A stretch of DNA of 64,000 nucleotides from the IMG/VR virus record IMGVR_UViG_3300048778_000136, one strand, 5' to 3'. This DNA is from an uncultured virus (IMG/VR IMGVR_UViG_3300048778_000136). Taxonomy: Duplodnaviria; Heunggongvirae; Uroviricota; Caudoviricetes. Below the pieces are notes generated by a model, which saw only the letters and a program-made list of their open reading frames with translations, did no database searches and was not told where the DNA came from. Positions within the stretch are counted from its first letter, which is position 1. The number at the start of each line of letters is the position of its first letter. Made by a program: the position numbers and the translations under genes. Positions 1-64,000 of the stretch are shown piece after piece.

Positions 1-1254
1 TCCCGATATCGTGACGTTCGTTCCTGCCACTAATCCCGGCGTTGCCGTTCCTGTTCCGCCGTTAGCAACGGCTACGATGCCCGTCACGTTCGCCGCCGTG
101 CCAGTCGTGTTCTGGTTCAGCGTCGGTACATCTGCTGCGACGATGGCACGATAGGACGGGACGCCAGCAGCGCCGCTAGGAGCAGCAAGGAAGTAATGAG
201 CCGTCTGCGAATTGCGTGTCACCGCCAATGTGCCAGAGGTTGTGATGGGCGATCCAGTAATTGTTTCGTCGGACGGGACGGTCATCGCCACGCTGGTTAC
301 GGTGCCGGTTCCGCTGGGTGCCGTGTTGCAGTTCAGCAATGTGCCTGTAGAGTTATAACTGCACAAATCACCACTGATATAGGTTCCGGGAAGCAGGCTG
401 AGGTTCGTCTGAGCCCCGAACGAATGGTAGTCGAAGGTGACGGCTGCTGATCCATTGAACGTCGTGCCTGGGGCCGCTCCGCCTGTTGCCGCTGCCGTGA
501 GCGCGTTCGTTGTGGTGCCGCCTCCGCCGCAGCTACCCCACGAAGGCGTAACCCCGGCTCCGCCGCTGATCGGGCACTGACCGCTCGTACCAGCCGACCC
601 CGCAAACTCCAAGGGTGATGCAGTGCTGAGCAGGTTGATTCCACTGGTGAACGACTGCAAGTATGCTCCGAAAGTGTTGACTTGGTTCGTTTGCACAACG
701 GTTCCGGGCAGAACGTAAGCCGCCGCGTAGGCCCCCGTTCCAAATGCTCCGCCTGGACCTCCTGTAGCAATGATCGTTCCCGTTCCCGTCACACCAAGGG
801 AGGCTCCCGTCCCAACGAGCATCGCAGCACTAGTATTCGTGCTACCTGTGAGAGCAGAGAAAGCAGTTGCTGCCGATCCTGCACATGATCCCCATACAGG
901 CGCTGCACCCACTGTACCTATGCCTGTCTCGGTAAGGCATAGTGTAGAAGTGCTAGTATTCGCCCCAGTCACTGCTGTCACTCCCGGCGCAGACTGGTAC
1001 AGCGAAGAACCTAAAACTCCTCCGGGTATGCTCCCTCCGCTATTAGTGCAAGGAGTCCATGCTGTTCCGTTATAGCAATAGGCCGCGAACGCAGCAGGAG
1101 TATAAGGGATGGCTCCATAGCCTGAAGCGTTCCCATCGGGTGTCCAATCTGTACCATTGAAGAGATAGAGTCCTGCGGCTGGAGGAGTTATCTGCGCCGT
1201 CGCTCCGATACTCATCATCGCCAGCATCGCTAATCCGTAAAGTATCTTCTTCAT
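1..1254 (-). CDS. Tail fibre/spike-like Gly/Thr/Ala-rich protein with N-terminal signal peptide (runs off window start)
   Basis: Hand translation from ATG 1254 (GGAG upstream): MKKILYGLAMLAMMSIGATAQITPP..., open to base 1; fibre-type motifs GTGTVTSVAMTVP and VAVANGGTG; not in the ORF track because it has no stop in the window. Confidence 0.7.
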   Translation of the reverse strand, partial: MKKILYGLAMLAMMSIGATAQITPPAAGLYLFNGTDWTPDGNASGYGAIPYTPAAFAAYCYNGTAWTPCTNSGGSIPGGVLGSSLYQSAPGVTAVTGANTSTSTLCLTETGIGTVGAAPVWGSCAGSAATAFSALTGSTNTSAAMLVGTGASLGVTGTGTIIATGGPGGAFGTGAYAAAYVLPGTVVQTNQVNTFGAYLQSFTSGINLLSTASPLEFAGSAGTSGQCPISGGAGVTPSWGSCGGGGTTTNALTAAATGGAAPGTTFNGSAAVTFDYHSFGAQTNLSLLPGTYISGDLCSYNSTGTLLNCNTAPSGTGTVTSVAMTVPSDETITGSPITTSGTLAVTRNSQTAHYFLAAPSGAAGVPSYRAIVAADVPTLNQNTTGTAANVTGIVAVANGGTGTATPGLVAGTNVTISG

Positions 1255-1264
1255 CGCTTACTCC

Positions 1265-1801
1265 TTACCATGTGTCGTAGACGGTTACATCAATTGTGGG
1301 GGCCGTGGCACACGTTCCGGCGCTGAATGCGATCCCGTAATAATGACCAGCCGTCAAGGACGTGCTTGATCCAACTCCAGTAAAAACTCCATCAGCCGTC
1401 CCTAGTGCTAACGTCACGATGGCTGTTGCACTGGCATAAACCGTGCTCGCATTCGTTCCTAAATCCATCAATTGCACGGTAGGAGCTACCGTACAAGATA
1501 TAGTTCCTTCTTGGCGAACCGTAATCTGCGGGTAACTACTCGTGTCTGTGTAGTTTGTGAAGTAAACAGGACCGAGCATTGTCGCGGTTGAAAAGAGTGC
1601 AGGCGTAAGTGTTCCTGTGTTGTAAACCGTCACAAGGCATGAAGGAATAACTCCCTGCAAGTAGTTTGACGAACCTAATCCTGACGTGATCGCTTTAACC
1701 GCACCCTGTCCACATATTCCGTTGATCGCAGCATTCTGCGCATAGATTTCCCCACATCCAAACAGGAGTGTTGCTATCGTGATGAGCTTCAAGCGATTCA
1801 T
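1265..1801 (-). CDS. Putative virion structural protein with signal peptide
   Basis: MNRLKLITIATLLFGCGEIYA-QNAA; beta-rich; within the late operon. Confidence 0.55.
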   Translation of the reverse strand: MNRLKLITIATLLFGCGEIYAQNAAINGICGQGAVKAITSGLGSSNYLQGVIPSCLVTVYNTGTLTPALFSTATMLGPVYFTNYTDTSSYPQITVRQEGTISCTVAPTVQLMDLGTNASTVYASATAIVTLALGTADGVFTGVGSSTSLTAGHYYGIAFSAGTCATAPTIDVTVYDTW

Positions 1802-1810
1802 CTTCAACAC

Positions 1811-2197
1811 CTACCTAGTAATCTGTCCTGTTACTGTAACTGCATTTGGAAGCGTCTTCATATAAAGAGCAACATACTTTGCCCAGCTATTCAGCACGTC
1901 AACTCGACCTACAAATGACGTATTTACTTGGGTGATATTTGTCCACTCGATAAAGTAGTTAGGATTGTCCGTATCCGCTACCATCACACCTACCTCAAAT
2001 GCTCCGGGATCACCTGAAAAGGCTACTTCGACAGAGAATCCCCAAGGATAATGAACACTCCGCACACGCTCCAACTGCACAGCTAAACTCAGCGACCCTA
2101 CAGCGGCACTCGCAGGAATAGCATCGTTCTGCCATAGAAATACCTGCGAATTCTCGCGAATAATTTTTGCTTGGTTTACTCCTGCATATCCCGGCAT
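1811..2197 (-). CDS. Putative virion structural protein
   Basis: 128 aa beta-rich ORF with AGGAG RBS, in the morphogenesis operon. Confidence 0.55.
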   Translation of the reverse strand: MPGYAGVNQAKIIRENSQVFLWQNDAIPASAAVGSLSLAVQLERVRSVHYPWGFSVEVAFSGDPGAFEVGVMVADTDNPNYFIEWTNITQVNTSFVGRVDVLNSWAKYVALYMKTLPNAVTVTGQITR

Positions 2198-2209
2198 AAT
2201 ATCTTCTCC

Positions 2210-3514
2210 TTACGACCCTACGTTTAGCTGGCCTGTAACACTTGCGAATGGCTGCTGCGATTGCGTGCGGCGCATTCTCGTGAAATACAGATCGACTATG
2301 TTCCTATCCATGTTTTTACATAACTTAAGCCTATTGACATACTCTTTGTTGTAGGCTTGTGCTAAGAATTGCCAATTAGCTCCAGCCCCGCGCTCCATCT
2401 CGTCGCCCTTACTACCTTCCTTCCACAATGAAAGCATTTCTAGGGCACGTAATTTAACCAGTTCCTCGGTAAGTGGAAAAGGAAGAGTGTCATTAGGGCT
2501 CACAAGTGCTGGCCAATTACCCTTATACCCAAATGAATACGGCAATTCCGTGACAGGCCCTTCCCAAAGCTCAAAAAGTTGCTGCCCATAGGTAGCACTT
2601 CCTGCACGAATATCTGGACCGTAATAGACAACATACTCGGGCTGTGAATAGTCTGTTCTTTGAGGATCTTTCTCGCTCAAGTCGATTTGGTTAAGTGTCC
2701 ACCAATCCATTGTCGCGTTATTTGTGCAATCGACAATGTAATACCATTCCTTAAACCCAGCGGGGGCCGCAAAATACGCGACATACGCCATATAGCCACG
2801 ATGAAGCTGTCTAGGATTTGTCCACAGTCTATCCAAGGTTAGGACGGCTATCTGCGTCACAGTGAACGTAGCAGGAGTTCCACCCTCACTAAATACTACG
2901 TATGGATTTATGTATCCACTCCCGGCACTGATAACTTCTGAATATTCTCTCGCGGTTCCATCCGCCTCCACGGTTATCGATACACTTCCTCCAGTTCCGG
3001 GGCCTCCGTTATCAAGCACGGGAATAGTATAAGTTCCGGGGGTCTGTCCTGATCCTTGAGTGAAGATCGTCGCATAGGCTATAGTTCCATTGCCTCCAAT
3101 CGCAATGATGTTGTAGAGATCGTAGTATGGAACTCGAATCTGATATACCGTAATGATCGGATTTTTCGCCTTGTACCACGCAGCCGTGGCTATAGCATCT
3201 CCGGTCATCTGGTCAGAATAAGGTTCGATTGAAATTGTACCCGGACTTAGAAATCCGGGGTCTATTCCAAAATCGAAATCGGGCCTATCGGGATAGAAAT
3301 TATGTTCATGATGATGTTCGTGACGATGCGAGTCTGGGTATACGTGGTCTCCTAGAAGCCCCGGAGCCAACCAACCTCCAGTCTTTAACTGGAAGGAGAA
3401 TAGGTTTTCGTTCTGGATTGCTTCAAATGCTTCGTTAAGCTTTATCTTAACGAGGCCGAGGTTAGTTCCAGAAATTGCTCCCAAGCACTCTTGGATCATG
3501 TTAGCGTATGCCAT
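2210..3514 (-). CDS. Putative head-tail adaptor/tail tubular protein with His-rich loop and GSGY-type insert
   Basis: Position downstream of head genes; helical N/C termini with a beta-rich core; HRHEHHHEH segment. Confidence 0.5.
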   Translation of the reverse strand: MAYANMIQECLGAISGTNLGLVKIKLNEAFEAIQNENLFSFQLKTGGWLAPGLLGDHVYPDSHRHEHHHEHNFYPDRPDFDFGIDPGFLSPGTISIEPYSDQMTGDAIATAAWYKAKNPIITVYQIRVPYYDLYNIIAIGGNGTIAYATIFTQGSGQTPGTYTIPVLDNGGPGTGGSVSITVEADGTAREYSEVISAGSGYINPYVVFSEGGTPATFTVTQIAVLTLDRLWTNPRQLHRGYMAYVAYFAAPAGFKEWYYIVDCTNNATMDWWTLNQIDLSEKDPQRTDYSQPEYVVYYGPDIRAGSATYGQQLFELWEGPVTELPYSFGYKGNWPALVSPNDTLPFPLTEELVKLRALEMLSLWKEGSKGDEMERGAGANWQFLAQAYNKEYVNRLKLCKNMDRNIVDLYFTRMRRTQSQQPFASVTGQLNVGS

Positions 3515-3581
3515 GTTCCACCCCCAACATGGTAGAATTTAGGGGTGCGGCGGACAGTCGCACAAGGAATGAGGGTTCCTT

Positions 3582-4124
3582 ATGAAACGCACCGTGAAGA
3601 GACACGCTGTTGTCCAGCCGCTTGACCAGTCTATCAAACTCATCCCACTGACACGCGGATTCAATGCTATAGTTAGTGCTTCTGATTTTTATCTCCTCAA
3701 CCAATGGCATTGGTTTGCGATCCCATCCAAGAAAACGGAAACGGTTTATGTTGGAAGAATGGAGAGGAAATCGGATGGAACTAATAGACTCGTTCTGATG
3801 CATCGCTTCGTAGTCGGATGCGAAGAGGATGTTGACCATATTGATCGCGATGGACTCAATAACACGCGAGATAACCTTCGCCCATGTAGCGAAACTCTCA
3901 ATGCTGGTAACCAGAGGCTGCACAAATCCAATAAATCTGGATACAAGGGTGTGTCGTGGCATATTCCGACGCAGAAGTGGATTTGTAAAATTTATTTTCA
4001 AAACAAACAATTCCATTTGGGCCTTTTTGAAGACAAGATAGCCTGCGCACGCCGATACGACCGCAAAGCGCTCGAACTCTTTGGCGAGTTCGCTCGTCTC
4101 AATTTCCCGCGCTCTGATTACTAG
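3582..4124 (+). CDS. HNH-AP2 homing endonuclease, antisense to the late operon
   Basis: VDHIDRDGLNNTRDNLR HNH motif plus SGYKGVSW...HLGLF...YD...FGEFARLNF AP2 domain. Confidence 0.9.
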   Translation: MKRTVKRHAVVQPLDQSIKLIPLTRGFNAIVSASDFYLLNQWHWFAIPSKKTETVYVGRMERKSDGTNRLVLMHRFVVGCEEDVDHIDRDGLNNTRDNLRPCSETLNAGNQRLHKSNKSGYKGVSWHIPTQKWICKIYFQNKQFHLGLFEDKIACARRYDRKALELFGEFARLNFPRSDY

Positions 4125-4138
4125 TGTCATCTATCGCC

Positions 4139-4312
4139 TTACTTCTTTGTAGTAATCTTCTTCCGCGTCGTCTTGCCTATCTGGGGCGGCTTCTCTACCC
4201 ATTTGTTCGACTCCGCTCCGCCGATCTTCTTTGACTTTGCCTTGTCCTTTACCCAGTGGGCACTATCACCATCGTCCATCCACGCGTCTGATTGCTTCTT
4301 TTTGGGTGCCAT
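4139..4312 (-). CDS. Small Lys-rich protein (57 aa)
   Basis: Hand translation MAPKKKQSDAWMDD...TTRKKITTKK; starts 1 nt after the upstream stop; GAGG RBS. Confidence 0.6.
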   Translation of the reverse strand: MAPKKKQSDAWMDDGDSAHWVKDKAKSKKIGGAESNKWVEKPPQIGKTTRKKITTKK

Positions 4313-4313
4313 A

Positions 4314-4544
4314 TCATTTCCTCACAGTCGGTTTGACGTTCACATACTTCTTTGCGCCGCTCTTCTTTGTAATATTTTTCGGGGAAGTGGACGGATCTGC
4401 GTTAATTTTCTTCTCCGTTCCCGTTATTCTTTTCTGCGGATAAGTCACGCTCGACTTGTGGCCCTTTAGACCAATCGTGCGTTTTCCTTTTCCCACCGAC
4501 TCTAAACTGTTTGCGGTAACCGAGTTGAATTGCGGGTCGCTCAT
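4314..4544 (-). CDS. Small basic protein whose N-terminus resembles the major capsid protein N-terminus
   Basis: SDPQFNSVTANSLESV vs MCP NDPQFGEITANNLESV; GAGG RBS; K-rich tail. Confidence 0.7.
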   Translation of the reverse strand: MSDPQFNSVTANSLESVGKGKRTIGLKGHKSSVTYPQKRITGTEKKINADPSTSPKNITKKSGAKKYVNVKPTVRK

Positions 4545-4562
4545 CTTATTACCTCTCTCTTA

Positions 4563-4600
4563 CCAAAACGCCTCCTGCAAGTTTCCCTGCAAGAGGCGTT
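4563..4600 (-). terminator. Rho-independent terminator after the ice-binding-domain gene
   Basis: AACGCCTCTTGCAG-GGAAA-CTTGCAGGAGGCGTT hairpin followed by a T-tract on the minus strand. Confidence 0.7.
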
Positions 4601-4648
4601 GAGGTGGGTCACCCATCCGGGAGAATAAGCGACTTCGTTTAGCGGCTA

Positions 4649-5638
4649 TTAGAAAGTGCCCCCATAGCCACCGATCTGTACTACCTCAGCAGATAGATTC
4701 GTTCCTGCTGCAACTTCTCCGGGAGTGAAAGCTGGAAGACCACCTACTACCGTAGTAGCTGTAGCGATAGTGACCGCTCCAGTATTCGCCAAGACTCGGC
4801 CATTCTGTGTGCCGCCACCCAGCGTAGCGCTTACTGCTGCCAGAACGTTACCATTCATCGTCGAAGGAGCTACTGAGGTAAAGGAGCTACCAGCAACGAA
4901 TACTACGTTAGAAGCCTGTGCTCCATTGATAAGGGATACTGCTTGTCCGCTGGCTAGGTTGATGGTTGAGGTAGCCACGAATACAAACTGTGCATTCGGA
5001 TTACCTTGTGCATCCAGAATAATCCCTGTTGGCATAGACAGTGCTCCACCGAAATAGTTACCCGGTGTGTACGTCGATGCGGTGCTGCCATTTCCACCAG
5101 TGCTAAGGTCAGCCAAACCAGACAATGTTGGAGTGAGACCTTGGTAGTAAACGATAGCAGCGGCCAGTGCCGTCTGTGCAGCCGAAGCATCCGTATTGTC
5201 AATTACCGAAGGCGAAGTCAGAACGCCCGGAGGAAATCCTGTAATACTGGCCGTTGGAGCCGATCCAATATTTCCTTGAGCAATTACCGAACTTCCGGTA
5301 TTCGTGATTCCTGAAGCACCCAACAAAGCATAGTTTGCTGCGCTACCAAGACGTGTCGTAACGGAATTGAGAGAACTACCAGAAGCCGGTACAGTATTCC
5401 ACTTCAGATTCCATTTTTGACGCACACCAAATCCTAACGGTTGCGGCGTAACAATATAGTTACCGCTCACCGTATACACAGAACCAAATACTGCGTCAAT
5501 GTAAGAATTATATGTTGGGAGAACAATCTGATCCCCTCCAGTAACATAGGAAGACGGTCCAGAACCATACCCGGCCCAAGCGAAACGTCTTCCAATGAAA
5601 TCGGGATAGCCGAATAAAAGATTAAGTTGCATCGCCAC
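4649..5638 (-). CDS. Putative capsid decoration protein with inserted ice-binding (DUF3494/IBP-1) domain
   Basis: LGSAANYALLGASGITNTGSS..GNIG..ITGFPPG..A..A..TPG.Y..LDAQGNPNAQFVF..LINGAQASNV..GNVLA..NGRVLANTGAVTI is the DUF3494 signature; no signal peptide; follows the capsid and cement genes. Confidence 0.85.
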   Translation of the reverse strand: MAMQLNLLFGYPDFIGRRFAWAGYGSGPSSYVTGGDQIVLPTYNSYIDAVFGSVYTVSGNYIVTPQPLGFGVRQKWNLKWNTVPASGSSLNSVTTRLGSAANYALLGASGITNTGSSVIAQGNIGSAPTASITGFPPGVLTSPSVIDNTDASAAQTALAAAIVYYQGLTPTLSGLADLSTGGNGSTASTYTPGNYFGGALSMPTGIILDAQGNPNAQFVFVATSTINLASGQAVSLINGAQASNVVFVAGSSFTSVAPSTMNGNVLAAVSATLGGGTQNGRVLANTGAVTIATATTVVGGLPAFTPGEVAAGTNLSAEVVQIGGYGGTF

Positions 5639-5657
5639 TCCTTAGTGCTGTACTGCT

Positions 5658-5689
5658 AGAAATGCGGGGCGGAATTACCCGCCCCTTTT
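5658..5689 (-). terminator. Hairpin, weak terminator/attenuator between the cement and IBP genes
   Basis: GGGGCGG-N6-CCGCCCC stem (5666-5685) with an imperfect U-tail. Confidence 0.5.
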
Positions 5690-5691
5690 CG

Positions 5692-6546
5692 TTAGTCTTG
5701 AACAACCGAGCAGGCGTAACCAAGTTCAATCTTGAACAGATTGCTAACCAATGGTAGGTCAATTGCCAAACCAATGGTCGTGCTCGTTACGGCTGTCGTG
5801 GCGGTAGGAACATCCACAACACCACCAGTTGTCGGCTGGACTACAACTCCAGTTGCTGCCGCTCCGGTAAATGGAGTAACCTTTCCGAGTACCGTAGCTG
5901 TTCCAAGTTCCTGAATGAATCCGTAGTTGCCCGGAGTGATCGAATTCAAGAATACAACCGGACGAACCGCAACTCCTGTTACTCCAACCTGATCGAAGCT
6001 AGTAACGATGTTAGGAGACGTATCCAACTGAGCCGCAACCGTTCCGCCAATCGTTCCCGTAACCGTAAGCGGGAAAGTAGGAACAGAGTTGTATCCGAAG
6101 CCGGGATTCAGAACAGAGACTGCGGTGATTGTTCCACCTGAGCCAACTACTACCTGAATGACTGCACCTAATCCACCATTGCCCAACGTGGCAGCAATCG
6201 GATAGGTTCCAGCTATCGCTCCAGTACCAGCAGCGGTGATAACTACCGTCTTGACCATTCCGGAACTTCCACCTGCACGCAGATAGCCAACGGTGCCCGT
6301 CTTGACGTTCGCAGCCGTAGCACCAGAGTCAACAAGCACTAGACGATAGCGCCCGCTATACAGAATGCCATTGACCCCGAAGGATGCATTTGCAGCTTCC
6401 TCATTGGTCGCGTCAAAAAAGTCGCCAAGGTTCAAGCCGCCTGCCGCGACAGGCTGACCGGAGTCAGGATCGGTGAGTCCGGTAGGCGAAGTGAAGTTCG
6501 CGTTGTTCCAAGCGCCCCACGTCGGAAGTGATTGAAGATTTGGCAT
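5692..6546 (-). CDS. Putative capsid cement/decoration protein
   Basis: Directly after MCP; GRYRLVLVD and ITPGNYGFIQ..G.ATV pattern typical of cement proteins; Gly/Thr/Val-rich. Confidence 0.6.
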   Translation of the reverse strand: MPNLQSLPTWGAWNNANFTSPTGLTDPDSGQPVAAGGLNLGDFFDATNEEAANASFGVNGILYSGRYRLVLVDSGATAANVKTGTVGYLRAGGSSGMVKTVVITAAGTGAIAGTYPIAATLGNGGLGAVIQVVVGSGGTITAVSVLNPGFGYNSVPTFPLTVTGTIGGTVAAQLDTSPNIVTSFDQVGVTGVAVRPVVFLNSITPGNYGFIQELGTATVLGKVTPFTGAAATGVVVQPTTGGVVDVPTATTAVTSTTIGLAIDLPLVSNLFKIELGYACSVVQD

Positions 6547-6565
6547 TGCTGTTCTCCTTGTGCTG

Positions 6566-7117
6566 CTAAAACTTTGTTACTTCTAAAACTTGTTCTACAG
6601 AACTTTCAATCAACTCGCTGCTCATAGCTTCCACATCGAGCAAGTCCCAGCGATCTTCCATATCCCGCAAACGCCCTTCAGTCATCTTCTGGGCATACTT
6701 CTTATTTTGTGAATTGCTTTCATAGCCACGGTGTGTAAACCAAACCGTCTGTCCTGCTCCCTTTGTAGGGAGAATGAAAAACCGATTTTCGTCGATACCC
6801 CAAAGAATAAAGAAGTCTGCAACTTCAGAGTATGGACGCAGAGCGGATTTACGGTATCTCTTAGAGAGGCTATCCCATGCTCCGCGTTGCAAGTTGAAAA
6901 GATAACCGGGATACTGGAAAGCCTTCGAGTGAACTCTTAGGTGAGAGCATTTAACTTGAATGCGTAGCCCGTTTCCAAGCATGACATCGAAGCCGCCATC
7001 GACAGCAGGAAACATCACATTATGGCCCAAGAGAGACAGTTTTGACGCCACCGCATATTCCGCAGCCTTAGCCTTCAACTGAAACTCGTTTCCGAATTGT
7101 GATATCTTCTTTGTCAT
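6566..7117 (-). CDS. PD-(D/E)XK endonuclease (group I intron-associated type), free-standing
   Basis: AAEYAVASKL..G.NVMFP..D.GFDV....RIQVK motif; inserted between the MCP and cement genes. Confidence 0.75.
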   Translation of the reverse strand: MTKKISQFGNEFQLKAKAAEYAVASKLSLLGHNVMFPAVDGGFDVMLGNGLRIQVKCSHLRVHSKAFQYPGYLFNLQRGAWDSLSKRYRKSALRPYSEVADFFILWGIDENRFFILPTKGAGQTVWFTHRGYESNSQNKKYAQKMTEGRLRDMEDRWDLLDVEAMSSELIESSVEQVLEVTKF

Positions 7118-7161
7118 TGGTTGATTTCTCCTAGTTACAGTATAAAGTACTGCAACCAAGA

Positions 7162-8406
7162 TTACGAGCTAAACCCAAAAGAATAAGCATTATGGCGTGG
7201 CTGAGCGCAGTAGAGGTTGATTCCCAAGCGCATCATGATGCCGTCCACCGAAACGTTGTTCTGCTGCGGAACACGGCGCACGCCAAACTTGAACCCAGAC
7301 TTGTTTGTCGGACGAACCTTGAAGCTCTCAGGCTCAAGGAAGTACAACGCTTCTGAAGGCTGAATGGTTGTGTTCGACGGTAGACCAGAGTTGGTTCGCG
7401 AGAAGTTGATTGCTCCACCCTGCGCGTTCGTGAACTGAGGCGTCGTGAATGGAATCGTCGCGGTGCTCGATCCTACGCCGTCCACCAAGCTCGTGTTACC
7501 AGCCGCTCCGCCTGCTGCCTGACCCAGAGGAATGTAATACTGGGCGGTTGCCGATGGCGCGAGAGGATCAGAGTAGATTTCTACGCCGTTGTAGCTGAAG
7601 GCTACCCACTCAAGATCGTGCTTCTTCAACTGGATGTCACGGCGCTGCGCATCGAGCGCAATCGCGATAGCCGCAAAGCCGAAGCCGTTCGTGATGCCCA
7701 GCGTAGGCTTGCCACCGCAGGTTGTGATCTGTGTCCAGAGCTTCTGCAAGGAAGCAACGTCGATCTGTCCTGTTCCGCCCGAGGCTGTTCCGAGATACTG
7801 AGGCGTCGAGTTCCATGTGATGCCGACGTTCCCATTCCTCGTCTGCCCGCCGTAGGTCGTATAGCGGTTGCCGTAGAGCGAAGGATCGATGCCGTTATTC
7901 AGCGCCTCATCCAGCCCGTTCGAGCACTTGATGCGGTTGTCGCTGATGGTCGCATTGTTTGCCTGCCCGTGACGGAAGGAGTCCATTTCGAGCATGGTGT
8001 TGATGTTCATCACCATGTTCTCCATATAGAGACCGTACACGTCTGCAATCTTCGCAGGGCCGGAGTTAATCACGCCGCCCGTACCTGAGCCGTCGTCCAT
8101 TTCCCACTCGTCCATCGGGAACCACGAGACATACAGCTTCGGATAGAACTTTACCTTGGTGTCGATCTGCTGACGAGTCAGCGTAACCGTCTGTCCGGGA
8201 TTGACAGCCGCGCCCTGAGCACGACCGTACTGGATGACTTCCGTCATGCCAGCGCCGCCAAGGAAGTCTTCCCACACGCCCGCCCTGCGCAGCTTTGCTT
8301 GGAACGGAGTGTCAACGAATAACTGATTCCACACTACGTCACGTCTTACGCTTTCGAGGTTGTTGGCTGTTATTTCCCCGAACTGTGGATCATTTGGAAG
8401 GCTCAT
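7162..8406 (-). CDS. Major capsid protein
   Basis: 414 aa, after portal and scaffold; GG.....IQY N-terminal motif, NGL, YGG.TR, LY C.QPR.N C-terminal pattern; strongly biased codon usage. Confidence 0.8.
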   Translation of the reverse strand: MSLPNDPQFGEITANNLESVRRDVVWNQLFVDTPFQAKLRRAGVWEDFLGGAGMTEVIQYGRAQGAAVNPGQTVTLTRQQIDTKVKFYPKLYVSWFPMDEWEMDDGSGTGGVINSGPAKIADVYGLYMENMVMNINTMLEMDSFRHGQANNATISDNRIKCSNGLDEALNNGIDPSLYGNRYTTYGGQTRNGNVGITWNSTPQYLGTASGGTGQIDVASLQKLWTQITTCGGKPTLGITNGFGFAAIAIALDAQRRDIQLKKHDLEWVAFSYNGVEIYSDPLAPSATAQYYIPLGQAAGGAAGNTSLVDGVGSSTATIPFTTPQFTNAQGGAINFSRTNSGLPSNTTIQPSEALYFLEPESFKVRPTNKSGFKFGVRRVPQQNNVSVDGIMMRLGINLYCAQPRHNAYSFGFSS

Positions 8407-8441
8407 TGTTTCTATCTCCTAATTGCCTAAAACTTTTTATA

Positions 8442-9428
8442 CTAAGCTGCTGTGCTTGCTTCTTCATTCGCTGCAATACTGGTCTGAATATCCTTACGCA
8501 TTGCAACCTGCCGCTCTTCGCGAGAACCATAATTCAATGGGTCCTTACGTGTTCCTTCTGCAACAGCTTTCTTTATATCTGGGTACTCACTGATCGCCGC
8601 ACGGCGTACATCAGGATTGTTCCCACCACGCTCAGAAATTGTCTTAGCCTGCTCTTCGAGCTTCTTCTGCCACTCAGCGTCCTTCGCTTTCATCTTCTCC
8701 TCGTAAGGAGCGACGGCGGCGGCGGCGATGCTGGCTGTTTTTTCTGCCTCAGCCTTAGCCTGCAATCCAGCAGCCTTGGTTGGGAAGTCATACTTGCGAG
8801 CTACATAATCACGGAAAGGAAGCTTATTGGCTGTTGCTTCCTGAGCCAAGTTACTGATCGAATCAGGAAGGAACTGACCACCGGACAAGCGCTGATACTC
8901 CTGTAGCGCCCAGACTGAGTTATCCAGTCCTTTGCCGAGACGATCTTCCACATCTTCCATACGAAACGTTGGGCTACCGGGTGTCCCACCACCGCCTGCT
9001 ACAAATTGTCCTCCGGCATTGCGCACTGGAGGAGTCACAGCGGAAGGAGTAAATAAGGGAGCGTCAGAGGCGATAAACCCAGACTCTTTCGCAGCCTTAT
9101 TCTGTTCTTGATAGAAAGCCGCAAGCGCCTTAGAATTGGCAATCTCAGCTTGCAGAGCCTTCTCTTTGTCTTCCCATCCCGTCAACGACGGCATGATGGT
9201 GTCGTTGTAGAATTCTGAGTTGGCTCGCTGCGCTAATTCAGCAGCGTCCTGTGATGCCTTCGCCGCGATTCTTTCCGCCGCCGCCGTCTTAGCAGACTCT
9301 GCTGCGGCTGTGCGCTCCGCTTCGGCGGTCGTCAACACGCCAGTGAACGCGGCTACAGCCTTCGCATCCAAAGCTGCAATCTGCTCTGTGGTCAAACCGG
9401 ATTGGAGTAGAATTTCTGCGACTGTCAT
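8442..9428 (-). CDS. Putative scaffolding protein
   Basis: Ala/Glu/Lys-rich coiled coil directly upstream of MCP. Confidence 0.6.
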   Translation of the reverse strand: MTVAEILLQSGLTTEQIAALDAKAVAAFTGVLTTAEAERTAAAESAKTAAAERIAAKASQDAAELAQRANSEFYNDTIMPSLTGWEDKEKALQAEIANSKALAAFYQEQNKAAKESGFIASDAPLFTPSAVTPPVRNAGGQFVAGGGGTPGSPTFRMEDVEDRLGKGLDNSVWALQEYQRLSGGQFLPDSISNLAQEATANKLPFRDYVARKYDFPTKAAGLQAKAEAEKTASIAAAAVAPYEEKMKAKDAEWQKKLEEQAKTISERGGNNPDVRRAAISEYPDIKKAVAEGTRKDPLNYGSREERQVAMRKDIQTSIAANEEASTAA

Positions 9429-9464
9429 ATTGGTATATCTCCCGGAACTCTAATTACTGGTTAC

Positions 9465-9767
9465 TTACTGCGCTGACTGACTTGGAGAACTTGGCTGTGA
9501 AGGACTTACCATAGCCGTTTGCATTTCCTGAATACCCTCGCTCACCTTACCTGCTCCCGATGCCAAACGCGGGTCTGAAGCTGCCATCTGTTTAGCAGTC
9601 TGATACCAACGAGCGAGAAGCATTTGAAGTGGATTTGCAGGGGCTGAGGAAGGAGAAGGTTGCTGACCACCGTCTCCACCTTGTGGGGCTGAGGCCGCTC
9701 CGCCAGCATCCGGTGGAGGAGTGGAGCCTTGCTGTTGCTGTGGGTCAGGCATTGGAGCTGCGGCCAT
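9465..9767 (-). CDS. Hypothetical head-module protein (P/Q/S-rich)
   Basis: GAGG RBS, 100 aa. Confidence 0.6.
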   Translation of the reverse strand: MAAAPMPDPQQQQGSTPPPDAGGAASAPQGGDGGQQPSPSSAPANPLQMLLARWYQTAKQMAASDPRLASGAGKVSEGIQEMQTAMVSPSQPSSPSQSAQ

Positions 9768-9797
9768 TTGTTCCTCACAAAAAAATCCATCGTTGGC

Positions 9798-9834
9798 GTA
9801 ATAACAGCCGCACCCCTTATGAGAGTGCGGCTGT
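9798..9834 (-). terminator. Stem-loop after the small basic gene
   Basis: ACAGCCGCAC(9804-9813)/GTGCGGCTGT(9825-9834) perfect 10 bp stem. Confidence 0.5.
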
Positions 9835-9839
9835 CAGGA

Positions 9840-9953
9840 TTACTTGCGGACTACTGCCTTTTTGCTGTGAAGAACCTTGCGGGCAGACTTGCGGCTCTTC
9901 TTGGTGCTCTTCTTTGCGATGTGTTCTGCGGAAATCTTATGACGCTTGGCCAT
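9840..9953 (-). CDS. Protamine/histone-like basic peptide (37 aa)
   Basis: MAKRHKISAEHIAKKSTKKSRKSARKVLHSKKAVVRK with AAGGAG RBS. Confidence 0.65.
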   Translation of the reverse strand: MAKRHKISAEHIAKKSTKKSRKSARKVLHSKKAVVRK

Positions 9954-10079
9954 GATAGGCTCCTTGTGGGTTTTTCCGGAAGAAGCCAATAAAATGGCCC
10001 CACACCGGAGTTCCGGTATTGGAGCCTCAATAGCATCCACGCAACGTGGGTATTAAGCATCTCACTAATTTCAATTCCA

Positions 10080-10109
10080 AAGGTAAGGCTAAAAGGTTGT
10101 TTGTGTCAA
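10080..10109 (-). promoter_or_regulatory. Putative sigma70-type promoter of the head operon
   Basis: TTGACA-N18-TACCTT in an AT-rich intergenic gap. Confidence 0.4.
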
Positions 10110-10143
10110 GCGATATTGTAAATTATTTTTAATAGCGCAGGAA

Positions 10144-10386
10144 TTATGCCATTTCCCTAGTTCCCACGCCGATAATTTTTCTAACATCCTCAGATTTTTT
10201 CTCTGAAATATGTGTTTTCTGCTCAATATTCACGCCCATTATCCCCCCTTGATTATAAACGGCGACAATCTTTCCTGTGGCTTTAGAGGAGCGCATGAGG
10301 GAATCAAGAGCGTTAAGGTCAGTGGGCAAGGAAATAACCACCTCAGTAGTAAGGACATCCTTCTGCGACTTAATATTGATTGGCAT
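10144..10386 (-). CDS. Hypothetical protein
   Basis: 80 aa ORF with AGGAG RBS. Confidence 0.55.
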   Translation of the reverse strand: MPINIKSQKDVLTTEVVISLPTDLNALDSLMRSSKATGKIVAVYNQGGIMGVNIEQKTHISEKKSEDVRKIIGVGTREMA

Positions 10387-10445
10387 TTACTGTTATCTCC
10401 TGTGGTTCCCAGATGCTATTTACAATTTACGAATCGCGAACTACC

Positions 10446-12539
10446 TTATCCGCTCTGACTAACTACTGACCGTGGTTCCCCGCCCTTGGCTCCTTTTTGC
10501 TTCACACGAGGGGCTTTAGTCCCACTAGCGGGCCTTCCACCACCATGCGGTTTAGCTCCACCAGCATCTCCACCGCCCTGCAACTCCTGAGGATCAATTC
10601 CCAGTTTCTTCATTGTCTGCATGAGGTCAATCTGAGCAAACATCTTGAGTTTAGCGAGTTTTTCATCTTCTTTAAATGACTGCTCCTGCTCGCCCTCGGC
10701 ATTATTAATGTCCATCGCCTTCATGATCGTAATCCATGAAATTGGTGCGCCGCCCTTCTTTAATTGCAGCAGCATCAATTGGTACTGCACCTGAGTTACC
10801 TTGAGCAGTGTGCTTGGAACCGAGACTAGCCTGATCTGCTTTACAAACCACCTAGCCCGTTCGAGTTGCGTATACTTCGATTCCGTTTCCGGGAATCCAG
10901 CACCTACCATCTCATCTGGTAAGTGGCTAGGAACGAGGTCGTTTGGGTTGTAGTCAAACGTCTCCGCAGCCATATTCTCCGGACCTACATATTCCATGAT
11001 CCTTTGAGTGTCAAACCATTGAAGAATAAGATACTTTATCCTAAGCCCGACAGATTTATTCGCCTTCTCAACCCTAGCTGCAATGCCTTTTCCTACCGGC
11101 CCAATAGTTTCCATCATCTTGTCGGCAGTATCTGAGGCGATCTGGAGTTTCATGTTCGCGCCGAGACTTCCCAAATCTTCCAGACCGAGTTGCTTACCTT
11201 CCTTCTCGTTGAGGTATTTCAGGTAGTTGAAATGCTCACTTCCTACGCGAACCTCATCCGGCAGAATCGATTGGAATGTTTCCTTCGGCTTTCCATCTAC
11301 TCCTAGCCGCACATCCGGCTCGAAGATGTCGAAGTGCTCAATCTTAGGTCCACCTGTATCCGTATGGTTGTAGCCCATTGGTGGATTCATGGTGGCGGTC
11401 AGGACTTGATCCATCAACCGCTCATGCTTCCTGATTGTCGTTTCAATGCTGGCTACGTCGCCTACGATAGACCGTCCTAGCGGCTCCCATGCCCAGTCAT
11501 CCACCGTGTACTGGATAATTGGCATACGAGGGTCCCAGTCGAAAGCTGGACCGTCGTACATAGGCTTACCCATACCCGTTGAGGTAATGATGAGCCGCAG
11601 ATTTGGGTATACCCGGCAATGCTCTGGTCCGGCAGGTATATAGTATGGTTCCCCATTCCTCATCCCTCCAAAGATTCTTTGGCCAACATACGGGACACGG
11701 TAGAACCATGTGGTCCCAACGTCTCCCATTGGGAGTTCGTATCCTGTGTTGTTGATCCTCAAGTCCCGCACGAAGGTGTAACGGATTTCGGCGTAGAGAT
11801 TGCCAAATGTCCTGCCCACATCTCCGTAACGGTTCCTCTCCGCATAATCGACTCGCTGCGCCTGCATCCGCGTCTGGTAGTTCCGACGCATCCCCACCGT
11901 CTGAATATCTCTTTGAAAGCGTGGAAACCGTCCATGCGCCTCCGCAATAGGCATGTAATCGTAGATTGTGACCGCGTAGGCATCCTGAATATCATTGGTG
12001 CGGGAAGGAATCTGGGTAGGAATCACGTCTAATAGTCCTAGCGCGTCAAATTCCATCCTCCTCTCGCCGTACCCGTACTCCGTCGCTCTAACCTTCGGCC
12101 ACAGATATCCAATCCCCATAACGGAGGCATATTGCAGGACTTTGAGGATTTGAAAGGGGAAATCGCTTTCGAGATAAACGCATTTGCTGACTTTCGTCAA
12201 CATCTCGGACATTTTCTTGTAGCTTGGGTTATCCGACCCATAACCCGCAATTTCTCTAACCTGCGCCAGTGTCTCGCAGAACTTCCGAATATCGTATTTG
12301 AGATTATTTGTTACGAGGCTGGAGCGGCATTTATCGTTGAATACCGCATTAAACACCCGCAAATTCTTGGGCAAATCCTTATAGCATTTCTGCGCTTCTA
12401 GAAAACCTTCACCTTCCTGAATTTGAGATTCTACCCACGCGTAAATCTCTTCAGGATGGGAAATGAAGAACGGTGCCTGCCAACTACTAGTTTCGTTTTT
12501 ATCGCGAAACCAAGACGAGCTTTCTCCCATTATTGGCAA
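10446..12539 (-). CDS. Portal protein
   Basis: About 700 aa, between terminase and capsid; G.GYL motif, W.P.GRS.V.D....E, Q/G-rich disordered C-terminus of P22/T7-like portals. Confidence 0.75.
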   Translation of the reverse strand: MPIMGESSSWFRDKNETSSWQAPFFISHPEEIYAWVESQIQEGEGFLEAQKCYKDLPKNLRVFNAVFNDKCRSSLVTNNLKYDIRKFCETLAQVREIAGYGSDNPSYKKMSEMLTKVSKCVYLESDFPFQILKVLQYASVMGIGYLWPKVRATEYGYGERRMEFDALGLLDVIPTQIPSRTNDIQDAYAVTIYDYMPIAEAHGRFPRFQRDIQTVGMRRNYQTRMQAQRVDYAERNRYGDVGRTFGNLYAEIRYTFVRDLRINNTGYELPMGDVGTTWFYRVPYVGQRIFGGMRNGEPYYIPAGPEHCRVYPNLRLIITSTGMGKPMYDGPAFDWDPRMPIIQYTVDDWAWEPLGRSIVGDVASIETTIRKHERLMDQVLTATMNPPMGYNHTDTGGPKIEHFDIFEPDVRLGVDGKPKETFQSILPDEVRVGSEHFNYLKYLNEKEGKQLGLEDLGSLGANMKLQIASDTADKMMETIGPVGKGIAARVEKANKSVGLRIKYLILQWFDTQRIMEYVGPENMAAETFDYNPNDLVPSHLPDEMVGAGFPETESKYTQLERARWFVKQIRLVSVPSTLLKVTQVQYQLMLLQLKKGGAPISWITIMKAMDINNAEGEQEQSFKEDEKLAKLKMFAQIDLMQTMKKLGIDPQELQGGGDAGGAKPHGGGRPASGTKAPRVKQKGAKGGEPRSVVSQSG

Positions 12540-12700
12540 CTGACACTCTAATCTCTCCCGGTCGCTTTGGTTCCCTAAGCCAAAACGAGTTTCTACAAAT
12601 AGCTACTCCGAGAAAGTATAGCGCAGGTTTCTATATTCGTCTATAAAATTATTTAGGCCGCGACAGGAAGGAAGTGCATCTCATCCCTTGAGGTACCTCT

Positions 12701-12913
12701 ATGCCCGGAATCATCGGTTTGCTTATCAGCCTCATCGTCCTTGCTATTGTCCTTGCGGTCTTGTGGTGGATCATTACCATGATTCCTGTTCCCCCGCCGC
12801 TCGTTTGGATTATCCGCGTTATGTTCGCGTTGATCTGCCTGATCGCCCTTCTCAGTCTGCTGTTTGGCGGATGGACGTTCCCGTTTGCTGGTCACGGATA
12901 CATAGGAAGATAG
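12701..12913 (+). CDS. Small two-TM membrane protein (Thivi_2564-like)
   Basis: LISLIVLAIVLAVLWWII..IPVPPP..WIIRV; GAGG RBS; lone plus-strand gene. Confidence 0.65.
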   Translation: MPGIIGLLISLIVLAIVLAVLWWIITMIPVPPPLVWIIRVMFALICLIALLSLLFGGWTFPFAGHGYIGR

Positions 12914-13234
12914 TTAGCTTCGATATTGTCCTATTCGCGCCAGAACATTTCTAAGGACGCGTTCTTCCAACTCTCGTTCCTTCATCATGTCGAGAGTAGT
13001 TAGAACGCGGAACCTTTTTATGTCTGCAAACGTCACAGCAAACTGTCTTCCACAAGTAGGGCAGTGGCATCCTGATCCGAAGTACCACTGAAACCACGTC
13101 CCACATCCAAAGAATCCTGCGGGCTGACCTTGAAGCCTCAAAGCTATCTTCTCAGCCCACTGCTCATCCGTCATGTCATCCTTGCCGCCGTCGCATTGGC
13201 GCTGCAAGAGGATCGGGCCGATTACCTTATTCAT
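12914..13234 (-). CDS. Hypothetical Zn-finger protein carrying the AxxIAxRLxG tag
   Basis: AEKIALRLQG; CPTC. Confidence 0.55.
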   Translation of the reverse strand: MNKVIGPILLQRQCDGGKDDMTDEQWAEKIALRLQGQPAGFFGCGTWFQWYFGSGCHCPTCGRQFAVTFADIKRFRVLTTLDMMKERELEERVLRNVLARIGQYRS

Positions 13235-14766
13235 ACTTCTGCCGTCCGGAAAAGTGGGGAATCATTCTCTAGCACAAACTGTATCCTCGCCTTGGCGATA
13301 GCACAATATTCCTCTTCGCCTTCGATACCGATAAACTTGAATCCTTCATATAGTGCAGCCTTTCCCGTACTCCCACTTCCAGTAAAGGGGTCAAGGACTG
13401 TACCGTTAGGAGGAGTAACCAACTTGACTAAATATCTCATCAATGCTGTAGGTTTTACGGTAGGATGTGAGTTGCTTGAGTTGCTTGAGTTGCTTGAGTT
13501 GCGCTGATAAGCGTTGTCGTTTGGAGTTTCCCGTCCGTCGTGGCTGTATTGTTTTGGCTCTATATGCTCACATCCTTCGTTACGATCTTCCCCAGACGCC
13601 TTAGCACAATAGAAGAAACGTGCTGAGGAACCTGAATCGCCGCGTGGTGGAGTATCAGGTCTAGGGCCAAAGTTACCGTAGCAATTCACAGTATCCCTAT
13701 CTCCGTGCCGCTCTCCTACAAAACCTTGCTGACCATCGGAGTCAGGGAATGACGCCAATACTTCGTCTGACCCGTCGTGAATCACATTACTCGGCCATCT
13801 CCCGAGAGTATTCATCTCCTGCTCGTAGTCGGGTCGTTTCTCCTGTCCGAATCCAGACCATTGCTTTAGCTTATTGATAGGTACAGGTTCGCCTTCAATC
13901 CGGCATCCGTCGATATTAATTGCTCCCGTACCCCACTTTAATACGTTGCTGGCTATAGTCTTCTCTGAGATAGGTTTCCTAGCCACCACAACCAATTCCA
14001 TCGCCGGTTTTAATGCCGTTCCCCATCCGTCCCATTGTTGAGCATCTTCGGTCAATGGACGAGACTCTAAAATCCCACCTTTACTCTCGTACCCAAATCC
14101 ATTGCTCGTACTCGGTGCAGGCTTCCGATTAGCTCCGTCGTACTTTGACCGACTATCTTTCATAAATTGTCCCGGCCCCGCGCCAAATCCTTGCCCGATA
14201 GGATTATCTTCGGAACATCCACCTTTGTAATTTCCGTGGTTCTCACTGGTCGGGTCAGGACCACCTTGTGGAACCCCTCGCGCTGCCTTGTCGATGCTTT
14301 TTGCCACATCTAGACTTTTTGGGAAACCGCTCCCATATACCCAAGCAATTGAATCACGAATCTCAAATCCAGCATCCTCAATAGCGCACACAAGACGGTG
14401 GTATGTCCTTGTCCCACCCATCGCTAGGAGATATCCTCCCGGCTTCAGGAGTCGCATAGCCTTAGCCCAAGTCTCAGGCTGAAACGCTACGTCCCCTCCG
14501 TCCCAACTCTTCCCCATAAATCCGGTTGCCGCAGCGCGATAAGGATTAGTTCCTTGTCCGGGAATTGTCTTAGTAAAGTTTCGCTCAACATCGCCAGCGT
14601 TAGAATTCGCAAGCCGCTTTGTCATTGTGAGATGGTACGGAGGATCGGTAACAATCGAATCTACTGAGTTTTCTTCCAACTCAGGCATAACTTCGCGACA
14701 GTCTCCCTCATACAACTTCGCATCTGCACACTCCCAATATGGCGTCACGACGTGATCTGCATCCAT
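13231..14766 (-). CDS. DNA N6-adenine/N4-cytosine methyltransferase (beta class)
   Basis: VTDPPY catalytic motif, HPTVKP, VLDPFTGSGSTG SAM-binding motif. Confidence 0.92.
   Translation of the reverse strand: MDADHVVTPYWECADAKLYEGDCREVMPELEENSVDSIVTDPPYHLTMTKRLANSNAGDVERNFTKTIPGQGTNPYRAAATGFMGKSWDGGDVAFQPETWAKAMRLLKPGGYLLAMGGTRTYHRLVCAIEDAGFEIRDSIAWVYGSGFPKSLDVAKSIDKAARGVPQGGPDPTSENHGNYKGGCSEDNPIGQGFGAGPGQFMKDSRSKYDGANRKPAPSTSNGFGYESKGGILESRPLTEDAQQWDGWGTALKPAMELVVVARKPISEKTIASNVLKWGTGAINIDGCRIEGEPVPINKLKQWSGFGQEKRPDYEQEMNTLGRWPSNVIHDGSDEVLASFPDSDGQQGFVGERHGDRDTVNCYGNFGPRPDTPPRGDSGSSARFFYCAKASGEDRNEGCEHIEPKQYSHDGRETPNDNAYQRNSSNSSNSSNSHPTVKPTALMRYLVKLVTPPNGTVLDPFTGSGSTGKAALYEGFKFIGIEGEEEYCAIAKARIQFVLENDSPLFRTAEV
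13469..13502. repeat. 9-bp tandem repeat (GAGTTGCTT x about 3.8) inside the MTase gene
   Basis: Read directly; encodes NSSNSSNSSNS just before HPTVKP. Confidence 0.85.
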
Positions 14767-15176
14767 CCGTAGCTCCCTTTCGTTATAGTGCCTAGAGCTA
14801 TTCCGCTAGGCATTTCGTTCCCCGTACACTTCCTCGCTTTTTCAAAAGAACTCAGAAACACTATATCTCCAGTAGACAGATGTCCCTCTGCGTGGATCAT
14901 CTTGTATGTTCCTGCCGGGAGCTTAGGAGGTCCAAGTAATCTCTTGGCGACCTTAGCGGCTCTCTCCCTATCAAACTGAGTCAGCATCCTTTTGACGGAT
15001 TCACTAGAGAGGTCATATTCCATCAGATAACCTTGTAGTGGCAGGCGGGTTAAATGCGGCTGATCCTGATTCTCAAAGATGCGCCACAATTCTTTCTTTC
15101 CTAGCATGTCGATTGGGCGTCCTGTATTGAGTTGGTAGCCGTCAGGACAATTAGCTACGATACCCTTGCGCTTCAT
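14745..15176 (-). CDS. Hypothetical protein with VAKRLLG tag and cement-like C-terminus
   Basis: N-terminus paralogous to 15440-15682; C-terminal GIALGTITKGSYGWMQI. Confidence 0.6.
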   Translation of the reverse strand: MKRKGIVANCPDGYQLNTGRPIDMLGKKELWRIFENQDQPHLTRLPLQGYLMEYDLSSESVKRMLTQFDRERAAKVAKRLLGPPKLPAGTYKMIHAEGHLSTGDIVFLSSFEKARKCTGNEMPSGIALGTITKGSYGWMQITS

Positions 15177-15439
15177 ATTAACCCCAATGGAACAGGAAGA
15201 TCAGCCAAAGTGATTCTCTGACATTCGAGCGCAACTCGCATTGCAGTCTTTAGACTGCACGTTCCCGCCTTCTCAAAAATAGCCGCGTCCGCTAGGAGAG
15301 AACAAATCTCATTATCCTGCGCCTTGAACCGTAACCCGTCATACTCGAAAACTGTTCCGCGTTTCAATTTCTGAATACTATGATGCGGACAGGAATCTTG
15401 CTTTTTGTGTGGTTCTGCTCCATTCATACTTTCCTCCAC
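15173..15439 (-). CDS. Hypothetical protein
   Basis: Tightly packed ORF. Confidence 0.5.
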   Translation of the reverse strand: MEESMNGAEPHKKQDSCPHHSIQKLKRGTVFEYDGLRFKAQDNEICSLLADAAIFEKAGTCSLKTAMRVALECQRITLADLPVPLGLI

Positions 15440-15682
15440 TCACACAACTTTGTAATACAGCACTCTTCCCCACGCCTTCGGAACATGACCCGCGCAAGGA
15501 GTACCGTTGCCGTCGTCAATCAAATCCTGCGGAATTCTAGCTAAGTGAGGCTCTGCGTGATGTTCAAAGATGCGCCACAGTTCTGAGGTGCCTAGCATAT
15601 TGATAGCCTCCCCTCCGTTTACTGTGTAGCCCTCAGGACAGTTCGCGTGAACCTCTCGCCAGTTGATCTTTTCCTTGACCAT
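15440..15682 (-). CDS. Hypothetical protein, paralog of the 14745-15176 N-terminal domain
   Basis: ANCPEGY..N.G..I.MLG..ELWRIFE....PHL.R.P shared. Confidence 0.65.
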   Translation of the reverse strand: MVKEKINWREVHANCPEGYTVNGGEAINMLGTSELWRIFEHHAEPHLARIPQDLIDDGNGTPCAGHVPKAWGRVLYYKVV

Positions 15683-16272
15683 TACGTCCCTACCTTCGGG
15701 CCTGTCGTCCCATCCATCTCGTACCAGACAAATTCTTCGTTAGGAAAATGTGAACCGCAGTGAACACACATCCCTCCCAAATAAAATTCAGGGTCTCTCG
15801 CCAAAGTCTCAGCAATTGCACGCCCCATTGTGGTAATCTTGCCACACTTTAGATGTCGATAGGCGTCGCGGTACGGACGAACAAAGCCTTTGCTTCGTTC
15901 CTCTTTGGTGAGCACTACATAGTCCTTTTGCTGGCCATCGCCACGATCCTCTGTGTGGCTGTAGTCTTCCGGAACAGGCTTTCCGCTCACGAGTTCTCGC
16001 GCACTTCTGTCTACCGGAAGAACTTCCTTAGCCGCTTCTATCTTCTCCTTGAGTCCAAGAAATTGCTTCGTGAGCACTCTAGCCTTTTCCGCTTCCTGTT
16101 CAAGAGTCGGTTTCTGCGGCCCTAGTGGAGTAAGAGGCAACGTGACGCGCTCGATCTTTGATAGACGACCCTCGATGGCGTTCAGACGATCTAAGACTTG
16201 CTGAAACTTAGAGTCGTCACGACCATCGTCTTTAGCATGTAAACTTACTTGCTGTGGATATACTGGCTTCAT
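15682..16272 (-). CDS. Phage Zn-binding hypothetical protein
   Basis: YVVL..EER.KGFVRP.R..Y.H..CG..T.MG..IAET.ARDP.FY....C..C..HFP motif, recalled as common in phages. Confidence 0.65.
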   Translation of the reverse strand: MKPVYPQQVSLHAKDDGRDDSKFQQVLDRLNAIEGRLSKIERVTLPLTPLGPQKPTLEQEAEKARVLTKQFLGLKEKIEAAKEVLPVDRSARELVSGKPVPEDYSHTEDRGDGQQKDYVVLTKEERSKGFVRPYRDAYRHLKCGKITTMGRAIAETLARDPEFYLGGMCVHCGSHFPNEEFVWYEMDGTTGPKVGT

Positions 16273-16517
16273 ATAGGCAATCCTCCCTCTTTCCGCGCCA
16301 AACGTTCACCCTCTTCCATCGACACCATCCGCACAAAGCACTTGTTGTTGCTAGTATCGAACACGACCGCCTTCTCATTGTCGCCAAGGGCGATAACGTC
16401 AGACTCGGTTATCTCAATTTCGGCTACCCCAATCTTCAACATTAGGATTCCGACAATCTTATGCCAGTGGTCGTGAACCTCTTGAGTTACTGGATGGTTC
16501 GGATTTAGTTCGCTCAT
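16269..16517 (-). CDS. Hypothetical protein
   Basis: GAGG RBS; ATGA overlap with the next gene. Confidence 0.55.
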   Translation of the reverse strand: MSELNPNHPVTQEVHDHWHKIVGILMLKIGVAEIEITESDVIALGDNEKAVVFDTSNNKCFVRMVSMEEGERLARKEGGLPI

Positions 16518-16594
16518 TGCAAGTCCTCTCTAGTGAAAGCACAAATATATTGCAAAACCAAATACTATGGCGGCAAAAGGAAGAAATATGTTCT

Positions 16595-16840
16595 TCATTG
16601 CAAGTCCTCCAAAACAGGAATCATCTCGCCTAAGTATCCCTTTACCTCGGCGTCGTCAGGCTCACGACCGTCCTTGTACGCCGCTTCAAAGCGCGTCAGG
16701 ATGTCGTGCATTTGCATTACTCCCTTTGACGCTGGAGCCTTCTCCATACGTTTCCTAGCCGCCGCTATGGTCGCCAGCATCTCAGCCTTCGTTGTCTTCC
16801 GGAATAGGCTCATTTTCCTTCTTTCCGCGTTCATATTCAT
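16595..16840 (-). CDS. Hypothetical protein
   Basis: ORF co-oriented with neighbours. Confidence 0.45.
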   Translation of the reverse strand: MNMNAERRKMSLFRKTTKAEMLATIAAARKRMEKAPASKGVMQMHDILTRFEAAYKDGREPDDAEVKGYLGEMIPVLEDLQ

Positions 16841-17765
16841 CTACGCACTCCTCAAAGTTCTTTCTAAGAGATTCCCTTGTCTCACCCCCATAACTATACA
16901 TAGCGCGAATTCCAAGGATACGACCGTGAAATATATCATCCTCGGAGTCGTAATTTACAGAACCTTCGAATCCTTTATAAACAAGCGTCTCGGCTATGCC
17001 CTTAGTGTCACTCATTATTTTACCTTCCTTCCCACGGCGATATGCCTCTAGAATGTTACCGTTAGCCTCCATTTTTGAAGGCTTTTCTGCCGTAGAGCGA
17101 AAGAATAGATCGTCAAGTTCTTCTGGAATTCTCGGTTTCTCTCGCAATTCAGGAGGTACCCAACCATGTCCTGCGCGGAATGCAAAATAAGCCGTATCTC
17201 TAAGGTCTTTCAATGCGATTGACTTATTGCTAAACCAATTCTGGTTATTAGTGCTCGCCCACCATGACTCGAAAGAGGATTTCAACTCCTTTGAAACGTC
17301 CTGATCCCACGCGATAGGATAATCCCTTACCGCCGATACTGTAGCGATAGGCTTCGTGTTCACGCTCTGACAGTAGACGCACCATGTTCCCTTTTCGCGC
17401 AACTGCTGCTTCCATGATCTCTTGCAATCGAGGCAATCATAGACGGTCATCTCTAGGTCATCCTTCGGTTTCGGGGATAGGAATATGCGGCGCACAAATT
17501 CACGTTGCCAATAGACTCCAGCTTCAAATGCTACCTTGTGAATTGGTGTGCATGTTTCGGAACAAGGAAAGGCTTCATGACATCCGTTGAATACTTGCGT
17601 AATCGTTGAAGTATCATTCTCTAATATCCAACGCAGTGCCTCTTCAAGAGTGCTTTCTATTTGGCTTGCCCCAACATCCTCTAAATGAATATCCTCATTA
17701 GGATAGCGTCCGAAGGTCATCATCGCCGCTTTCAAAATTTAATATGGAACTCTAATCTTGCTCAT
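16782..17765 (-). pseudogene. Composite ORF with an in-frame TAA at codon 9 and a C-terminal HicB-like domain (own ATG at 17015)
   Basis: CCGGGAG RBS then MSKIRVPY*ILKAAMM...; last 77 aa YKGFEGSVNYDSEDDIFHGRILGI...GET..L..NFEECVDEY resemble the HicB antitoxin N-domain. Confidence 0.55.
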
Positions 17766-17804
17766 CTCACTATCCTCCCGGATCACTGAATTATAACACT
17801 GCGC

Positions 17805-18290
17805 CTACTGCTCGAACACTCCGCCCTGTGCAAGTTTCTTCGGCAACCGAACCTTAGGAGTCCTGACTTCCTTGTCGTCAGCTTCATACGCTTCAGAATG
17901 CAAAAAGCTAGTCCTCTCCATCCCCTTCATCCGCTCATCGAAGTTATTCTTGAAGTTCTCATACGCCTGCACCGCGAAGTCCCTGTTCAACTGGTTTGGA
18001 GCGTTCGCAATGTTGTTCCTCATCTGGCTTGCAATCTTATCGTACTGCTCAGATTCTTGATGGCGTTGGTATGCCTGAGCGATCTTCTCCTTAGTCTCTT
18101 CCCATACACGCATCCTAGCGGACCACCGCTCAGCCGCAGCAGTGCTCGTGCATACCACCTTCTCAAAGCCTGCTGGGGCAGCGTATTGCTCGGGAAGGCC
18201 CATAATAATTTCCCCGGTTCCGCCGTAGACAGAAGGGTTAGAGAAATAAAATGTGATCGTTTTGCTGAGTTGTGCGTTCCTGTTCGCCAT
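17805..18290 (-). CDS. Hypothetical protein downstream of terminase
   Basis: 161 aa, GGGAG RBS. Confidence 0.6.
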   Translation of the reverse strand: MANRNAQLSKTITFYFSNPSVYGGTGEIIMGLPEQYAAPAGFEKVVCTSTAAAERWSARMRVWEETKEKIAQAYQRHQESEQYDKIASQMRNNIANAPNQLNRDFAVQAYENFKNNFDERMKGMERTSFLHSEAYEADDKEVRTPKVRLPKKLAQGGVFEQ

Positions 18291-18333
18291 TATGCTCCCT
18301 ACCTATCTGAAAAACTATACCACATCCTGCGCC

Positions 18334-20487
18334 TTACCATCCGTCGCCCACGTCCATCTGATTTGCGCTTCCCGGACCCTTTGGGCGTTCCTTCTTCTTT
18401 GGCGGAGCGCTTCGTTGTTGAGCACGCTCTGTCAGAATGTCCATGTCGTGGGCCGTGAAATAGCTCTGCGCCGCAGCACGCACTCGGTCGTCATGCTGTC
18501 CTGAACGATGTTCCATCTTCGATTTTCCTGCGGACTCATGGCGTTCAAGAGTTCGTAACTCCTCAATCAGCCACTTCGACTTAGGAATATACCAACCACC
18601 GTTGACAGCCTCGCGGAAACGGTCCATTAACATCGGCACAGACCACGCGCTTGAATACCAGCCTTCCTTTTTGCCAGCGTCATCCTTGATCTTCTTTGAG
18701 TCATAGCGACGAGGCTTATGCATATTATTGAAACCTAACATCTTCAACTGATGCTGGCAGGTGTCACCGGGGCCTCTAATCTGTTCAATTACATACTTCA
18801 TCCCCTTGCCGTCAGGACTCTTCTTTCCGTACCACGCACCTACGCAGGCAGCGAAGGCTACGACTTGCGCCGAGTTCACTTTATTTGTAGTGTACTCAGC
18901 GCATTGCTGATCGCTATCTCCTTTGAACCTATTATTCGTTACGGAAAGTACAGTCCTATCCTCGTCCTCTTTACCTAAACCATCTGCTGTATCAACCCCA
19001 CAAGCATAATAGTTCCCACGCTCCGGTGGCTCGTAAACGAGCAGACGATCCATCGTATTACTCTCAATTGTTTCGTCCTGATCCTTGAGGGGAACCATTG
19101 TCCATTCATACTCCTGCCCACGAAACGACTTCCACTCGACTTTGATCTTTTCCTTCGTTTGGTCAATAGAGTCCGGGTCAGGATGAAAGATTTCATCTAC
19201 ATCGTGCCCCATGATGGCATAGGCTTGGACAGGAATGCGACGTTCCTTTATTTCCTTCCCACCTTCCATCCTCACTTCGTAGATGTTGTTCTCTACCTCC
19301 GCAATCACTTCGGGATCAAACACGCTGTCGTGAACACCAGTGAGGGCTTCAAAGTCATCCGCAGGCATCTGCGCGGCCCACGTCTTCTGTGTATGTGTTT
19401 TACAAGAGGTGTCATAGTTGAACTGCCAAAACCATTTCTGCTCAATCGGCATACGCCAGTCGCGTCCAGCAACCTTAGATAGATAAGGGGTATTGCGCAC
19501 GAACGATTCACATTTAATGACATGCTTTCTAGTTGTATCGTGGATTTGCGATTCAAACCCACCGGGAACAGGAAACTTACGAAGCCAATCCTGTTCTGGA
19601 TAAATGTCGGGGCACATCGCCCAAGGAATAAACACTGGACATAGCCGTGACTTTCCTTGCGGATAATCTTCCTTAGCCGCTCTCCAAGTCTCTGCAAGCC
19701 ACCCAGTGTTTCCACCGCCAGTTCCTTCGAGCACCATAAAAAGATTCTTCGATGAGTGAGTAGCTCGGAATAGTCCTTCTTCGATGGTTACTTTAGGGTT
19801 AGGGTAATCAGCCAATTCTGATAAATGTATACAAGTTGGTGTCCAACCTTGCGCTAGTCCTGTTGCCTGACTACCCGACTGGATAGATAGGATCGATTCA
19901 TTATCGAACTGGTTTTTCGAGGTGCGCCGAGGTACCAGCCACCAAGCAGAACGATTGTAAGCAGTGTCCAAAATCCTTCTGATTAGTTCCGAGCGTTCCT
20001 TCTGTACGGATGCCATGACCGCTTGGGTGTGTGGGATGAACAATAAGCGATGGATAAACTTGAGTGCCGTCTTTGTCGTGATACCCAATTGCCGAGCCTT
20101 AAGAATCAGCATTTCAATCGACACTTGCTTCTCGTCAAACTCGGCAATTACTGAGTCAAAAATCTCCTGAGAACGGCGATTCTTGAACTTAAACATCTGG
20201 CCCTTCTCATCGCAAACCCAAGCATAACGAGATTCCCAATAACTACTATCAAGCCCGCAAAGAACTTGCTCGTTCTGAATCCAATGCCTTATTTCTTTCT
20301 GCCTGCTCGCACTGATCTTTTTAGTAAGAAATATCTGACTGGTTTTCGAGTTAGACTCAACCCTCATTAGAGAGTCTATGTACTTCGTGAAGTCCAGCAC
20401 CTCATCATACGAGTGGTACCGGGGAAGCCATTTATTGACACTCTCGAATTCCTCTATATTAGAATTTACAGTCTTTGGAGAATACAC
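18334..20487 (-). CDS. terL: Terminase large subunit
   Basis: LKARQLGITT Walker A, IHLSE Walker B, EGTGGG coupling motif, GVDTADG and HDDRV nuclease motifs. Confidence 0.92.
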   Translation of the reverse strand: MYSPKTVNSNIEEFESVNKWLPRYHSYDEVLDFTKYIDSLMRVESNSKTSQIFLTKKISASRQKEIRHWIQNEQVLCGLDSSYWESRYAWVCDEKGQMFKFKNRRSQEIFDSVIAEFDEKQVSIEMLILKARQLGITTKTALKFIHRLLFIPHTQAVMASVQKERSELIRRILDTAYNRSAWWLVPRRTSKNQFDNESILSIQSGSQATGLAQGWTPTCIHLSELADYPNPKVTIEEGLFRATHSSKNLFMVLEGTGGGNTGWLAETWRAAKEDYPQGKSRLCPVFIPWAMCPDIYPEQDWLRKFPVPGGFESQIHDTTRKHVIKCESFVRNTPYLSKVAGRDWRMPIEQKWFWQFNYDTSCKTHTQKTWAAQMPADDFEALTGVHDSVFDPEVIAEVENNIYEVRMEGGKEIKERRIPVQAYAIMGHDVDEIFHPDPDSIDQTKEKIKVEWKSFRGQEYEWTMVPLKDQDETIESNTMDRLLVYEPPERGNYYACGVDTADGLGKEDEDRTVLSVTNNRFKGDSDQQCAEYTTNKVNSAQVVAFAACVGAWYGKKSPDGKGMKYVIEQIRGPGDTCQHQLKMLGFNNMHKPRRYDSKKIKDDAGKKEGWYSSAWSVPMLMDRFREAVNGGWYIPKSKWLIEELRTLERHESAGKSKMEHRSGQHDDRVRAAAQSYFTAHDMDILTERAQQRSAPPKKKERPKGPGSANQMDVGDGW

Positions 20488-21387
20488 TTAGTCACCATCC
20501 TCTAGCATCCGTTGACGAATAGGAATAAGTTTCTGCTGTATATCTCTAGAATCGGGAAAAAGATAGTCTTGGTCAATCTCATCAGGATTGACGTTAATTA
20601 TATTCACCTCATCACCATCATCATCGTCATTGCTCTTTCCTGCACCCTGCGCGTTCATCGTCTGGTTCCCAGACCCAAAGATAGCCTTGCCAATGAACGT
20701 TGGCCCCTTCGGAGAAGGAAGGAATCCCATCGCAGTATCCAAAGCTGTTCTGTCCTTCTCGCCACTAGGCAAAAGACCATACTTCACTCTGGCCGCTGTG
20801 ATCTTGGGATGGTTGGTCATGGCGATGATCTTGACTGTGTTCACAGCCTGAGACTGCAAGGCGAGCATGATGGAGCCAAGGAAGACTCGTAAGTCTACCT
20901 CTGCCGCAAGCGCAATCGCTTCCCATGAAACTTTTTCCCTGTCGCCGATAGGCATCGTATCGTACTTCTCTAGGAAGGCAGCAATCGAAGGGTCTTCTGC
21001 CGCAAAACGCATTGCGCCCAAGACAGCTTTTAGGCCACCTTGGGCGTTCTTTAGGAGAGGTGTTATCTCAGGGGCAGAGCGAAGGAGTTGTAAGTCTACT
21101 CCAAGACGATTAAGCGCCTGTAGTGTTCGATCAACCGGCTTTTTTGGGAGCTTTGGAACGGGTAGCAGGTTTTCCTTGTCGGGCGAGGAATTCTTTTTCT
21201 CGTGGCCCGATTTCTTCTTCGGGGTCAAACTCTCCAAGCCAATCGGCGACAGGTCCATCGGTGTTCCCTGTTTGCGCCTTGAGCTTTTCTTCGGGAGAGG
21301 GGAGTGTTGAGACAACGGCGTCTCGTCGTTCTCTGACTTCTGGCCACTGTTTGGAGATAGCACTTCTGGCTGCTTCATTAAGGTCAC
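20488..21387 (-). CDS. Putative terminase small subunit (start uncertain)
   Basis: Directly abuts terL; helical; the 5' part overlaps the upstream ORF. Confidence 0.45.
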   Translation of the reverse strand: MTLMKQPEVLSPNSGQKSENDETPLSQHSPLPKKSSRRKQGTPMDLSPIGLESLTPKKKSGHEKKNSSPDKENLLPVPKLPKKPVDRTLQALNRLGVDLQLLRSAPEITPLLKNAQGGLKAVLGAMRFAAEDPSIAAFLEKYDTMPIGDREKVSWEAIALAAEVDLRVFLGSIMLALQSQAVNTVKIIAMTNHPKITAARVKYGLLPSGEKDRTALDTAMGFLPSPKGPTFIGKAIFGSGNQTMNAQGAGKSNDDDDGDEVNIINVNPDEIDQDYLFPDSRDIQQKLIPIRQRMLEDGD

Positions 21388-21448
21388 CTAACTTTTGTGC
21401 GATGCCCTCCCAAGCAACTACTAGCCGTTCTTCCTGTTCCTTAGTCAT
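21131..21448 (-). CDS. Hypothetical protein
   Basis: GGAGGA RBS. Confidence 0.55.
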   Translation of the reverse strand: MTKEQEERLVVAWEGIAQKLGDLNEAARSAISKQWPEVRERRDAVVSTLPSPEEKLKAQTGNTDGPVADWLGEFDPEEEIGPREKEFLARQGKPATRSKAPKKAG

Positions 21449-21664
21449 TATATTCCTCCCCAGCTATTCAGTGTCCTTTACGAACGATATACTCCAACAG
21501 GCTTACAAATCTCACTTGCGTCATCAGCGTGAAGCCATTCGTGTGCATCTATCGCATCTTTCTCTACGTAATCAACGAGGCGGTGGCAAGTGGCGCACTT
21601 CAATTTAGGCGCGACAACGGTATAGGGAACGTTACGATCATCTCCGAGTAACCAAATTATCCAC

Positions 21665-21832
21665 TTAGGTAGATATCTCATGAGTATCCTCCTGTTCCGC
21701 TGCCTGTACCCGCTCAGGATGAGGATTTGCTATCCAATCCATCCCGTCCCGCTTAGCAGATAAACACCTAGCACCCTTAGCCGCATGACAGAGTGGGCAG
21801 ACGACAGCGAGTTGTTCGACAGTGTAGCTCAC
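21665..21832 (-). CDS. Small Zn-finger protein
   Basis: Hand translation ..VVCPLCHAAKGARC....PHPERV; GTGA overlap with the upstream stop. Confidence 0.5.
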   Translation of the reverse strand: MSYTVEQLAVVCPLCHAAKGARCLSAKRDGMDWIANPHPERVQAAEQEDTHEIST

Positions 21833-22116
21833 TTGCCTTCCTCATCCGAAACTAGATCGTAAGTAGCCTCAAAAATATCACGCTTACAAGGATACAGTTC
21901 TCCCGCTACCCCCTGAATTACCTTGTCGGATGGCTCTGCGCGATGATCTCCCTCTAGGGTCTTGATATATATGTGCTCACGACCGAAAACAATGTCACCC
22001 TTTTCATAAGCATCTCGAATAGCTTTAGGAAGAGAGTTCCAATCGCTTGCAGCGTAAATCATCAACTGGTAAGCATCCCACGCGTCGATCACTACTGGCT
22101 TCTTACGAAATTTCAT
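21829..22116 (-). CDS. Widespread phage protein (KFRKKPV...TLEG...YPCK.DIF..TY family)
   Basis: Motif recognition; CCGGGAG RBS. Confidence 0.75.
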   Translation of the reverse strand: MKFRKKPVVIDAWDAYQLMIYAASDWNSLPKAIRDAYEKGDIVFGREHIYIKTLEGDHRAEPSDKVIQGVAGELYPCKRDIFEATYDLVSDEEGK

Positions 22117-22140
22117 ATCCTACTCCCGGATGCCCTATTC

Positions 22141-22599
22141 TTATTCGTCCAGCGGCCCTGTCGCCCCACCTTGAGCTACTGGAGTCATGCCTAGAGCCTT
22201 CAACCTTCTCGAATACTTACGCTTCTGAGGCTGCACTGGACCCTCATCTGTTATCTCAGGTTTCGCCTCGAAATCAGGAGCAACCTGCCGAGAACGCTCG
22301 CGAACAAGGCTTAGGTCAGCCTCGACAGGAACTTCCAACTCGGTATCGATCACAGTATCCGGTTCTGTTATATCTTGATCCGGCGTAGTGTTGTCCACTT
22401 CCAGTTCGTAGTTTACATCCGCCTGATCTAGTCCAAAAGTTTCAATATGTATAGAAGGAATACTAGCCTTGTATCCTCCAGAGTAGTTGTCAATCTTCCT
22501 TAGATTACAGTCGTTGCGAAGTTTTTCAGCTAGAGCTACACATAGGTCTTCAATAATTTCTTCGCCGTTCAGGCCGGGGATAAAGGTAAGATCGGACAC
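22141..22599 (-). CDS. Hypothetical acidic protein
   Basis: AGGAG RBS, GTG start. Confidence 0.55.
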   Translation of the reverse strand: MSDLTFIPGLNGEEIIEDLCVALAEKLRNDCNLRKIDNYSGGYKASIPSIHIETFGLDQADVNYELEVDNTTPDQDITEPDTVIDTELEVPVEADLSLVRERSRQVAPDFEAKPEITDEGPVQPQKRKYSRRLKALGMTPVAQGGATGPLDE

Positions 22600-22618
22600 G
22601 GTTAATTCTCCTTAGGGG

Positions 22619-22822
22619 TTACTGTTCGGCGGGAAAGGCTTCGATGCGCTCTGCAAGGATGCCAGAATACTCGTCCATGATGATGAACTGGCGGCTTAGT
22701 CTCAACTGCTCGTCAGTCGGCAATGAAGCAAAAGTGGAGGTTCTCATGAACGCCCCTAACCTGCTGTGGTTTTCGTCCAACTCCGACTTATCGGCTACAA
22801 CTCGCTCCTGATGTGGACGCAT
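22619..22822 (-). CDS. crAss001_48-like helical hairpin protein (candidate immune-signal sponge)
   Basis: PHQ.RVV..K.ELD.....L..F.....F..L...EQ.RL..Q...M..YS.IL.ERI..F. Confidence 0.75.
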   Translation of the reverse strand: MRPHQERVVADKSELDENHSRLGAFMRTSTFASLPTDEQLRLSRQFIIMDEYSGILAERIEAFPAEQ

Positions 22823-22848
22823 ATCTTATTCTCCCGGATGAAGATTTG

Positions 22849-23100
22849 TTAGGCGTTTTCTGTTTCGATGCGGTTTTTTACGATGGCAAAGCGAGTCAAA
22901 GTGGCCTTGTGCGGCGAAATCTTTCCACTTTCGATCATTTGAATCGTTCGGCGGCAGCCTGCACCCTCTTCGCCGGGTTCCGCCATCAGGTCGGCCAAAG
23001 CTCGCTGGGTAATTTTGAAATTACGCCTAAACGTCTTCCATTCACGTGCTCTTGTCTTGCGTTCTTTCAAATCTTCGGCTGTCGGTTTCGGCCTTGGCAT
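22849..23100 (-). CDS. XRE-family HTH regulator
   Basis: FRRNFKITQRALAD...RTIQMIESGKISP. Confidence 0.75.
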   Translation of the reverse strand: MPRPKPTAEDLKERKTRAREWKTFRRNFKITQRALADLMAEPGEEGAGCRRTIQMIESGKISPHKATLTRFAIVKNRIETENA

Positions 23101-23120
23101 TATTTATCTCCTTACCGAAG

Positions 23121-23176
23121 TGCGCCATGCGCAGTTTCGACTAAAATTAGTTTATCCTAATGGCGCAGGTTGTCAA
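23121..23176 (-). promoter_or_regulatory. Promoter with inverted-repeat operator upstream of the HTH gene
   Basis: TTGACA-N16-TAAACT; TGCGCCAT (23121-28)/ATGGCGCA (23160-67). Confidence 0.55.
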
Positions 23177-23775
23177 GAGTAATCTCAAGTAACATCAAAC
23201 GCCTCTGGCCTATCCCACGGAGAAACCACGTCCATTCCCAAACCTTCCTGCAGTTTGGAAATCACTGAGATATACACATGCGAGGCCGATTCGCTTCTAG
23301 GAAAATACTCTACGCTTGCGTCAAATAGATGACGTAGAGCAAGAACTACTTCCTTAGCTTCCTGTTCCGTAAGGTCTACTTTCATAGTTTATCCGGCATA
23401 GTCTCCGCTATGTCCTCCATCGTCAGATACTCCAGTTCGGGATGCGCCCGTTTCATCCTGAGCGCGTGGGCAGGACCACGATACATAATTCCGCCCGGAC
23501 TAACCCAAATTGCCAATCCCTTAGCCGTCCACCCGGCCTCACGTAGCTCTCTCGCCCAGTCATCAGGTTCGCCTTCTAGTATTGATTCCGTCATAACTGG
23601 AATAGTCCCTCTCCTTTGATATAGTGCTGGATCATCCTAATCGCCATATCCGCTCCAGAATTGAAACCTTCGTTGTAAGCGTCCTTTGGAGCTAGAGTCC
23701 TGTTCGCGCCGATCTCTGTTACCGCTCCCTCAAACTCTTTGCGGATTGCCATTGCAGTCTTACTCTTTGACACGC

Positions 23776-24153
23776 TCATCGTAGGCTCCCCTCTTTCATA
23801 TCCTTGTACCAGTCGGTCTTTCGTATATCCAACCACTCCCGAAACGTGCAGTCGAACGCATCCGAATAGTTACGATACTCCTCAAACCGCTTCGCTCCAG
23901 CCGATACCTTTGGCGGCAAAGGACTAGCATTCTTCATTGCTTCCTTCCCGGCCTCAGTAACCGCAAACATCGTATCCGGTAACCATGAGCGGGCAGGAAG
24001 CTCAACCATATAACCCATCTGTACCAGTTCGATACAGTCAAGATCATAAGGGTCCGTGCCGTAGTAGTTCCTGTCCGCCCCATACTTCGGCATCGTACCC
24101 CACTGGTCGGCTCCTAGCGCGTGCTGGAGGATTTCAAGATGGCGGAGATTCAT
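23776..24153 (-). CDS. Hypothetical protein (winged-helix-like)
   Basis: ILQHALG...RNYY....C.ELV.MGYM...F.VTEAG. Confidence 0.6.
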   Translation of the reverse strand: MNLRHLEILQHALGADQWGTMPKYGADRNYYGTDPYDLDCIELVQMGYMVELPARSWLPDTMFAVTEAGKEAMKNASPLPPKVSAGAKRFEEYRNYSDAFDCTFREWLDIRKTDWYKDMKEGSLR

Positions 24154-24361
24154 GGGTTTAGGCTCATCGCACTATTTTCGAGTTGTTGGCGAACAGTTTG
24201 CATCCTCTGCACTGTATCCTTGATTTCCTCTATCTTGCCTACATCGTCTCGCAAAACTCGATCCTCTACATCCTGACAATAGCGAGAAAGTGTCTCTAGC
24301 TTCGCCTTGAGAACTACCTGTTGGAGTTCTAGTTGAACATTGCGTGATAACATCCATTCAC

Positions 24362-24946
24362 TCATTCCGTCTCCTCTTCATTTTTCCTCTTCGAGATAAG
24401 GATCGCCTTCGAGTAATCAGGATGATACACATGAATCGACTTGTTAGCTTCATTGAACGCCGTAACCGCATCCTCCAGTTCATCGACGCCATTGAGGTCG
24501 TTTACATCAGCCTCTTCCCACATGTTTTCAAGTAGGTTTTCGTACAGGCTTTCCGTCGTGGCGAGAGGAACACCTATATTTTTACAAGCCCAAACATACT
24601 CAGGCTCCTGCCCCACAAGATATCCATCGATAGCCTCTTCAACCGAGTCGTAGAACTTATCGCCATCGGATACCATATCGCCGTAATAATCGCTCTCGGC
24701 TATCTTCTGTGCCTTCTCAAATCGATCCTGCTCCCTCACGGCTTCCTCTGCCTTCCATTCCTTCCCCTGACAGGAATCGCACTTGGCTTGATAGCGGCCT
24801 GTTATCTTTCCTCCGCAGGAGCATACACGCTCTCCATGACATAAAATAGCCGCGTCCTTTGTACCGAACACGGCACGACATTCGGAACAGTAAAATACTC
24901 CTGACGGCGATCCATCTTGTTTGAATAGTTCGATTGCTTTGCTCAT
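24362..24946 (-). CDS. Hypothetical Cys-rich/acidic protein
   Basis: CxxC pairs; packed operon. Confidence 0.6.
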   Translation of the reverse strand: MSKAIELFKQDGSPSGVFYCSECRAVFGTKDAAILCHGERVCSCGGKITGRYQAKCDSCQGKEWKAEEAVREQDRFEKAQKIAESDYYGDMVSDGDKFYDSVEEAIDGYLVGQEPEYVWACKNIGVPLATTESLYENLLENMWEEADVNDLNGVDELEDAVTAFNEANKSIHVYHPDYSKAILISKRKNEEETE

Positions 24947-25153
24947 TTATCCCTCGCTATCCTGTGCGTCCATCATCGCCGCAAACTCTCCAGACCCAAA
25001 CTCTTTCGCTTCCTTGCTCCCTTGCGGGTAAGGACACGATGTTTTTCATAACTCACTACCGTAGATTCCGCCTTGGCGATACAAGACGTACCCTTGACTG
25101 CGAGGGAGTAGTTTATCCCATTGTGCTTTGGTAACAAGTTTCACTAGAGGCAT
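24947..25153 (-). pseudogene. Small gene interrupted by an in-frame TGA (25046-48)
   Basis: MPLVKL...YGSEL*KTSCPYPQGSKEAKEFGSGEFAAMMDAQDSEG* ends directly before the next ATG. Confidence 0.5.
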
Positions 25154-25209
25154 AGAAGATTCCTTATCTGCATACTCTGCGCTGAGGCGCAGTTTGTCAA
25201 CAACTAAAT

Positions 25210-25632
25210 TTAGATTTGTTCTCCTTGCGCGATACACCCCAACCGATCCTTCGCCTGACGCTTAGTTATCTTAGTTTTCCCGTTTCGCCCGAAATTCCGT
25301 CCTTCGCCGTGGCAAGCCGCGCATAGGACTGTATCGGGGTTTGGAATCTCGCAAGTAGTCCCTTTCCCAACTTCCAGCCGCCACAACATCCCGCATACTG
25401 TACGCGCAGTCAGAATCGGATTCTTGAGGCGAAGGAAGTAGTCCCAGTCGTAGTCGTACCAGCGCATCTCTACGTAATCAATCTTGTGTAGTAGGCTAGA
25501 CATTCCGATCTTGCCGTGAACATACTTGGGATGCTTCTTCACGTGCGGCGGATCACGCCAGATTAGATACTCACTCTCTCTAGTGCGCGGGATTCGCTCC
25601 CCTTCGTAGATGGAATTCTCTCGTCTCGGCAT
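25210..25632 (-). CDS. Hypothetical protein
   Basis: 140 aa, H/C motifs. Confidence 0.55.
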   Translation of the reverse strand: MPRRENSIYEGERIPRTRESEYLIWRDPPHVKKHPKYVHGKIGMSSLLHKIDYVEMRWYDYDWDYFLRLKNPILTARTVCGMLWRLEVGKGTTCEIPNPDTVLCAACHGEGRNFGRNGKTKITKRQAKDRLGCIAQGEQI

Positions 25633-25638
25633 ACTTAC

Positions 25639-25917
25639 TCATCCTTCGACATAAAGCCTGTATTCGTAGGCCCGTGATCCTTCTCTTATCCTCTTTTCAA
25701 CAAGGTAGCCGCCATATTTTGCGCTGCGTAATTCGCGGATTCTGGCAGTGCAAGATGAGTCGCTGATCCTAACCTTATGGTCGCGCAGGATGATATCGCA
25801 AATTTCCCAAGGCATTCTCCATTTCCCATCCGCCATAATCTCTAGGACAGTGGCGTTCAACGTGCCCAACGTCGGAGCAGCGCGTTCGTCGAACAGAGAT
25901 GGTTGGCTATTCGTCAC
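25639..25917 (-). CDS. Winged-helix-like protein
   Basis: IMADGKWR...EI......SCTARIRELR..KYGG..VEKR......YEYRL. Confidence 0.6.
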   Translation of the reverse strand: MTNSQPSLFDERAAPTLGTLNATVLEIMADGKWRMPWEICDIILRDHKVRISDSSCTARIRELRSAKYGGYLVEKRIREGSRAYEYRLYVEG

Positions 25918-26671
25918 GCTTCCCCCTCTGACCACCCGACTTCTTTTCCCGATCCCCTTTAGGTAGCTCGGGATCGAATATCGAACTCCGGACCAGTTTA
26001 GGTGGAGGAATAGGGCGTTTGTAGCTGGTGGCAACTCTCTGTGCGTGGATATCGCACATAGGTGTGCTCTCCACTAAAATTGTAGCGTCGGTGAGTTTCC
26101 CATGATCCCTACAATTCTCGCAATAATAAACAGCCATTACACTTCCTCAACCATCACAAATGGTTTGCTGACAGTTCTATAGCGATGACCGGGATTAGGT
26201 GGGTTTAATAAAAGTTTAGGCTTCCTGAGAGTGTCTTCGCGTACCGCATTGACCATCAATATCCGAGCATCGTCGCTCATGAGAGGGTTATCTAGTCCCG
26301 CGCAGCAAATCTGGCGCAAGCAAAACTCCGCCAGCAAAGTCTCGCGCAGTTTGGCAGTCAGGACTACAGTTTCCTTCCTTGTCCAGCCACGTTTCTCGCA
26401 CATCTCTGGCCGGGTCACATAGAAGTGCGCCGTAGAGTATTGGTATCCACTTCTAGGACTCATTTGGAAAAGTTCCTTTTTCTTATGATATTTCTAACAA
26501 TCCAATCATTCTGGCTATCGCTAATTAGGGTCTCCATTGCCTGTATCCGTTCGTAGTGCGATCTTGTCATCATCCCGTAGGCGTGGTCTCGACATTGAAA
26601 GGATGCGAGAGAGCCGCATCGTGGACAGTCGATGTTGAGACATTGAATTGCAACTGGCTTTACATTAATGC

Positions 26672-27361
26672 TCACTTGGTCTCCGCCTTTAGTTTGTCGT
26701 ACTGCTGGATGCTCCATGCGAGAGAATAGCAGCACCACATGAAGTGATAAGTGTACTCCTCGCAATCCCATTCCCAAGTGTCGTTAAACTCATAGTGATC
26801 GCCGTCAATATCGCAACCAAACTCTCCTATAACCCTACGCGCCTCAAACTCTCCGTCATTGAAGTAACGGTAAACATCTTCCTTGATAATCTCGCGTATC
26901 TCGGCCTCAAACTTACTCCTAGCCGCTACTTCTTCTTCCTCGGTGGATTCGAAGGGAATATTACATTCCTCGACCCACGTCTTGATCTGTTCTTCGACGT
27001 GTTCTTTGAGTATTTCGGACGAAAAAATTCTGAATCCTAGCTCTCGACCTGACCGATCCACAGCCTCCAGCTTCTCGCCCCAATAACTGAGATTGATATG
27101 CAGCTTTTCCTTGTCGCGGTCAGGATGTGTCCGAAAGAACTTAAACATATCCTCCAGCCGCGCGAAGATATAGGTTCCCATGTCGCCTGTATATGCCAAG
27201 CGTCCCGGCCAAGTCACAATATCGAACCACTGATTACATGAGTGCTCTCCTGTGGATGCGAAGTGTAAGTGACGGTATATGCCGTTGTCCAGCAGCACCG
27301 TCATCTTGTGCTTCTCTACGTCCTTCAAAAAGGACTCCTCTGTTGGTTGTCTGTTGCTCAT
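26672..27361 (-). CDS. Conserved phage hypothetical protein
   Basis: FLKDV..H.M.VL.DNG.YRHL.F......FD.VTWPG.L.YTGDMG.Y.F.RL.DMF.FFR; CCGGGAG RBS. Confidence 0.7.
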   Translation of the reverse strand: MSNRQPTEESFLKDVEKHKMTVLLDNGIYRHLHFASTGEHSCNQWFDIVTWPGRLAYTGDMGTYIFARLEDMFKFFRTHPDRDKEKLHINLSYWGEKLEAVDRSGRELGFRIFSSEILKEHVEEQIKTWVEECNIPFESTEEEEVAARSKFEAEIREIIKEDVYRYFNDGEFEARRVIGEFGCDIDGDHYEFNDTWEWDCEEYTYHFMWCCYSLAWSIQQYDKLKAETK

Positions 27362-28174
27362 ACTTCCTCCCGGATTACCCTTAAAAGTCTTCATCCATCC
27401 CCCACATCTTGAGAACCTCAGTGGGGACGTAGTATGTGCGTGCGTGCTTGACAATGAAATCGAGTACCTTGGGATTATTCTCGAAGTCCTTGGCTTCGAT
27501 ACCTTCAGTGATCAGGAATAGCTCCCAATGGCAGGGTTCGTCAGGAATATCTGGATAACCTTGGAGTGACCACGCTGGAGACGTATGACCCTTACGATGC
27601 GCCAATGTATTTCCCTTCCTACTGATGAATAAATAATATTCGAAACTCTGCGCCATGTAAAGGCGTATTTTCATACCGCTAAAGCAACGCCAAAATCTAG
27701 ACCAGCGCAATCATGGAAGCCAATTCCTTGCTCGTAATACTTTTTCCAACAACCATTCCAAACACATACATACTTATCCTGCATAGGCCAGTACGATTCC
27801 ATTTCTAATATGTCCTGTCCGCAATCAGGACAAGTACCCCACACCGTCCTTTCCTGTTTCGGAGCAGGCTTCCATCCTTCGGCCTTCTTGCTATCGCTGG
27901 TGAAGAACTTACCGTTTACCCATACCCTATTTTTTGAAGTGCGTATCTCCGCAACCTCTTCGGGAAACACGCGCTCTGCAATACTCTTTATCGGCTCCAA
28001 GTCGTCGGTTATTTTATCTTCCATGTGACCAGCACTCCATCATATCCTCTACCCTTTGCTGGACGATACAGAGTCGATGTAATCGTATAGCGTCGATATT
28101 CCAACTCGCATGGAGCCGACTCGATAGCCGCCATAATATGCTTGCGTGCGATCTTTACTGTTGTCTTTGCCATA

Positions 28175-28711
28175 TTATTTCACCTCGTCTAGAGCGGCCA
28201 GAATCTCAACTATCATTGCATCCGCGTCAATGCGCCCATTGTCTATCTGAGAGCGATGGGTAGCGAGGATATTGCCTACGATAATTACGCGCGGATCAAC
28301 GGGCTTCTCCAGCTTAGCTCGGCGCTTGGCTAACAGGTCATTCGTTGTCTTCCACCCGTAAGCTATCTCCGCATCGGTCGTCGGACCCAGCAGCGCATCC
28401 GCAGCCACACGAAGAGCGGCGGTCATAGCAATGTTGCCGGTGGAATTTTCGTTGTAGTAGACTTTCACCATCTTCTCCACTAACACTCCATCCAGCGGTG
28501 CGGGTTCGTACTGAAGGAGTGCGGCGAGGGAATCAATAAGTTCTCGGCCTTCTTTATGGGATGAGGGGTCGTACCCGTACCTATTTTTCCACGCATCGCC
28601 CGCCGTTTGAATCTGCTTATCTGTCAGTCTGCTCATCACTTCGCCTCTTTCATTTTTCTCAGACATTCCTTGCAAGTAACACGTTCGTCGATGCTGATGA
28701 GAGAAATCCAC
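28175..28711 (-). CDS. Hypothetical protein (start uncertain)
   Basis: ORF co-oriented with neighbours. Confidence 0.45.
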   Translation of the reverse strand: MDFSHQHRRTCYLQGMSEKNERGEVMSRLTDKQIQTAGDAWKNRYGYDPSSHKEGRELIDSLAALLQYEPAPLDGVLVEKMVKVYYNENSTGNIAMTAALRVAADALLGPTTDAEIAYGWKTTNDLLAKRRAKLEKPVDPRVIIVGNILATHRSQIDNGRIDADAMIVEILAALDEVK

Positions 28712-28778
28712 AACTCAGTACCGCACAGCGGCGCGGGTTCCTCATCGCCCTCCTTGACCCTCTTGTGATTCACAAAAC

Positions 28779-29186
28779 TCATCGCTTCTCCTCTTCCTTT
28801 ACACGTGGTACTAAAAGTAAATAAGCCGGAATCTCGAAGGCATCTGCAAAATTCTGGATTGAGCGCAACTCAGGAGCGCAGTGCCCATTCTCAGTTTTAC
28901 TGATCCACGAGCGCGTCGTCTTCATCTTCTTGGCAAGCTGGCTTTGAAACCAGCCCCGTTTGCGCCTCTCCGCTAGGATGTTCGCTCTAAAGATAGCGGC
29001 CAAGTCAGTAGTCCTGCTGGACTCATGGTGAATAAATGACTTGACTTCGACAGGCTTCTCGACGATCACACCAGACTCCCATAACGACTTATTGCAGCGG
29101 CGGCAAAGACCCGAGATAGTCCAGAATTGGTTGAGAGTACAGGATGGACAGATGATTGTCTTGCGTTTCTTCAACGCATCCTCCAT
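28779..29186 (-). CDS. Zn-ribbon + XRE HTH protein
   Basis: CPSC..CRRC and ERRKRGWFQSQLAKKM..TRSWISKTENG...P. Confidence 0.75.
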   Translation of the reverse strand: MEDALKKRKTIICPSCTLNQFWTISGLCRRCNKSLWESGVIVEKPVEVKSFIHHESSRTTDLAAIFRANILAERRKRGWFQSQLAKKMKTTRSWISKTENGHCAPELRSIQNFADAFEIPAYLLLVPRVKEEEKR

Positions 29187-29838
29187 AGCCAGCACAGCCA
29201 ATGCCAAGCATAGGCGAAGAGTTCGCAGACAATCCAGAGCATGAAGACGATTGCTGCCAAGACGACGGCAACGGTAACGAGATTAATGGTCCAGTCAATT
29301 ATGAATTGGATTACTTGCATAGTAATATTTATGGCTTCCTTTTAGAGAGTGCGAGCGCAACCGCCCGTATGTCGCCTGTGATGCTGGATAGAACCTCCCA
29401 CTGCGCCTTCCATAGCGCAAGGAGCTTGTCGTAATCCTTGGCGAGCACGAACTCATCGCCAGTCCCGTCATTGATCCCCCGCTTTACCTTATCTGGATTG
29501 AAATCGCTCATCACTTCTCCTTCTCTTTATTCGCGCAGTTCGCGCAAGGAATATCATAATCTAGGGTTGTTGTAGAACTAACAGGGAAACCCATTGCAGA
29601 CGCTATACTTCGTAGCTGTGCAGCATGTTTATCACAGGCGGGAGTGTCCTTACCCGGCCAGTGAACGATCTGTGTCGCTAATGTCATATCTTCTCCTTCT
29701 CGTGAATCAACCTTGCAACCTTCCACAGTAAATCATTTTCGCCGACAGGAACATCAAGAGACTCTGCAATCTTCACCACATCCTCGTACTCTAGATTGAA
29801 GTTTCCAATGCTACTCATGTCGCTAACCCACGCTCCCT

Positions 29839-30294
29839 TTAGCCATGCCTCGGGATCGTCGGACATAACGAAGACGATGCAGCATGATCCTTACCAGCCT
29901 TATCTTTGTAAGGCGTGCCCTGTGTCATCTGTGGGTTATAAATTGTCTGTCCACTACAGAATATTAGGATGTCTTCCTTGTCACGCATGGGCATCTTCTT
30001 CGCGTTCAGATGACCTGTTCCCTTCGGTTTTCGCCACGTCCAGTCATACTTGAACTCTTTCAGGTTGGAACAGACCAACACTGATGTGAACGGTTGCGCA
30101 GCAGTGAGAACAATAGCCCCCTTGCAGATGCGCTTGTACTGCTTCCACAACTCCACTAAGTCAATCACAGTGTCCCACTTGTTCTGGGTAGTGCCATAAG
30201 GCAGATCACACATCACCATGTCCACAGACTGGTCTTCCAACTTAGCCATCTCGGCCAAGCACTCACCCTGAATCAACTTAATCTTTTCTGCCAT
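29839..30294 (-). pseudogene. N-terminal half of a beta-class DNA methyltransferase
   Basis: QGECL..M..L...SVDM..CDLPYGTT.NKWD...YNPQM; lacks HP and the FxGxG SAM motif. Confidence 0.75.
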
Positions 30295-30295
30295 G

Positions 30296-30475
30296 TTACT
30301 CTAAGCTCCTATCAATGTGTCTTCGTGCTGCTGCCATCACAAACCGTTCACCACCGGGGAAGTACCGCCGCCTTTGTCCTTGAATCAGAACTGAGATAGC
30401 CCTGCTCAGGTTGCTGCGCACGATATCAACTCCCCGGTACACTTCAATCACTTCGTAGCTGATAGTGGCAGGCAT
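30296..30475 (-). CDS. Hypothetical protein (59 aa)
   Basis: Hand translation fills the gap exactly between the DHH and MTase genes. Confidence 0.5.
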   Translation of the reverse strand: MPATISYEVIEVYRGVDIVRSNLSRAISVLIQGQRRRYFPGGERFVMAAARRHIDRSLE

Positions 30476-31318
30476 CTAACGAAGCTCCCCGAAGGTCTCG
30501 AACCCAGCAGCGTGCTTGTGGCCACCGCCGCCATAGCGTGATGCGATCTCAGATACGTCGATGCCCTCTTCAGAGCTGCGAAGGCTATAGACGTACTTCC
30601 CGTCCTTGCGACGGTAGTAGGTAGCCGCGAACGGCTCGTCTTTGCCTATGATGTGTGCGGCCTGTGATGCCATCGTGTAAGGCATGTTGGCACACCATAC
30701 TTCGTACCCTCCGATCACGGCACGCCGCTTGGTCATGTCTACGATCTCAGCAATGTCGCGGGATTGCTTTCGATTGATAGCGGCTCCCTGAGTAGCTGCA
30801 TACTGCAAGCCAGCTTGACCATCAGCAATCTCAGTAGCTATCTTCGTCCAGACGGCGAAGTCATACGGGTAGCTGAGAATATAGGCGTTAACTTCGTTAC
30901 TCCACTCCAAGGTGAAGCGCCACAGATCGCGGTCTTCAACGTACTTCACAATAGTGGGAGCTTCGACGCCTTCATGAAAATACTCCCACGCTAGCCGAGC
31001 GCCTGACTTGTTCATGTCAAAATGAATATAAACATTCGCTTTGGCATCCAAGGTGTCAAGACCTTCAAGCTCAGCTTCAGCAGTCTTGTGATGGTCAAGC
31101 ACCACGATGCGTTTTGCCTCAGCCATCAGTTTCATCATCACGTCACGCTTATAGCTGAAGTCAACCATGATGACTTCACGGTCTGTAACGTCTGGTGGGG
31201 CTTGGCCATAGATGCCTTTCACGAACTCAGCATCAGGGAACTTCAACCACACAGCCCATGCTGCGGTAAAGCCATCAGGACATGGGGAATGTGATATTAC
31301 TAATTTAGGCATATTCAT
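30476..31318 (-). CDS. DHH/DHHA1 phosphoesterase (nanoRNase/cyclic-dinucleotide phosphodiesterase-like)
   Basis: H..CPDG, VDFS, LDHHKT, EDRDLW, SLRS, YGGGGHKHAAGF. Confidence 0.88.
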   Translation of the reverse strand: MNMPKLVISHSPCPDGFTAAWAVWLKFPDAEFVKGIYGQAPPDVTDREVIMVDFSYKRDVMMKLMAEAKRIVVLDHHKTAEAELEGLDTLDAKANVYIHFDMNKSGARLAWEYFHEGVEAPTIVKYVEDRDLWRFTLEWSNEVNAYILSYPYDFAVWTKIATEIADGQAGLQYAATQGAAINRKQSRDIAEIVDMTKRRAVIGGYEVWCANMPYTMASQAAHIIGKDEPFAATYYRRKDGKYVYSLRSSEEGIDVSEIASRYGGGGHKHAAGFETFGELR

Positions 31319-31332
31319 AAGTTACCTCTCCA

Positions 31333-31560
31333 TTACGCCGCTTCGGTGATACGTCGCTGTGCAATCTCGTAATACTCCGGCGAGATTTCAATTCCGGTAA
31401 AGCTACGGCCAAGTTTGACGGCCATCTTGCCAGTGGTTCCACTGCCCATGAACGGGTCGAGAACCATGTCCCCCGGATTCGTCCATGTAAGAATGTGATC
31501 CCGCGCCAGCGCCTCTGGAAAGGTTGCAGGGTGTTTGAAAGACTCCGTATCCGTTGTGGA
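31333..31560 (-). pseudogene. Orphan C-terminal fragment of a DNA methyltransferase
   Basis: Hand translation FKHPATFPEALARDHILTWTNPGDMVLDPFMGSGTTGKMAVKLGRSFTGIEISPEYYEIAQRRI; in-frame stops upstream, no proper start. Confidence 0.8.
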
Positions 31561-31612
31561 GATTTCTGGTCCACAATCTTGCGTAACATTTTTTCTTCAT
31601 CAGACAAAACAG

Positions 31613-32995
31613 TCATCCGTCTACCCTCTCTCCCCGCTTGCACTTCCCTTTCTGAACCTGCCCATATTTACCACAGGACTCATCCGGGCAAGCCAACTTA
31701 CCACGAGACTCCTCAAGCGGACCATCGCAGGCCACACAGACAGGCATAGTCCCCAAGTCTATGTATCCTCCAACAACCTCAGTAAGCACTCTAGAATCCA
31801 CAATAATCGTTGCAGGCGGAATATTCCCGGCGCAAATATCCCGCAGCGCTGCCATTCGGTCAGCCTTCATCGCTGCCCCTACGTCCTCTGCGAGTTTATT
31901 AAAATCGGGCGTCTGATTCACTTTCGGCTTTCCAACTCCCACCGCAACACCTTCAACGCCATTATCATCTTCCGGTACGGTTTCAGAATTTCGTCGATCT
32001 TCTCCTGCCGCGCCTCGCCCTTCAACTTCATCAACGACCTCACTAGCTTCCGGTTCGAATACCTTCTTAAATTCCTCAGCGAGAGCTAAAACCTCGGGAG
32101 TCGGTAATTTCGCCGGAACACTCCCCGCCGCGATTTTTTTAGCCGCCAACCGTGATAAACCTTCCGACCGAGGCTTCAGCGGAATTACCACCTCAGTCCC
32201 AGGAGGCGTCTCACTCGTCGGGCGACCATAATAAATATTCCTACCACCGAAACCAGATGTCGGAAGGTGAAGACCATTCTCAGCCAGAACCTTATCCGCA
32301 ATTTCCGCATTTAGCGCCCCGTAACCCAATACCTGCGCTTTACCCCCACGCGGCAGGCTTGGGGTGCCCCCATCACCCTCCGCCCCCCCCGAAACCGAAA
32401 CTACCGCGATTTTTTTTCGTGGCTGCATCTCTGTCTTTACCACCGGCTTTGTGCCCTGTAGTATCTCTACCCCCACAACTGTCTCTACCAACTCCTCACT
32501 CTCTAGAATTATCGATACCTTCCCACTCTCCCGATCCACCGAATACAACGGCGGCAATTTTTCCAGCTTCCGATTAATTACCCAATTTCGACTTACCCCA
32601 AGCCTCTTCGCCTCCGAATCAATCTCATTGAGCAAATCCTCGCTAATTCGCAATGAGACCGTGGTAGTTTTTCCGCTTTTTCCGTCAACCAACACATCGC
32701 CAATTTCCACATGACGCTGTTTATGATGTTTAGCGCAATACCAAATCACCTCAAGCGGCTCATCGTAATTCTCATGATGCGCATGTATATTTTCTCTGGA
32801 ACCACAAACGCAGCACCCTTCTGGCACTAATTGTCCATTCCTTTTAGCTTTTCCTACCGCAGCATTCGCCTGCGCCATCTTTTCCATGCTAACCTTCGCT
32901 TTATCCCAAAGAGGACTCTTACACCCTGGGCAATTTTTTGGCCGACCCTCTATACGGCTTTCCCATTTCCAATCGCATCGTAAACATCTATTCAT
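31613..32995 (-). CDS. Multidomain protein: Zn ribbon + HNH-like + ribbon-helix-helix + disordered region + C-terminal Zn finger
   Basis: CLRC.W.W...P..CP.CKS..W; C.VCG....HAHH.NY..PL.V.W.C..HH..RH; VSLRISEDLL.EID..AKRLGVSRN.VI. Confidence 0.65.
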   Translation of the reverse strand: MNRCLRCDWKWESRIEGRPKNCPGCKSPLWDKAKVSMEKMAQANAAVGKAKRNGQLVPEGCCVCGSRENIHAHHENYDEPLEVIWYCAKHHKQRHVEIGDVLVDGKSGKTTTVSLRISEDLLNEIDSEAKRLGVSRNWVINRKLEKLPPLYSVDRESGKVSIILESEELVETVVGVEILQGTKPVVKTEMQPRKKIAVVSVSGGAEGDGGTPSLPRGGKAQVLGYGALNAEIADKVLAENGLHLPTSGFGGRNIYYGRPTSETPPGTEVVIPLKPRSEGLSRLAAKKIAAGSVPAKLPTPEVLALAEEFKKVFEPEASEVVDEVEGRGAAGEDRRNSETVPEDDNGVEGVAVGVGKPKVNQTPDFNKLAEDVGAAMKADRMAALRDICAGNIPPATIIVDSRVLTEVVGGYIDLGTMPVCVACDGPLEESRGKLACPDESCGKYGQVQKGKCKRGERVDG

Positions 32996-33002
32996 GCTCA
33001 TC

Positions 33003-33032
33003 ATCATAACGATGATAGAACACAACTGTCAA
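33003..33032 (-). promoter_or_regulatory. Sigma70-type promoter, probably giving a leaderless mRNA
   Basis: TTGACA-N18-TATGAT; ATG 32995 lies 8 nt downstream of the -10 box. Confidence 0.55.
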
Positions 33033-34200
33033 CAACAAAATGCGCCTAATTTACCCACCCTATTTCCAAAAATAATAATAATTACCCCTGCGCCCTATTT
33101 TCACGTACCCTATTTTATTTATTTATTTTATTCCTAAACTGCGCCTCCTGCCCCGGTAATAAAGGACATAAAGGGGCAAAACACGTCAGAGCCAACGGCG
33201 TAGACCCCCACCTCGGACAACTCAGAACAACAGGGACAACGGACAAGGGCAACCGGGGGGCGGGCGTCTCTCTCATTCTGTAGATTCATACAGATACAGC
33301 GGCAATATATCGGCAATATAGCGCTAAAATGCCCATATATGCCCATATAACCAGCAATAATAGTTTGGAACGTCTGAAAATAACTATATAGATATGCGCC
33401 TAGTTTGGAGTGAAAGGGGCAGTTTAGTAAGTTGCAGGTAGGCGAAAAAGGGTTTGTTCTGGGGTTTGATTTACAGGGGTTAGCTGTGCGCAAATAGGGC
33501 GGTGCGGCGCTGGTAATAAATAGGTGGGAATCGAAGGGATAATAATAATGCGGACGGTGTAGAGGCGGGGGATACCCCCCCCAACGGCATACAGTTATTC
33601 TAACGTCCTTATCTATATAAGAGTCTTTAGAGCGTCCTGCCCGCCCTTAGGTACTCCAGCGCGGCGGAGTCCGCCCGTACCCTCAGCTAGCTCTGTGACG
33701 ATACCAGCGTCTTTAGTAACATCCTGCCCGCGAACCTATAAACAATTACAGCGCCAAACCTAACGCATTTATTTATTTATTATCTTGGAGTTTTCCACTT
33801 GTTTTCCTCGTTATCTCATGTAATAGCCCCCTATTTTCGCCTTATATACGCTTGCGAGACGAATAATAGGCGAACGTCAAACCTTTACAGTCGCACTCTA
33901 TGGCACCTAAGAGCCATCGTAAAATTAGAACGTCCAACCCCACCCGCCTTTAATATTGACGCAGCCACGGTCAAGTATGGGCTTTTTCGACAGTTGTCGA
34001 TTAAGCGAATATCCGGCGAATAAAATAATCCTCCCGCATAGCGCGGGCAACCCCCGCCTCTCACTCCCCCTAAACTCTCTCACTCTCCCTAACGTCTCTA
34101 ATACAATCCTGCCCGCGTCCGGTTGATTTTCTTGCTGTATATAGATAGGCGAATAATCCTCATCCGCTCCCTAATTCACACTCACACTCATTTATAGGAG
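33033..34200. other. Large non-coding divergence region, candidate genome terminus/packaging site
   Basis: No credible ORFs; low-complexity tracts, direct and inverted repeats; transcription diverges from it. Confidence 0.55.
33623..34116 (+). repeat. Three degenerate direct repeats GTCTYTAR-N4/5-TCCTGCCCGC
   Basis: Copies at 33623-33644, 33709-33731, 34094-34116. Confidence 0.7.
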
Positions 34201-34230
34201 TTGACACTGTACCGCCATAAGAGTACAAAT
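34201..34230 (+). promoter_or_regulatory. Early sigma70-type promoter
   Basis: TTGACA-N17-TACAAA, upstream of the first plus-strand gene. Confidence 0.55.
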
Positions 34231-34278
34231 ACATGGTAAGTGTTTTATAGATGCTGTATCCGGGAGGATTCACCGCAT

Positions 34279-34536
34279 ATGACATACCAGCAGATTCTAG
34301 ACCGTGACGTTCCCAAAATAGTCCAGTTATCACGAAACCTAGCGCGGGCGGGAATTGTCGGAAGCATGGTTATTTATTACCGGCATGAGGAAATTACCGC
34401 CGTATGCGAACCTTGCACAAATGACCTTACAGCGGATTGGATTCCTGCCGGTGTCTCAATTCCCTGCAACATCCCGTGGGATGCGTGGAATAACTACCTG
34501 CGCAACCGTTTGGGTAACGTGCCCATATTCGCCTAA
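34279..34536 (+). CDS. Hypothetical early protein
   Basis: CCGGGAGG RBS before ATG 34279. Confidence 0.6.
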   Translation: MTYQQILDRDVPKIVQLSRNLARAGIVGSMVIYYRHEEITAVCEPCTNDLTADWIPAGVSIPCNIPWDAWNNYLRNRLGNVPIFA

Positions 34537-34571
34537 CCAGCACCATTAACCCATTTCCGGGAGGAAATACC

Positions 34572-35606
34572 ATGCAAGTTACACCCGCACAACTCTCTAC
34601 ACTCCTAACCGCTGCCGTTCCTGCCCGCTTGCCTGTTCTCATAACCGGCGCTCCGGGAATCGGTAAAACCGATATCGTGGAATTAACCGCTTCCCATCTT
34701 GGGTTTGACTTGCTTGTGTCTCACCCGGTTGTGTCAGACCCTACAGACTTTAAGGGTCTCCCGTTCGCTAATGGTCAGAGTACTGAAGCAACGTTTTTGC
34801 CGTTTGGCGACTTGTCACAAGCGATTAACGCGACCCGTCCTATGGTCTGGTTTTTCGATGATTTAGGGCAAGCTCCGCAGAGTGTGCAGTCCGCTTGTAT
34901 GCAGCTATTCCTTGCCCGCCGCATTAACGGTCACAAGGTCTCGGATCACGTTACATTCATCGGCGCAACTAACCGGCGCACCGACCGCGCCGGAGTATCG
35001 GGAATTTTAGAGCCTGTAAAATCCCGGTTCGCGTCCATTGTGGAATTAACTCCGGATATCGACTCATGGTCGCAGTGGGCGTTTGGTGCGGGCATCCCCG
35101 CAACCCTTATTGCTTTCCTGCGGTATAAACCGGACCTTCTATCCTTATTCGTTCCTACCGCCGATATGTCCAATAGTCCTATGCCGCGAACATGGTCAAA
35201 CCTCGCACGTTTGGAAGCTCTGAAGCTCCCGGACGCGGTAGAATTCGCCGCCTTTGCGGGAGCGGTTGGCGAGGGAGCGGCGGGAGAATATAAGGCGTTT
35301 AGGTCTATGTATCAGTCTCTTATCAGTGTAGACGCGATTCTAGCGGACCCCAGCGGTTGTACTCTCCCAACCCGTCCTAATGAACTGTATGCGATTGCAA
35401 CCGCCCTTGCATCCAAGGTCACTATCGAAAATCTCTCCCGCATTGTGACGATTGCCAACCGTTTGAACGATGCCGCGCGGGGAGAATTCGCCGTCCTGTT
35501 GCTGCGCGATTGCATCCGCCGTAACCCAAAGGTGCAACATACAGATACGTTTGTACGTATGTCCTGCGGTCCTATCGGTCAACTGCTTAGTGGTCAAGCG
35601 AACTAA
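34572..35606 (+). CDS. MoxR-like AAA+ ATPase
   Basis: GAPGIGKT Walker A, FFDDL Walker B, ATNR..D sensor, SRF Arg finger, PRTW sensor 2. Confidence 0.9.
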   Translation: MQVTPAQLSTLLTAAVPARLPVLITGAPGIGKTDIVELTASHLGFDLLVSHPVVSDPTDFKGLPFANGQSTEATFLPFGDLSQAINATRPMVWFFDDLGQAPQSVQSACMQLFLARRINGHKVSDHVTFIGATNRRTDRAGVSGILEPVKSRFASIVELTPDIDSWSQWAFGAGIPATLIAFLRYKPDLLSLFVPTADMSNSPMPRTWSNLARLEALKLPDAVEFAAFAGAVGEGAAGEYKAFRSMYQSLISVDAILADPSGCTLPTRPNELYAIATALASKVTIENLSRIVTIANRLNDAARGEFAVLLLRDCIRRNPKVQHTDTFVRMSCGPIGQLLSGQAN

Positions 35607-35641
35607 TCTAACCCCATCTCACCTGAAAGGAATACACGAAA

Positions 35642-36511
35642 ATGGAAAACCCTCTTATCACTCGCGCAATGCTTTGTTCCCTAAGCATCTCCGCATGGTC
35701 CGCCCGCAAATACGATAAAAAGGTAACTCAAGAGACTAACACCGCACATAACGCCGCCGCCGATGCCGGACGGTACAATAAGCAACTGTTACCGGGGGAT
35801 GCCACTAGCTTTAAGGCTTTGACCTCGCATATTGCTAACGTCCGAGTGAAACACTACCGTGAGACGCTTGCATGGTCCGATGACGGCAAGCGTCTTTTGC
35901 CTATCGCGAACTTTCAGAATTACACGAACCTCATGCGGGCGGCGAAACATACATACGACGCTCTATTGTCTGATTTTCTCGCGGACTATCCGACACTTGC
36001 GGCAAATGCTCCCCAGCGGTTAAACGGGATGTATCGCGCGGACGACTTCCCATCCGTCTCTGATATTTCATCGAAGTTTGGGTTTTCCGTCACTTATGAT
36101 CCGGTCCCCAGCGGCGGGGATTTTCGTGTTGAACTCTCACAGGCTGAAATTGATATTCTCGCAACGAACTGTGAAAATCGCATGAAAACAGCATTTGAAG
36201 AGGCTCACAGAGACGCGGTTAAACGTCTCTTCGATTGTGTCTCCCGGATACATGAAAGACTCGCACAGCCTGAAGCGATTTTCAGGGATTCGCTTATCAG
36301 TAACGCGTCCGAACTATGCGACATCCTAACCCGCTTGAATATCTCAGGGGATGTCAATCTTGAGACGCTACGCGCGGCAACCGCAACACTCGCAACCGTG
36401 CAACCGGATACCCTTAGGAATGACGCTGTAACACGCATACAGGTCGCAAACGACGCGCAGGGTATCTTAGATTCAATATTGAACGTGTACGGGAAAGGAA
36501 TCGCGCAATGA
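35642..36511 (+). CDS. Helical protein (DUF3150-like) of the AAA+/VWA triad
   Basis: L.IS.WSARK.D...T, TL.W.D.G.RLLP, FRDSL..N..EL...L..LN..GD; sits between the AAA and VWA genes. Confidence 0.6.
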   Translation: MENPLITRAMLCSLSISAWSARKYDKKVTQETNTAHNAAADAGRYNKQLLPGDATSFKALTSHIANVRVKHYRETLAWSDDGKRLLPIANFQNYTNLMRAAKHTYDALLSDFLADYPTLAANAPQRLNGMYRADDFPSVSDISSKFGFSVTYDPVPSGGDFRVELSQAEIDILATNCENRMKTAFEEAHRDAVKRLFDCVSRIHERLAQPEAIFRDSLISNASELCDILTRLNISGDVNLETLRAATATLATVQPDTLRNDAVTRIQVANDAQGILDSILNVYGKGIAQ

Positions 36512-37665
36512 CCTCCCCCGCTCTTCAGAAACTCACCGCCGCCCGCATTGACCTTGTATGCGACCAACCCTTTTTTGGTTCCCTCGCCCTATCCCTTAAA
36601 CTGGTAGAAGATACCACCTGCGAAACCGCATGGACGGACGGGAGGAGTCTCGGCTACAATCCGGCTTTTATCGAATCCTTGGACCATGATAAAACGGTTG
36701 GGCTAGTCGTGCATGAGGTTATGCATAACGCTATGGGCCATCCGTGGCGGCGGGATGCAAGGGATCATAGTCGCTTTAACGCAGCTTGCGACTATGCGAT
36801 TAACGGCGAGTTGCAATCTTGCGGGTTTTCTCTCCCCGCTGGGGGGCTATTCCCGGACGCGTCACAGCTTGGAAAGTCTGCGGAATACATTTATTCCCGT
36901 CTCCCCCAACCCAAACCGGGCAAGGATGGCAACGGCGGCGGCGCTGGTAACGGTCAACCGCAACCGGGCAAAGGTAAACCGGACCCAGCGGGCGAGGTCC
37001 GCGATGCACCAACGGGGAAGGATGCCGATGGTGAACCCGCTTCCACTGAAAGCGATTGGAAACAACGGACGGCGGCGGCGGCGCAAAGCGCAAAGATGCA
37101 GGGCAAACTGCCGGGAGGATTATCGCGGTTGATAGAAACCGCGCTGGTAACGCGCGTGGATATAAAGTCTCTACTCCTCAGATTTTTTACAGAGAGAGTG
37201 AAGTCTGATTATTCATGGACTCGTCCGAACCCGCGTTATGTCTCATCCGGGCTATACCTGCCCGCGCTTGACTCTGTGAGTATGGGGGAGGTTGCTATTC
37301 TCTGCGACACGTCCGGGAGCGTCACCGGACCCGCGCTGCAATTCGCAAAGGGGATTTTAGAACAGGTATTAGATGAGGTCCGCCCGTCCGGTATCACCCT
37401 GTACTTTGTAGACACTAAAATCCATGGGACGCATCGCATGGAACCGGGAGACCCGTTGACATGGGAACCAAAGGGGTTTGGCGGTACGAACTTCACCAGT
37501 TTCTTTAAGGAGATAGAGCAAAGCGAAAACCCGCCTGTATGCATCGTTGGTATCAGCGACCTCGCCGCAACGTTTGGGGATGCTCCCACCGCTCCCGTCC
37601 TATGGATTACAGATACACCGGGAGCAACCGCACCGTTTGGGGAGGTTGTCTTTGTTGACCGCTAG
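36508..37665 (+). CDS. DUF2201-type metallopeptidase + VWA domain protein
   Basis: TAWTDG, HEVMH zincin motif, N.A.DYAIN, DTSGS MIDAS, GGGT-like GFGGTNF, SDL. Confidence 0.88.
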   Translation: MTSPALQKLTAARIDLVCDQPFFGSLALSLKLVEDTTCETAWTDGRSLGYNPAFIESLDHDKTVGLVVHEVMHNAMGHPWRRDARDHSRFNAACDYAINGELQSCGFSLPAGGLFPDASQLGKSAEYIYSRLPQPKPGKDGNGGGAGNGQPQPGKGKPDPAGEVRDAPTGKDADGEPASTESDWKQRTAAAAQSAKMQGKLPGGLSRLIETALVTRVDIKSLLLRFFTERVKSDYSWTRPNPRYVSSGLYLPALDSVSMGEVAILCDTSGSVTGPALQFAKGILEQVLDEVRPSGITLYFVDTKIHGTHRMEPGDPLTWEPKGFGGTNFTSFFKEIEQSENPPVCIVGISDLAATFGDAPTAPVLWITDTPGATAPFGEVVFVDR

Positions 37666-37669
37666 CCTA

Positions 37670-37701
37670 GCAGGGGCTAGAAGTGGCATCCTAGCCCCTG
37701 C
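37670..37701 (+). terminator. Stem-loop closing the triad operon
   Basis: GCAGGGGCTAG/CTAGCCCCTGC 11 bp stem; no clear U-tract. Confidence 0.5.
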
Positions 37702-37710
37702 AATGAACCA

Positions 37711-37740
37711 TTGACACTAACGCACCATAAGATGTAATGT
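37711..37740 (+). promoter_or_regulatory. Early promoter
   Basis: TTGACACTAACGCACCATAAGATGTAATGT; spacer resembles that of 34201. Confidence 0.55.
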
Positions 37741-37759
37741 AGCAACCGGGAGGATCATT

Positions 37760-38125
37760 ATGCGGCATAGCGGGATACAGGGAGAGAAAACTAAACACTG
37801 GGGGAGGGAGAGGGATTTAATGCAGAGAGACCTCGCGCGGGTTATATTCCTAGCCGTCCGGGATGCTCTGTATGCTCCCGCGCGTCCTGATAGTAAGCGG
37901 CAGGAAAGGCGGAGACAGAGAGACCTCGCCCGCCATGGTGCAAGGATCATGAAAGCATCTGGGGAAGTCTATTGCGCAGGAAAGTCTACTAACGCAAGGA
38001 AAGAACTGCGGCGGGAGATGCGCGAGGTTAGGGAGCGGATGAGGGAGGAGATGCGACGGGAACAATTGAAGATGGCTCGCATGGTTGCGGATAGGCTAAT
38101 GGGGAGGAGGAGACATGCAGCATGA
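37760..38125 (+). CDS. Arg-rich hypothetical protein with VADRLMG tag
   Basis: CCGGGAGG RBS; tag near C-terminus. Confidence 0.6.
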   Translation: MRHSGIQGEKTKHWGRERDLMQRDLARVIFLAVRDALYAPARPDSKRQERRRQRDLARHGARIMKASGEVYCAGKSTNARKELRREMREVRERMREEMRREQLKMARMVADRLMGRRRHAA

Positions 38126-38357
38126 GGAGGATGAGGTTTACACGGAATGGCTCGCCGCCGCTCCCAAGGGCGTTAGGTGGGATAAAGCGCAGGAGATGTA
38201 CCAGCTTTATCAGGAACGGCGCAGGGAGCAAGCGGAGAACGTAGCTAAACGTCTCATGGGGAGTCCTATCGTTCCAAAGGATAGAGCATCATTCGATAGT
38301 GTAGAGACGGCAATAAGGGAAGCTGAAAGGCTAGGACTTATTCCTAGTTCGCGATAG
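38115..38357 (+). CDS. Hypothetical protein with VAKRLMG tag
   Basis: GGAGGAG RBS. Confidence 0.6.
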   Translation: MQHEEDEVYTEWLAAAPKGVRWDKAQEMYQLYQERRREQAENVAKRLMGSPIVPKDRASFDSVETAIREAERLGLIPSSR

Positions 38358-38383
38358 ATAAATAAACGTCCGGGAGGGATATC

Positions 38384-39016
38384 ATGCTAGCCATCATAGA
38401 GGAAACGGTTTACACGTTCGATAAATTGTCGGATGAGGCAAAGGAAACGGCGCGGGGATGGATGCGGGAATGTGAGCAGGAAGACTTTGATCCTGATTTC
38501 GTTTTTGAGGACGCTAGGACGGCGGCAAAAATACTAGGAATCGAATTCAACGTAACGCGAAACGGTACGGCGGATATTCGCTACTCCGGTTTCTGTATGC
38601 AAGGTGACGGCGCATCCTTTGTCGGAACCTATTCCCACGCGCCGGGAGCATCCCAAAAGATACGGGAGGAGTTTGGTACAGATACAGCTTTACACGCGAT
38701 TGCTGACGGTCTCATGGCATTACAGATAGGATACCGCCTAGCAACTGGCCATTTTTTTCACGCGGATATTCGCCAGTCCGGGAACTACTGTCACGAGAGG
38801 ACTATGAGCCTTGCAGATGTAACTGACGACCAAACCGGAGAGGGAGTTGAGGGGGACTGGCAGGAAATAGAAACCCGGTTGATAGACCTAATGCGCGACT
38901 TCGCACGCTGGATTTACAAGAGTCTGGAACAGGAGTACGACTACCGCCTAAGCGATGAGGCGATAGACGAGAGTCTAGGACAATACGAATTTGACGAGGA
39001 CGGGGAGCAAGTTTAG
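38384..39016 (+). CDS. Conserved acidic early phage/plasmid protein
   Basis: VYTF..LSD.AKE.AR.W...YSGF..QGDGASF...ARWIY..LE.EY.Y...EF.EDG. Confidence 0.7.
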   Translation: MLAIIEETVYTFDKLSDEAKETARGWMRECEQEDFDPDFVFEDARTAAKILGIEFNVTRNGTADIRYSGFCMQGDGASFVGTYSHAPGASQKIREEFGTDTALHAIADGLMALQIGYRLATGHFFHADIRQSGNYCHERTMSLADVTDDQTGEGVEGDWQEIETRLIDLMRDFARWIYKSLEQEYDYRLSDEAIDESLGQYEFDEDGEQV

Positions 39017-39179
39017 CAAACTCTTGCGATCCGGCAGACTTTTTAGACATTTAAAACGAATAAATACGCTTTCCCATATAAAACACCTATAAACAAACGA
39101 CGTTATGATTTTCCTTTTGAGAAATGGTATCCAAGTGTCATAGTTGAAATATAAATCTCCAATTCCTACACTTTTCCTA

Positions 39180-39208
39180 TTGACACCGAGATGCCATCGT
39201 AGTAGTCT
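39180..39208 (+). promoter_or_regulatory. Early promoter
   Basis: TTGACA-N17-TAGTCT after an AT-rich UP-like tract. Confidence 0.6.
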
Positions 39209-39230
39209 AGATAAATCGGGAGGTAGAAAC

Positions 39231-39458
39231 ATGAAATTCTACCGGGAACTCGCACAATTGATGCACGCAACCGAAGTGAAACCGCTCTGTATCGACAGCG
39301 TGGAATTCTGGATTGATACCGTAGGGCCGTGGGCTGGGCAGCTTTCTTTCTCAGTTCCTACCGGCCAGTGGAATCCTCTAGCAATGGGGAAGGATGTAGC
39401 CTTACTCGCTGCGACGAATCCTGAAATCGGACTCATTGCCATGAAATACGCAAACTAA
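39231..39458 (+). CDS. Hypothetical protein
   Basis: TCGGGAGG RBS. Confidence 0.55.
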   Translation: MKFYRELAQLMHATEVKPLCIDSVEFWIDTVGPWAGQLSFSVPTGQWNPLAMGKDVALLAATNPEIGLIAMKYAN

Positions 39459-39476
39459 GATTTTCCGGGAGGGAAA

Positions 39477-40421
39477 ATGATTATCAACGTAGACTATGAC
39501 CTCACAAAACCAATTCAATCGGCCATCAAAGCCAAGGCTCCCTATGTTGGCGTTCCTATGCCGGGACATGCTCCGCTGATATTCAAGCGGTCACTCCTCG
39601 CCGGGGCGCTGAAAGGCGTTAAGCCGGTCTACATCGAAGTAAATGTACTGGAAAGTGGTTTACGTGTCCTGACCGTCGAAGGTACAGCGGGGCCGCGCGT
39701 CCGTACTCGTTGCAGCATATACTCCATCCGCCGTGAGCAATTTAGGCTATGGGGGAGCGAAGTCAAGAAGGCGATGGATAAGTGGAAGCCTACCATGACG
39801 CTGAAGGTCAAGGCTCCGAAGTCAACGAAGTTCGACAAAGCGATCATCGTGCTAGAGAAGAGGCTAGCAAAGCTGGGGGATCGTCCCCGTCTATATAATC
39901 CGGCTATCGCTACAGGTTATCATTCATCCGACCGGGAATCATGCCTAAAGTGGTATCAGCAAAAGTCCTTACGTGGGCAGGTAGGGGCGCTGGGGAAGCA
40001 AACGCGGACGGGCGGGATGGACTCGCGTCAATTCTATACGGCTATGGACGCCCTGCCGGGGATCGGGAAAGTCACGCGGTACTCGGAACTCGACACACAG
40101 CAAAAGGAATCTATCAAAAGGGATATCCGGGATACGTTCGGGCGCAATGGGTTTCTCGACTATGCCAACCCTAAAATGCTTTGGAGGTTTATGCCAAACC
40201 TCAAAACGTGGTGCGGCGGCAAGCCTTACGGATTGCAACCTTTGGGAGAGGATTATCAGGATGAGCCTCGCTGGGGTGCAAAGCGGTACGAACCTGTACT
40301 GGAATGGCAGCGGGAGAGGAAAGAGATTCTTTCAGCTATCGCGTCTATTCGAGAAATGCAGGTGGAAGTTATTCCTGCCCCGCCAACCTTTCAGGAATTT
40401 ATGGAACAGATCGCAGCCTAG
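39477..40421 (+). CDS. Hypothetical basic protein
   Basis: 314 aa, CCGGGAGG RBS. Confidence 0.65.
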   Translation: MIINVDYDLTKPIQSAIKAKAPYVGVPMPGHAPLIFKRSLLAGALKGVKPVYIEVNVLESGLRVLTVEGTAGPRVRTRCSIYSIRREQFRLWGSEVKKAMDKWKPTMTLKVKAPKSTKFDKAIIVLEKRLAKLGDRPRLYNPAIATGYHSSDRESCLKWYQQKSLRGQVGALGKQTRTGGMDSRQFYTAMDALPGIGKVTRYSELDTQQKESIKRDIRDTFGRNGFLDYANPKMLWRFMPNLKTWCGGKPYGLQPLGEDYQDEPRWGAKRYEPVLEWQRERKEILSAIASIREMQVEVIPAPPTFQEFMEQIAA

Positions 40422-40508
40422 AGCGAAAAGATTTATGGTCGTGGACTCAGGGTGCTCCATTACCTCATCTCCACACTAATAATCAGCACAGACCGGGAGG
40501 GTCTCATT

Positions 40509-40736
40509 ATGACAAAGTATTGGAAGACAACCGTAATAACTACTGTCCTGTCCGAAGGGGAAAATCCACCGGACTACAACTGTCTATCTGAGGTTGCCGC
40601 TGATATCGACAACGGCGATGCAAGCGGAGAAGTCACCTACGATCACTCTGAGGTAAGTGAGGACGAGATGCGGACGCTCCTTATCGCGCAAGGCTCTGAT
40701 CCTGAATTTCTCATTGCTTCAGATGAAGACGAATAA
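40509..40736 (+). CDS. Small acidic protein
   Basis: CCGGGAGG RBS; QGSDPEF motif. Confidence 0.6.
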   Translation: MTKYWKTTVITTVLSEGENPPDYNCLSEVAADIDNGDASGEVTYDHSEVSEDEMRTLLIAQGSDPEFLIASDEDE

Positions 40737-40760
40737 AAATTCCAGACCGGGAGGGTCAAA

Positions 40761-41444
40761 ATGATTTCATCACTTCACATCACAGGATTCCCTGCAATCC
40801 ATAAAACACGTTTCACAGAGCTTGGCTACTGGCACCTGTCCGGGGCATCTTCATTCTGGCAGTGCGTAGACCTCACAGGGGATAAGCCCGCACAGATTGG
40901 GACACAATACGCAACAGAGAAAGAGCTTCTGACAAACCTAGAAGCCTACGCAACCGAGTACGGATGCGACGGGGCCAACCCTAAGAGTCCTAGCGCGGCT
41001 GACCTAATCGCGGCCTTGGAAGAGTGCATTACAAGCGAGAACGCGAACTGTTTCGGACGTGCAGAGCTAATGCACCGCAGACTTAATGCCATCTCAGACC
41101 TTGCACGAACAGTTACAGAAAAGGCGAAAGGAGCCAACCCCGAACCTGCTCTGTCATACATGGACACAGTAGAGAAACTGCGTGACGCTGGCTACGCGGT
41201 GGTAGTTTTCAACCCGGAAGAGTTGGCCGGGGTGAGCAGGAATCGCGTGGAGGATCGTTTATGCGAGTTGGGCTGGGAAGTTATTGGAGACCTCAAACCC
41301 GAATCTGACGATGACGAGGACGAGGAGGATGACGAAGCCATGACGTATGAGGAGGTTGCTAATCATCTTCTCAACGTAGCTGATAACCTTCGCCGTGCTG
41401 ATATCGGCGGCGCTCACGATCCTCGCAACGACCGAGAGGATTAA
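40761..41444 (+). CDS. Mosaic acidic hypothetical protein
   Basis: CCGGGAGG RBS; GYAVVVFNPEEL segment. Confidence 0.6.
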   Translation: MISSLHITGFPAIHKTRFTELGYWHLSGASSFWQCVDLTGDKPAQIGTQYATEKELLTNLEAYATEYGCDGANPKSPSAADLIAALEECITSENANCFGRAELMHRRLNAISDLARTVTEKAKGANPEPALSYMDTVEKLRDAGYAVVVFNPEELAGVSRNRVEDRLCELGWEVIGDLKPESDDDEDEEDDEAMTYEEVANHLLNVADNLRRADIGGAHDPRNDRED

Positions 41445-41458
41445 TACATTTTTACCAC

Positions 41459-41488
41459 TTGACACCTTGCAACCGAGTATGCAACAAT
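41459..41488 (+). promoter_or_regulatory. Putative promoter
   Basis: TTGACA-N18-AACAAT in an intergenic gap. Confidence 0.45.
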
Positions 41489-41526
41489 CATTCCATAAGC
41501 AATTTTCTTGACCGGGAGGAAAGAAA

Positions 41527-42411
41527 ATGTCAACACTCGCAGTAGTCCATGAAGTGAAAGTCCCTACATCTCTCAAGCAGGTAGGCGTCCGTCGCGACTA
41601 CCAGATGATTAACCCTCGCGATATTGATATTGAGGAATCGTTCAACCCGAGAAACTATAGTTTACCGGAGAACCGGGAGCACATCGACAAACTGAAGCGG
41701 AGCATCTCCGAGATTGGGCTGATTCAACCCCTCATCGTTCGCTTCAACCGGGAGACTGGACGGGCGACGGTTGTGGATGGTGAGAGTCGCCTCCGCTCCA
41801 TCATGGAATTGATTGCCGAAGGGCATTCAGTCCTGTCCGAAGCTGATATTCCCTGCTTCCCGGCTCCGCAAGGATCAAACGATGAGAGTAGCCGTCTACT
41901 GGCTGCTATCACATCGAACACTGGAAAACCTCTCTCCAAGTGGGAGCTTGGAACGGCTTTCCAGCGTCTCTTCAACTTCGGTCTCTCGCCTGAGAAGATC
42001 GCAGGGCGCACAGGATACACAGAGCGGTTTATCGGTGAAGCAATCGAACTGGCCGATGCGCCGGAGGAGATCAAGATACTCCTGTCCGCCGCTGCCGTCA
42101 CTCCCTCCCTCGCCCTTGCTACCCTCCGTACCAACGGCTCCGAAGCTACAGCCATCCTCAAGGCGCGTGTAGAAGTAGCCAAGGTCAACGGACAGAAGAC
42201 GGCCAAGCGTGACAAGGCTCCTGCTCCGAAGGCGGCGAAGGAAGAGACTAAGAACGTCTCGAACCTTGTCCTGTACGCGGCTGAGGAGATGGCTAAAGCT
42301 ATCGACGTGTGGATTGAGGACGCAACGGCAGAGGCCGAGGCGAAGCTGATCGAGGCGCACAAGGCGTATCGGAAACTCATCCGGGCTCCAAAGAGAGAGG
42401 AGGCGGCATAA
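41527..42411 (+). CDS. ParB/Srx-like domain protein
   Basis: FNPR, L..SI...G..QPL.V, VDGESRL, then HTH. Confidence 0.85.
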   Translation: MSTLAVVHEVKVPTSLKQVGVRRDYQMINPRDIDIEESFNPRNYSLPENREHIDKLKRSISEIGLIQPLIVRFNRETGRATVVDGESRLRSIMELIAEGHSVLSEADIPCFPAPQGSNDESSRLLAAITSNTGKPLSKWELGTAFQRLFNFGLSPEKIAGRTGYTERFIGEAIELADAPEEIKILLSAAAVTPSLALATLRTNGSEATAILKARVEVAKVNGQKTAKRDKAPAPKAAKEETKNVSNLVLYAAEEMAKAIDVWIEDATAEAEAKLIEAHKAYRKLIRAPKREEAA

Positions 42412-43013
42412 TGGCAAAGAAAGCTATCGACTCACCCGCCGTGCGACTTATGTCTCACCTCTGGGAAAATGCTCAGGATGCGACTGGCCATTCATGGCTG
42501 CGACTCAACCAAGGAATGCGGGAGGGATTGTTTCTCGCGGTTAAGATCGGTCTTGAGTTTGAAGAGAATGACCTCTCTACGATTTTCGCACGGTTCCGTG
42601 GAGGGTACTGGTTCGGTGATTCGTTTGAGAGCTTCTACCACTGCGCAATCACGTATAACAATCGCTCAGCATGGAAGGCTTACGAGACCTACGCCAAGCG
42701 CACTCCGTTCATCTGGACGCCCGCTAAACTGAGGGAGAGTTATGGCGGAGGCGGTCAGGGTATCAATAACCCTCCGAGGCTCGCTGTAGGCGCTGAATTC
42801 AACTGGAAGGGCGAGAAGGTCACAGTCACCAGTTTCAACGATGACAAGGGCTATTTCGTCGCTCAGTCCTATACCCGCGAAGAGAGCGAAGATTGCGAAA
42901 CGTGCGGTCGCACGAAGACTTGGCCGAAGGATAAAATCCTGCACCGCTACACCATTACCCATGAAGACCTTAAGGCTGAAAAGAAGCGTCTGAAACAGGA
43001 GAAAGCGGCGTGA
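42411..43013 (+). CDS. Hypothetical protein
   Basis: TAATG coupling to the ParB-like gene. Confidence 0.6.
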   Translation: MAKKAIDSPAVRLMSHLWENAQDATGHSWLRLNQGMREGLFLAVKIGLEFEENDLSTIFARFRGGYWFGDSFESFYHCAITYNNRSAWKAYETYAKRTPFIWTPAKLRESYGGGGQGINNPPRLAVGAEFNWKGEKVTVTSFNDDKGYFVAQSYTREESEDCETCGRTKTWPKDKILHRYTITHEDLKAEKKRLKQEKAA

Positions 43014-43630
43014 ACTCCTGTGCGCAGTGCGGTGGCGTCGGATTCACGGTACGGAAGGTAGGCAAGGATACCTTCGCCCGACGCTGCCCACTGTGCCGAC
43101 CCGGATCATTATTCAATCAGCGCAAGGAAGTTCCTAAAAAGAAACGAGGACGTAAATGAAAACTCTACCGCTCACCCTCTTTGACCGTCTGTATTACGCC
43201 CTGAATTTGGTCGCCTTTATCGTCCTATGCTCCGCGCTGGTTGGCGGCCTGTACTCGCTCTGGATCGCAAGCTAAACGCTTGGAGGTAACAGTATGGCTT
43301 ACTTGGAAATGACACAAATATCGGTTCAGGATCGGCAAAAGGATTATTACGCGCTTCTCTTATGGGCGAAGTACATGGAGGCAAAAGGCCATTACGAACA
43401 GGCACATGCCGATTATGTTAAAAACAAGGGGGCCGACGTACTTGATATATTGTTCCTTCGTTTGCGTAGCACTGAAGCGGCTCAAGCGCAATTTCTCGCA
43501 CAACTTCGCATGACTCCTGAACATTTGGGCGCGTTTGGATGGCGCAACTACTCTAAGGCGGTGTAGGGGCATCATCGCTACCCTGCGGATGGTGCTCTGA
43601 TACCGTACTTGACGCGAAAGGAAAAGGAAA

Positions 43631-43900
43631 ATGGCTAAGAATAAGGATGAGGTAAAGAGGTTTATCGAAGCTCTAGAGGATGCCATGTACGAACCTAAGA
43701 GCTATAGCGGACGCGGCATGTACGGAAAGTGCTGTGTATCCATCTCCGAAGAAGGTGTATCGGCATGGGATATAGCACGCGCTCTCTGGTTCAATAACCT
43801 CGACGAAGAGGACTTGGATATTCCTGAGCCGCTACAGGATCAATTAGGCCGTGGATATATTCTCTACTGGCCGAGCTACGAGTGGCCGAAGGACGAGTAA
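43631..43900 (+). CDS. Conserved phage hypothetical protein
   Basis: YSGRGMYGK.C...D.LG...I.YWP. Confidence 0.65.
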   Translation: MAKNKDEVKRFIEALEDAMYEPKSYSGRGMYGKCCVSISEEGVSAWDIARALWFNNLDEEDLDIPEPLQDQLGRGYILYWPSYEWPKDE

Positions 43901-43922
43901 ATACGTTTCCGGGAGAAATAAA

Positions 43923-44420
43923 ATGAGCATCAAGAAATCAAAACACGATGGAATGATTCGCGGCTTCTATCACCTGAAGGAAGCGTGGTACGCCGATGCT
44001 AATCTTAACAACCGTTCCGATGGACTCGTCGATGAGATAAACATCGGCTTCTATGGGCCTGACGGCGACCAAGGAACCACCGGAGAATTTGCAGTTCGTT
44101 GGACAGAGTTAGGCGGAGGAGTAGTTCCGCAACTATGCGTCTATGACGACGCTTGGGAGGCTCTCACACACTTCTCTGACCTCTTAGAAGAGATGGCGAA
44201 GCTGAACTATAAGAATCCTTCCGCGACAGACTTTTGCGAACTACTCAAGCGGCTAGGGGTGAAAGACCTCACGCCAAGAGATGATGCACGCCGCGAGTCT
44301 CTACGTATTGTCAATGAGGCACACCAGACTCACCGCGCTGTAGATCACATTGATGGAGACTCTTTCAACAGTGACCCATCTAACCTGCGTATCGTGACAC
44401 TCAGCGAGAACAGGAGGTAG
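43923..44420 (+). CDS. Hypothetical protein with C-terminal HNH remnant
   Basis: CCGGGAG RBS; ends VDHIDGDSFNSDPSNLRIVTLSENRR. Confidence 0.6.
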   Translation: MSIKKSKHDGMIRGFYHLKEAWYADANLNNRSDGLVDEINIGFYGPDGDQGTTGEFAVRWTELGGGVVPQLCVYDDAWEALTHFSDLLEEMAKLNYKNPSATDFCELLKRLGVKDLTPRDDARRESLRIVNEAHQTHRAVDHIDGDSFNSDPSNLRIVTLSENRR

Positions 44421-44422
44421 TT

Positions 44423-44677
44423 ATGAGTATGCCCACAGTACCTACGTGCGACATTTGTTCGAAGCCTAAGGGCGAGACGAATCACTGGTTTGTAGCGTTC
44501 CGAAAGATGACAGTGAAGGGCTTAGGAACTTGTCGCACTGTGATCTTCGACTGGACGACGAAACTCGCCCAACAGAAGAATGCCATACATATCTGCGGTG
44601 AGGGATGCGTCTCTATTTTCCTTAGCCGCGACATGGCAGACCGAACGACTGAGGACGAGGTAAAGGAGAAAGTATAA
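44423..44677 (+). CDS. Zn-finger protein
   Basis: CDIC...K...NHWF....HICGE.C. Confidence 0.6.
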   Translation: MSMPTVPTCDICSKPKGETNHWFVAFRKMTVKGLGTCRTVIFDWTTKLAQQKNAIHICGEGCVSIFLSRDMADRTTEDEVKEKV

Positions 44678-45423
44678 TGAGCAACATTGATAAATGGCTA
44701 GTAGAAACGAATCCTGACGACAAAGGGTGGACATCGCAATCGCATCCATCGTTCGGCGTCATTGGCGTGTCGCGTGTATCAGGTGAAGCGTCCTTGTTCG
44801 ATAGCGACGTGAAGCATGGACACTTCATAGAAATCACAATCAGCGAGGCTAAGAAGCATCGTACCGGATTCACCCATGAATCTGTACTGGGTGGAAAGCA
44901 ATTAGCAAGGGTTCGGATGTCCTTCGCTCAATTCGCGCAATTCATTACCACGCAAAATGTTGGGAGCGGAACTCCCTGCACGATAGCTCACATCATCGGT
45001 GATGAGAACGAACCTTACGCAACGCAGTGGGGCGGGCGTCCTGATCCCCCCGACCCTAAGCCGTTCCTAGATAAGTTCCACGGCGTAGGCAAGGAACGCG
45101 CAGACCGCATACTTGCGACGGTATCCGATGCTCTCAAGCAAGCTGAGTCCTTGTTGTCTGGGGATGATAAGCCGACAAAGGCGAACCTCAAGAACATCAC
45201 CGCCAAGCTGTCTTCCGTGCATCAGGATGTGAAGTCGAATCTTCCTTATCTCATGGAGTGTTTGGATGAGGAAATGGAGCATAAACTATCCAACGCCGTC
45301 ACTGAATTCGAGAGCTACGTCGCCAGTAGTTTGCAAGAAAAAGGTCTAGAGATTTTGCGCGAGAACACTATGAAACTCAACGTTGGAGCCATAAAAGCTA
45401 TTGGGACAGGAGAAGAGAAATGA
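44677..45423 (+). CDS. Conserved phage hypothetical protein
   Basis: HPSFG.I..SRV.G...LF.S...H...I.I.I; MS.AQFA..I...N.G.G.PCTI. Confidence 0.7.
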   Translation: MSNIDKWLVETNPDDKGWTSQSHPSFGVIGVSRVSGEASLFDSDVKHGHFIEITISEAKKHRTGFTHESVLGGKQLARVRMSFAQFAQFITTQNVGSGTPCTIAHIIGDENEPYATQWGGRPDPPDPKPFLDKFHGVGKERADRILATVSDALKQAESLLSGDDKPTKANLKNITAKLSSVHQDVKSNLPYLMECLDEEMEHKLSNAVTEFESYVASSLQEKGLEILRENTMKLNVGAIKAIGTGEEK

Positions 45424-45617
45424 AATGGTTAATGAAACCACCGCTATCACAGCAACTTCTCAATATCGCTCAGACGTATGTCAACGGCGACATACAAACG
45501 CTAGGCTCTCGCAAGTCTGACCGCCTAGACTTCCACGAGGTAAGTGTCTGGGGCATCGAGGCCGCACTCAGGGCAGCGTATGAGCTAGGCTGGAAGGTTG
45601 GAGCCGGGAAGGAGTAA
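45420..45617 (+). CDS. DUF6900-like protein
   Basis: TL..R.SD.LDFHEVSVW.I..AL.AAYE.G. Confidence 0.7.
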   Translation: MKWLMKPPLSQQLLNIAQTYVNGDIQTLGSRKSDRLDFHEVSVWGIEAALRAAYELGWKVGAGKE

Positions 45618-45619
45618 CT

Positions 45620-45772
45620 ATGAATTTCCTACGCGCCATCATCGGAATCGTCGTCGTCATTATTTTAGCTCTGCTATTGGGCTGGACAAAGAATGAAAAA
45701 CACCCGGCAAAAACTTTTTACAGTTGGCTGGGTGCGATTACTGTACTACTTTTGCTGAGGTTTTTCCTATGA
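45620..45772 (+). CDS. Small two-TM membrane protein
   Basis: Hand translation MNFLRAIIGIVVVIILALLLG...WLGAITVLLLLRFFL; AAGGAG RBS. Confidence 0.5.
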   Translation: MNFLRAIIGIVVVIILALLLGWTKNEKHPAKTFYSWLGAITVLLLLRFFL

Positions 45773-46077
45773 GTGTAATCAAAGTAATAAAAGAAGTTTT
45801 CCATTGCACTTGCGACCATAGTAACTGCCGTTACGAGTGGGACGCCGACGCTATTCCGCAGCGCTGCGCGAAGTGCCAGCGTAGGACGTGGAATCGTCCT
45901 ACCCGCATACCGTCAAAGAAGCCGCTCACCTTCAACGGTGAGACCCTAACGATAGCTCAGTGGTCGCGGAAGTTAGGGCTGGCCAAGACTACAATTCCTT
46001 GGAGAATTAAGCAGAGTTTTCCTATGGAGCAGGTGTTATCAGATGAGGATTGGCGGCGCAAAGAGGAGCAAAAATGA
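45769..46077 (+). CDS. Zn ribbon + HTH-like protein
   Basis: C.C....C..EW.....P..C..C....WN; TFNGET.TI.QWS..LGL...TI..RI. Confidence 0.65.
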   Translation: MSVIKVIKEVFHCTCDHSNCRYEWDADAIPQRCAKCQRRTWNRPTRIPSKKPLTFNGETLTIAQWSRKLGLAKTTIPWRIKQSFPMEQVLSDEDWRRKEEQK

Positions 46078-46460
46078 GCTACTTCGAAGACCAGTACGAC
46101 GAATGGATGGCGAACGATTGCAAGGGAGCCATCGAAGACTACGGCGACGGGATGACGTACGTTGAGGACAAGCCTAAGTACATTCCTCCGCCGAACAAGG
46201 TAACGACCTCAGCCTACGGGCGTAGCCGCTCGCTACTCGCTATCTCTAAGCTGGAAGAGTTTGCGGCATGGGCAATAGCCGATGGATTCGTGCGCGAAGA
46301 GACGAAGGGAGAATACGAGGTTCTCCGCCTGCGCTGGGCAGAGAAGATCAACGGACAGAGGATGCAGCCCTACATCTTCTTTAGGCGTGATGGCGCACAG
46401 CACGCTACCAGTCAAGCCGAAGGAACTCAACTCGTTGCACGTTGGCTGAAGGCACAATAA
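46074..46460 (+). CDS. Hypothetical protein
   Basis: GAGGAG RBS, ATGA overlap. Confidence 0.6.
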   Translation: MSYFEDQYDEWMANDCKGAIEDYGDGMTYVEDKPKYIPPPNKVTTSAYGRSRSLLAISKLEEFAAWAIADGFVREETKGEYEVLRLRWAEKINGQRMQPYIFFRRDGAQHATSQAEGTQLVARWLKAQ

Positions 46461-46665
46461 AGGAGATATAAGCAATGAATACTGTCGCACGGTAAACATG
46501 GTATTCCCGGATGCTATATTTGCCGCGCTTGGTTCACTGGGAAATATTTTATAGTTACGGCTAACGATATAACCGGCAAGGAACTAGCATGGAAAGCGAC
46601 TAGTGATCCATCTGAAGTTGGGAATATCATCAAGCAATTTTCAGGAATTTAGTAAGGGAGAAAGG

Positions 46666-46911
46666 ATGATTCAAGACATTACTATCCCGGCTCGTCTATG
46701 CCAGTGCGAGGCGCTTTTGAATGACGGTACGCCTTGTCTTTATGAGTGGATTTCAATTGCAACCTTACCACCCACGCACTGTATGAACCGGGAGTGCCGA
46801 AGCCGGGAATGGAACGGGAAGAAACCGAAGCGAGTACCTGAAAAGAAAGCAGTAGTGATCCTGCCGAAGCCAATCAAGGTTCGAGGAATAGAGGAAGATG
46901 AAGACTTCTAA
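46666..46911 (+). CDS. Zn ribbon protein
   Basis: CQC...C..EW......P..C....C.S..WN. Confidence 0.6.
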   Translation: MIQDITIPARLCQCEALLNDGTPCLYEWISIATLPPTHCMNRECRSREWNGKKPKRVPEKKAVVILPKPIKVRGIEEDEDF

Positions 46912-47083
46912 AAAGAGTGGGCGTCAGCGTCGGCGGGACAATAAAGAACAGTACAAAGCTAGACAGGTAGCGGCTCGGTTGTTAGGATTTTATCTTTACA
47001 AATGCTCCCATTGCGGCGAGGATTATAAGTCTAAAGTGGGCGATCTAAAGTTTCCTTGTTGTGACGAATGCATACCCTTTTAG
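46898..47083 (+). CDS. Small Zn-finger protein with VAARLLG tag
   Basis: KARQVAARLLG then CSHC...CDEC. Confidence 0.6.
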   Translation: MKTSKKSGRQRRRDNKEQYKARQVAARLLGFYLYKCSHCGEDYKSKVGDLKFPCCDECIPF

Positions 47084-47092
47084 GAGAAAATA

Positions 47093-47314
47093 ATGGCTCG
47101 TAACTGGCCCAGAGATCAACAACGTCGCTACAGGGAAGAGCGTAGGAAGCAAGCCGCCCGCGTTGCTGATCGGTTGATGGGTAAGAAGAAATCGCCAATT
47201 TTCGGAGAATCTAGAATACGATCACCTTTTCAGTATCAGGATTCGACGAACTTCTATAACAACACTGTACGACCGTCACTAGTTCCGTGGGAGCTAGGGA
47301 ATGAGGTGAAGTAA
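47093..47314 (+). CDS. Small protein with VADRLMG tag
   Basis: AGGAG RBS; QAARVADRLMG. Confidence 0.6.
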   Translation: MARNWPRDQQRRYREERRKQAARVADRLMGKKKSPIFGESRIRSPFQYQDSTNFYNNTVRPSLVPWELGNEVK

Positions 47315-48006
47315 TGAGCGAAAATTCCGCAGTAGCGTACATGCGTTGTAGTGGGGCCTCGCAGGTAGATCGTGATTCCTTCCCGCGTCAGACCTCCTCG
47401 ATTGCGTCTTGCTGCCGTTCCAAGGGCCTAGAGTTGATCCGGGAGTACAGGGAAGAGGCTGTGCCGGGTAAGTTTGATGAGGAGCACCGTCCTGCCTTCC
47501 AACGGATGATTAGTGACCTACTAGGCAACGGATGCCGCACCATAGTAATTGAGGGTATGTCCAGACTGGCGAGGGAATATCGAACACAGGAGCACTTGAT
47601 AATTTACATCGCCAGTAAGGGAATTACCCTCATCTCAGCCGACACAGGAGAAGATATCACAGCGGCAATGATGGGTGATCCTATGCGCCGTGCTCTCGTC
47701 CAGATTCAGGGAATTTTTTCGGAGCTAGATAAGAATCTTCTCGTAGCTAAACTGCGCAAGGCGAGAGAGCGTCAACGAGCTACTACCGGGAGATCAGAGG
47801 GCCAAAAACCCTACGGCGATAAGCCCGGTGAAGCTGACTCCCTTGCAATGATGCGAAGCCTACGGGCGGCAGGACTCTCGTGCGACAAGATTGCGGATGC
47901 GTTGAACGAGAACGGAGTACCGGCGCGTAGGAAGGGAATCAAGAACTACAGTGGCCTATGGCTTGGATGCACTGTAAATCGCATCTTGAAAAGGGAGGCG
48001 GCGTGA
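47314..48006 (+). CDS. Serine recombinase (resolvase/invertase size)
   Basis: AYMRCS...Q.....RQ, RPAF..M, SRLAR; C-terminal IA..LN..G.P.R....W....V.RIL. Confidence 0.88.
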   Translation: MSENSAVAYMRCSGASQVDRDSFPRQTSSIASCCRSKGLELIREYREEAVPGKFDEEHRPAFQRMISDLLGNGCRTIVIEGMSRLAREYRTQEHLIIYIASKGITLISADTGEDITAAMMGDPMRRALVQIQGIFSELDKNLLVAKLRKARERQRATTGRSEGQKPYGDKPGEADSLAMMRSLRAAGLSCDKIADALNENGVPARRKGIKNYSGLWLGCTVNRILKREAA

Positions 48007-48284
48007 AATTGATTTGGTACAACCGCGATAGCATCTCAGACCAAGATATGCGGCAGGCGAAGGCTGTAGCGGAGAGGCTGTTGGGAAAGAAGGAATTCGA
48101 TACTCCCCTGTTGCCATTTTTCAGTGGGGCTACAATGCAGGTTCCAATTATGTATGGCTACTCTGCAAATCATCCTAATAAGGCCCCACTACAGACTCCT
48201 GTTCCGCCGTTTGATTGGGGTTGGGAGCCTGCCCCTCAATGGGCAAAGGACGCGAAGGAAGATGATCGTAAGCGGGAGGCGTAA
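48003..48284 (+). CDS. Small protein with VAERLLG tag
   Basis: GTGA overlap; QAKAVAERLLG. Confidence 0.6.
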   Translation: MKLIWYNRDSISDQDMRQAKAVAERLLGKKEFDTPLLPFFSGATMQVPIMYGYSANHPNKAPLQTPVPPFDWGWEPAPQWAKDAKEDDRKREA

Positions 48285-48498
48285 TGAAGATTGACTACAC
48301 CAAGCTAACGTGGAAGCAGATGTCTAACATCGTCCTGTCCGTCCACAAGGAAATGAAACGTAGAAATCCCATTGGGATAAACTGCTACGCGAACTATGTT
48401 GAAGTTGCGGCAGCGGCTCTTCTGGAAATATCCGGAGGCGAGGCCGATAACTTTACCAGCGAGCATGGGCCTAAAGAACCGAAGTGGAGGAAGAAAAA

Positions 48499-49113
48499 AT
48501 GAACACAGGAACAGTCGTTAACTTTCCAGAATTTACAGGTATCCGCTGCTTGATGATGCCTTACGCTCAGGGCTACTCAGCATCGGTTCCAGAGGAATAC
48601 CACGCCTACAAAGAGATCATCGATTCCGTGTTTCTGGAGAAGGGTAAGATTGGTTTCCTGACCATCGACGAGAGTCCTGTCCGCGCCGGGAAGCCGCACC
48701 GTGGTGACCGTGCTCGGTATGGCCGCGCTCTTCACACCGAGGCAGGGCAGATACCGGGAACGGTTACCTATCGCTGGGGAGGAAACTGGGGAGGACGCGA
48801 GAACGTCATGCTACGACCGGAAGTCCGCATTCTCCTAGCGAACAATCTCGACGAGTCCTGCGCGGTGTGGGATGTCACACACGAACCTACATCGCCTGAC
48901 GGCGATATCGGGGACGCGGCAGGACTTTACCCTTACGAGGCCGCTACGTTCCTGAAGGCTGGTGAGGTGCATGACATCGGTATCCTGACTCCGCATGAGA
49001 GCCTTCCTGTCGCACAGGATTTCAACCGCCAGTTCCTGCGGATTGTCGGTGCCGGAGTCTCTGGGCGAGAGGAATACTTTACTCAGAACCCGCTTGTGCC
49101 GTGGTGTTTATGA
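48499..49113 (+). CDS. Putative 2OG-Fe(II) dioxygenase-like (double-stranded beta helix) protein
   Basis: LTIDE..V..G..HR...LHTE ... TPHESLP...RQF.R: HxE...H...R pattern. Confidence 0.5.
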   Translation: MNTGTVVNFPEFTGIRCLMMPYAQGYSASVPEEYHAYKEIIDSVFLEKGKIGFLTIDESPVRAGKPHRGDRARYGRALHTEAGQIPGTVTYRWGGNWGGRENVMLRPEVRILLANNLDESCAVWDVTHEPTSPDGDIGDAAGLYPYEAATFLKAGEVHDIGILTPHESLPVAQDFNRQFLRIVGAGVSGREEYFTQNPLVPWCL

Positions 49114-49350
49114 TGAAACTTAAAGACAAATTTGTTGCTAGGCTCATAGAGATACAAAACGATCCGATTTTACAAGAAAAACGGGAAGTATATTTTTAAC
49201 AAAAAAGGGCAGAGGAAGTCGCACGAAGACTGCTTGGACACAAGCACCTAATGTGTGCCACTTGTGGAGTCAAACAGGCCATACAGCTTGACGCAGAACC
49301 ACCGAAGTATTGCCACTCGTGTTGGTTGGACGAAAGAGCTAAACGTAAGG
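49113..49350 (+). pseudogene. Tagged Zn-finger gene interrupted by an in-frame TAA (49197-99)
   Basis: MKLKDKF...REVYF*QKRAEEVARRLLGHKHLMCATCG...YCHSC. Confidence 0.55.
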
Positions 49351-49926
49351 CTACTGAACTACCGGAGCGGTCTGTTGCGCCGAAGGATCAGTGACAGAGA
49401 ACAAGGGAGTCTTACGCTTTTGAGAGAGTAGTTCCGCAAGACGTGTTAAGTCCCTTTTCCATATTCCGTGGCGCTGAATGATATCATTAAAGTCCTCGAA
49501 ATCGTGGCCTCGAACACGAAATAAATAGCGCCCACGTTCGTCTACTTCGTGCTCACCTGTCTCGCCGTTGTAGGTTGGGGCGGCATGGCAGCATTCGTGA
49601 TCCAAGAGAGCAATCTGCTGCTCCTTCGTAACAGCAAGGTCTTCCCAAAACTCTTTGTTCAAAGTGATAATAAAGTCGTAGTCCGCATACTCGCGGTATA
49701 AGTCAGAGACTTTAATGCACTTGCCTAGGACAATATGACCATCCTTGTCCGCCTTCGTCCTAAGTCGCCATGCTAAGGCGATACGAGCCTCCTTGATGTC
49801 TCCGTGGTGCTTATCTCGAACCTCTTTAAGTAGATTGTATGGGGCTGGAACAAGACCATTAGCATCCTGTTCGGGGATGATGAGGAAGTTGATTTTCTTC
49901 CCGGTTTTCACTTTCTTCGGTGCCAT
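49351..49926 (-). CDS. Phage putative metallopeptidase
   Basis: LGKC.K....YDFII.LN...W......Q.ALLDHECCH...HD.E.F..I..RHG.W. Confidence 0.8.
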   Translation of the reverse strand: MAPKKVKTGKKINFLIIPEQDANGLVPAPYNLLKEVRDKHHGDIKEARIALAWRLRTKADKDGHIVLGKCIKVSDLYREYADYDFIITLNKEFWEDLAVTKEQQIALLDHECCHAAPTYNGETGEHEVDERGRYLFRVRGHDFEDFNDIIQRHGIWKRDLTRLAELLSQKRKTPLFSVTDPSAQQTAPVVQ

Positions 49927-49927
49927 T

Positions 49928-50368
49928 CTATTCTCCCGTTCCTACAGCAGCAATGAACAAAATTCTCTTCATGATAGCACGATGCGCAGAGTTTGGGAAG
50001 AGGTTCCAATCATCGCAAAAGATAGGAAGTCCTTGGTCGGAAGGGATATAAAGATTCTCCGCGCTCAACAGCTTAGGCTTGTTCACCTCTTCGCCCTCCA
50101 GCTTCTCCCCTAAAAGACGTTTAGCTACCACGTCAACATAGCTGATCTCATTCGATATAAGCCAGTGAAGCCTAATAATGTTCGCGTGATCCGCTTTAGT
50201 TGGAGTTACCACGGCAAATCGACCGTTAGGATATCTCTCTTCGGCATATCGCATTAGCTCAGTAGTTTTTCCGCATCGGGGAGGAGCTGTGATAATAGTC
50301 CTTCCGCGAGTCCTCAAGAGCTTGGCTATCTCCTCGGCGTTTGCGGCTTCGCGGTAGTGAATACTCAT
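49928..50368 (-). CDS. Miniature P-loop (terminase/helicase-like) protein with VAKRLLG tag
   Basis: TAPPRCGKTT, VVTPT, IFCDDW; paralog of 50365-50844; ATG 50368 overlaps the upstream stop. Confidence 0.65.
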   Translation of the reverse strand: MSIHYREAANAEEIAKLLRTRGRTIITAPPRCGKTTELMRYAEERYPNGRFAVVTPTKADHANIIRLHWLISNEISYVDVVAKRLLGEKLEGEEVNKPKLLSAENLYIPSDQGLPIFCDDWNLFPNSAHRAIMKRILFIAAVGTGE

Positions 50369-50844
50369 GATGTTACGGATGCAACAAGCAAACCAGAGTC
50401 GATTATAGCTCTCCGTGCGTCCTCTGGGAAAAGATTCCACTCATCGCAGAATACTAATCTACCTTGGCCGCGCAGGAGTTGCAAATTTGTTGGAGTCAAC
50501 ATGAGTGGAGGGTTGGTATCCGGTTCTGTTATTTTCAACCCATTGAGTCTTTTGGCTATATTGCCAGCATTAAATAATTCCCTGTGCCGAAGAATGATTT
50601 TCCCTTGTACCTCTTGGTTAAGACATACAACACAATATGAGTTACGGTGTTTTTCTTCGGCATATCTCAGAAGTTCGGTCGTCTTTCCGATCTGGCGCGG
50701 TGCTGTGATGATGATAGGCTCAGGAGTAATCGCTTTGATGGTAACTTTCTCTTCATCGTCCCATCCTTCCGACCTGCGACTCTCTTGGCTTGATCGTAAG
50801 AGCCTTGCAATATCCTGTGCCGACTCTGCATTGACGTAGATCAT
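50365..50844 (-). CDS. Miniature P-loop (terminase/helicase-like) protein with IAKRLNG tag
   Basis: TAPRQIGKTT, LRG, VFCDEW. Confidence 0.65.
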   Translation of the reverse strand: MIYVNAESAQDIARLLRSSQESRRSEGWDDEEKVTIKAITPEPIIITAPRQIGKTTELLRYAEEKHRNSYCVVCLNQEVQGKIILRHRELFNAGNIAKRLNGLKITEPDTNPPLMLTPTNLQLLRGQGRLVFCDEWNLFPEDARRAIIDSGLLVASVTS

Positions 50845-50849
50845 AATCC

Positions 50850-51275
50850 TTAGTCCTCAAGGATAGAAACTTTTATTTCTACCCGAGCAGGCGATCCGTA
50901 ATCCTTGCGACTTTTCCCGTAGCTCACTATTTGCGCGTCGTCAGCATACAAAATTCCAGTCAACGCATCTGTCGTACTTCGCAAAAGTTTATCCAAATCC
51001 GGCTTCACAACATGCATAACGCGCTTCTTTGGAATCGACGGAGGCCGCTCAAAGAAGAAGTGATAGAAGACCTCAACGGGAACATGCTTCGAAGCAAACA
51101 CTTCATGGAAACCTGCATGTGCTCGTTCGATTAGGGCTGTTTCTGCTACCTCTTGGCGATATGGCTTCAGCTTTTTATTGTCCGAGGTAATGCGTGCCTT
51201 CCCTCCCATGACGAACGCCTTCATGGACCCTTGTGGGGCAGGAATCCCATAGACAATAAATGAAAGCTCCTTCAC
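50850..51275 (-). CDS. rusA: RusA-like Holliday junction resolvase
   Basis: G.PAPQGS, KPDLDKL.R...DAL.G....DD.QIV. Confidence 0.9.
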   Translation of the reverse strand: MKELSFIVYGIPAPQGSMKAFVMGGKARITSDNKKLKPYRQEVAETALIERAHAGFHEVFASKHVPVEVFYHFFFERPPSIPKKRVMHVVKPDLDKLLRSTTDALTGILYADDAQIVSYGKSRKDYGSPARVEIKVSILED

Positions 51276-51772
51276 AGCACCTCCGGCGTATCAATTACTT
51301 CCTCGTAGAGCAAAATCTGTGCTGATGTGATGGGCTGGTCAGGAAAGTTAACAGCGTATGTCGCTTCGTCCTCGCGAATCTTTGTAATGATTCCGATCTG
51401 CCCCTTGCGATACCAGTTGGTAGTTCCGACCCTATCTCCAATCTTACGACTGGGTGCGATTCTATACACCGCGATCCACTGTCCGAGCAGTTCCTTGTGT
51501 GCCGCAGATAGGAATGATTCACCTTCGTCCATTAAGTCTACTAGACCACGGTCTTCTTCCCATCCGTCTCGCTCTAGGCTGCGAGCCATAGCGTATCCGT
51601 CGTCAAGACGAAGAACATCTGTAATCTGTTTTTCGATGTGCGGAGCTTCTGTATCGCTCCATTCATTTCCAAGGTAACGCTTCACTGCTGGCATGAATAA
51701 CTCCCACGCACGGCGCTTAACGATGGAGTCAGATTTACTTGGACGCTTCATCAATTCAGTTGTTTCAGACAT
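51272..51772 (-). CDS. Hypothetical protein
   Basis: Coupled ORF; DGY..A..LE..GW. Confidence 0.6.
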   Translation of the reverse strand: MSETTELMKRPSKSDSIVKRRAWELFMPAVKRYLGNEWSDTEAPHIEKQITDVLRLDDGYAMARSLERDGWEEDRGLVDLMDEGESFLSAAHKELLGQWIAVYRIAPSRKIGDRVGTTNWYRKGQIGIITKIREDEATYAVNFPDQPITSAQILLYEEVIDTPEVL

Positions 51773-53664
51773 TATCCCAACCTCCGTATATTACCTTCCT
51801 CTACAATATAGAAGGCTGAGTTCGCTAGCTTCGGAACCTGCTCCGATGTGTCCGCCACGAGCAGGATAACCTGATCCAGAGTACCATCAGAGACCATCTT
51901 ATAAAGATGTTTATAGAGATTCGGGCGAAGGTCGGGAAGAAGTGTATCTATCCTATCGATCACCACAAATCCTATGCCAGCCGTAGCACTAACTGCACAT
52001 TGAAAGGCAGCGTAAAACATCAACTCTTCCGCCCCGGACAGTTCAATTAGCGGCGTAGACACTTTACGGTAGTCAGTGATCTCAAATTTAAACGGTTCGA
52101 TAGAGAGCGAGCAGGAATAGTCCCATGCGGACAGGACTGAATTCACCTTTAATTCGAACCCCCCGATATACTGAGCTATCAACTTGGCTTTTATTCCATC
52201 TTTATCAAACAGTTTTACAAGTGTATCCAACTTAGTAGCCTTGTCCTCCAGCCGCTTCAGTTGCTCCTTCTTCGTTACAATGTCCTTCTCCCGTTCCTCT
52301 GCGGCGATGACGGGCTGAATTTGCTGAAGGATCGTCTCGATACTCTTATCAGTTGATGAAATAGCGCTGTCGAGCGTAGCAGAATCAAAGAGGCCACCAG
52401 CGTCCTGATCCGCCTCAACCTTCGCTTCCTCTAGCGTCTTAGCGTGCTCTTCTATCTTCGCCGCTAGATCAGTTTTATCCGCGAGAGCCGTATTATGCTT
52501 ATCTAGCTTCGCAATCGCTCCGTCTACGTCTCCTAGTGCAGTTATAGCTTGAGTAGTGTTGCCATAGTCTTCCGTAAGCTGACCACGCTTCGCCATGATG
52601 TTAGTCATTAGTTCAGCTAGCTTAGAGTCGTCAATATCCTGATCGCAGGTAGGACACGTAGCACCTAGCTTTGAAAGCTCATGCAGCCTGACCTCCTCTG
52701 CCTTCGCTGTTTCTTGGGCATGTGAAAGACGTTGCTGCTCCGCTAATAGCCGATCACGCTCAGCCTTGCGATCAGCCACTTCCTGCACGGCGCTAGGATC
52801 AGGAAGAATGTTTGCCTCAAGTAACCGAAGAGATTCCTTGCTGGCCTTGAGTACAGCCTCCAACGTCTCTATTTTAGCGTTCGCTCTATCCCTCTTCAGA
52901 GATTCTTCATTCGCCTTCTTCGCTGCCGCATCCCGCTCCCCAGATTGCTTCTGGCGATCCTCTCGCAGCACAGCAAGCTGAGTCTTCAAAGATTCGGAGT
53001 TGACGCCTTGCGGACGTGGTAGAGCGTCAGGGATGGAGAACTCTTTCAGTTTATTATTCGCATCTTTTCTCTCGTCAAACAACTTCTTGTACGCTAGATT
53101 GATTGCAGCGAAAGGCTCTCCGTTGAAATTCACTACTCCTTCCCCGAGATACTTTTCTACGTCTGCGATAGTATCCTTATCGAACTCGTAGCGGGCAGGA
53201 AGGACAAGCTTTGCCAGAAGGTTCTTCTGTGCATCTTCGTCACGAGAATAAACCATAGACTGAAAGGCGCGAGTGTTGATCGCTATATCTAAAGCTGTCT
53301 TCTTATCAAGGAGGAGCTTGTCGAACTTTGCGGCGACCCATTCAAGATCGTTCAAATCCTCTGAAGATTGCGTCCTACTTGTAAATCCTAGCGTGGTCGT
53401 GCGCCGGATCGTCCTGTTCGCACCCTGTAGATCAGCCTCGATAGTAGCCCTCGTCTCGCCTCGCTTGATCTTTTTCTGATAACCTGCTCCGCGAGCATCT
53501 AGCCCCCATGTTGTCGGAGTCAATGCAAGTGAAAGTGCCTCGGCAACTGAGGTCTTGCCGTTCATATTACGTCCGCGCACTACGACGAACCTAGCGTCCG
53601 CAATATCCAGTGTTGAATCACTGTGTAATCTAAAGTTCTTGATATGTAGCTTATTTACACGCAT
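51772..53664 (-). CDS. Rad50/SbcC-like ABC ATPase
   Basis: GRNMNGKTS Walker A, coiled coils, CPTC zinc hook, LSGAE signature, VVIDRID Walker B. Confidence 0.88.
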   Translation of the reverse strand: MRVNKLHIKNFRLHSDSTLDIADARFVVVRGRNMNGKTSVAEALSLALTPTTWGLDARGAGYQKKIKRGETRATIEADLQGANRTIRRTTTLGFTSRTQSSEDLNDLEWVAAKFDKLLLDKKTALDIAINTRAFQSMVYSRDEDAQKNLLAKLVLPARYEFDKDTIADVEKYLGEGVVNFNGEPFAAINLAYKKLFDERKDANNKLKEFSIPDALPRPQGVNSESLKTQLAVLREDRQKQSGERDAAAKKANEESLKRDRANAKIETLEAVLKASKESLRLLEANILPDPSAVQEVADRKAERDRLLAEQQRLSHAQETAKAEEVRLHELSKLGATCPTCDQDIDDSKLAELMTNIMAKRGQLTEDYGNTTQAITALGDVDGAIAKLDKHNTALADKTDLAAKIEEHAKTLEEAKVEADQDAGGLFDSATLDSAISSTDKSIETILQQIQPVIAAEEREKDIVTKKEQLKRLEDKATKLDTLVKLFDKDGIKAKLIAQYIGGFELKVNSVLSAWDYSCSLSIEPFKFEITDYRKVSTPLIELSGAEELMFYAAFQCAVSATAGIGFVVIDRIDTLLPDLRPNLYKHLYKMVSDGTLDQVILLVADTSEQVPKLANSAFYIVEEGNIRRLG

Positions 53665-53678
53665 TTACTTTCTCCCGG

Positions 53679-54983
53679 TTAGAACTCTTCTTCGTCTTCT
53701 TCGTCGAACTCGCTATCAGGCAAGGACTCTAAAGGCTTCGACACCGCTAGTTTTACTTTTGTGACTTTCTCTACGACATCATCAATCGCGGTATCCAGCA
53801 AAACTCTTTTCTTCGTCTTCAAGTAACTCGTAAGCGATGTAGAGGACAATTGCACTTTCCCGAGCCAATTACTATCCTCTGGCGCTGCATAGGCGTAATC
53901 ACTTAGGAGATCGACCACTGGCATAACAAGTCGGTTCTGCGCGTCTACCTCCACACCTCCGGCTGTTGCTTTGAATAACGGATAGATGCTGGACTGAGAC
54001 TCAACCGGGCCGTAGACGTAGGATTTTGTATTAAAATCCTTAAGCATAATCGGCTTTCCTGTCTCTTGAACGTAAGCCTTCATCCTCGCCTTGTTCTTAC
54101 GTGAAAACTGACTATTCCATAAATCCCAATTGAACCACATTTCAGGATTTTCCATCATATTTTCGTTCCACTGCGCAATTGGACATTTTCTATTAGCGAG
54201 TAAACTACAATACCAGCAATGATTTCCAGCAATCGCCTGTAACTCCTTCCCAGCGTCATAGTCCGCATGGATCATCTTCTGCCGCTCACGCGCTGATTTC
54301 AGGGCATCAATCAAAGCAGGTAAGTCCTGCCGCGTGTAGGTAACGAAGCGCGATAAGTTCGCGTAGCGCACGAAAATAAGGCGGAATGTAACTTCCTGCA
54401 CCCAAGGGAAGTGGGCTAACACAAAAACAGTGTAAGTCTTTCCTTGTAGCGTGTCCGATGGTTCAAAGGGCCTTGGATGACTCTTGTAATCCGTTATTTC
54501 AGCCTTTTCTTCCTCACGGAATCCATAGAGGTTATCGAGCGTTCCTGAATAGTGTGCTGGTAATCCTGAACTCTTGCAGATACCGGAAAGCGCCTCCACT
54601 ACATCGGTAGGACGAAAGTTCTCATCCAGTGATAGAGGAAGTTCTGTAGCAATGAGGTGCTGATGGTCGATCCTAAGCGTGTCGCTCATTCCTGACAGAA
54701 TCCTAGCTGCGACAGGACCCGCACCTTTGGCTAGATGGTCAAACATCTCTAGGTCCATTGGGACTTGCTTCATCGCGCAATAGGCAGCATACGCAGCGGC
54801 TGTGCGATGGATTTCATTTCCTCGCGCCGACTCCATTCCTCCCGGCATCTTGTTTCCCCTAATGACCGTTTCAGCATAGAAAGTTTGGCATGAGGTCAGG
54901 GACTCAGTGCTCTGATGAAAGGGTGGGATAGGAGAAGCAGTGATCTGGACTAACTCGGCTGGCTTAGCTTTCTTTGTGGTCAC
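53679..54983 (-). CDS. PD-(D/E)XK (RecB/Cas4-like) exonuclease
   Basis: RG.EIH, E, GTLD, DYKS, Q...Y, HC.YC.....CP. Confidence 0.8.
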   Translation of the reverse strand: MTTKKAKPAELVQITASPIPPFHQSTESLTSCQTFYAETVIRGNKMPGGMESARGNEIHRTAAAYAAYCAMKQVPMDLEMFDHLAKGAGPVAARILSGMSDTLRIDHQHLIATELPLSLDENFRPTDVVEALSGICKSSGLPAHYSGTLDNLYGFREEEKAEITDYKSHPRPFEPSDTLQGKTYTVFVLAHFPWVQEVTFRLIFVRYANLSRFVTYTRQDLPALIDALKSARERQKMIHADYDAGKELQAIAGNHCWYCSLLANRKCPIAQWNENMMENPEMWFNWDLWNSQFSRKNKARMKAYVQETGKPIMLKDFNTKSYVYGPVESQSSIYPLFKATAGGVEVDAQNRLVMPVVDLLSDYAYAAPEDSNWLGKVQLSSTSLTSYLKTKKRVLLDTAIDDVVEKVTKVKLAVSKPLESLPDSEFDEEDEEEF

Positions 54984-55300
54984 GCGGTAACTCCTGTCGG
55001 TTCCACTTCCGGTTGCGGTGCAGGCTCTGGTTCCTTCATGAATGGCTCGACCAACTCCAACTGAAGGATGATACTTTGGAGTTGCTGTTTGAGGCGCTGC
55101 ACTTCCTCTATCCTTTTTTCGTTGTGGTGAAGTTGCGTAATCCCTTCCACCACATTGAACACCGTTCCCGGAGCAGGAGACTTATTCCAGCGTTCATGAT
55201 ATGAACTCCAGTCGTAGAGCACCTTACCTGCCAACATATTTACTTCCTGCGGCGTTGCCTCAAGGATGACATTGTGATTTCCTATCGCGATGATCTTCAT
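54980..55300 (-). CDS. Hypothetical protein
   Basis: GGAGG RBS. Confidence 0.55.
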   Translation of the reverse strand: MKIIAIGNHNVILEATPQEVNMLAGKVLYDWSSYHERWNKSPAPGTVFNVVEGITQLHHNEKRIEEVQRLKQQLQSIILQLELVEPFMKEPEPAPQPEVEPTGVTA

Positions 55301-55383
55301 TTATCCTCCACCGGGACTTCCATTGCAGCGAGTTTCTTCCAGTGAGCAACAACGTTGGGATGAGATTTGATACATAAATCCCA

Positions 55384-56721
55384 CTATTTACAAACCGGAA
55401 TTTTATGGTGATGCTTCGGCTTGACTACGTGTAGCACCGGCGCGACACATGCGATTGGTGCTGGTGGAGCGGTAGTCGCCCTATCTTCATAAGTTACATA
55501 AGGGGTTGCAACTAGTGCAGGGAGAGCAGACGGCTCTGGCGTAACGAATGTTCCAATGTCGCACGCGCTGACTTGGATCGTCGTCACCATCTGTTGCATT
55601 GAGCCGCTTGTGCCGCCTCCAGCTTGTCCCCAGCTTTGACCGCCTCCGCCGCCAAGTGCGATGTTTCGCGCCCCGCCGATTTGAACAATTGCTGTGTACT
55701 CAGTTACCTGAGAACCATAACGCTCATAGCCCTTACGTCCATCCGTGAGCGGCACGTCGTTGTACAGTTGTGACGCAGACACAAGTGTATCTGTGTGACC
55801 TTGCGTGATCTTGCTGTTTTTGAATAGGCCGAAGAATGTCCCGGTTATAGGCGTTTGAACAACAATCTGAAGCGGACCACACGCTAGAGTCTCCTTGACA
55901 ATATTCCCAACGGAAAGCTGCGACGGTGGAGTTTCAGGGACAACTGGCGGAATGAATAATACACCGCCGACACTAGTCTTATTGTTCGTCGTGTTCCCAG
56001 AGTCGGATGTGGTTTGCTGTGAGCCGGTGCTGTTTGTATTGCTGCTAACATTCTTACTGGCGTTCGCATTCGATGTCTTGTTGGATGTTGAATTGCTGGT
56101 CTGATTTGATGTTTTATTTGCCACCGAGTTCGCACTCGTGTTTGCGAGGTCGCTTACATTTGTGCTGGTGTTCTCGTTCGCGTTGCTGGTCTTATTTGAG
56201 ACATTGGATGCGCCGCCCGCCGACGTGGAAGATGAGGTGCTTGGGCCTGTAGCGAGATTGTTGCCGCCACTACTGCTTGATCCGGTAGAAAGATTGTTGC
56301 CACCGCTGTTGCTGGTCGATGGTCCACTCTGCGCGTTGATTGTGTTGTTGCCATTCGCTGAGCTAGAGCCTGTTGTCGCCGAAGATTGATTGGCGGATCT
56401 GTTGCCTGTTGCCGTCGAGGAGCCCCCATTCGCCGAACTCGTTGTGTTTGGCTGAATCGTCGGGCTAACCTGAGTGGTGTTTGTAGTAACTGGACTGATC
56501 GTAGTGTCAGACGGATTCGCGGCAGATGAGTTCCCGCTTTGACTTGACGTACTCGTGGTATTGGTCGCTGTAGACGTTGGGGTGATATTCCCCGCCGTTT
56601 GAGTGCTCGTACTGGTTGAGCAATTGGTAGCGTTTAGATCGCAGGTTGCTTGGGCATGGATTATGCCAGTAAACAACCCCATTAGAATTAGTGCTGAGTA
56701 AAACTTGCTTACGATTTTCAC
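55384..56721 (-). CDS. Secreted Ser/Thr/Asn-rich low-complexity protein
   Basis: Signal peptide MKIVSKFYSALILMGLFTGIIHA-QA; NKTSN and SSSGGNNLSTG repeats; CCGGGAG RBS. Confidence 0.7.
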   Translation of the reverse strand: MKIVSKFYSALILMGLFTGIIHAQATCDLNATNCSTSTSTQTAGNITPTSTATNTTSTSSQSGNSSAANPSDTTISPVTTNTTQVSPTIQPNTTSSANGGSSTATGNRSANQSSATTGSSSANGNNTINAQSGPSTSNSGGNNLSTGSSSSGGNNLATGPSTSSSTSAGGASNVSNKTSNANENTSTNVSDLANTSANSVANKTSNQTSNSTSNKTSNANASKNVSSNTNSTGSQQTTSDSGNTTNNKTSVGGVLFIPPVVPETPPSQLSVGNIVKETLACGPLQIVVQTPITGTFFGLFKNSKITQGHTDTLVSASQLYNDVPLTDGRKGYERYGSQVTEYTAIVQIGGARNIALGGGGGQSWGQAGGGTSGSMQQMVTTIQVSACDIGTFVTPEPSALPALVATPYVTYEDRATTAPPAPIACVAPVLHVVKPKHHHKIPVCK

Positions 56722-56775
56722 TTTAATCTCCCGGTCTTAGGTATTCGGTTGATAGTACGTTTCGGTTTAATTTCT

Positions 56776-58020
56776 TTAGATTAAATCGAACGCGTTGCCG
56801 CTTACTTCTTCCTGCGCAGGTTCCTGTTCCACTTCCTTAGTCGGCTCAGGCTCAGAAGAAAAATACACTGGCTCACCAGCCTCAGTCGTAGCAGGAACTA
56901 ACGTCTGCTGTCCTGCCGCCGCTTCCTCAGCCGCCTTGCGACGTGCCATCTCTTCCTTCGAAGGACGGCCACGGCCACGCTTCACTTCGCCTACAGGAGC
57001 ATCCATGGTAGCAGTAGGAGTAGTTTTATCCTGTTCCGCTGGCTTGCTTTCCGTAGCCTGCTTTGCGTTGAAGGCTGGAGTTGACTTCTGAGCAACCAAA
57101 TCATCAATACTCTGAATAGGCTTTGTCTGCACTTCTGGAGGAAGTTTACCCTTGAGGTAATCAACAAGACCCTTCGTATTACCGGGATATCCTGCACGCA
57201 TTTCCACTTGCTGCGCTGGATTTTTCCCTAATTTTTGGAAGAGTGAATCAAGTTCGTGCTCGATTGGATCGGTCGGGCTAGGAGTAGCAATATCTCCGCC
57301 ATTCTCAAGTTCACCCTTCAACGCCATGTCAATAGTAAGAGACTGACTACCTTCTGTCGCGGAAGCGTCAAGTGCAGAGGCGTTCGACAATTCGATGGAC
57401 GAGGGAAGATACTTCAATACTTGAAGAAGTGGAATCTTACGTGCGTACATCTCAGGATGAACGTAAGAGTAATGCCTATCACCTACTTTATTCTGCTTAT
57501 TACGATGTGCCCAAATCTTGTCAATATCCCACACGTCAATGATTGGGAAATCAGAGTTTTTTATACGTCCTACGGCATACACGAATTGGAGAGCGGCTTC
57601 CTTGCCTGCCCATTTTCCGCGCTTGTGACGGATATCTGGGTTCGTTCCAAGGGAGTATTCGAATTCATCGCCCTCGTACACAGCTTCCGTCCACGCAGAA
57701 GCTCTCTCTGTCCTATTCAACAAATCCATGTACCCACGCCACCCCGGAACCAGCGTGCAGACGTTCCCATAAGGGATCAGGTAGCATTGACCGTTGATCC
57801 CCGGCTCCAACCCCAACTGAGATGCAGCCATCAGTGAGCCGTAAAACGAGTCGCGAGTGCAATTCATCAACTTAGGGTTCACGCGCAAGGATGTAAGAGC
57901 AATTCGAGCCATCCTATCCGCCGTCATGTGACGCGGAAGCGCCCTCTCCATCTGAGGAATAAACTTCTCAAGTTCTGTTCCAATGGTCTTTGGATTGATA
58001 AGTACGATTTCATTTGCCAT
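56776..58020 (-). CDS. recT: RecT-family single-strand annealing protein
   Basis: ALP.HMT.DR..RIAL......P.L..C...S....M.A.QLGLEP....CYLIPY..G..G...L. Confidence 0.9.
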   Translation of the reverse strand: MANEIVLINPKTIGTELEKFIPQMERALPRHMTADRMARIALTSLRVNPKLMNCTRDSFYGSLMAASQLGLEPGINGQCYLIPYGNVCTLVPGWRGYMDLLNRTERASAWTEAVYEGDEFEYSLGTNPDIRHKRGKWAGKEAALQFVYAVGRIKNSDFPIIDVWDIDKIWAHRNKQNKVGDRHYSYVHPEMYARKIPLLQVLKYLPSSIELSNASALDASATEGSQSLTIDMALKGELENGGDIATPSPTDPIEHELDSLFQKLGKNPAQQVEMRAGYPGNTKGLVDYLKGKLPPEVQTKPIQSIDDLVAQKSTPAFNAKQATESKPAEQDKTTPTATMDAPVGEVKRGRGRPSKEEMARRKAAEEAAAGQQTLVPATTEAGEPVYFSSEPEPTKEVEQEPAQEEVSGNAFDLI

Positions 58021-58055
58021 TTCGTTTTTCCTTTTCTGTGATGCTAATGTTGGTA

Positions 58056-58214
58056 CTAAAATTCTTCCAAAGCCTTTTTGATTGCATCGCGGAGTCCGTC
58101 TTGATCGAGGACGTAACCGATGCCTACGTAGACCCAGACTTTATACTCATCTTCCGTTATTTGATTGACGATTACTTCAGTCAATCCCTCTAAATGGTCA
58201 CCTTCGAATTTCAT
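58056..58214 (-). CDS. Hypothetical protein (52 aa)
   Basis: Hand translation, ATGA overlap. Confidence 0.45.
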   Translation of the reverse strand: MKFEGDHLEGLTEVIVNQITEDEYKVWVYVGIGYVLDQDGLRDAIKKALEEF

Positions 58215-58594
58215 TTCGACACCTTCCCTTTCAATCTATCCGCTACCGCAACCGCCGCAGGATCAGGCTTGGCTTCATTCCAAAACGTGTTTCCGTGAAC
58301 TATCTTGCCGTTTTCGGAGTGGAAAACGAGATGATCCATCCCGTCGCAGATTCTTACTTCAAATCCTTTCCCAACAGCAACATCTGCAAATTGCTTAGCT
58401 CTGGAAAATGAGATTTCCTCGGCTGGATATTTGGCTGCTCCTGCCCTAAACCAAAGTCCTCCTTCATGAAATCCTTGATCGTTGAAAATATATACCTTCC
58501 AAGGCCCTTTGCCTACGTCTTCGGCGCGGATCAGGTCATTCAGTTCGATCACTTCCGCGTCAGGAAACTTCGCTCGGAGGGCTGCCATGTTCAT
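58211..58594 (-). CDS. Hypothetical protein with C-terminal VADRLKG tag
   Basis: CCGGGAGG RBS; AVAVADRLKG. Confidence 0.6.
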   Translation of the reverse strand: MNMAALRAKFPDAEVIELNDLIRAEDVGKGPWKVYIFNDQGFHEGGLWFRAGAAKYPAEEISFSRAKQFADVAVGKGFEVRICDGMDHLVFHSENGKIVHGNTFWNEAKPDPAAVAVADRLKGKVSK

Positions 58595-58893
58595 GTCGTC
58601 TCCTCCCGGTCGAGTGCTTCCACCTCTTCTAAGGTAAGGTCATCAATTCCCCTACCGTCCTCATCCTCCCAATCGACCCAGCCGTCATCTTCAGGTTCCA
58701 GCCATTCAGCATCCGGTTGGAATACTTGGAGGCCGCCAGTGTTCGAATAATCAGGCTTGATATTGTTATCAAACTGGAAGAGATCGTAGTCGGCAAGGAT
58801 TGTAAGCGTCCTTTTTCCCTCTGCCAAAGTAGGAACATCTGCATGAAAAGCCTTCATCGGAACTTGCGGAATCCACCATACTCGTAGCTTCAT
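58591..58893 (-). CDS. P22 gp17-like superinfection-exclusion-related protein
   Basis: KLRVW.IPQVPMK.F...V....EG......LA.YD.FQ.DNNIKPDY.N.GGLQ....W.DW. Confidence 0.8.
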   Translation of the reverse strand: MKLRVWWIPQVPMKAFHADVPTLAEGKRTLTILADYDLFQFDNNIKPDYSNTGGLQVFQPDAEWLEPEDDGWVDWEDEDGRGIDDLTLEEVEALDREETT

Positions 58894-59138
58894 GCGACCC
58901 CTGCCTTTCTCGCGCAAACCTTACAGTCGAGCGCAGGAGTAAATGTCGTGTACTTCGTCGTCATACGACCGCGAACCTTGCCGCAGAGCGTCTTGACTTC
59001 AAATGGCAACCGTAGATGCGACATGACGGTTCCTGAGAAATAATCTCCACGTAACGACGACAGTACCTCATACTCCTTGCCGTCCTTAGCTTTCCATGTC
59101 GTTCGTTTCTCCATCGTTCATCCCTCCCGGATAAACAA

Positions 59139-59167
59139 ACAATATTCCTTGCGGCGCAGTTTGTCAA
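59139..59167 (-). promoter_or_regulatory. Promoter of the recombination operon
   Basis: TTGACA-N17-TATTGT; spacer CTGCGCC shared with the 23176 promoter. Confidence 0.6.
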
Positions 59168-59458
59168 GTAATAATCGTAAAATACTTTATCATTGTTTTC
59201 ATACACTTACATAATTATAGACAGCGCGGCAGGAGATATATGAAGATTCTATTTCTGGACGGAAAGCGCACACTATCGTAAAGTTGTTGAAAACAAGCCT
59301 TGACGCTATCCAACTTTTAGTGCATCCTTGCTGAGTCGGGGGTAGCTCTCTCGATATCTCCGCGCCAGCGAGATTACAGGGGGTCGGGTCCTTTCCCCGG
59401 CCCCCCGCCTATCTTTCTAAGATCGCGGCACGATAGGCGTAGCAGGAAAGGATTATTT

Positions 59459-59770
59459 ATGGAATCGACTCCAAACGCCGTGCCCAATGGCGCTGCGGAA
59501 GTTCCTTTTGAAATTACACTCCCAAAGGATACCCCAGAATACATGGCTCCCGCATATTTCGGATGCCTGCGGTGGGCGCTGGGTGTTGAGGGTATTTTAG
59601 AGGAGTTCAAAAAAGATACAGGAAAATCATTTTCTCCTGCCCGCTCTGGACTTGATAAATTGATCGACGACGCCGCAGGCTTTAATCCCGGCGAGGATTT
59701 CCTACGATCCTTCGTGCCGTGGTTTAATCAGTGGGTTTGGGGCGGAATCGAAGGGCAGGGAGAGGAATAA
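59459..59770 (+). CDS. Hypothetical protein
   Basis: TAATG-coupled to the initiator gene. Confidence 0.55.
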   Translation: MESTPNAVPNGAAEVPFEITLPKDTPEYMAPAYFGCLRWALGVEGILEEFKKDTGKSFSPARSGLDKLIDDAAGFNPGEDFLRSFVPWFNQWVWGGIEGQGEE

Positions 59771-60729
59771 TGGCAAGGATTCGAACGATCAAACCTGAGT
59801 TTTTTATTCACAGCGAACTTTACGACGCAGAGGTTGAAAGTGGATTTCCTCTGCGAATTGCGTTTGCTGGTCTCTGGTGTCAGTGTGATCGTGAAGGGAG
59901 ATTTAAATGGCGTCCGCGTGAATTAAAACTTCAGGTATTACCTTATGATAAATGTGACTTTTCACACGTGCTTGACGCGTTGACCACGCGTGGGTTTCTC
60001 GTGAAGTACGCGGTGAAAGGTGAACTTTTCGGAGCTATTCCAAGCTGGGATAAGCACCAAGTTATCAATAATAGAGAGTCTGAGAGTGTTCTTCCAGATG
60101 CTTCATTGAATGAACCACTTAACGCGAAGACCACGCGTGATACACGCGACGACCACGCGGGTAAAGAGGAAGGGAAGGGAAGGGAAGGGAAGGGAACAGG
60201 AAAGGAACTTAATCCTTCTCGCGCAAAAACTCCGCGAGATGAACCAACGAAGAGTGACCTGATAAAAACCCGCCACGCTGAGTTTAAAGAAAAAATCAAA
60301 CAGTATTGGGAATATAAAAATCCAGGTGTGGAGATGCCTTGGGGTCCTGCGGAGGGTAGGCAATTAGCGATGTGGCTTGCAGAAGCGCCTCAGACAAATG
60401 TAGAGCAATTTACAGAATTTCTGCGCAATAGGGCGCGTTCCGAAGTAAACCACGCTGAGCGTCCTTCCCGCTGGATTGGAAATATCACAAGTTACGCAAA
60501 TGGTCCGCTAAATACTTTTAAACAACCGATAAATGGAGCTAAATCAAATGGGGGAAAAACAAATGGTCACGTCGTCGAAGGAAATGGGGAAAATCTCAAA
60601 GCAGCCCTCGCAAGCCTTGATTGGGAGAATCATGGTGAAATTGACGGAGACTTCCTGTTGCCGAGCAGCGCAGACCAGCCCGGATTACCTGAAGTTTATG
60701 TCGGCACGCTTATCGAAGGAAAATCCTGA
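59770..60729 (+). CDS. Phage replication initiator protein
   Basis: MARIRTIKPEFF...GLW...DREGRF...W.KHQ.IN; GKGREGKG linker; upstream of DnaB. Confidence 0.8.
   Translation: MARIRTIKPEFFIHSELYDAEVESGFPLRIAFAGLWCQCDREGRFKWRPRELKLQVLPYDKCDFSHVLDALTTRGFLVKYAVKGELFGAIPSWDKHQVINNRESESVLPDASLNEPLNAKTTRDTRDDHAGKEEGKGREGKGTGKELNPSRAKTPRDEPTKSDLIKTRHAEFKEKIKQYWEYKNPGVEMPWGPAEGRQLAMWLAEAPQTNVEQFTEFLRNRARSEVNHAERPSRWIGNITSYANGPLNTFKQPINGAKSNGGKTNGHVVEGNGENLKAALASLDWENHGEIDGDFLLPSSADQPGLPEVYVGTLIEGKS
60121..60196 (+). repeat. CACGCG repeats plus (GAAGG)n tract, candidate origin iterons
   Basis: CACGCG at about 60132, 60143, 60154 (11-bp period), also 59985; pentamer run about 60168-60196. Confidence 0.55.
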
Positions 60730-60916
60730 GTATGTCATACAAGCGTTAACTATCCTCGGGGAGAGGAAGCGCGGCGAAGGAGAAACCGCATTACTTGATC
60801 TTGCTTCAATTCTTGAGGAAATTAAACTCCTGACCCCGAAGCAGAAAACCGCTTATGAAATTGAGCGAGATGAAATATTTGCAGAGCAGAAGGCAGCAAG
60901 GGAGAGAATTCAGTGA
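60632..60916 (+). CDS. Hypothetical protein between initiator and helicase (start uncertain)
   Basis: GTGA overlap with the DnaB gene. Confidence 0.5.
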   Translation: MVKLTETSCCRAAQTSPDYLKFMSARLSKENPEYVIQALTILGERKRGEGETALLDLASILEEIKLLTPKQKTAYEIERDEIFAEQKAARERIQ

Positions 60917-62325
60917 ATCGTGATGATTATTCAGTTCCGGATACTATTCCTGATCCACCAGAGGACGATTCTCAGTCTCTAGCGTCCTCATCCTCACCTG
61001 AGAAGGAAACGGACGTACCGGCATCGGTTCACATGGAACTAGCCGTGCTTGGAGCGATGATGTTGGAGCGGAAAGCTACGCAGGAGGCGTTTACTCTCCT
61101 TGTGGCGGAGGATTTCAGCTTAGACTCTCATCAGCGCATCTTCAAGGCGATCCAAGCCGTTACCAGCGGCTATGATCTTGGCGAGTCTGAGGATGTTTTA
61201 ATGTTGGTTCGCGAGGAATTATTACGCCGCAGGGAATTGGAAAGTATTGGGGGGATTAGTTACCTTTGCTACCTCACCGAAGGCATACCTCGTAATTTCA
61301 ATATTAATAGCTATGTCCGTATCGTGAAGGACAAGAGCCTACTGCGGCGGTTGATGAGCGTTTTCCATGACGGCGAAATTCGCGCGAGCGACCAAGGCGA
61401 AGATGGAATCAATATAGCGACTGAGATTATAGCGCAGGTTACTCTGGTTGTTGAGAGTAGCCAAACGAAAACTGAGGTGTTTGACTCTCCCACGATGGCG
61501 ATGGATGCAGCCCAACGGCTGTTGGATAATCCAAAACTAGAGCTTGCTATTCCTACCGGATTCAAGCCTTTGGATGACTTTACAGGTGGAGGAATAAGGC
61601 TTGGAGAATTGTGGGTTGTTGGGGCCTCGCCGTCACGAGGTAAAACGACTCTTGCCCGACAGATTGTAAAACATGTTGTGCGGCAAGGAATCCCATCTTA
61701 CGTCCACTCGGGGGAGATGACAAAGGAATCTTGGTACGATGTTACAGCCTGCCTGCTGGTCAGTATGCCATCGTGGAAGATTCGTGAACCGTGGCTATTG
61801 AATGACTATGAAAAAGATATGTTGAGGGCAGGAATTAAAGAACTCTCTAGTCTTCCATTTCATATCTCGGATGCTGGAGGAATACATATCGACAAACTGA
61901 TATGGAACGCCTCTTGCGCTATTCGCCAACATCAAATCAAGTTGCTTGTGGTTGATTATGCTCAAATCATCAGCGCCAACGGCAAGGACGATAGGCAGAA
62001 GGTCACGTCGGTAGCTCAGAAGTTGAGAGTCTTCGCGAAGGATAACAATGTGGCTGTGATCCTCCTTTCGCAGAGTCCTAGACCGGAAGGAAGAAATATC
62101 AATTCTCGGCCTAACATGTTTTCCTTGAAAGAATCAGGAGCTTTGGAAGAGGCAGCACACACAATTATTCTCCCATTCCGCCGCGTTGATACAGAAACAA
62201 ATGCGTTTACGGGAGAGGATGAATTGGTAATTGGCAAACAGCGGCACGGTCCGATTGGTAGTATACCCTGTCGTCTCGATGGGAAGTATCTAAAGTTTGA
62301 GCCAAGGGACGACACACAATACTAA
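60913..62325 (+). CDS. dnaB: DnaB-like replicative helicase
   Basis: E.AVLGAM, IPTGF..LD, GASPSRGKT, VVDYAQI, LSQ, LKESGALE, KQRHGP.G. Confidence 0.93.
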   Translation: MNRDDYSVPDTIPDPPEDDSQSLASSSSPEKETDVPASVHMELAVLGAMMLERKATQEAFTLLVAEDFSLDSHQRIFKAIQAVTSGYDLGESEDVLMLVREELLRRRELESIGGISYLCYLTEGIPRNFNINSYVRIVKDKSLLRRLMSVFHDGEIRASDQGEDGINIATEIIAQVTLVVESSQTKTEVFDSPTMAMDAAQRLLDNPKLELAIPTGFKPLDDFTGGGIRLGELWVVGASPSRGKTTLARQIVKHVVRQGIPSYVHSGEMTKESWYDVTACLLVSMPSWKIREPWLLNDYEKDMLRAGIKELSSLPFHISDAGGIHIDKLIWNASCAIRQHQIKLLVVDYAQIISANGKDDRQKVTSVAQKLRVFAKDNNVAVILLSQSPRPEGRNINSRPNMFSLKESGALEEAAHTIILPFRRVDTETNAFTGEDELVIGKQRHGPIGSIPCRLDGKYLKFEPRDDTQY

Positions 62326-62343
62326 ATAACAGGGAGGAAAGTC

Positions 62344-62703
62344 ATGGGAGTGAAGCAGGTTTATCCAGAGGCATATGAAGACGAGCGCGGCATGATTTGG
62401 GTTTCAGAGGAAGCCTCTCGCCAGATGACGGAATCCTACGAAGATGCTTGGATTGAGGATGTTCTTGGTTGGTCATGGGAGGATGCCGAAGAGAATCTAG
62501 CCCTATGCCAGCGTGAAGCCAAGCGTAAAAAGTTCTGGAAATCACATCCTCATCTGCGGGTATTTTACTGGTTTATCCGCCGCTGGTATGGTGCTATGTC
62601 ACTGTTTTCGCGTACAGTGTGGCGTGATTGGTATGGGCGTATCACTTGGTCGATGGCATGGAAGATGTCGAGTGATCTATGGCTAACGGAGAGGCCCAAA
62701 TGA
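62344..62703 (+). CDS. Trp-rich hypothetical protein
   Basis: GGGAGG RBS. Confidence 0.55.
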   Translation: MGVKQVYPEAYEDERGMIWVSEEASRQMTESYEDAWIEDVLGWSWEDAEENLALCQREAKRKKFWKSHPHLRVFYWFIRRWYGAMSLFSRTVWRDWYGRITWSMAWKMSSDLWLTERPK

Positions 62704-63035
62704 ATTCTCCTATCCGCCGTAGCCCAATCCGTAAAGTTCGTAGCAAGCCCCGACCCGGAAGGCTCAAAGGGGACGATATGGACGAACTCCGTCAGGCCGT
62801 ATACACCCGAGACTTGGGACTCTGCCAGCGTTGCGGAATTACTACCATCTTCGGAGCGCCGGAGGAATGGGATAACAGCTTTCACCTCGCGCATCGTAAG
62901 GGTAAGCGTATGTGGGGTGACAGTTTAGAAACAACAGAAATTAACTGCGGGAAATGCCATCGACGCTTTCACAATTTTGGCCCGTCGATGGAAAAACCAT
63001 GTCCTCCGAAACCGAAAAGTATTGACACAGATTAG
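62700..63035 (+). CDS. HNH-like nuclease
   Basis: V..RD.G.CQRCG...AH.K.K..G......CG.CH...H. Confidence 0.7.
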   Translation: MNSPIRRSPIRKVRSKPRPGRLKGDDMDELRQAVYTRDLGLCQRCGITTIFGAPEEWDNSFHLAHRKGKRMWGDSLETTEINCGKCHRRFHNFGPSMEKPCPPKPKSIDTD

Positions 63036-63065
63036 ATCGTAGGCGCAGGATATGAACATGTAGGG

Positions 63066-63608
63066 ATGGGAGATAAACCAATGGAGCCTAAACAGAACCC
63101 ACTAAGTGAGAACGAGTGGAGCATTGAGGAGCGCGAGGAATTCTTCGCTGGACAGGATGCCATGACAGGACTCTTCTCTAATATGGTAGCTAACAACGGA
63201 ACTATACCTAAGCCGACAGGAATTCACGTCACGCACATCGTCCCTCCAGATCAGGGATGGCCTATTGCGATGCACTGCCCTATCTGCAAGGAAACTACCT
63301 TTATCTGGTCGCTTTGGGCTATAAAGCCGAAGGATGGAGACTACTGGCGGATGACTGAAACTTGCGCACGCAGCAACCAGCACAACATAGAACTGGCGAT
63401 GAATCCATTCGCTTACCGCCCTCTTCCCGGTGGCTACATGGACGCAACAGTGCCGCACCGTGGCTCTCCGCCTTCGATAAACGCGTTCTCCCTCCATAGC
63501 ATAATGATGTTCGACCCTTACGACGCCGTAATAGAGCAGGAGATGCCTATTGAAGAGGCCAAGAGACGGTTTTCTAACACTCTTATTGGCGGACAGGAGA
63601 AGCCATGA
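63066..63608 (+). CDS. Hypothetical protein
   Basis: 180 aa ORF, preceded by TTGACA at 63022. Confidence 0.5.
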   Translation: MGDKPMEPKQNPLSENEWSIEEREEFFAGQDAMTGLFSNMVANNGTIPKPTGIHVTHIVPPDQGWPIAMHCPICKETTFIWSLWAIKPKDGDYWRMTETCARSNQHNIELAMNPFAYRPLPGGYMDATVPHRGSPPSINAFSLHSIMMFDPYDAVIEQEMPIEEAKRRFSNTLIGGQEKP

Positions 63609-63943
63609 GCGATTGTGCAAAGTGCGATAAACCTGTCAATGTTCCTGACGGCTATGAGTTCAACGAAGGTGATATGTGCTGGCCTTGCATGGCTAAGGAA
63701 GTCGAAGAGGAGTTATTACTAAGAGAACGCTTGAGCGCGATCTTGGACGCCACCGCCAACGCTCTACATGGAGGCCCAATGAAAAATGGTTTGTGGTCCT
63801 TTCACGACCTCCCAGAACTCGCTCTTGAAGCTATGAATCGCATTGCTAAGCTGGAAGATTGTATCCGTGAACTCCTAAAGGGTGCAGATGGATTCAATGC
63901 GGTAGTGAAAAAAGAAGAGGCCGCAAGGAAACTTCTAGGATAA
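63605..63943 (+). CDS. Hypothetical protein ending in AARKLLG
   Basis: ATGA overlap; L...ANAL.G......S.HDLPE. Confidence 0.55.
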   Translation: MSDCAKCDKPVNVPDGYEFNEGDMCWPCMAKEVEEELLLRERLSAILDATANALHGGPMKNGLWSFHDLPELALEAMNRIAKLEDCIRELLKGADGFNAVVKKEEAARKLLG

Positions 63944-64000
63944 TGCTTTGACTCCTTCTCCCCACGAGTAAAAATTAACTTGACATCCTTTTGAACTCAT

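Follow-up and report, generated by a model that had tools for sequence, protein, structure and literature searches.

A short helix-end peptide on small accessory proteins of an uncultured peat-soil phage as a candidate docking tag

Occurrence of the motif

What could cause one peptide of ten residues to recur in small proteins encoded on both strands of a phage genome? This question arises for the 64,000-nt stretch of IMG/VR record IMGVR_UViG_3300048778_000136 analysed here (the window), which originates from an uncultured peat-soil phage; the tag was also found on proteins of its close relatives. The core motif reads A-x-x-[VI]-A-x-R-L-[LM]-G, is usually followed by Lys or Arg and lies at the end of a helix. 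A sequence-only reading of the window had listed about twelve copies and interpreted them as a modular docking signal.

The twelve coordinates given in that reading all translate to the peptides assigned to them, and eleven of the twelve peptides match [VI]-A-x-R-L-x-G, with Ala at −3 in ten of these eleven. The twelfth, AARKLLG (63920..63940, +), with which a 112-aa protein closes, was missed by a profile of the module, and the ortholog in the related locus L072 ends about 28 residues earlier, so that this site is no longer counted as a copy. The profile recovered exactly the eleven strict copies (E ≤ 5e-4), the next match having an E of 8.

When the window was translated in six frames, [VI]A.RL.G (the strict pattern) turned up 11 times, always in the strand and frame in which an ORF is read and never in the other frames. 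Nine copies fall into the called-ORF set (120 ORFs, 19,879 aa), while two lie outside this greedy call, in 50365-50844 (−) and in a start-less frame at 49200-49394 (+). The shuffling control that had been proposed along with the motif gave a mean of 0.054 matches in 1000 within-protein shuffles, with no match in 946 and one match in 54 of them. All nine called copies belong to the 90 proteins of ≤200 aa and none to the 30 larger ones. As a background, 67 loci of relatives (448,595 nt) comprised eight strict matches, six of them in the close relatives L001 and L004; the remaining two are out of context and their number is approximately that expected by chance.

Carriers with constant heads and variable tails

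The tag was found in about nine protein contexts, which are small accessory proteins. In three families the tag closes a constant N-terminal head, and homology ends right after the Gly. The family 1 member (80 aa, 38115..38357, +) comprises a 49-aa head ending in VAKRLMG (38241-38261) and a variable tail. In the alignment of 26 family 1 sequences, the columns from E11 to G49 are conserved and the tails are unalignable. From EVY to the Gly, the comparison of 43 head codons gave 13 synonymous versus 8 non-synonymous differences, and not a single identical codon was present past the Gly. The structure model places a helix at residues 22-47, which ends at the motif (pLDDT 69). None of the 26 heads matched Pfam. 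Among the 26 tails, five matched PF00684 (DnaJ CXXCXGXG) at E ≤ 0.05 (best 9.5e-4) and one matched Anti-TRAP (PF15777), which is also the nearest named Atlas cluster (score 0.80, to be taken as a lead only). No toxin domains were found in the tails by Pfam.

The family 2 member (73 aa, 47093..47314, +) reads MARNW..RRYREERRKQAARVADRLMGKKK, with the tag at 47162-47182 and a variable tail behind it; 13 aligned sequences showed an invariant head and several tail types. Family 3 (48003..48284, +; clusters P0008, P0038 and P0040) carries VAERLLG at 48066-48086; its probable start is a GTG at 48003 that shares nucleotides with the stop codon of the recombinase gene (GTGA).

These families are connected to each other. 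The genes at 38115 and 47093 have about 30 aa of head in common (E 4e-6), the tails of the genes at 47093 (family 2) and 47958 (family 3) are related (E 5e-6), and chimeras combining one head with the tail of another paralog were observed for P0005 and P0006 in comparison with genes of L001. A further pair is formed by a 61-aa protein (46898..47083, +), in which an Arg-rich N-terminus and the tag VAARLLG (46967-46987) precede a CxxC...CC zinc-ribbon-like tail, and the start-less frame at 49200..49394 (+), in which VARRLLG (49218-49238) is followed by a CxxC...CxxC ribbon; tag and CxxC ribbon are common to both (E 2.5e-4). Upstream of the copy at 49218 there is no start codon, but an in-frame TAA (49197-49199), which divides the frame from a 32-aa ORF (49101-49199) and recurs unchanged in contigs from two DNA runs; the first ATG (49251) lies past the tag. 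Contigs from RNA libraries cover this region at 49207-49411 and 49242-49533. The earlier claim that the flanks are unrelated apart from one paralog pair was therefore too strong. Several carriers are paralogs whose similarity extends well beyond the motif to constant heads of 30-49 aa with swapped tails, and since the motif of the three families belongs to this longer homologous head, part of the similarity is simply paralogy.

This can be taken as an argument for domain shuffling, in which case duplication and recombination would have spread an ancestral helical module among small genes. The motif would be its conserved C-terminal end and hinge, kept for folding or self-association of each protein, without any shared hub. 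The homology of the heads of families 1-3 across 20-49 aa, the clean break after the Gly and the head/tail chimeras all fit this explanation, as does the gene at 14745 (14745..15176, −; 143-aa ORF, or 120 aa if the Met used in cluster P0043 is the start). This gene carries VAKRLLG (14931-14951) in the middle of the protein and is a mosaic of the N-terminus of its neighbour and the module, residues 6-47 being paralogous to an 80-aa protein at 15440-15682 (E 1.8e-15). Its ortholog in G002 corresponds to it in the first 24 aa; the tag and the whole second half are absent.

Conservation of the peptide

The comparison of the copies in their different contexts provides evidence in the opposite direction. 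In 14 distinct contexts, V/I at position 0, Ala+1, Arg+3, Leu+4 and Gly+6 were each present in 14 of 14, Ala−3 in 13 and L/M at +5 in 11. Conservation is limited to ten positions; no residue upstream of −3 is common to all, and the residue after the Gly varies widely. What the unrelated contexts have in common is the ten-residue core alone, which speaks against domain shuffling. At the DNA level the copies showed a mean identity of 42% and a longest common exact run of 8 nt. Since both Arg codon families (AGR and CGN) and both Leu codon families (CTN and TTR) are used, long-term selection on exactly these residues in every context is indicated. As the sequence-only reading had suggested, the constraint acts on the peptide rather than on the DNA. 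These data support the conclusion that the motif is a peptide-level module and neither a chance occurrence nor a DNA repeat.

The conserved positions map to one face of a helix, and the structure models, which are of modest to low confidence (pLDDT 69 and 53), place the motif at a helix end. A helix of this kind could also bind something other than a protein. In the genes at 37760 and 46898, as in families 1 and 2, the helix closed by the tag is strongly Arg/Glu-rich; Lys or Arg often follow the Gly. By Pfam, many of the genomic neighbours serve DNA metabolism, among them RecT, RusA, a PD-(D/E)XK nuclease, DnaB, an SMC-like ATPase and a serine recombinase. A basic amphipathic helix with trailing Lys/Arg might accordingly work like an arginine-rich motif and keep the proteins on nucleic acid, or else anchor them at a membrane surface. 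However, the Arg-rich stretch lies outside the common core and is missing from the 127-aa family and the P-loop copies described below, and invariant small hydrophobic residues with one Arg would make a poor membrane anchor and do not resemble a generic nucleic-acid binder. We therefore attribute a small probability to a non-protein ligand. A lambda N-type arginine-rich motif was rejected, as hhalign of family 2 against lambda N resulted in a probability of 0.4% over 8 aligned columns.

Position of the tag and distribution among relatives

Across its carriers the tag occurs in N-terminal, internal and C-terminal positions. A 106-aa Cys-rich protein (12914..13234, −) carries IALRLQG (13127-13147) at residue 30, and its G002 ortholog has the variant IAGKLNG, with R replaced by K. 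In a 121-aa Arg-rich protein (37760..38125, +), VADRLMG (38084-38104) ends six residues before the C-terminus. The C-terminal tag is kept in the orthologs (IATRLMG in L001, CAARLLG in L013), and the codons behind it include the ribosome-binding site (GGAGG) for the gene that follows.

Within a family of small P-loop proteins, the tag was observed in three different positions. Two paralogs of the window (E 2e-27) carry it internally at the same position: 49928..50368 (−; start ATG at 50368 overlapping the upstream stop, ATGA) with VAKRLLG at 50108-50128, and the 159-aa protein 50365..50844 (−) with IAKRLNG at 50539-50559. Among 16 representatives, the internal site comprised the strict motif in seven and a variant in five. 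P0055 carries a second copy within an N-terminal insert, P0060 carries the copy of the N-terminal insert only, and in P0056 the tag is located at the extreme N-terminus. In 12 tag-less loci, the tag site of a distant P-loop homolog is occupied by an ordinary helix. Since this helix exists there without the motif, the internal copy could be structural, which again would be in line with domain shuffling.

The opposite is indicated by a 127-aa protein encoded in the RecT/nuclease block (58211..58594, −), the C-terminal tail of which reads PDPAAVAVADRLKGKVSK with VADRLKG at 58226-58246. The terminal tag comes after a Pro-rich linker; the low-confidence model (pLDDT 53) predicts a coil linker and then a helix at 112-121. 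In such a bare tail, as in the extra inserts of the P-loop proteins, a folding element would not be needed. Together with the codon usage and the restriction of the similarity to the ten-residue core, this makes domain shuffling without a common partner rather unlikely.

Of 23 close relatives of the 127-aa protein, 21 have the strict tag, one has a variant and one is without it. Among 13 more distant IMG/VR homologs the tag was present in L072 alone (62% identity), while the other 12 (38-53% identity) are without the tagged tail: eleven of them end shortly past a conserved FW motif, and L075 has an unrelated Cys-rich extension instead. The sequence comparison supports an addition of the tag to the C-terminus of this wider family in the present clade only. 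The tag comes and goes as a whole. A genome either encodes several tagged proteins or lacks them altogether; L072 encodes four within 20 kb, and the profile of the module gave no match at E < 1 on the 12 tag-less loci, which are fragments of 14-20 kb, so that absence there does not equal absence from the genome. The search of related genomes that the sequence-only reading had called for showed a tag kept in orthologs, and in the heads of family 1 kept through synonymous change. The phages of the tag-bearing clade are uncultured, have genomes of roughly 100-120 kb and come from peat and permafrost samples.

The motif appears to be without prior description. No Pfam match at E ≤ 0.01 covers it in the 11 carriers compared; for the frame at 49200 the comparison comprised PHROGs alone. 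The sole Pfam matches were a sub-threshold Tsc35 stretch, which runs over the tag of the protein from 37760, and AAA_14/AAA_35 in the Walker A region of the protein from 50365. The PHROG matches of 12 proteins (best E ≥ 0.0045) lie in zinc-ribbon or P-loop parts. No match was found in cultured phages for the two head families searched, nor for the motif in the PDB and the literature.

Neighbouring peptidase genes

Two of the tagged genes of the window, the first of which (37760) directly adjoins it, follow a gene for a DUF2201_N HExxH peptidase with a VWA-like domain (36508-37665, +; Pfam). It closes a block (34572..37665) that starts with an AAA+ ATPase (34572-35606, +) and also includes a 289-aa protein (35642-36511, +). 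Tagged genes follow this peptidase also in L001 (five), L013 (one) and L004. A second peptidase gene, the putative phage metallopeptidase PF18894 (49351..49926, −; Pfam E 4e-25), is located immediately downstream of both tagged P-loop genes; the tag-positive locus L072 has it as well (73% identity). These arrangements, together with families in which a constant head meets hypervariable tails at a conserved junction with Gly as its last residue, could point to a processing signal, i.e. a cleavage or recognition site between leader and cargo for the DUF2201 peptidase with its AAA+ neighbour or for the PF18894 enzyme, by which the tails would be freed or activated.

On the other hand, a cut after the Gly would remove just 2-6 residues from the 127-aa family and the protein at 37760, a cut at the internal site would split the P-loop fold, and the residue behind the Gly is highly variable. 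Furthermore, many phages that lack the tag encode a homolog of the DUF2201 peptidase: 625 cultured-phage records contain one, and of 67 peptidase-centred loci the profile matched at E < 0.05 in L001, L004 and L013 only. A processing signal is hence considered quite unlikely, and for the earlier proposal that the tag is linked to the AAA+/VWA-peptidase machine, the basis is gene adjacency in the window and these three loci.

Proposed function

A motif that is free in its position, conserved through synonymous change, added in one clade and co-occurring on several proteins is what would be expected of a docking or addressing motif. We consider it an evenly balanced possibility that the peptide is a portable docking tag for one common, clade-specific partner, which may be a hub protein of the host or a machine encoded by the phage. 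An amphipathic helix end of ten residues would have been put on many small accessory proteins, all of which would dock to this partner. The conserved face (Ala−3, Val0, Ala+1, Leu+4 and Leu+5, with Arg+3 and the Gly cap) would form the binding surface for another macromolecule, and the variable parts (zinc knuckles, P-loop ATPase and other tails) may represent the cargo or effector ends. The tag-less G002 counterpart of the gene at 14745 and the R-to-K variant in G002 count against this reading, as do the longer homologous heads and the possibly structural internal copy of the P-loop proteins. Of the original proposal, the peptide-level module is retained; the link to the AAA+/VWA machine is not supported, and neither is the view that the flanks are unrelated apart from one paralog pair.

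A more specific version appears rather improbable: the tag as an address label that is read by a dedicated machine of the clade, either to pack diverse small effectors into the capsid, from which they would be injected, or for tag-directed unfolding and proteolysis by the AAA+/HExxH-VWA pair, which would time the life of accessory proteins. If this were true, the families with constant heads and swapped tails would be a cassette system, in which new cargo is quickly placed on a fixed handle.

Comparison with known systems

Many unrelated replication and repair proteins of bacteria and T4-type phages share a sliding-clamp-binding peptide (consensus Q-L-[SD]-L-F), which occurs N-terminally, internally or C-terminally after a linker and binds one hub. 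The tag resembles this peptide in its unrelated carriers and free position. Its sequence is unrelated, without Gln, with invariant Arg and Gly and predicted to be helical; the core A..[VI]A.RL[LM]G does not fit the clamp-binding consensus. No clamp gene was identified by Pfam among 121 window proteins.

Precursors of RiPPs and double-glycine bacteriocins combine a conserved leader of 30-50 aa, with a Gly-containing motif at its end, with a hypervariable part, and several paralogs stand in tandem beside a peptidase. Families 1, 2 and 3 show the same arrangement of conserved leader and hypervariable core, and tagged paralogs likewise stand beside peptidase genes. However, many tails are putative zinc knuckles and the tag also occurs C-terminally and inside an ATPase; neither a cognate modifying enzyme nor a C39 peptidase was among the Pfam matches of the 121 window proteins, which comprise two metallopeptidases of other families. 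The missing RiPP-type and C39-type enzymes likewise speak against a processing signal.

In polymorphic toxins, junction motifs such as VENN (CdiA) and PxxxxDPxGL (Rhs) mark the point at which constant N-terminal and swapped C-terminal parts meet, and recombination leads to chimeras. The tag is alike as an exact constant/swapped junction with chimeras, whereas its carriers are cytoplasmic-looking phage proteins of 50-170 aa with tails free of Pfam toxin domains.

The internal proteins of T4 and the T-even phages are described in PMC3012670 as highly diverse small proteins that have nothing but a short conserved capsid targeting sequence in common. This sequence is strictly N-terminal and cut off by the prohead protease. 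A targeting sequence of this type was rejected on account of its position, since two proteins (37760 and 58211) carry the tag C-terminally and three (14745, 49928 and 50365) carry it internally. The likeness to the T4 system consists in diverse small phage proteins that carry one short conserved peptide.

Reality and anatomy of the tag

The peptide tag A-x-x-[VI]-A-x-R-L-[LM]-G is a real, clade-specific and portable peptide, and would belong to the already known kind of shared docking peptides. The 12 copies listed by the sequence-only reading all translate to the peptides given for them. The strict pattern [VI]A.RL.G was found 11 times in the six frames of the window, each time within an ORF, in its coding frame and on the transcribed strand. 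Among the 120 called ORFs, 9 matches were observed compared to a mean of 0.054 in within-protein shuffles, which confirms the enrichment; all 9 lie in proteins of at most 200 aa, and two further copies lie in ORFs outside this call set. As a background, 448,595 nt of loci from relatives contained 2 out-of-context matches, which is approximately the chance expectation. A profile of the tag region (module profile) recovered 11 copies at E ≤ 5e-4, the next-best match having an E of 8. The proposed twelfth copy, AARKLLG at 63920, is not supported, since it is missed by the module profile and the ortholog in L072, a locus from a relative, terminates before that point. The assumption that the constraint acts on the peptide was borne out by the DNA of the copies, which comprises a mean identity of 42%, a longest common run of 8 bases and both codon families for Arg as well as for Leu. 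A DNA repeat or recombination site is ruled out by the same low identity and mixed codon usage.

The anatomy was derived from 14 distinct contexts, comprising the 11 window copies and three extra positions from relatives of a small P-loop protein. With V/I counted as position 0, this residue as well as Ala+1, Arg+3, Leu+4 and Gly+6 were present in all 14 contexts, Ala-3 in 13 and L/M at +5 in 11. Lys or Arg followed at +7 in 6 and at +8 in 8 of the 14, and upstream of -3 no conservation was observed. The spacing of -3, 0, +1, +4 and +5 would correspond to a single helical face. The AlphaFold model of family 1, the first of three families of small tagged proteins, predicts a helix spanning residues 22-47, with the motif at its end (pLDDT 69), and the weak model of a tagged 127-aa family (pLDDT 53) comprises a coil linker followed by a terminal helix (112-121).

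The ten-residue core as an independent unit

The 127-aa protein (58211-58594) ends with a Pro-rich linker and the tag. Among 23 relatives with 58-100% identity, the strict motif was found in 21, one showing M instead of V and one a different end. Of 13 IMG/VR homologs, solely that in L072 (62% identity) has the tail, while the other 12 (38-53% identity) either end soon after a conserved FW motif or, in the case of L075 (9935-10459, + strand), have the tag replaced by an unrelated Cys-rich extension of the C-terminus. Add-ons of different kinds are therefore tolerated at this family's C-terminus.

The small P-loop family, of which 16 representatives were found among 1.84 billion proteins, carries the tag internally: 7 of them show the strict motif at this site, 5 a variant and 4 neither. 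In one representative (P0055), a further copy lies in an insert that precedes the Walker A strand, another (P0060) has its copy solely in this insert, and in a third (P0056) the copy lies at the extreme N-terminus. The C-terminal copy of the gene at 37760 is kept in the related loci L001 and L013, in the latter with V replaced by C. In the 143-aa protein encoded at 14745-15176 (- strand), residues 6-47 are paralogous (E 1.8e-15) to an 80-aa protein two genes upstream (15440-15682, - strand), so that this gene is a mosaic in which a duplicated N-terminus is joined to the module and to a new tail. With its ortholog in G002, a related IMG/VR fragment, it has only the first 24 residues in common, and that ortholog lacks the tag.

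The tag also co-occurs across families. Within 20 kb, L072 encodes four tagged proteins, namely the 127-aa ortholog, two P-loop paralogs and one member of family 2. The 12 tag-less loci of the 127-aa homologs gave no module-profile match at E < 1, and their distant P-loop homolog shows an ordinary helix at the tag site.

At 38095-38117 (+ strand), the codons following the tag in the gene at 37760 (Gly-Arg-Arg-Arg) hold the GGAGG ribosome binding site of an overlapping gene starting with ATG at 38115. Overlap with the preceding stop at two further starts (ATGA at 50365-50368 and GTGA at 48003-48006) suggests translational coupling. At 49101-49394 (+ strand), a 32-aa ORF and a tagged zinc-ribbon frame share one reading frame with a single TAA (49197-49199) between them, and the tag at 49218 lies downstream of this stop but ahead of the first ATG (49251). 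Contigs of two DNA runs show the same TAA, and the region is also overlapped by contigs from RNA libraries. This start-less frame at 49200 could represent a relic, a read-through product or a non-canonical start.

Constant heads and swapped tails

Among 5.8 billion proteins, a profile search detected 51 small ones at E ≤ 0.01, including four from the window itself. None of the 51 showed a Pfam domain or name, and 50 contained the motif or a one-residue variant. They sort into three head families: family 1 with a 49-aa head that is near-invariant across 26 sequences, family 2 with an Arg-rich 33-aa head beginning at the first Met, and family 3 with a shorter head than the other two. In the alignments of each family, homology stops directly after the tag Gly. 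The following tails fall into several unrelated types; in family 1, a DnaJ-like CxxCxGxG zinc knuckle with weak Pfam support (5 of 26) is the most frequent. The transition is also visible in the codons: when the window is compared with L001, 13 synonymous and 8 non-synonymous changes are counted over 43 codons of the head, from EVY to Gly, whereas after Gly all codons differ. Since heads are constant and tails are swapped, the earlier claim of unrelated flanks is valid on the C-terminal side and fails on the N-terminal side of the head families.

Two proteins (P0005 and P0006) combine the family-1 head with tails that L001 has on downstream paralogs; heads and tails have thus been exchanged by recombination within the module. 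The motif could accordingly be a mere hinge of a shuffled helical module without any common partner, which we regard as unlikely. Longer, fused versions of the module (164-2000 aa) did not turn up at E ≤ 0.1, a negative that counts as weak evidence. The idea that the tagged mini-proteins copy parts of the phage's own structural proteins was rejected: a single-sequence match between the tail encoded at 47093 and a 328-aa protein at 8442-9428 (E 0.0014) vanished with the family profile.

The Arg-rich stretch that the tag ends in families 1 and 2 and in the genes at 37760 and 46898 could point to direct binding of nucleic acid or membrane by the motif. However, Arg-rich stretches lie outside the shared core, and the arginine-rich motif of lambda N proved unrelated (hhalign probability 0.4% with family 2). 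Direct binding is considered improbable.

Phage genome and habitat

According to the Pfam and PHROG annotation, the window is a portion of a tailed-phage genome. A minus-strand block (1-21,400) contains the large terminase (18334-20487; PHROG E 1.7e-10), a weak match to a major head protein (7162-8406) and a DNA methylase. The latter, a 511-aa methyltransferase (13231-14766, - strand), is matched by PF01555 in two separate stretches and is flanked by two tagged genes. Also on the minus strand are a 329-aa structural-block protein (4649-5638) with an Ice-binding-like domain (PF11999, E 4.6e-32), which may be a tail fibre or adhesin, and a 317-aa protein (16782-17735) whose residues 249-302 form a HicB-like antitoxin segment (PHROG E 4e-13) and which also matches a zinc ribbon weakly. 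Outside the block, many small ORFs are accompanied by DNA-metabolism genes (serine recombinase, HNH, ParB-like, RusA, SMC-like ATPase, PD-(D/E)XK nuclease, RecT and DnaB), by a trio of AAA+, 289-aa and DUF2201_N-HExxH-VWA proteins (34572-37665, + strand) and by a PF18894 metallopeptidase (49351-49926, - strand).

Among cultured phages, no close relative of the window was found at the DNA level. A near-identical IMG/VR fragment (G001) of 31.9 kb is rated 27% complete and G002, with 46.7 kb, is rated 45% complete, from which a full genome of roughly 100-120 kb was estimated. The region 46800-50600 occurs near-verbatim (share 0.96-1.00) in 16 DNA runs labelled as peat or permafrost metagenomes and dated 2018-2025, of which 15 may be source samples; the lineage is therefore widespread and stable in this habitat. 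Contigs from RNA libraries of two runs cover parts of 47457-49947. Since DNA carry-over is possible, they were set aside as evidence of expression. Two scans of genome contigs, one with family 1 and one with the 127-aa family, gave no match and hence no prophage or host clue.

The DUF2201 peptidase and the proposed function

The AAA+/VWA-peptidase machine had been named as a possible partner of the tag. In its favor, tagged genes directly follow the DUF2201 gene in the window and in three related loci (L001, L004 and L013), with five tagged copies in L001 before the contig end. However, DUF2201 homologs are widespread where the tag is absent. They occur in 625 cultured-phage records; among 67 peptidase-centred loci, profile matches at E < 0.05 were restricted to these same three, and three others with approximately 57% identity and 10-14 kb of flank (L008, L011 and L014) have no tag. 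Gene adjacency is consequently the sole link between tag and peptidase. A complex prediction of the peptidase/VWA protein (A9) with the family-1 head (A5, residues 1-60), run without controls, gave a score of 0.00 and a mark of 0.32 and counts neither for nor against binding. Of four papers that mention DUF2201, none looks functional by its title and the opening of its abstract. In L009, the ORF following the DUF2201 gene (approximately 56% identity in the DUF2201 protein) at 2173-2571 (+ strand) consists of tandem 11-residue repeats of the type S-Q-R-L-S-W-W-N-G-L-D/T.

The adjacency, together with the leader-cargo design of the head families, would also fit a signal for processing by one of the phage's two metallopeptidases. 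Since C-terminal copies leave only 2-6 residues after Gly and the P-loop copies are internal, such processing is judged improbable.

Altogether, the peptide constraint, the conserved helical face, the use at any position, the gain and loss as a unit and the co-occurrence across families argue for a docking or addressing motif, a reading to which we give about an even chance. One clade-specific partner, absent in the cousins, would recognize the tag on many small proteins, at either end or internally. A shortlist of genes exclusive to tag-positive loci, which are few and fragmentary, singled out no partner.

Short docking motifs that gather many proteins around a hub are familiar from eukaryotes, but few have been described in phages. 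The signal of evolution is exceptionally clear in this case, as the tag is acquired, lost and moved as one unit and marks the exact breakpoint of the tail swaps. The partner, if found, would assign a function to some ten orphan gene families in a phage lineage that is abundant in peat and permafrost and would yield a portable handle of 10-12 residues for directing cargo in that system. Comparing the termini of orthologs between tag-positive and tag-negative relatives offers a route to the discovery of such tags.

Comparison with known systems

The claim that the motif is undescribed holds as far as the searches reach, four peptide strings being without occurrence in the papers searched, where nothing relevant on short linear motifs in phages was found either. 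No match was obtained by tblastn with four carriers, including members of two head families, against 50,697 cultured-phage records, or for the motif in Pfam and PHROGs. In the PDB, Foldseek with the family-1 model gave no match and profiles of families 1 and 2 a best E of 0.16; the ESM Atlas contained no cluster at 0.9. In IMG/VR, none of the 109 pattern matches obtained with an alignment of three module sequences was confirmed, and family 1 retrieved no contig beyond the one known before.

RiPP leaders and polymorphic-toxin junctions likewise combine a constant head with a variable tail. The tagged families share this design, but with Pfam neither the defining RiPP enzymes were found in the window nor toxin domains in the tails. 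Clamp-binding peptides differ from the tag in sequence, although the tag, if it binds as proposed, would work in the same manner as these and other hub-docking tails. It would likewise resemble in its working the T4 capsid targeting sequence, the sole conserved part of a highly diverse set of internal proteins (PMC3012670), from which it differs in position.
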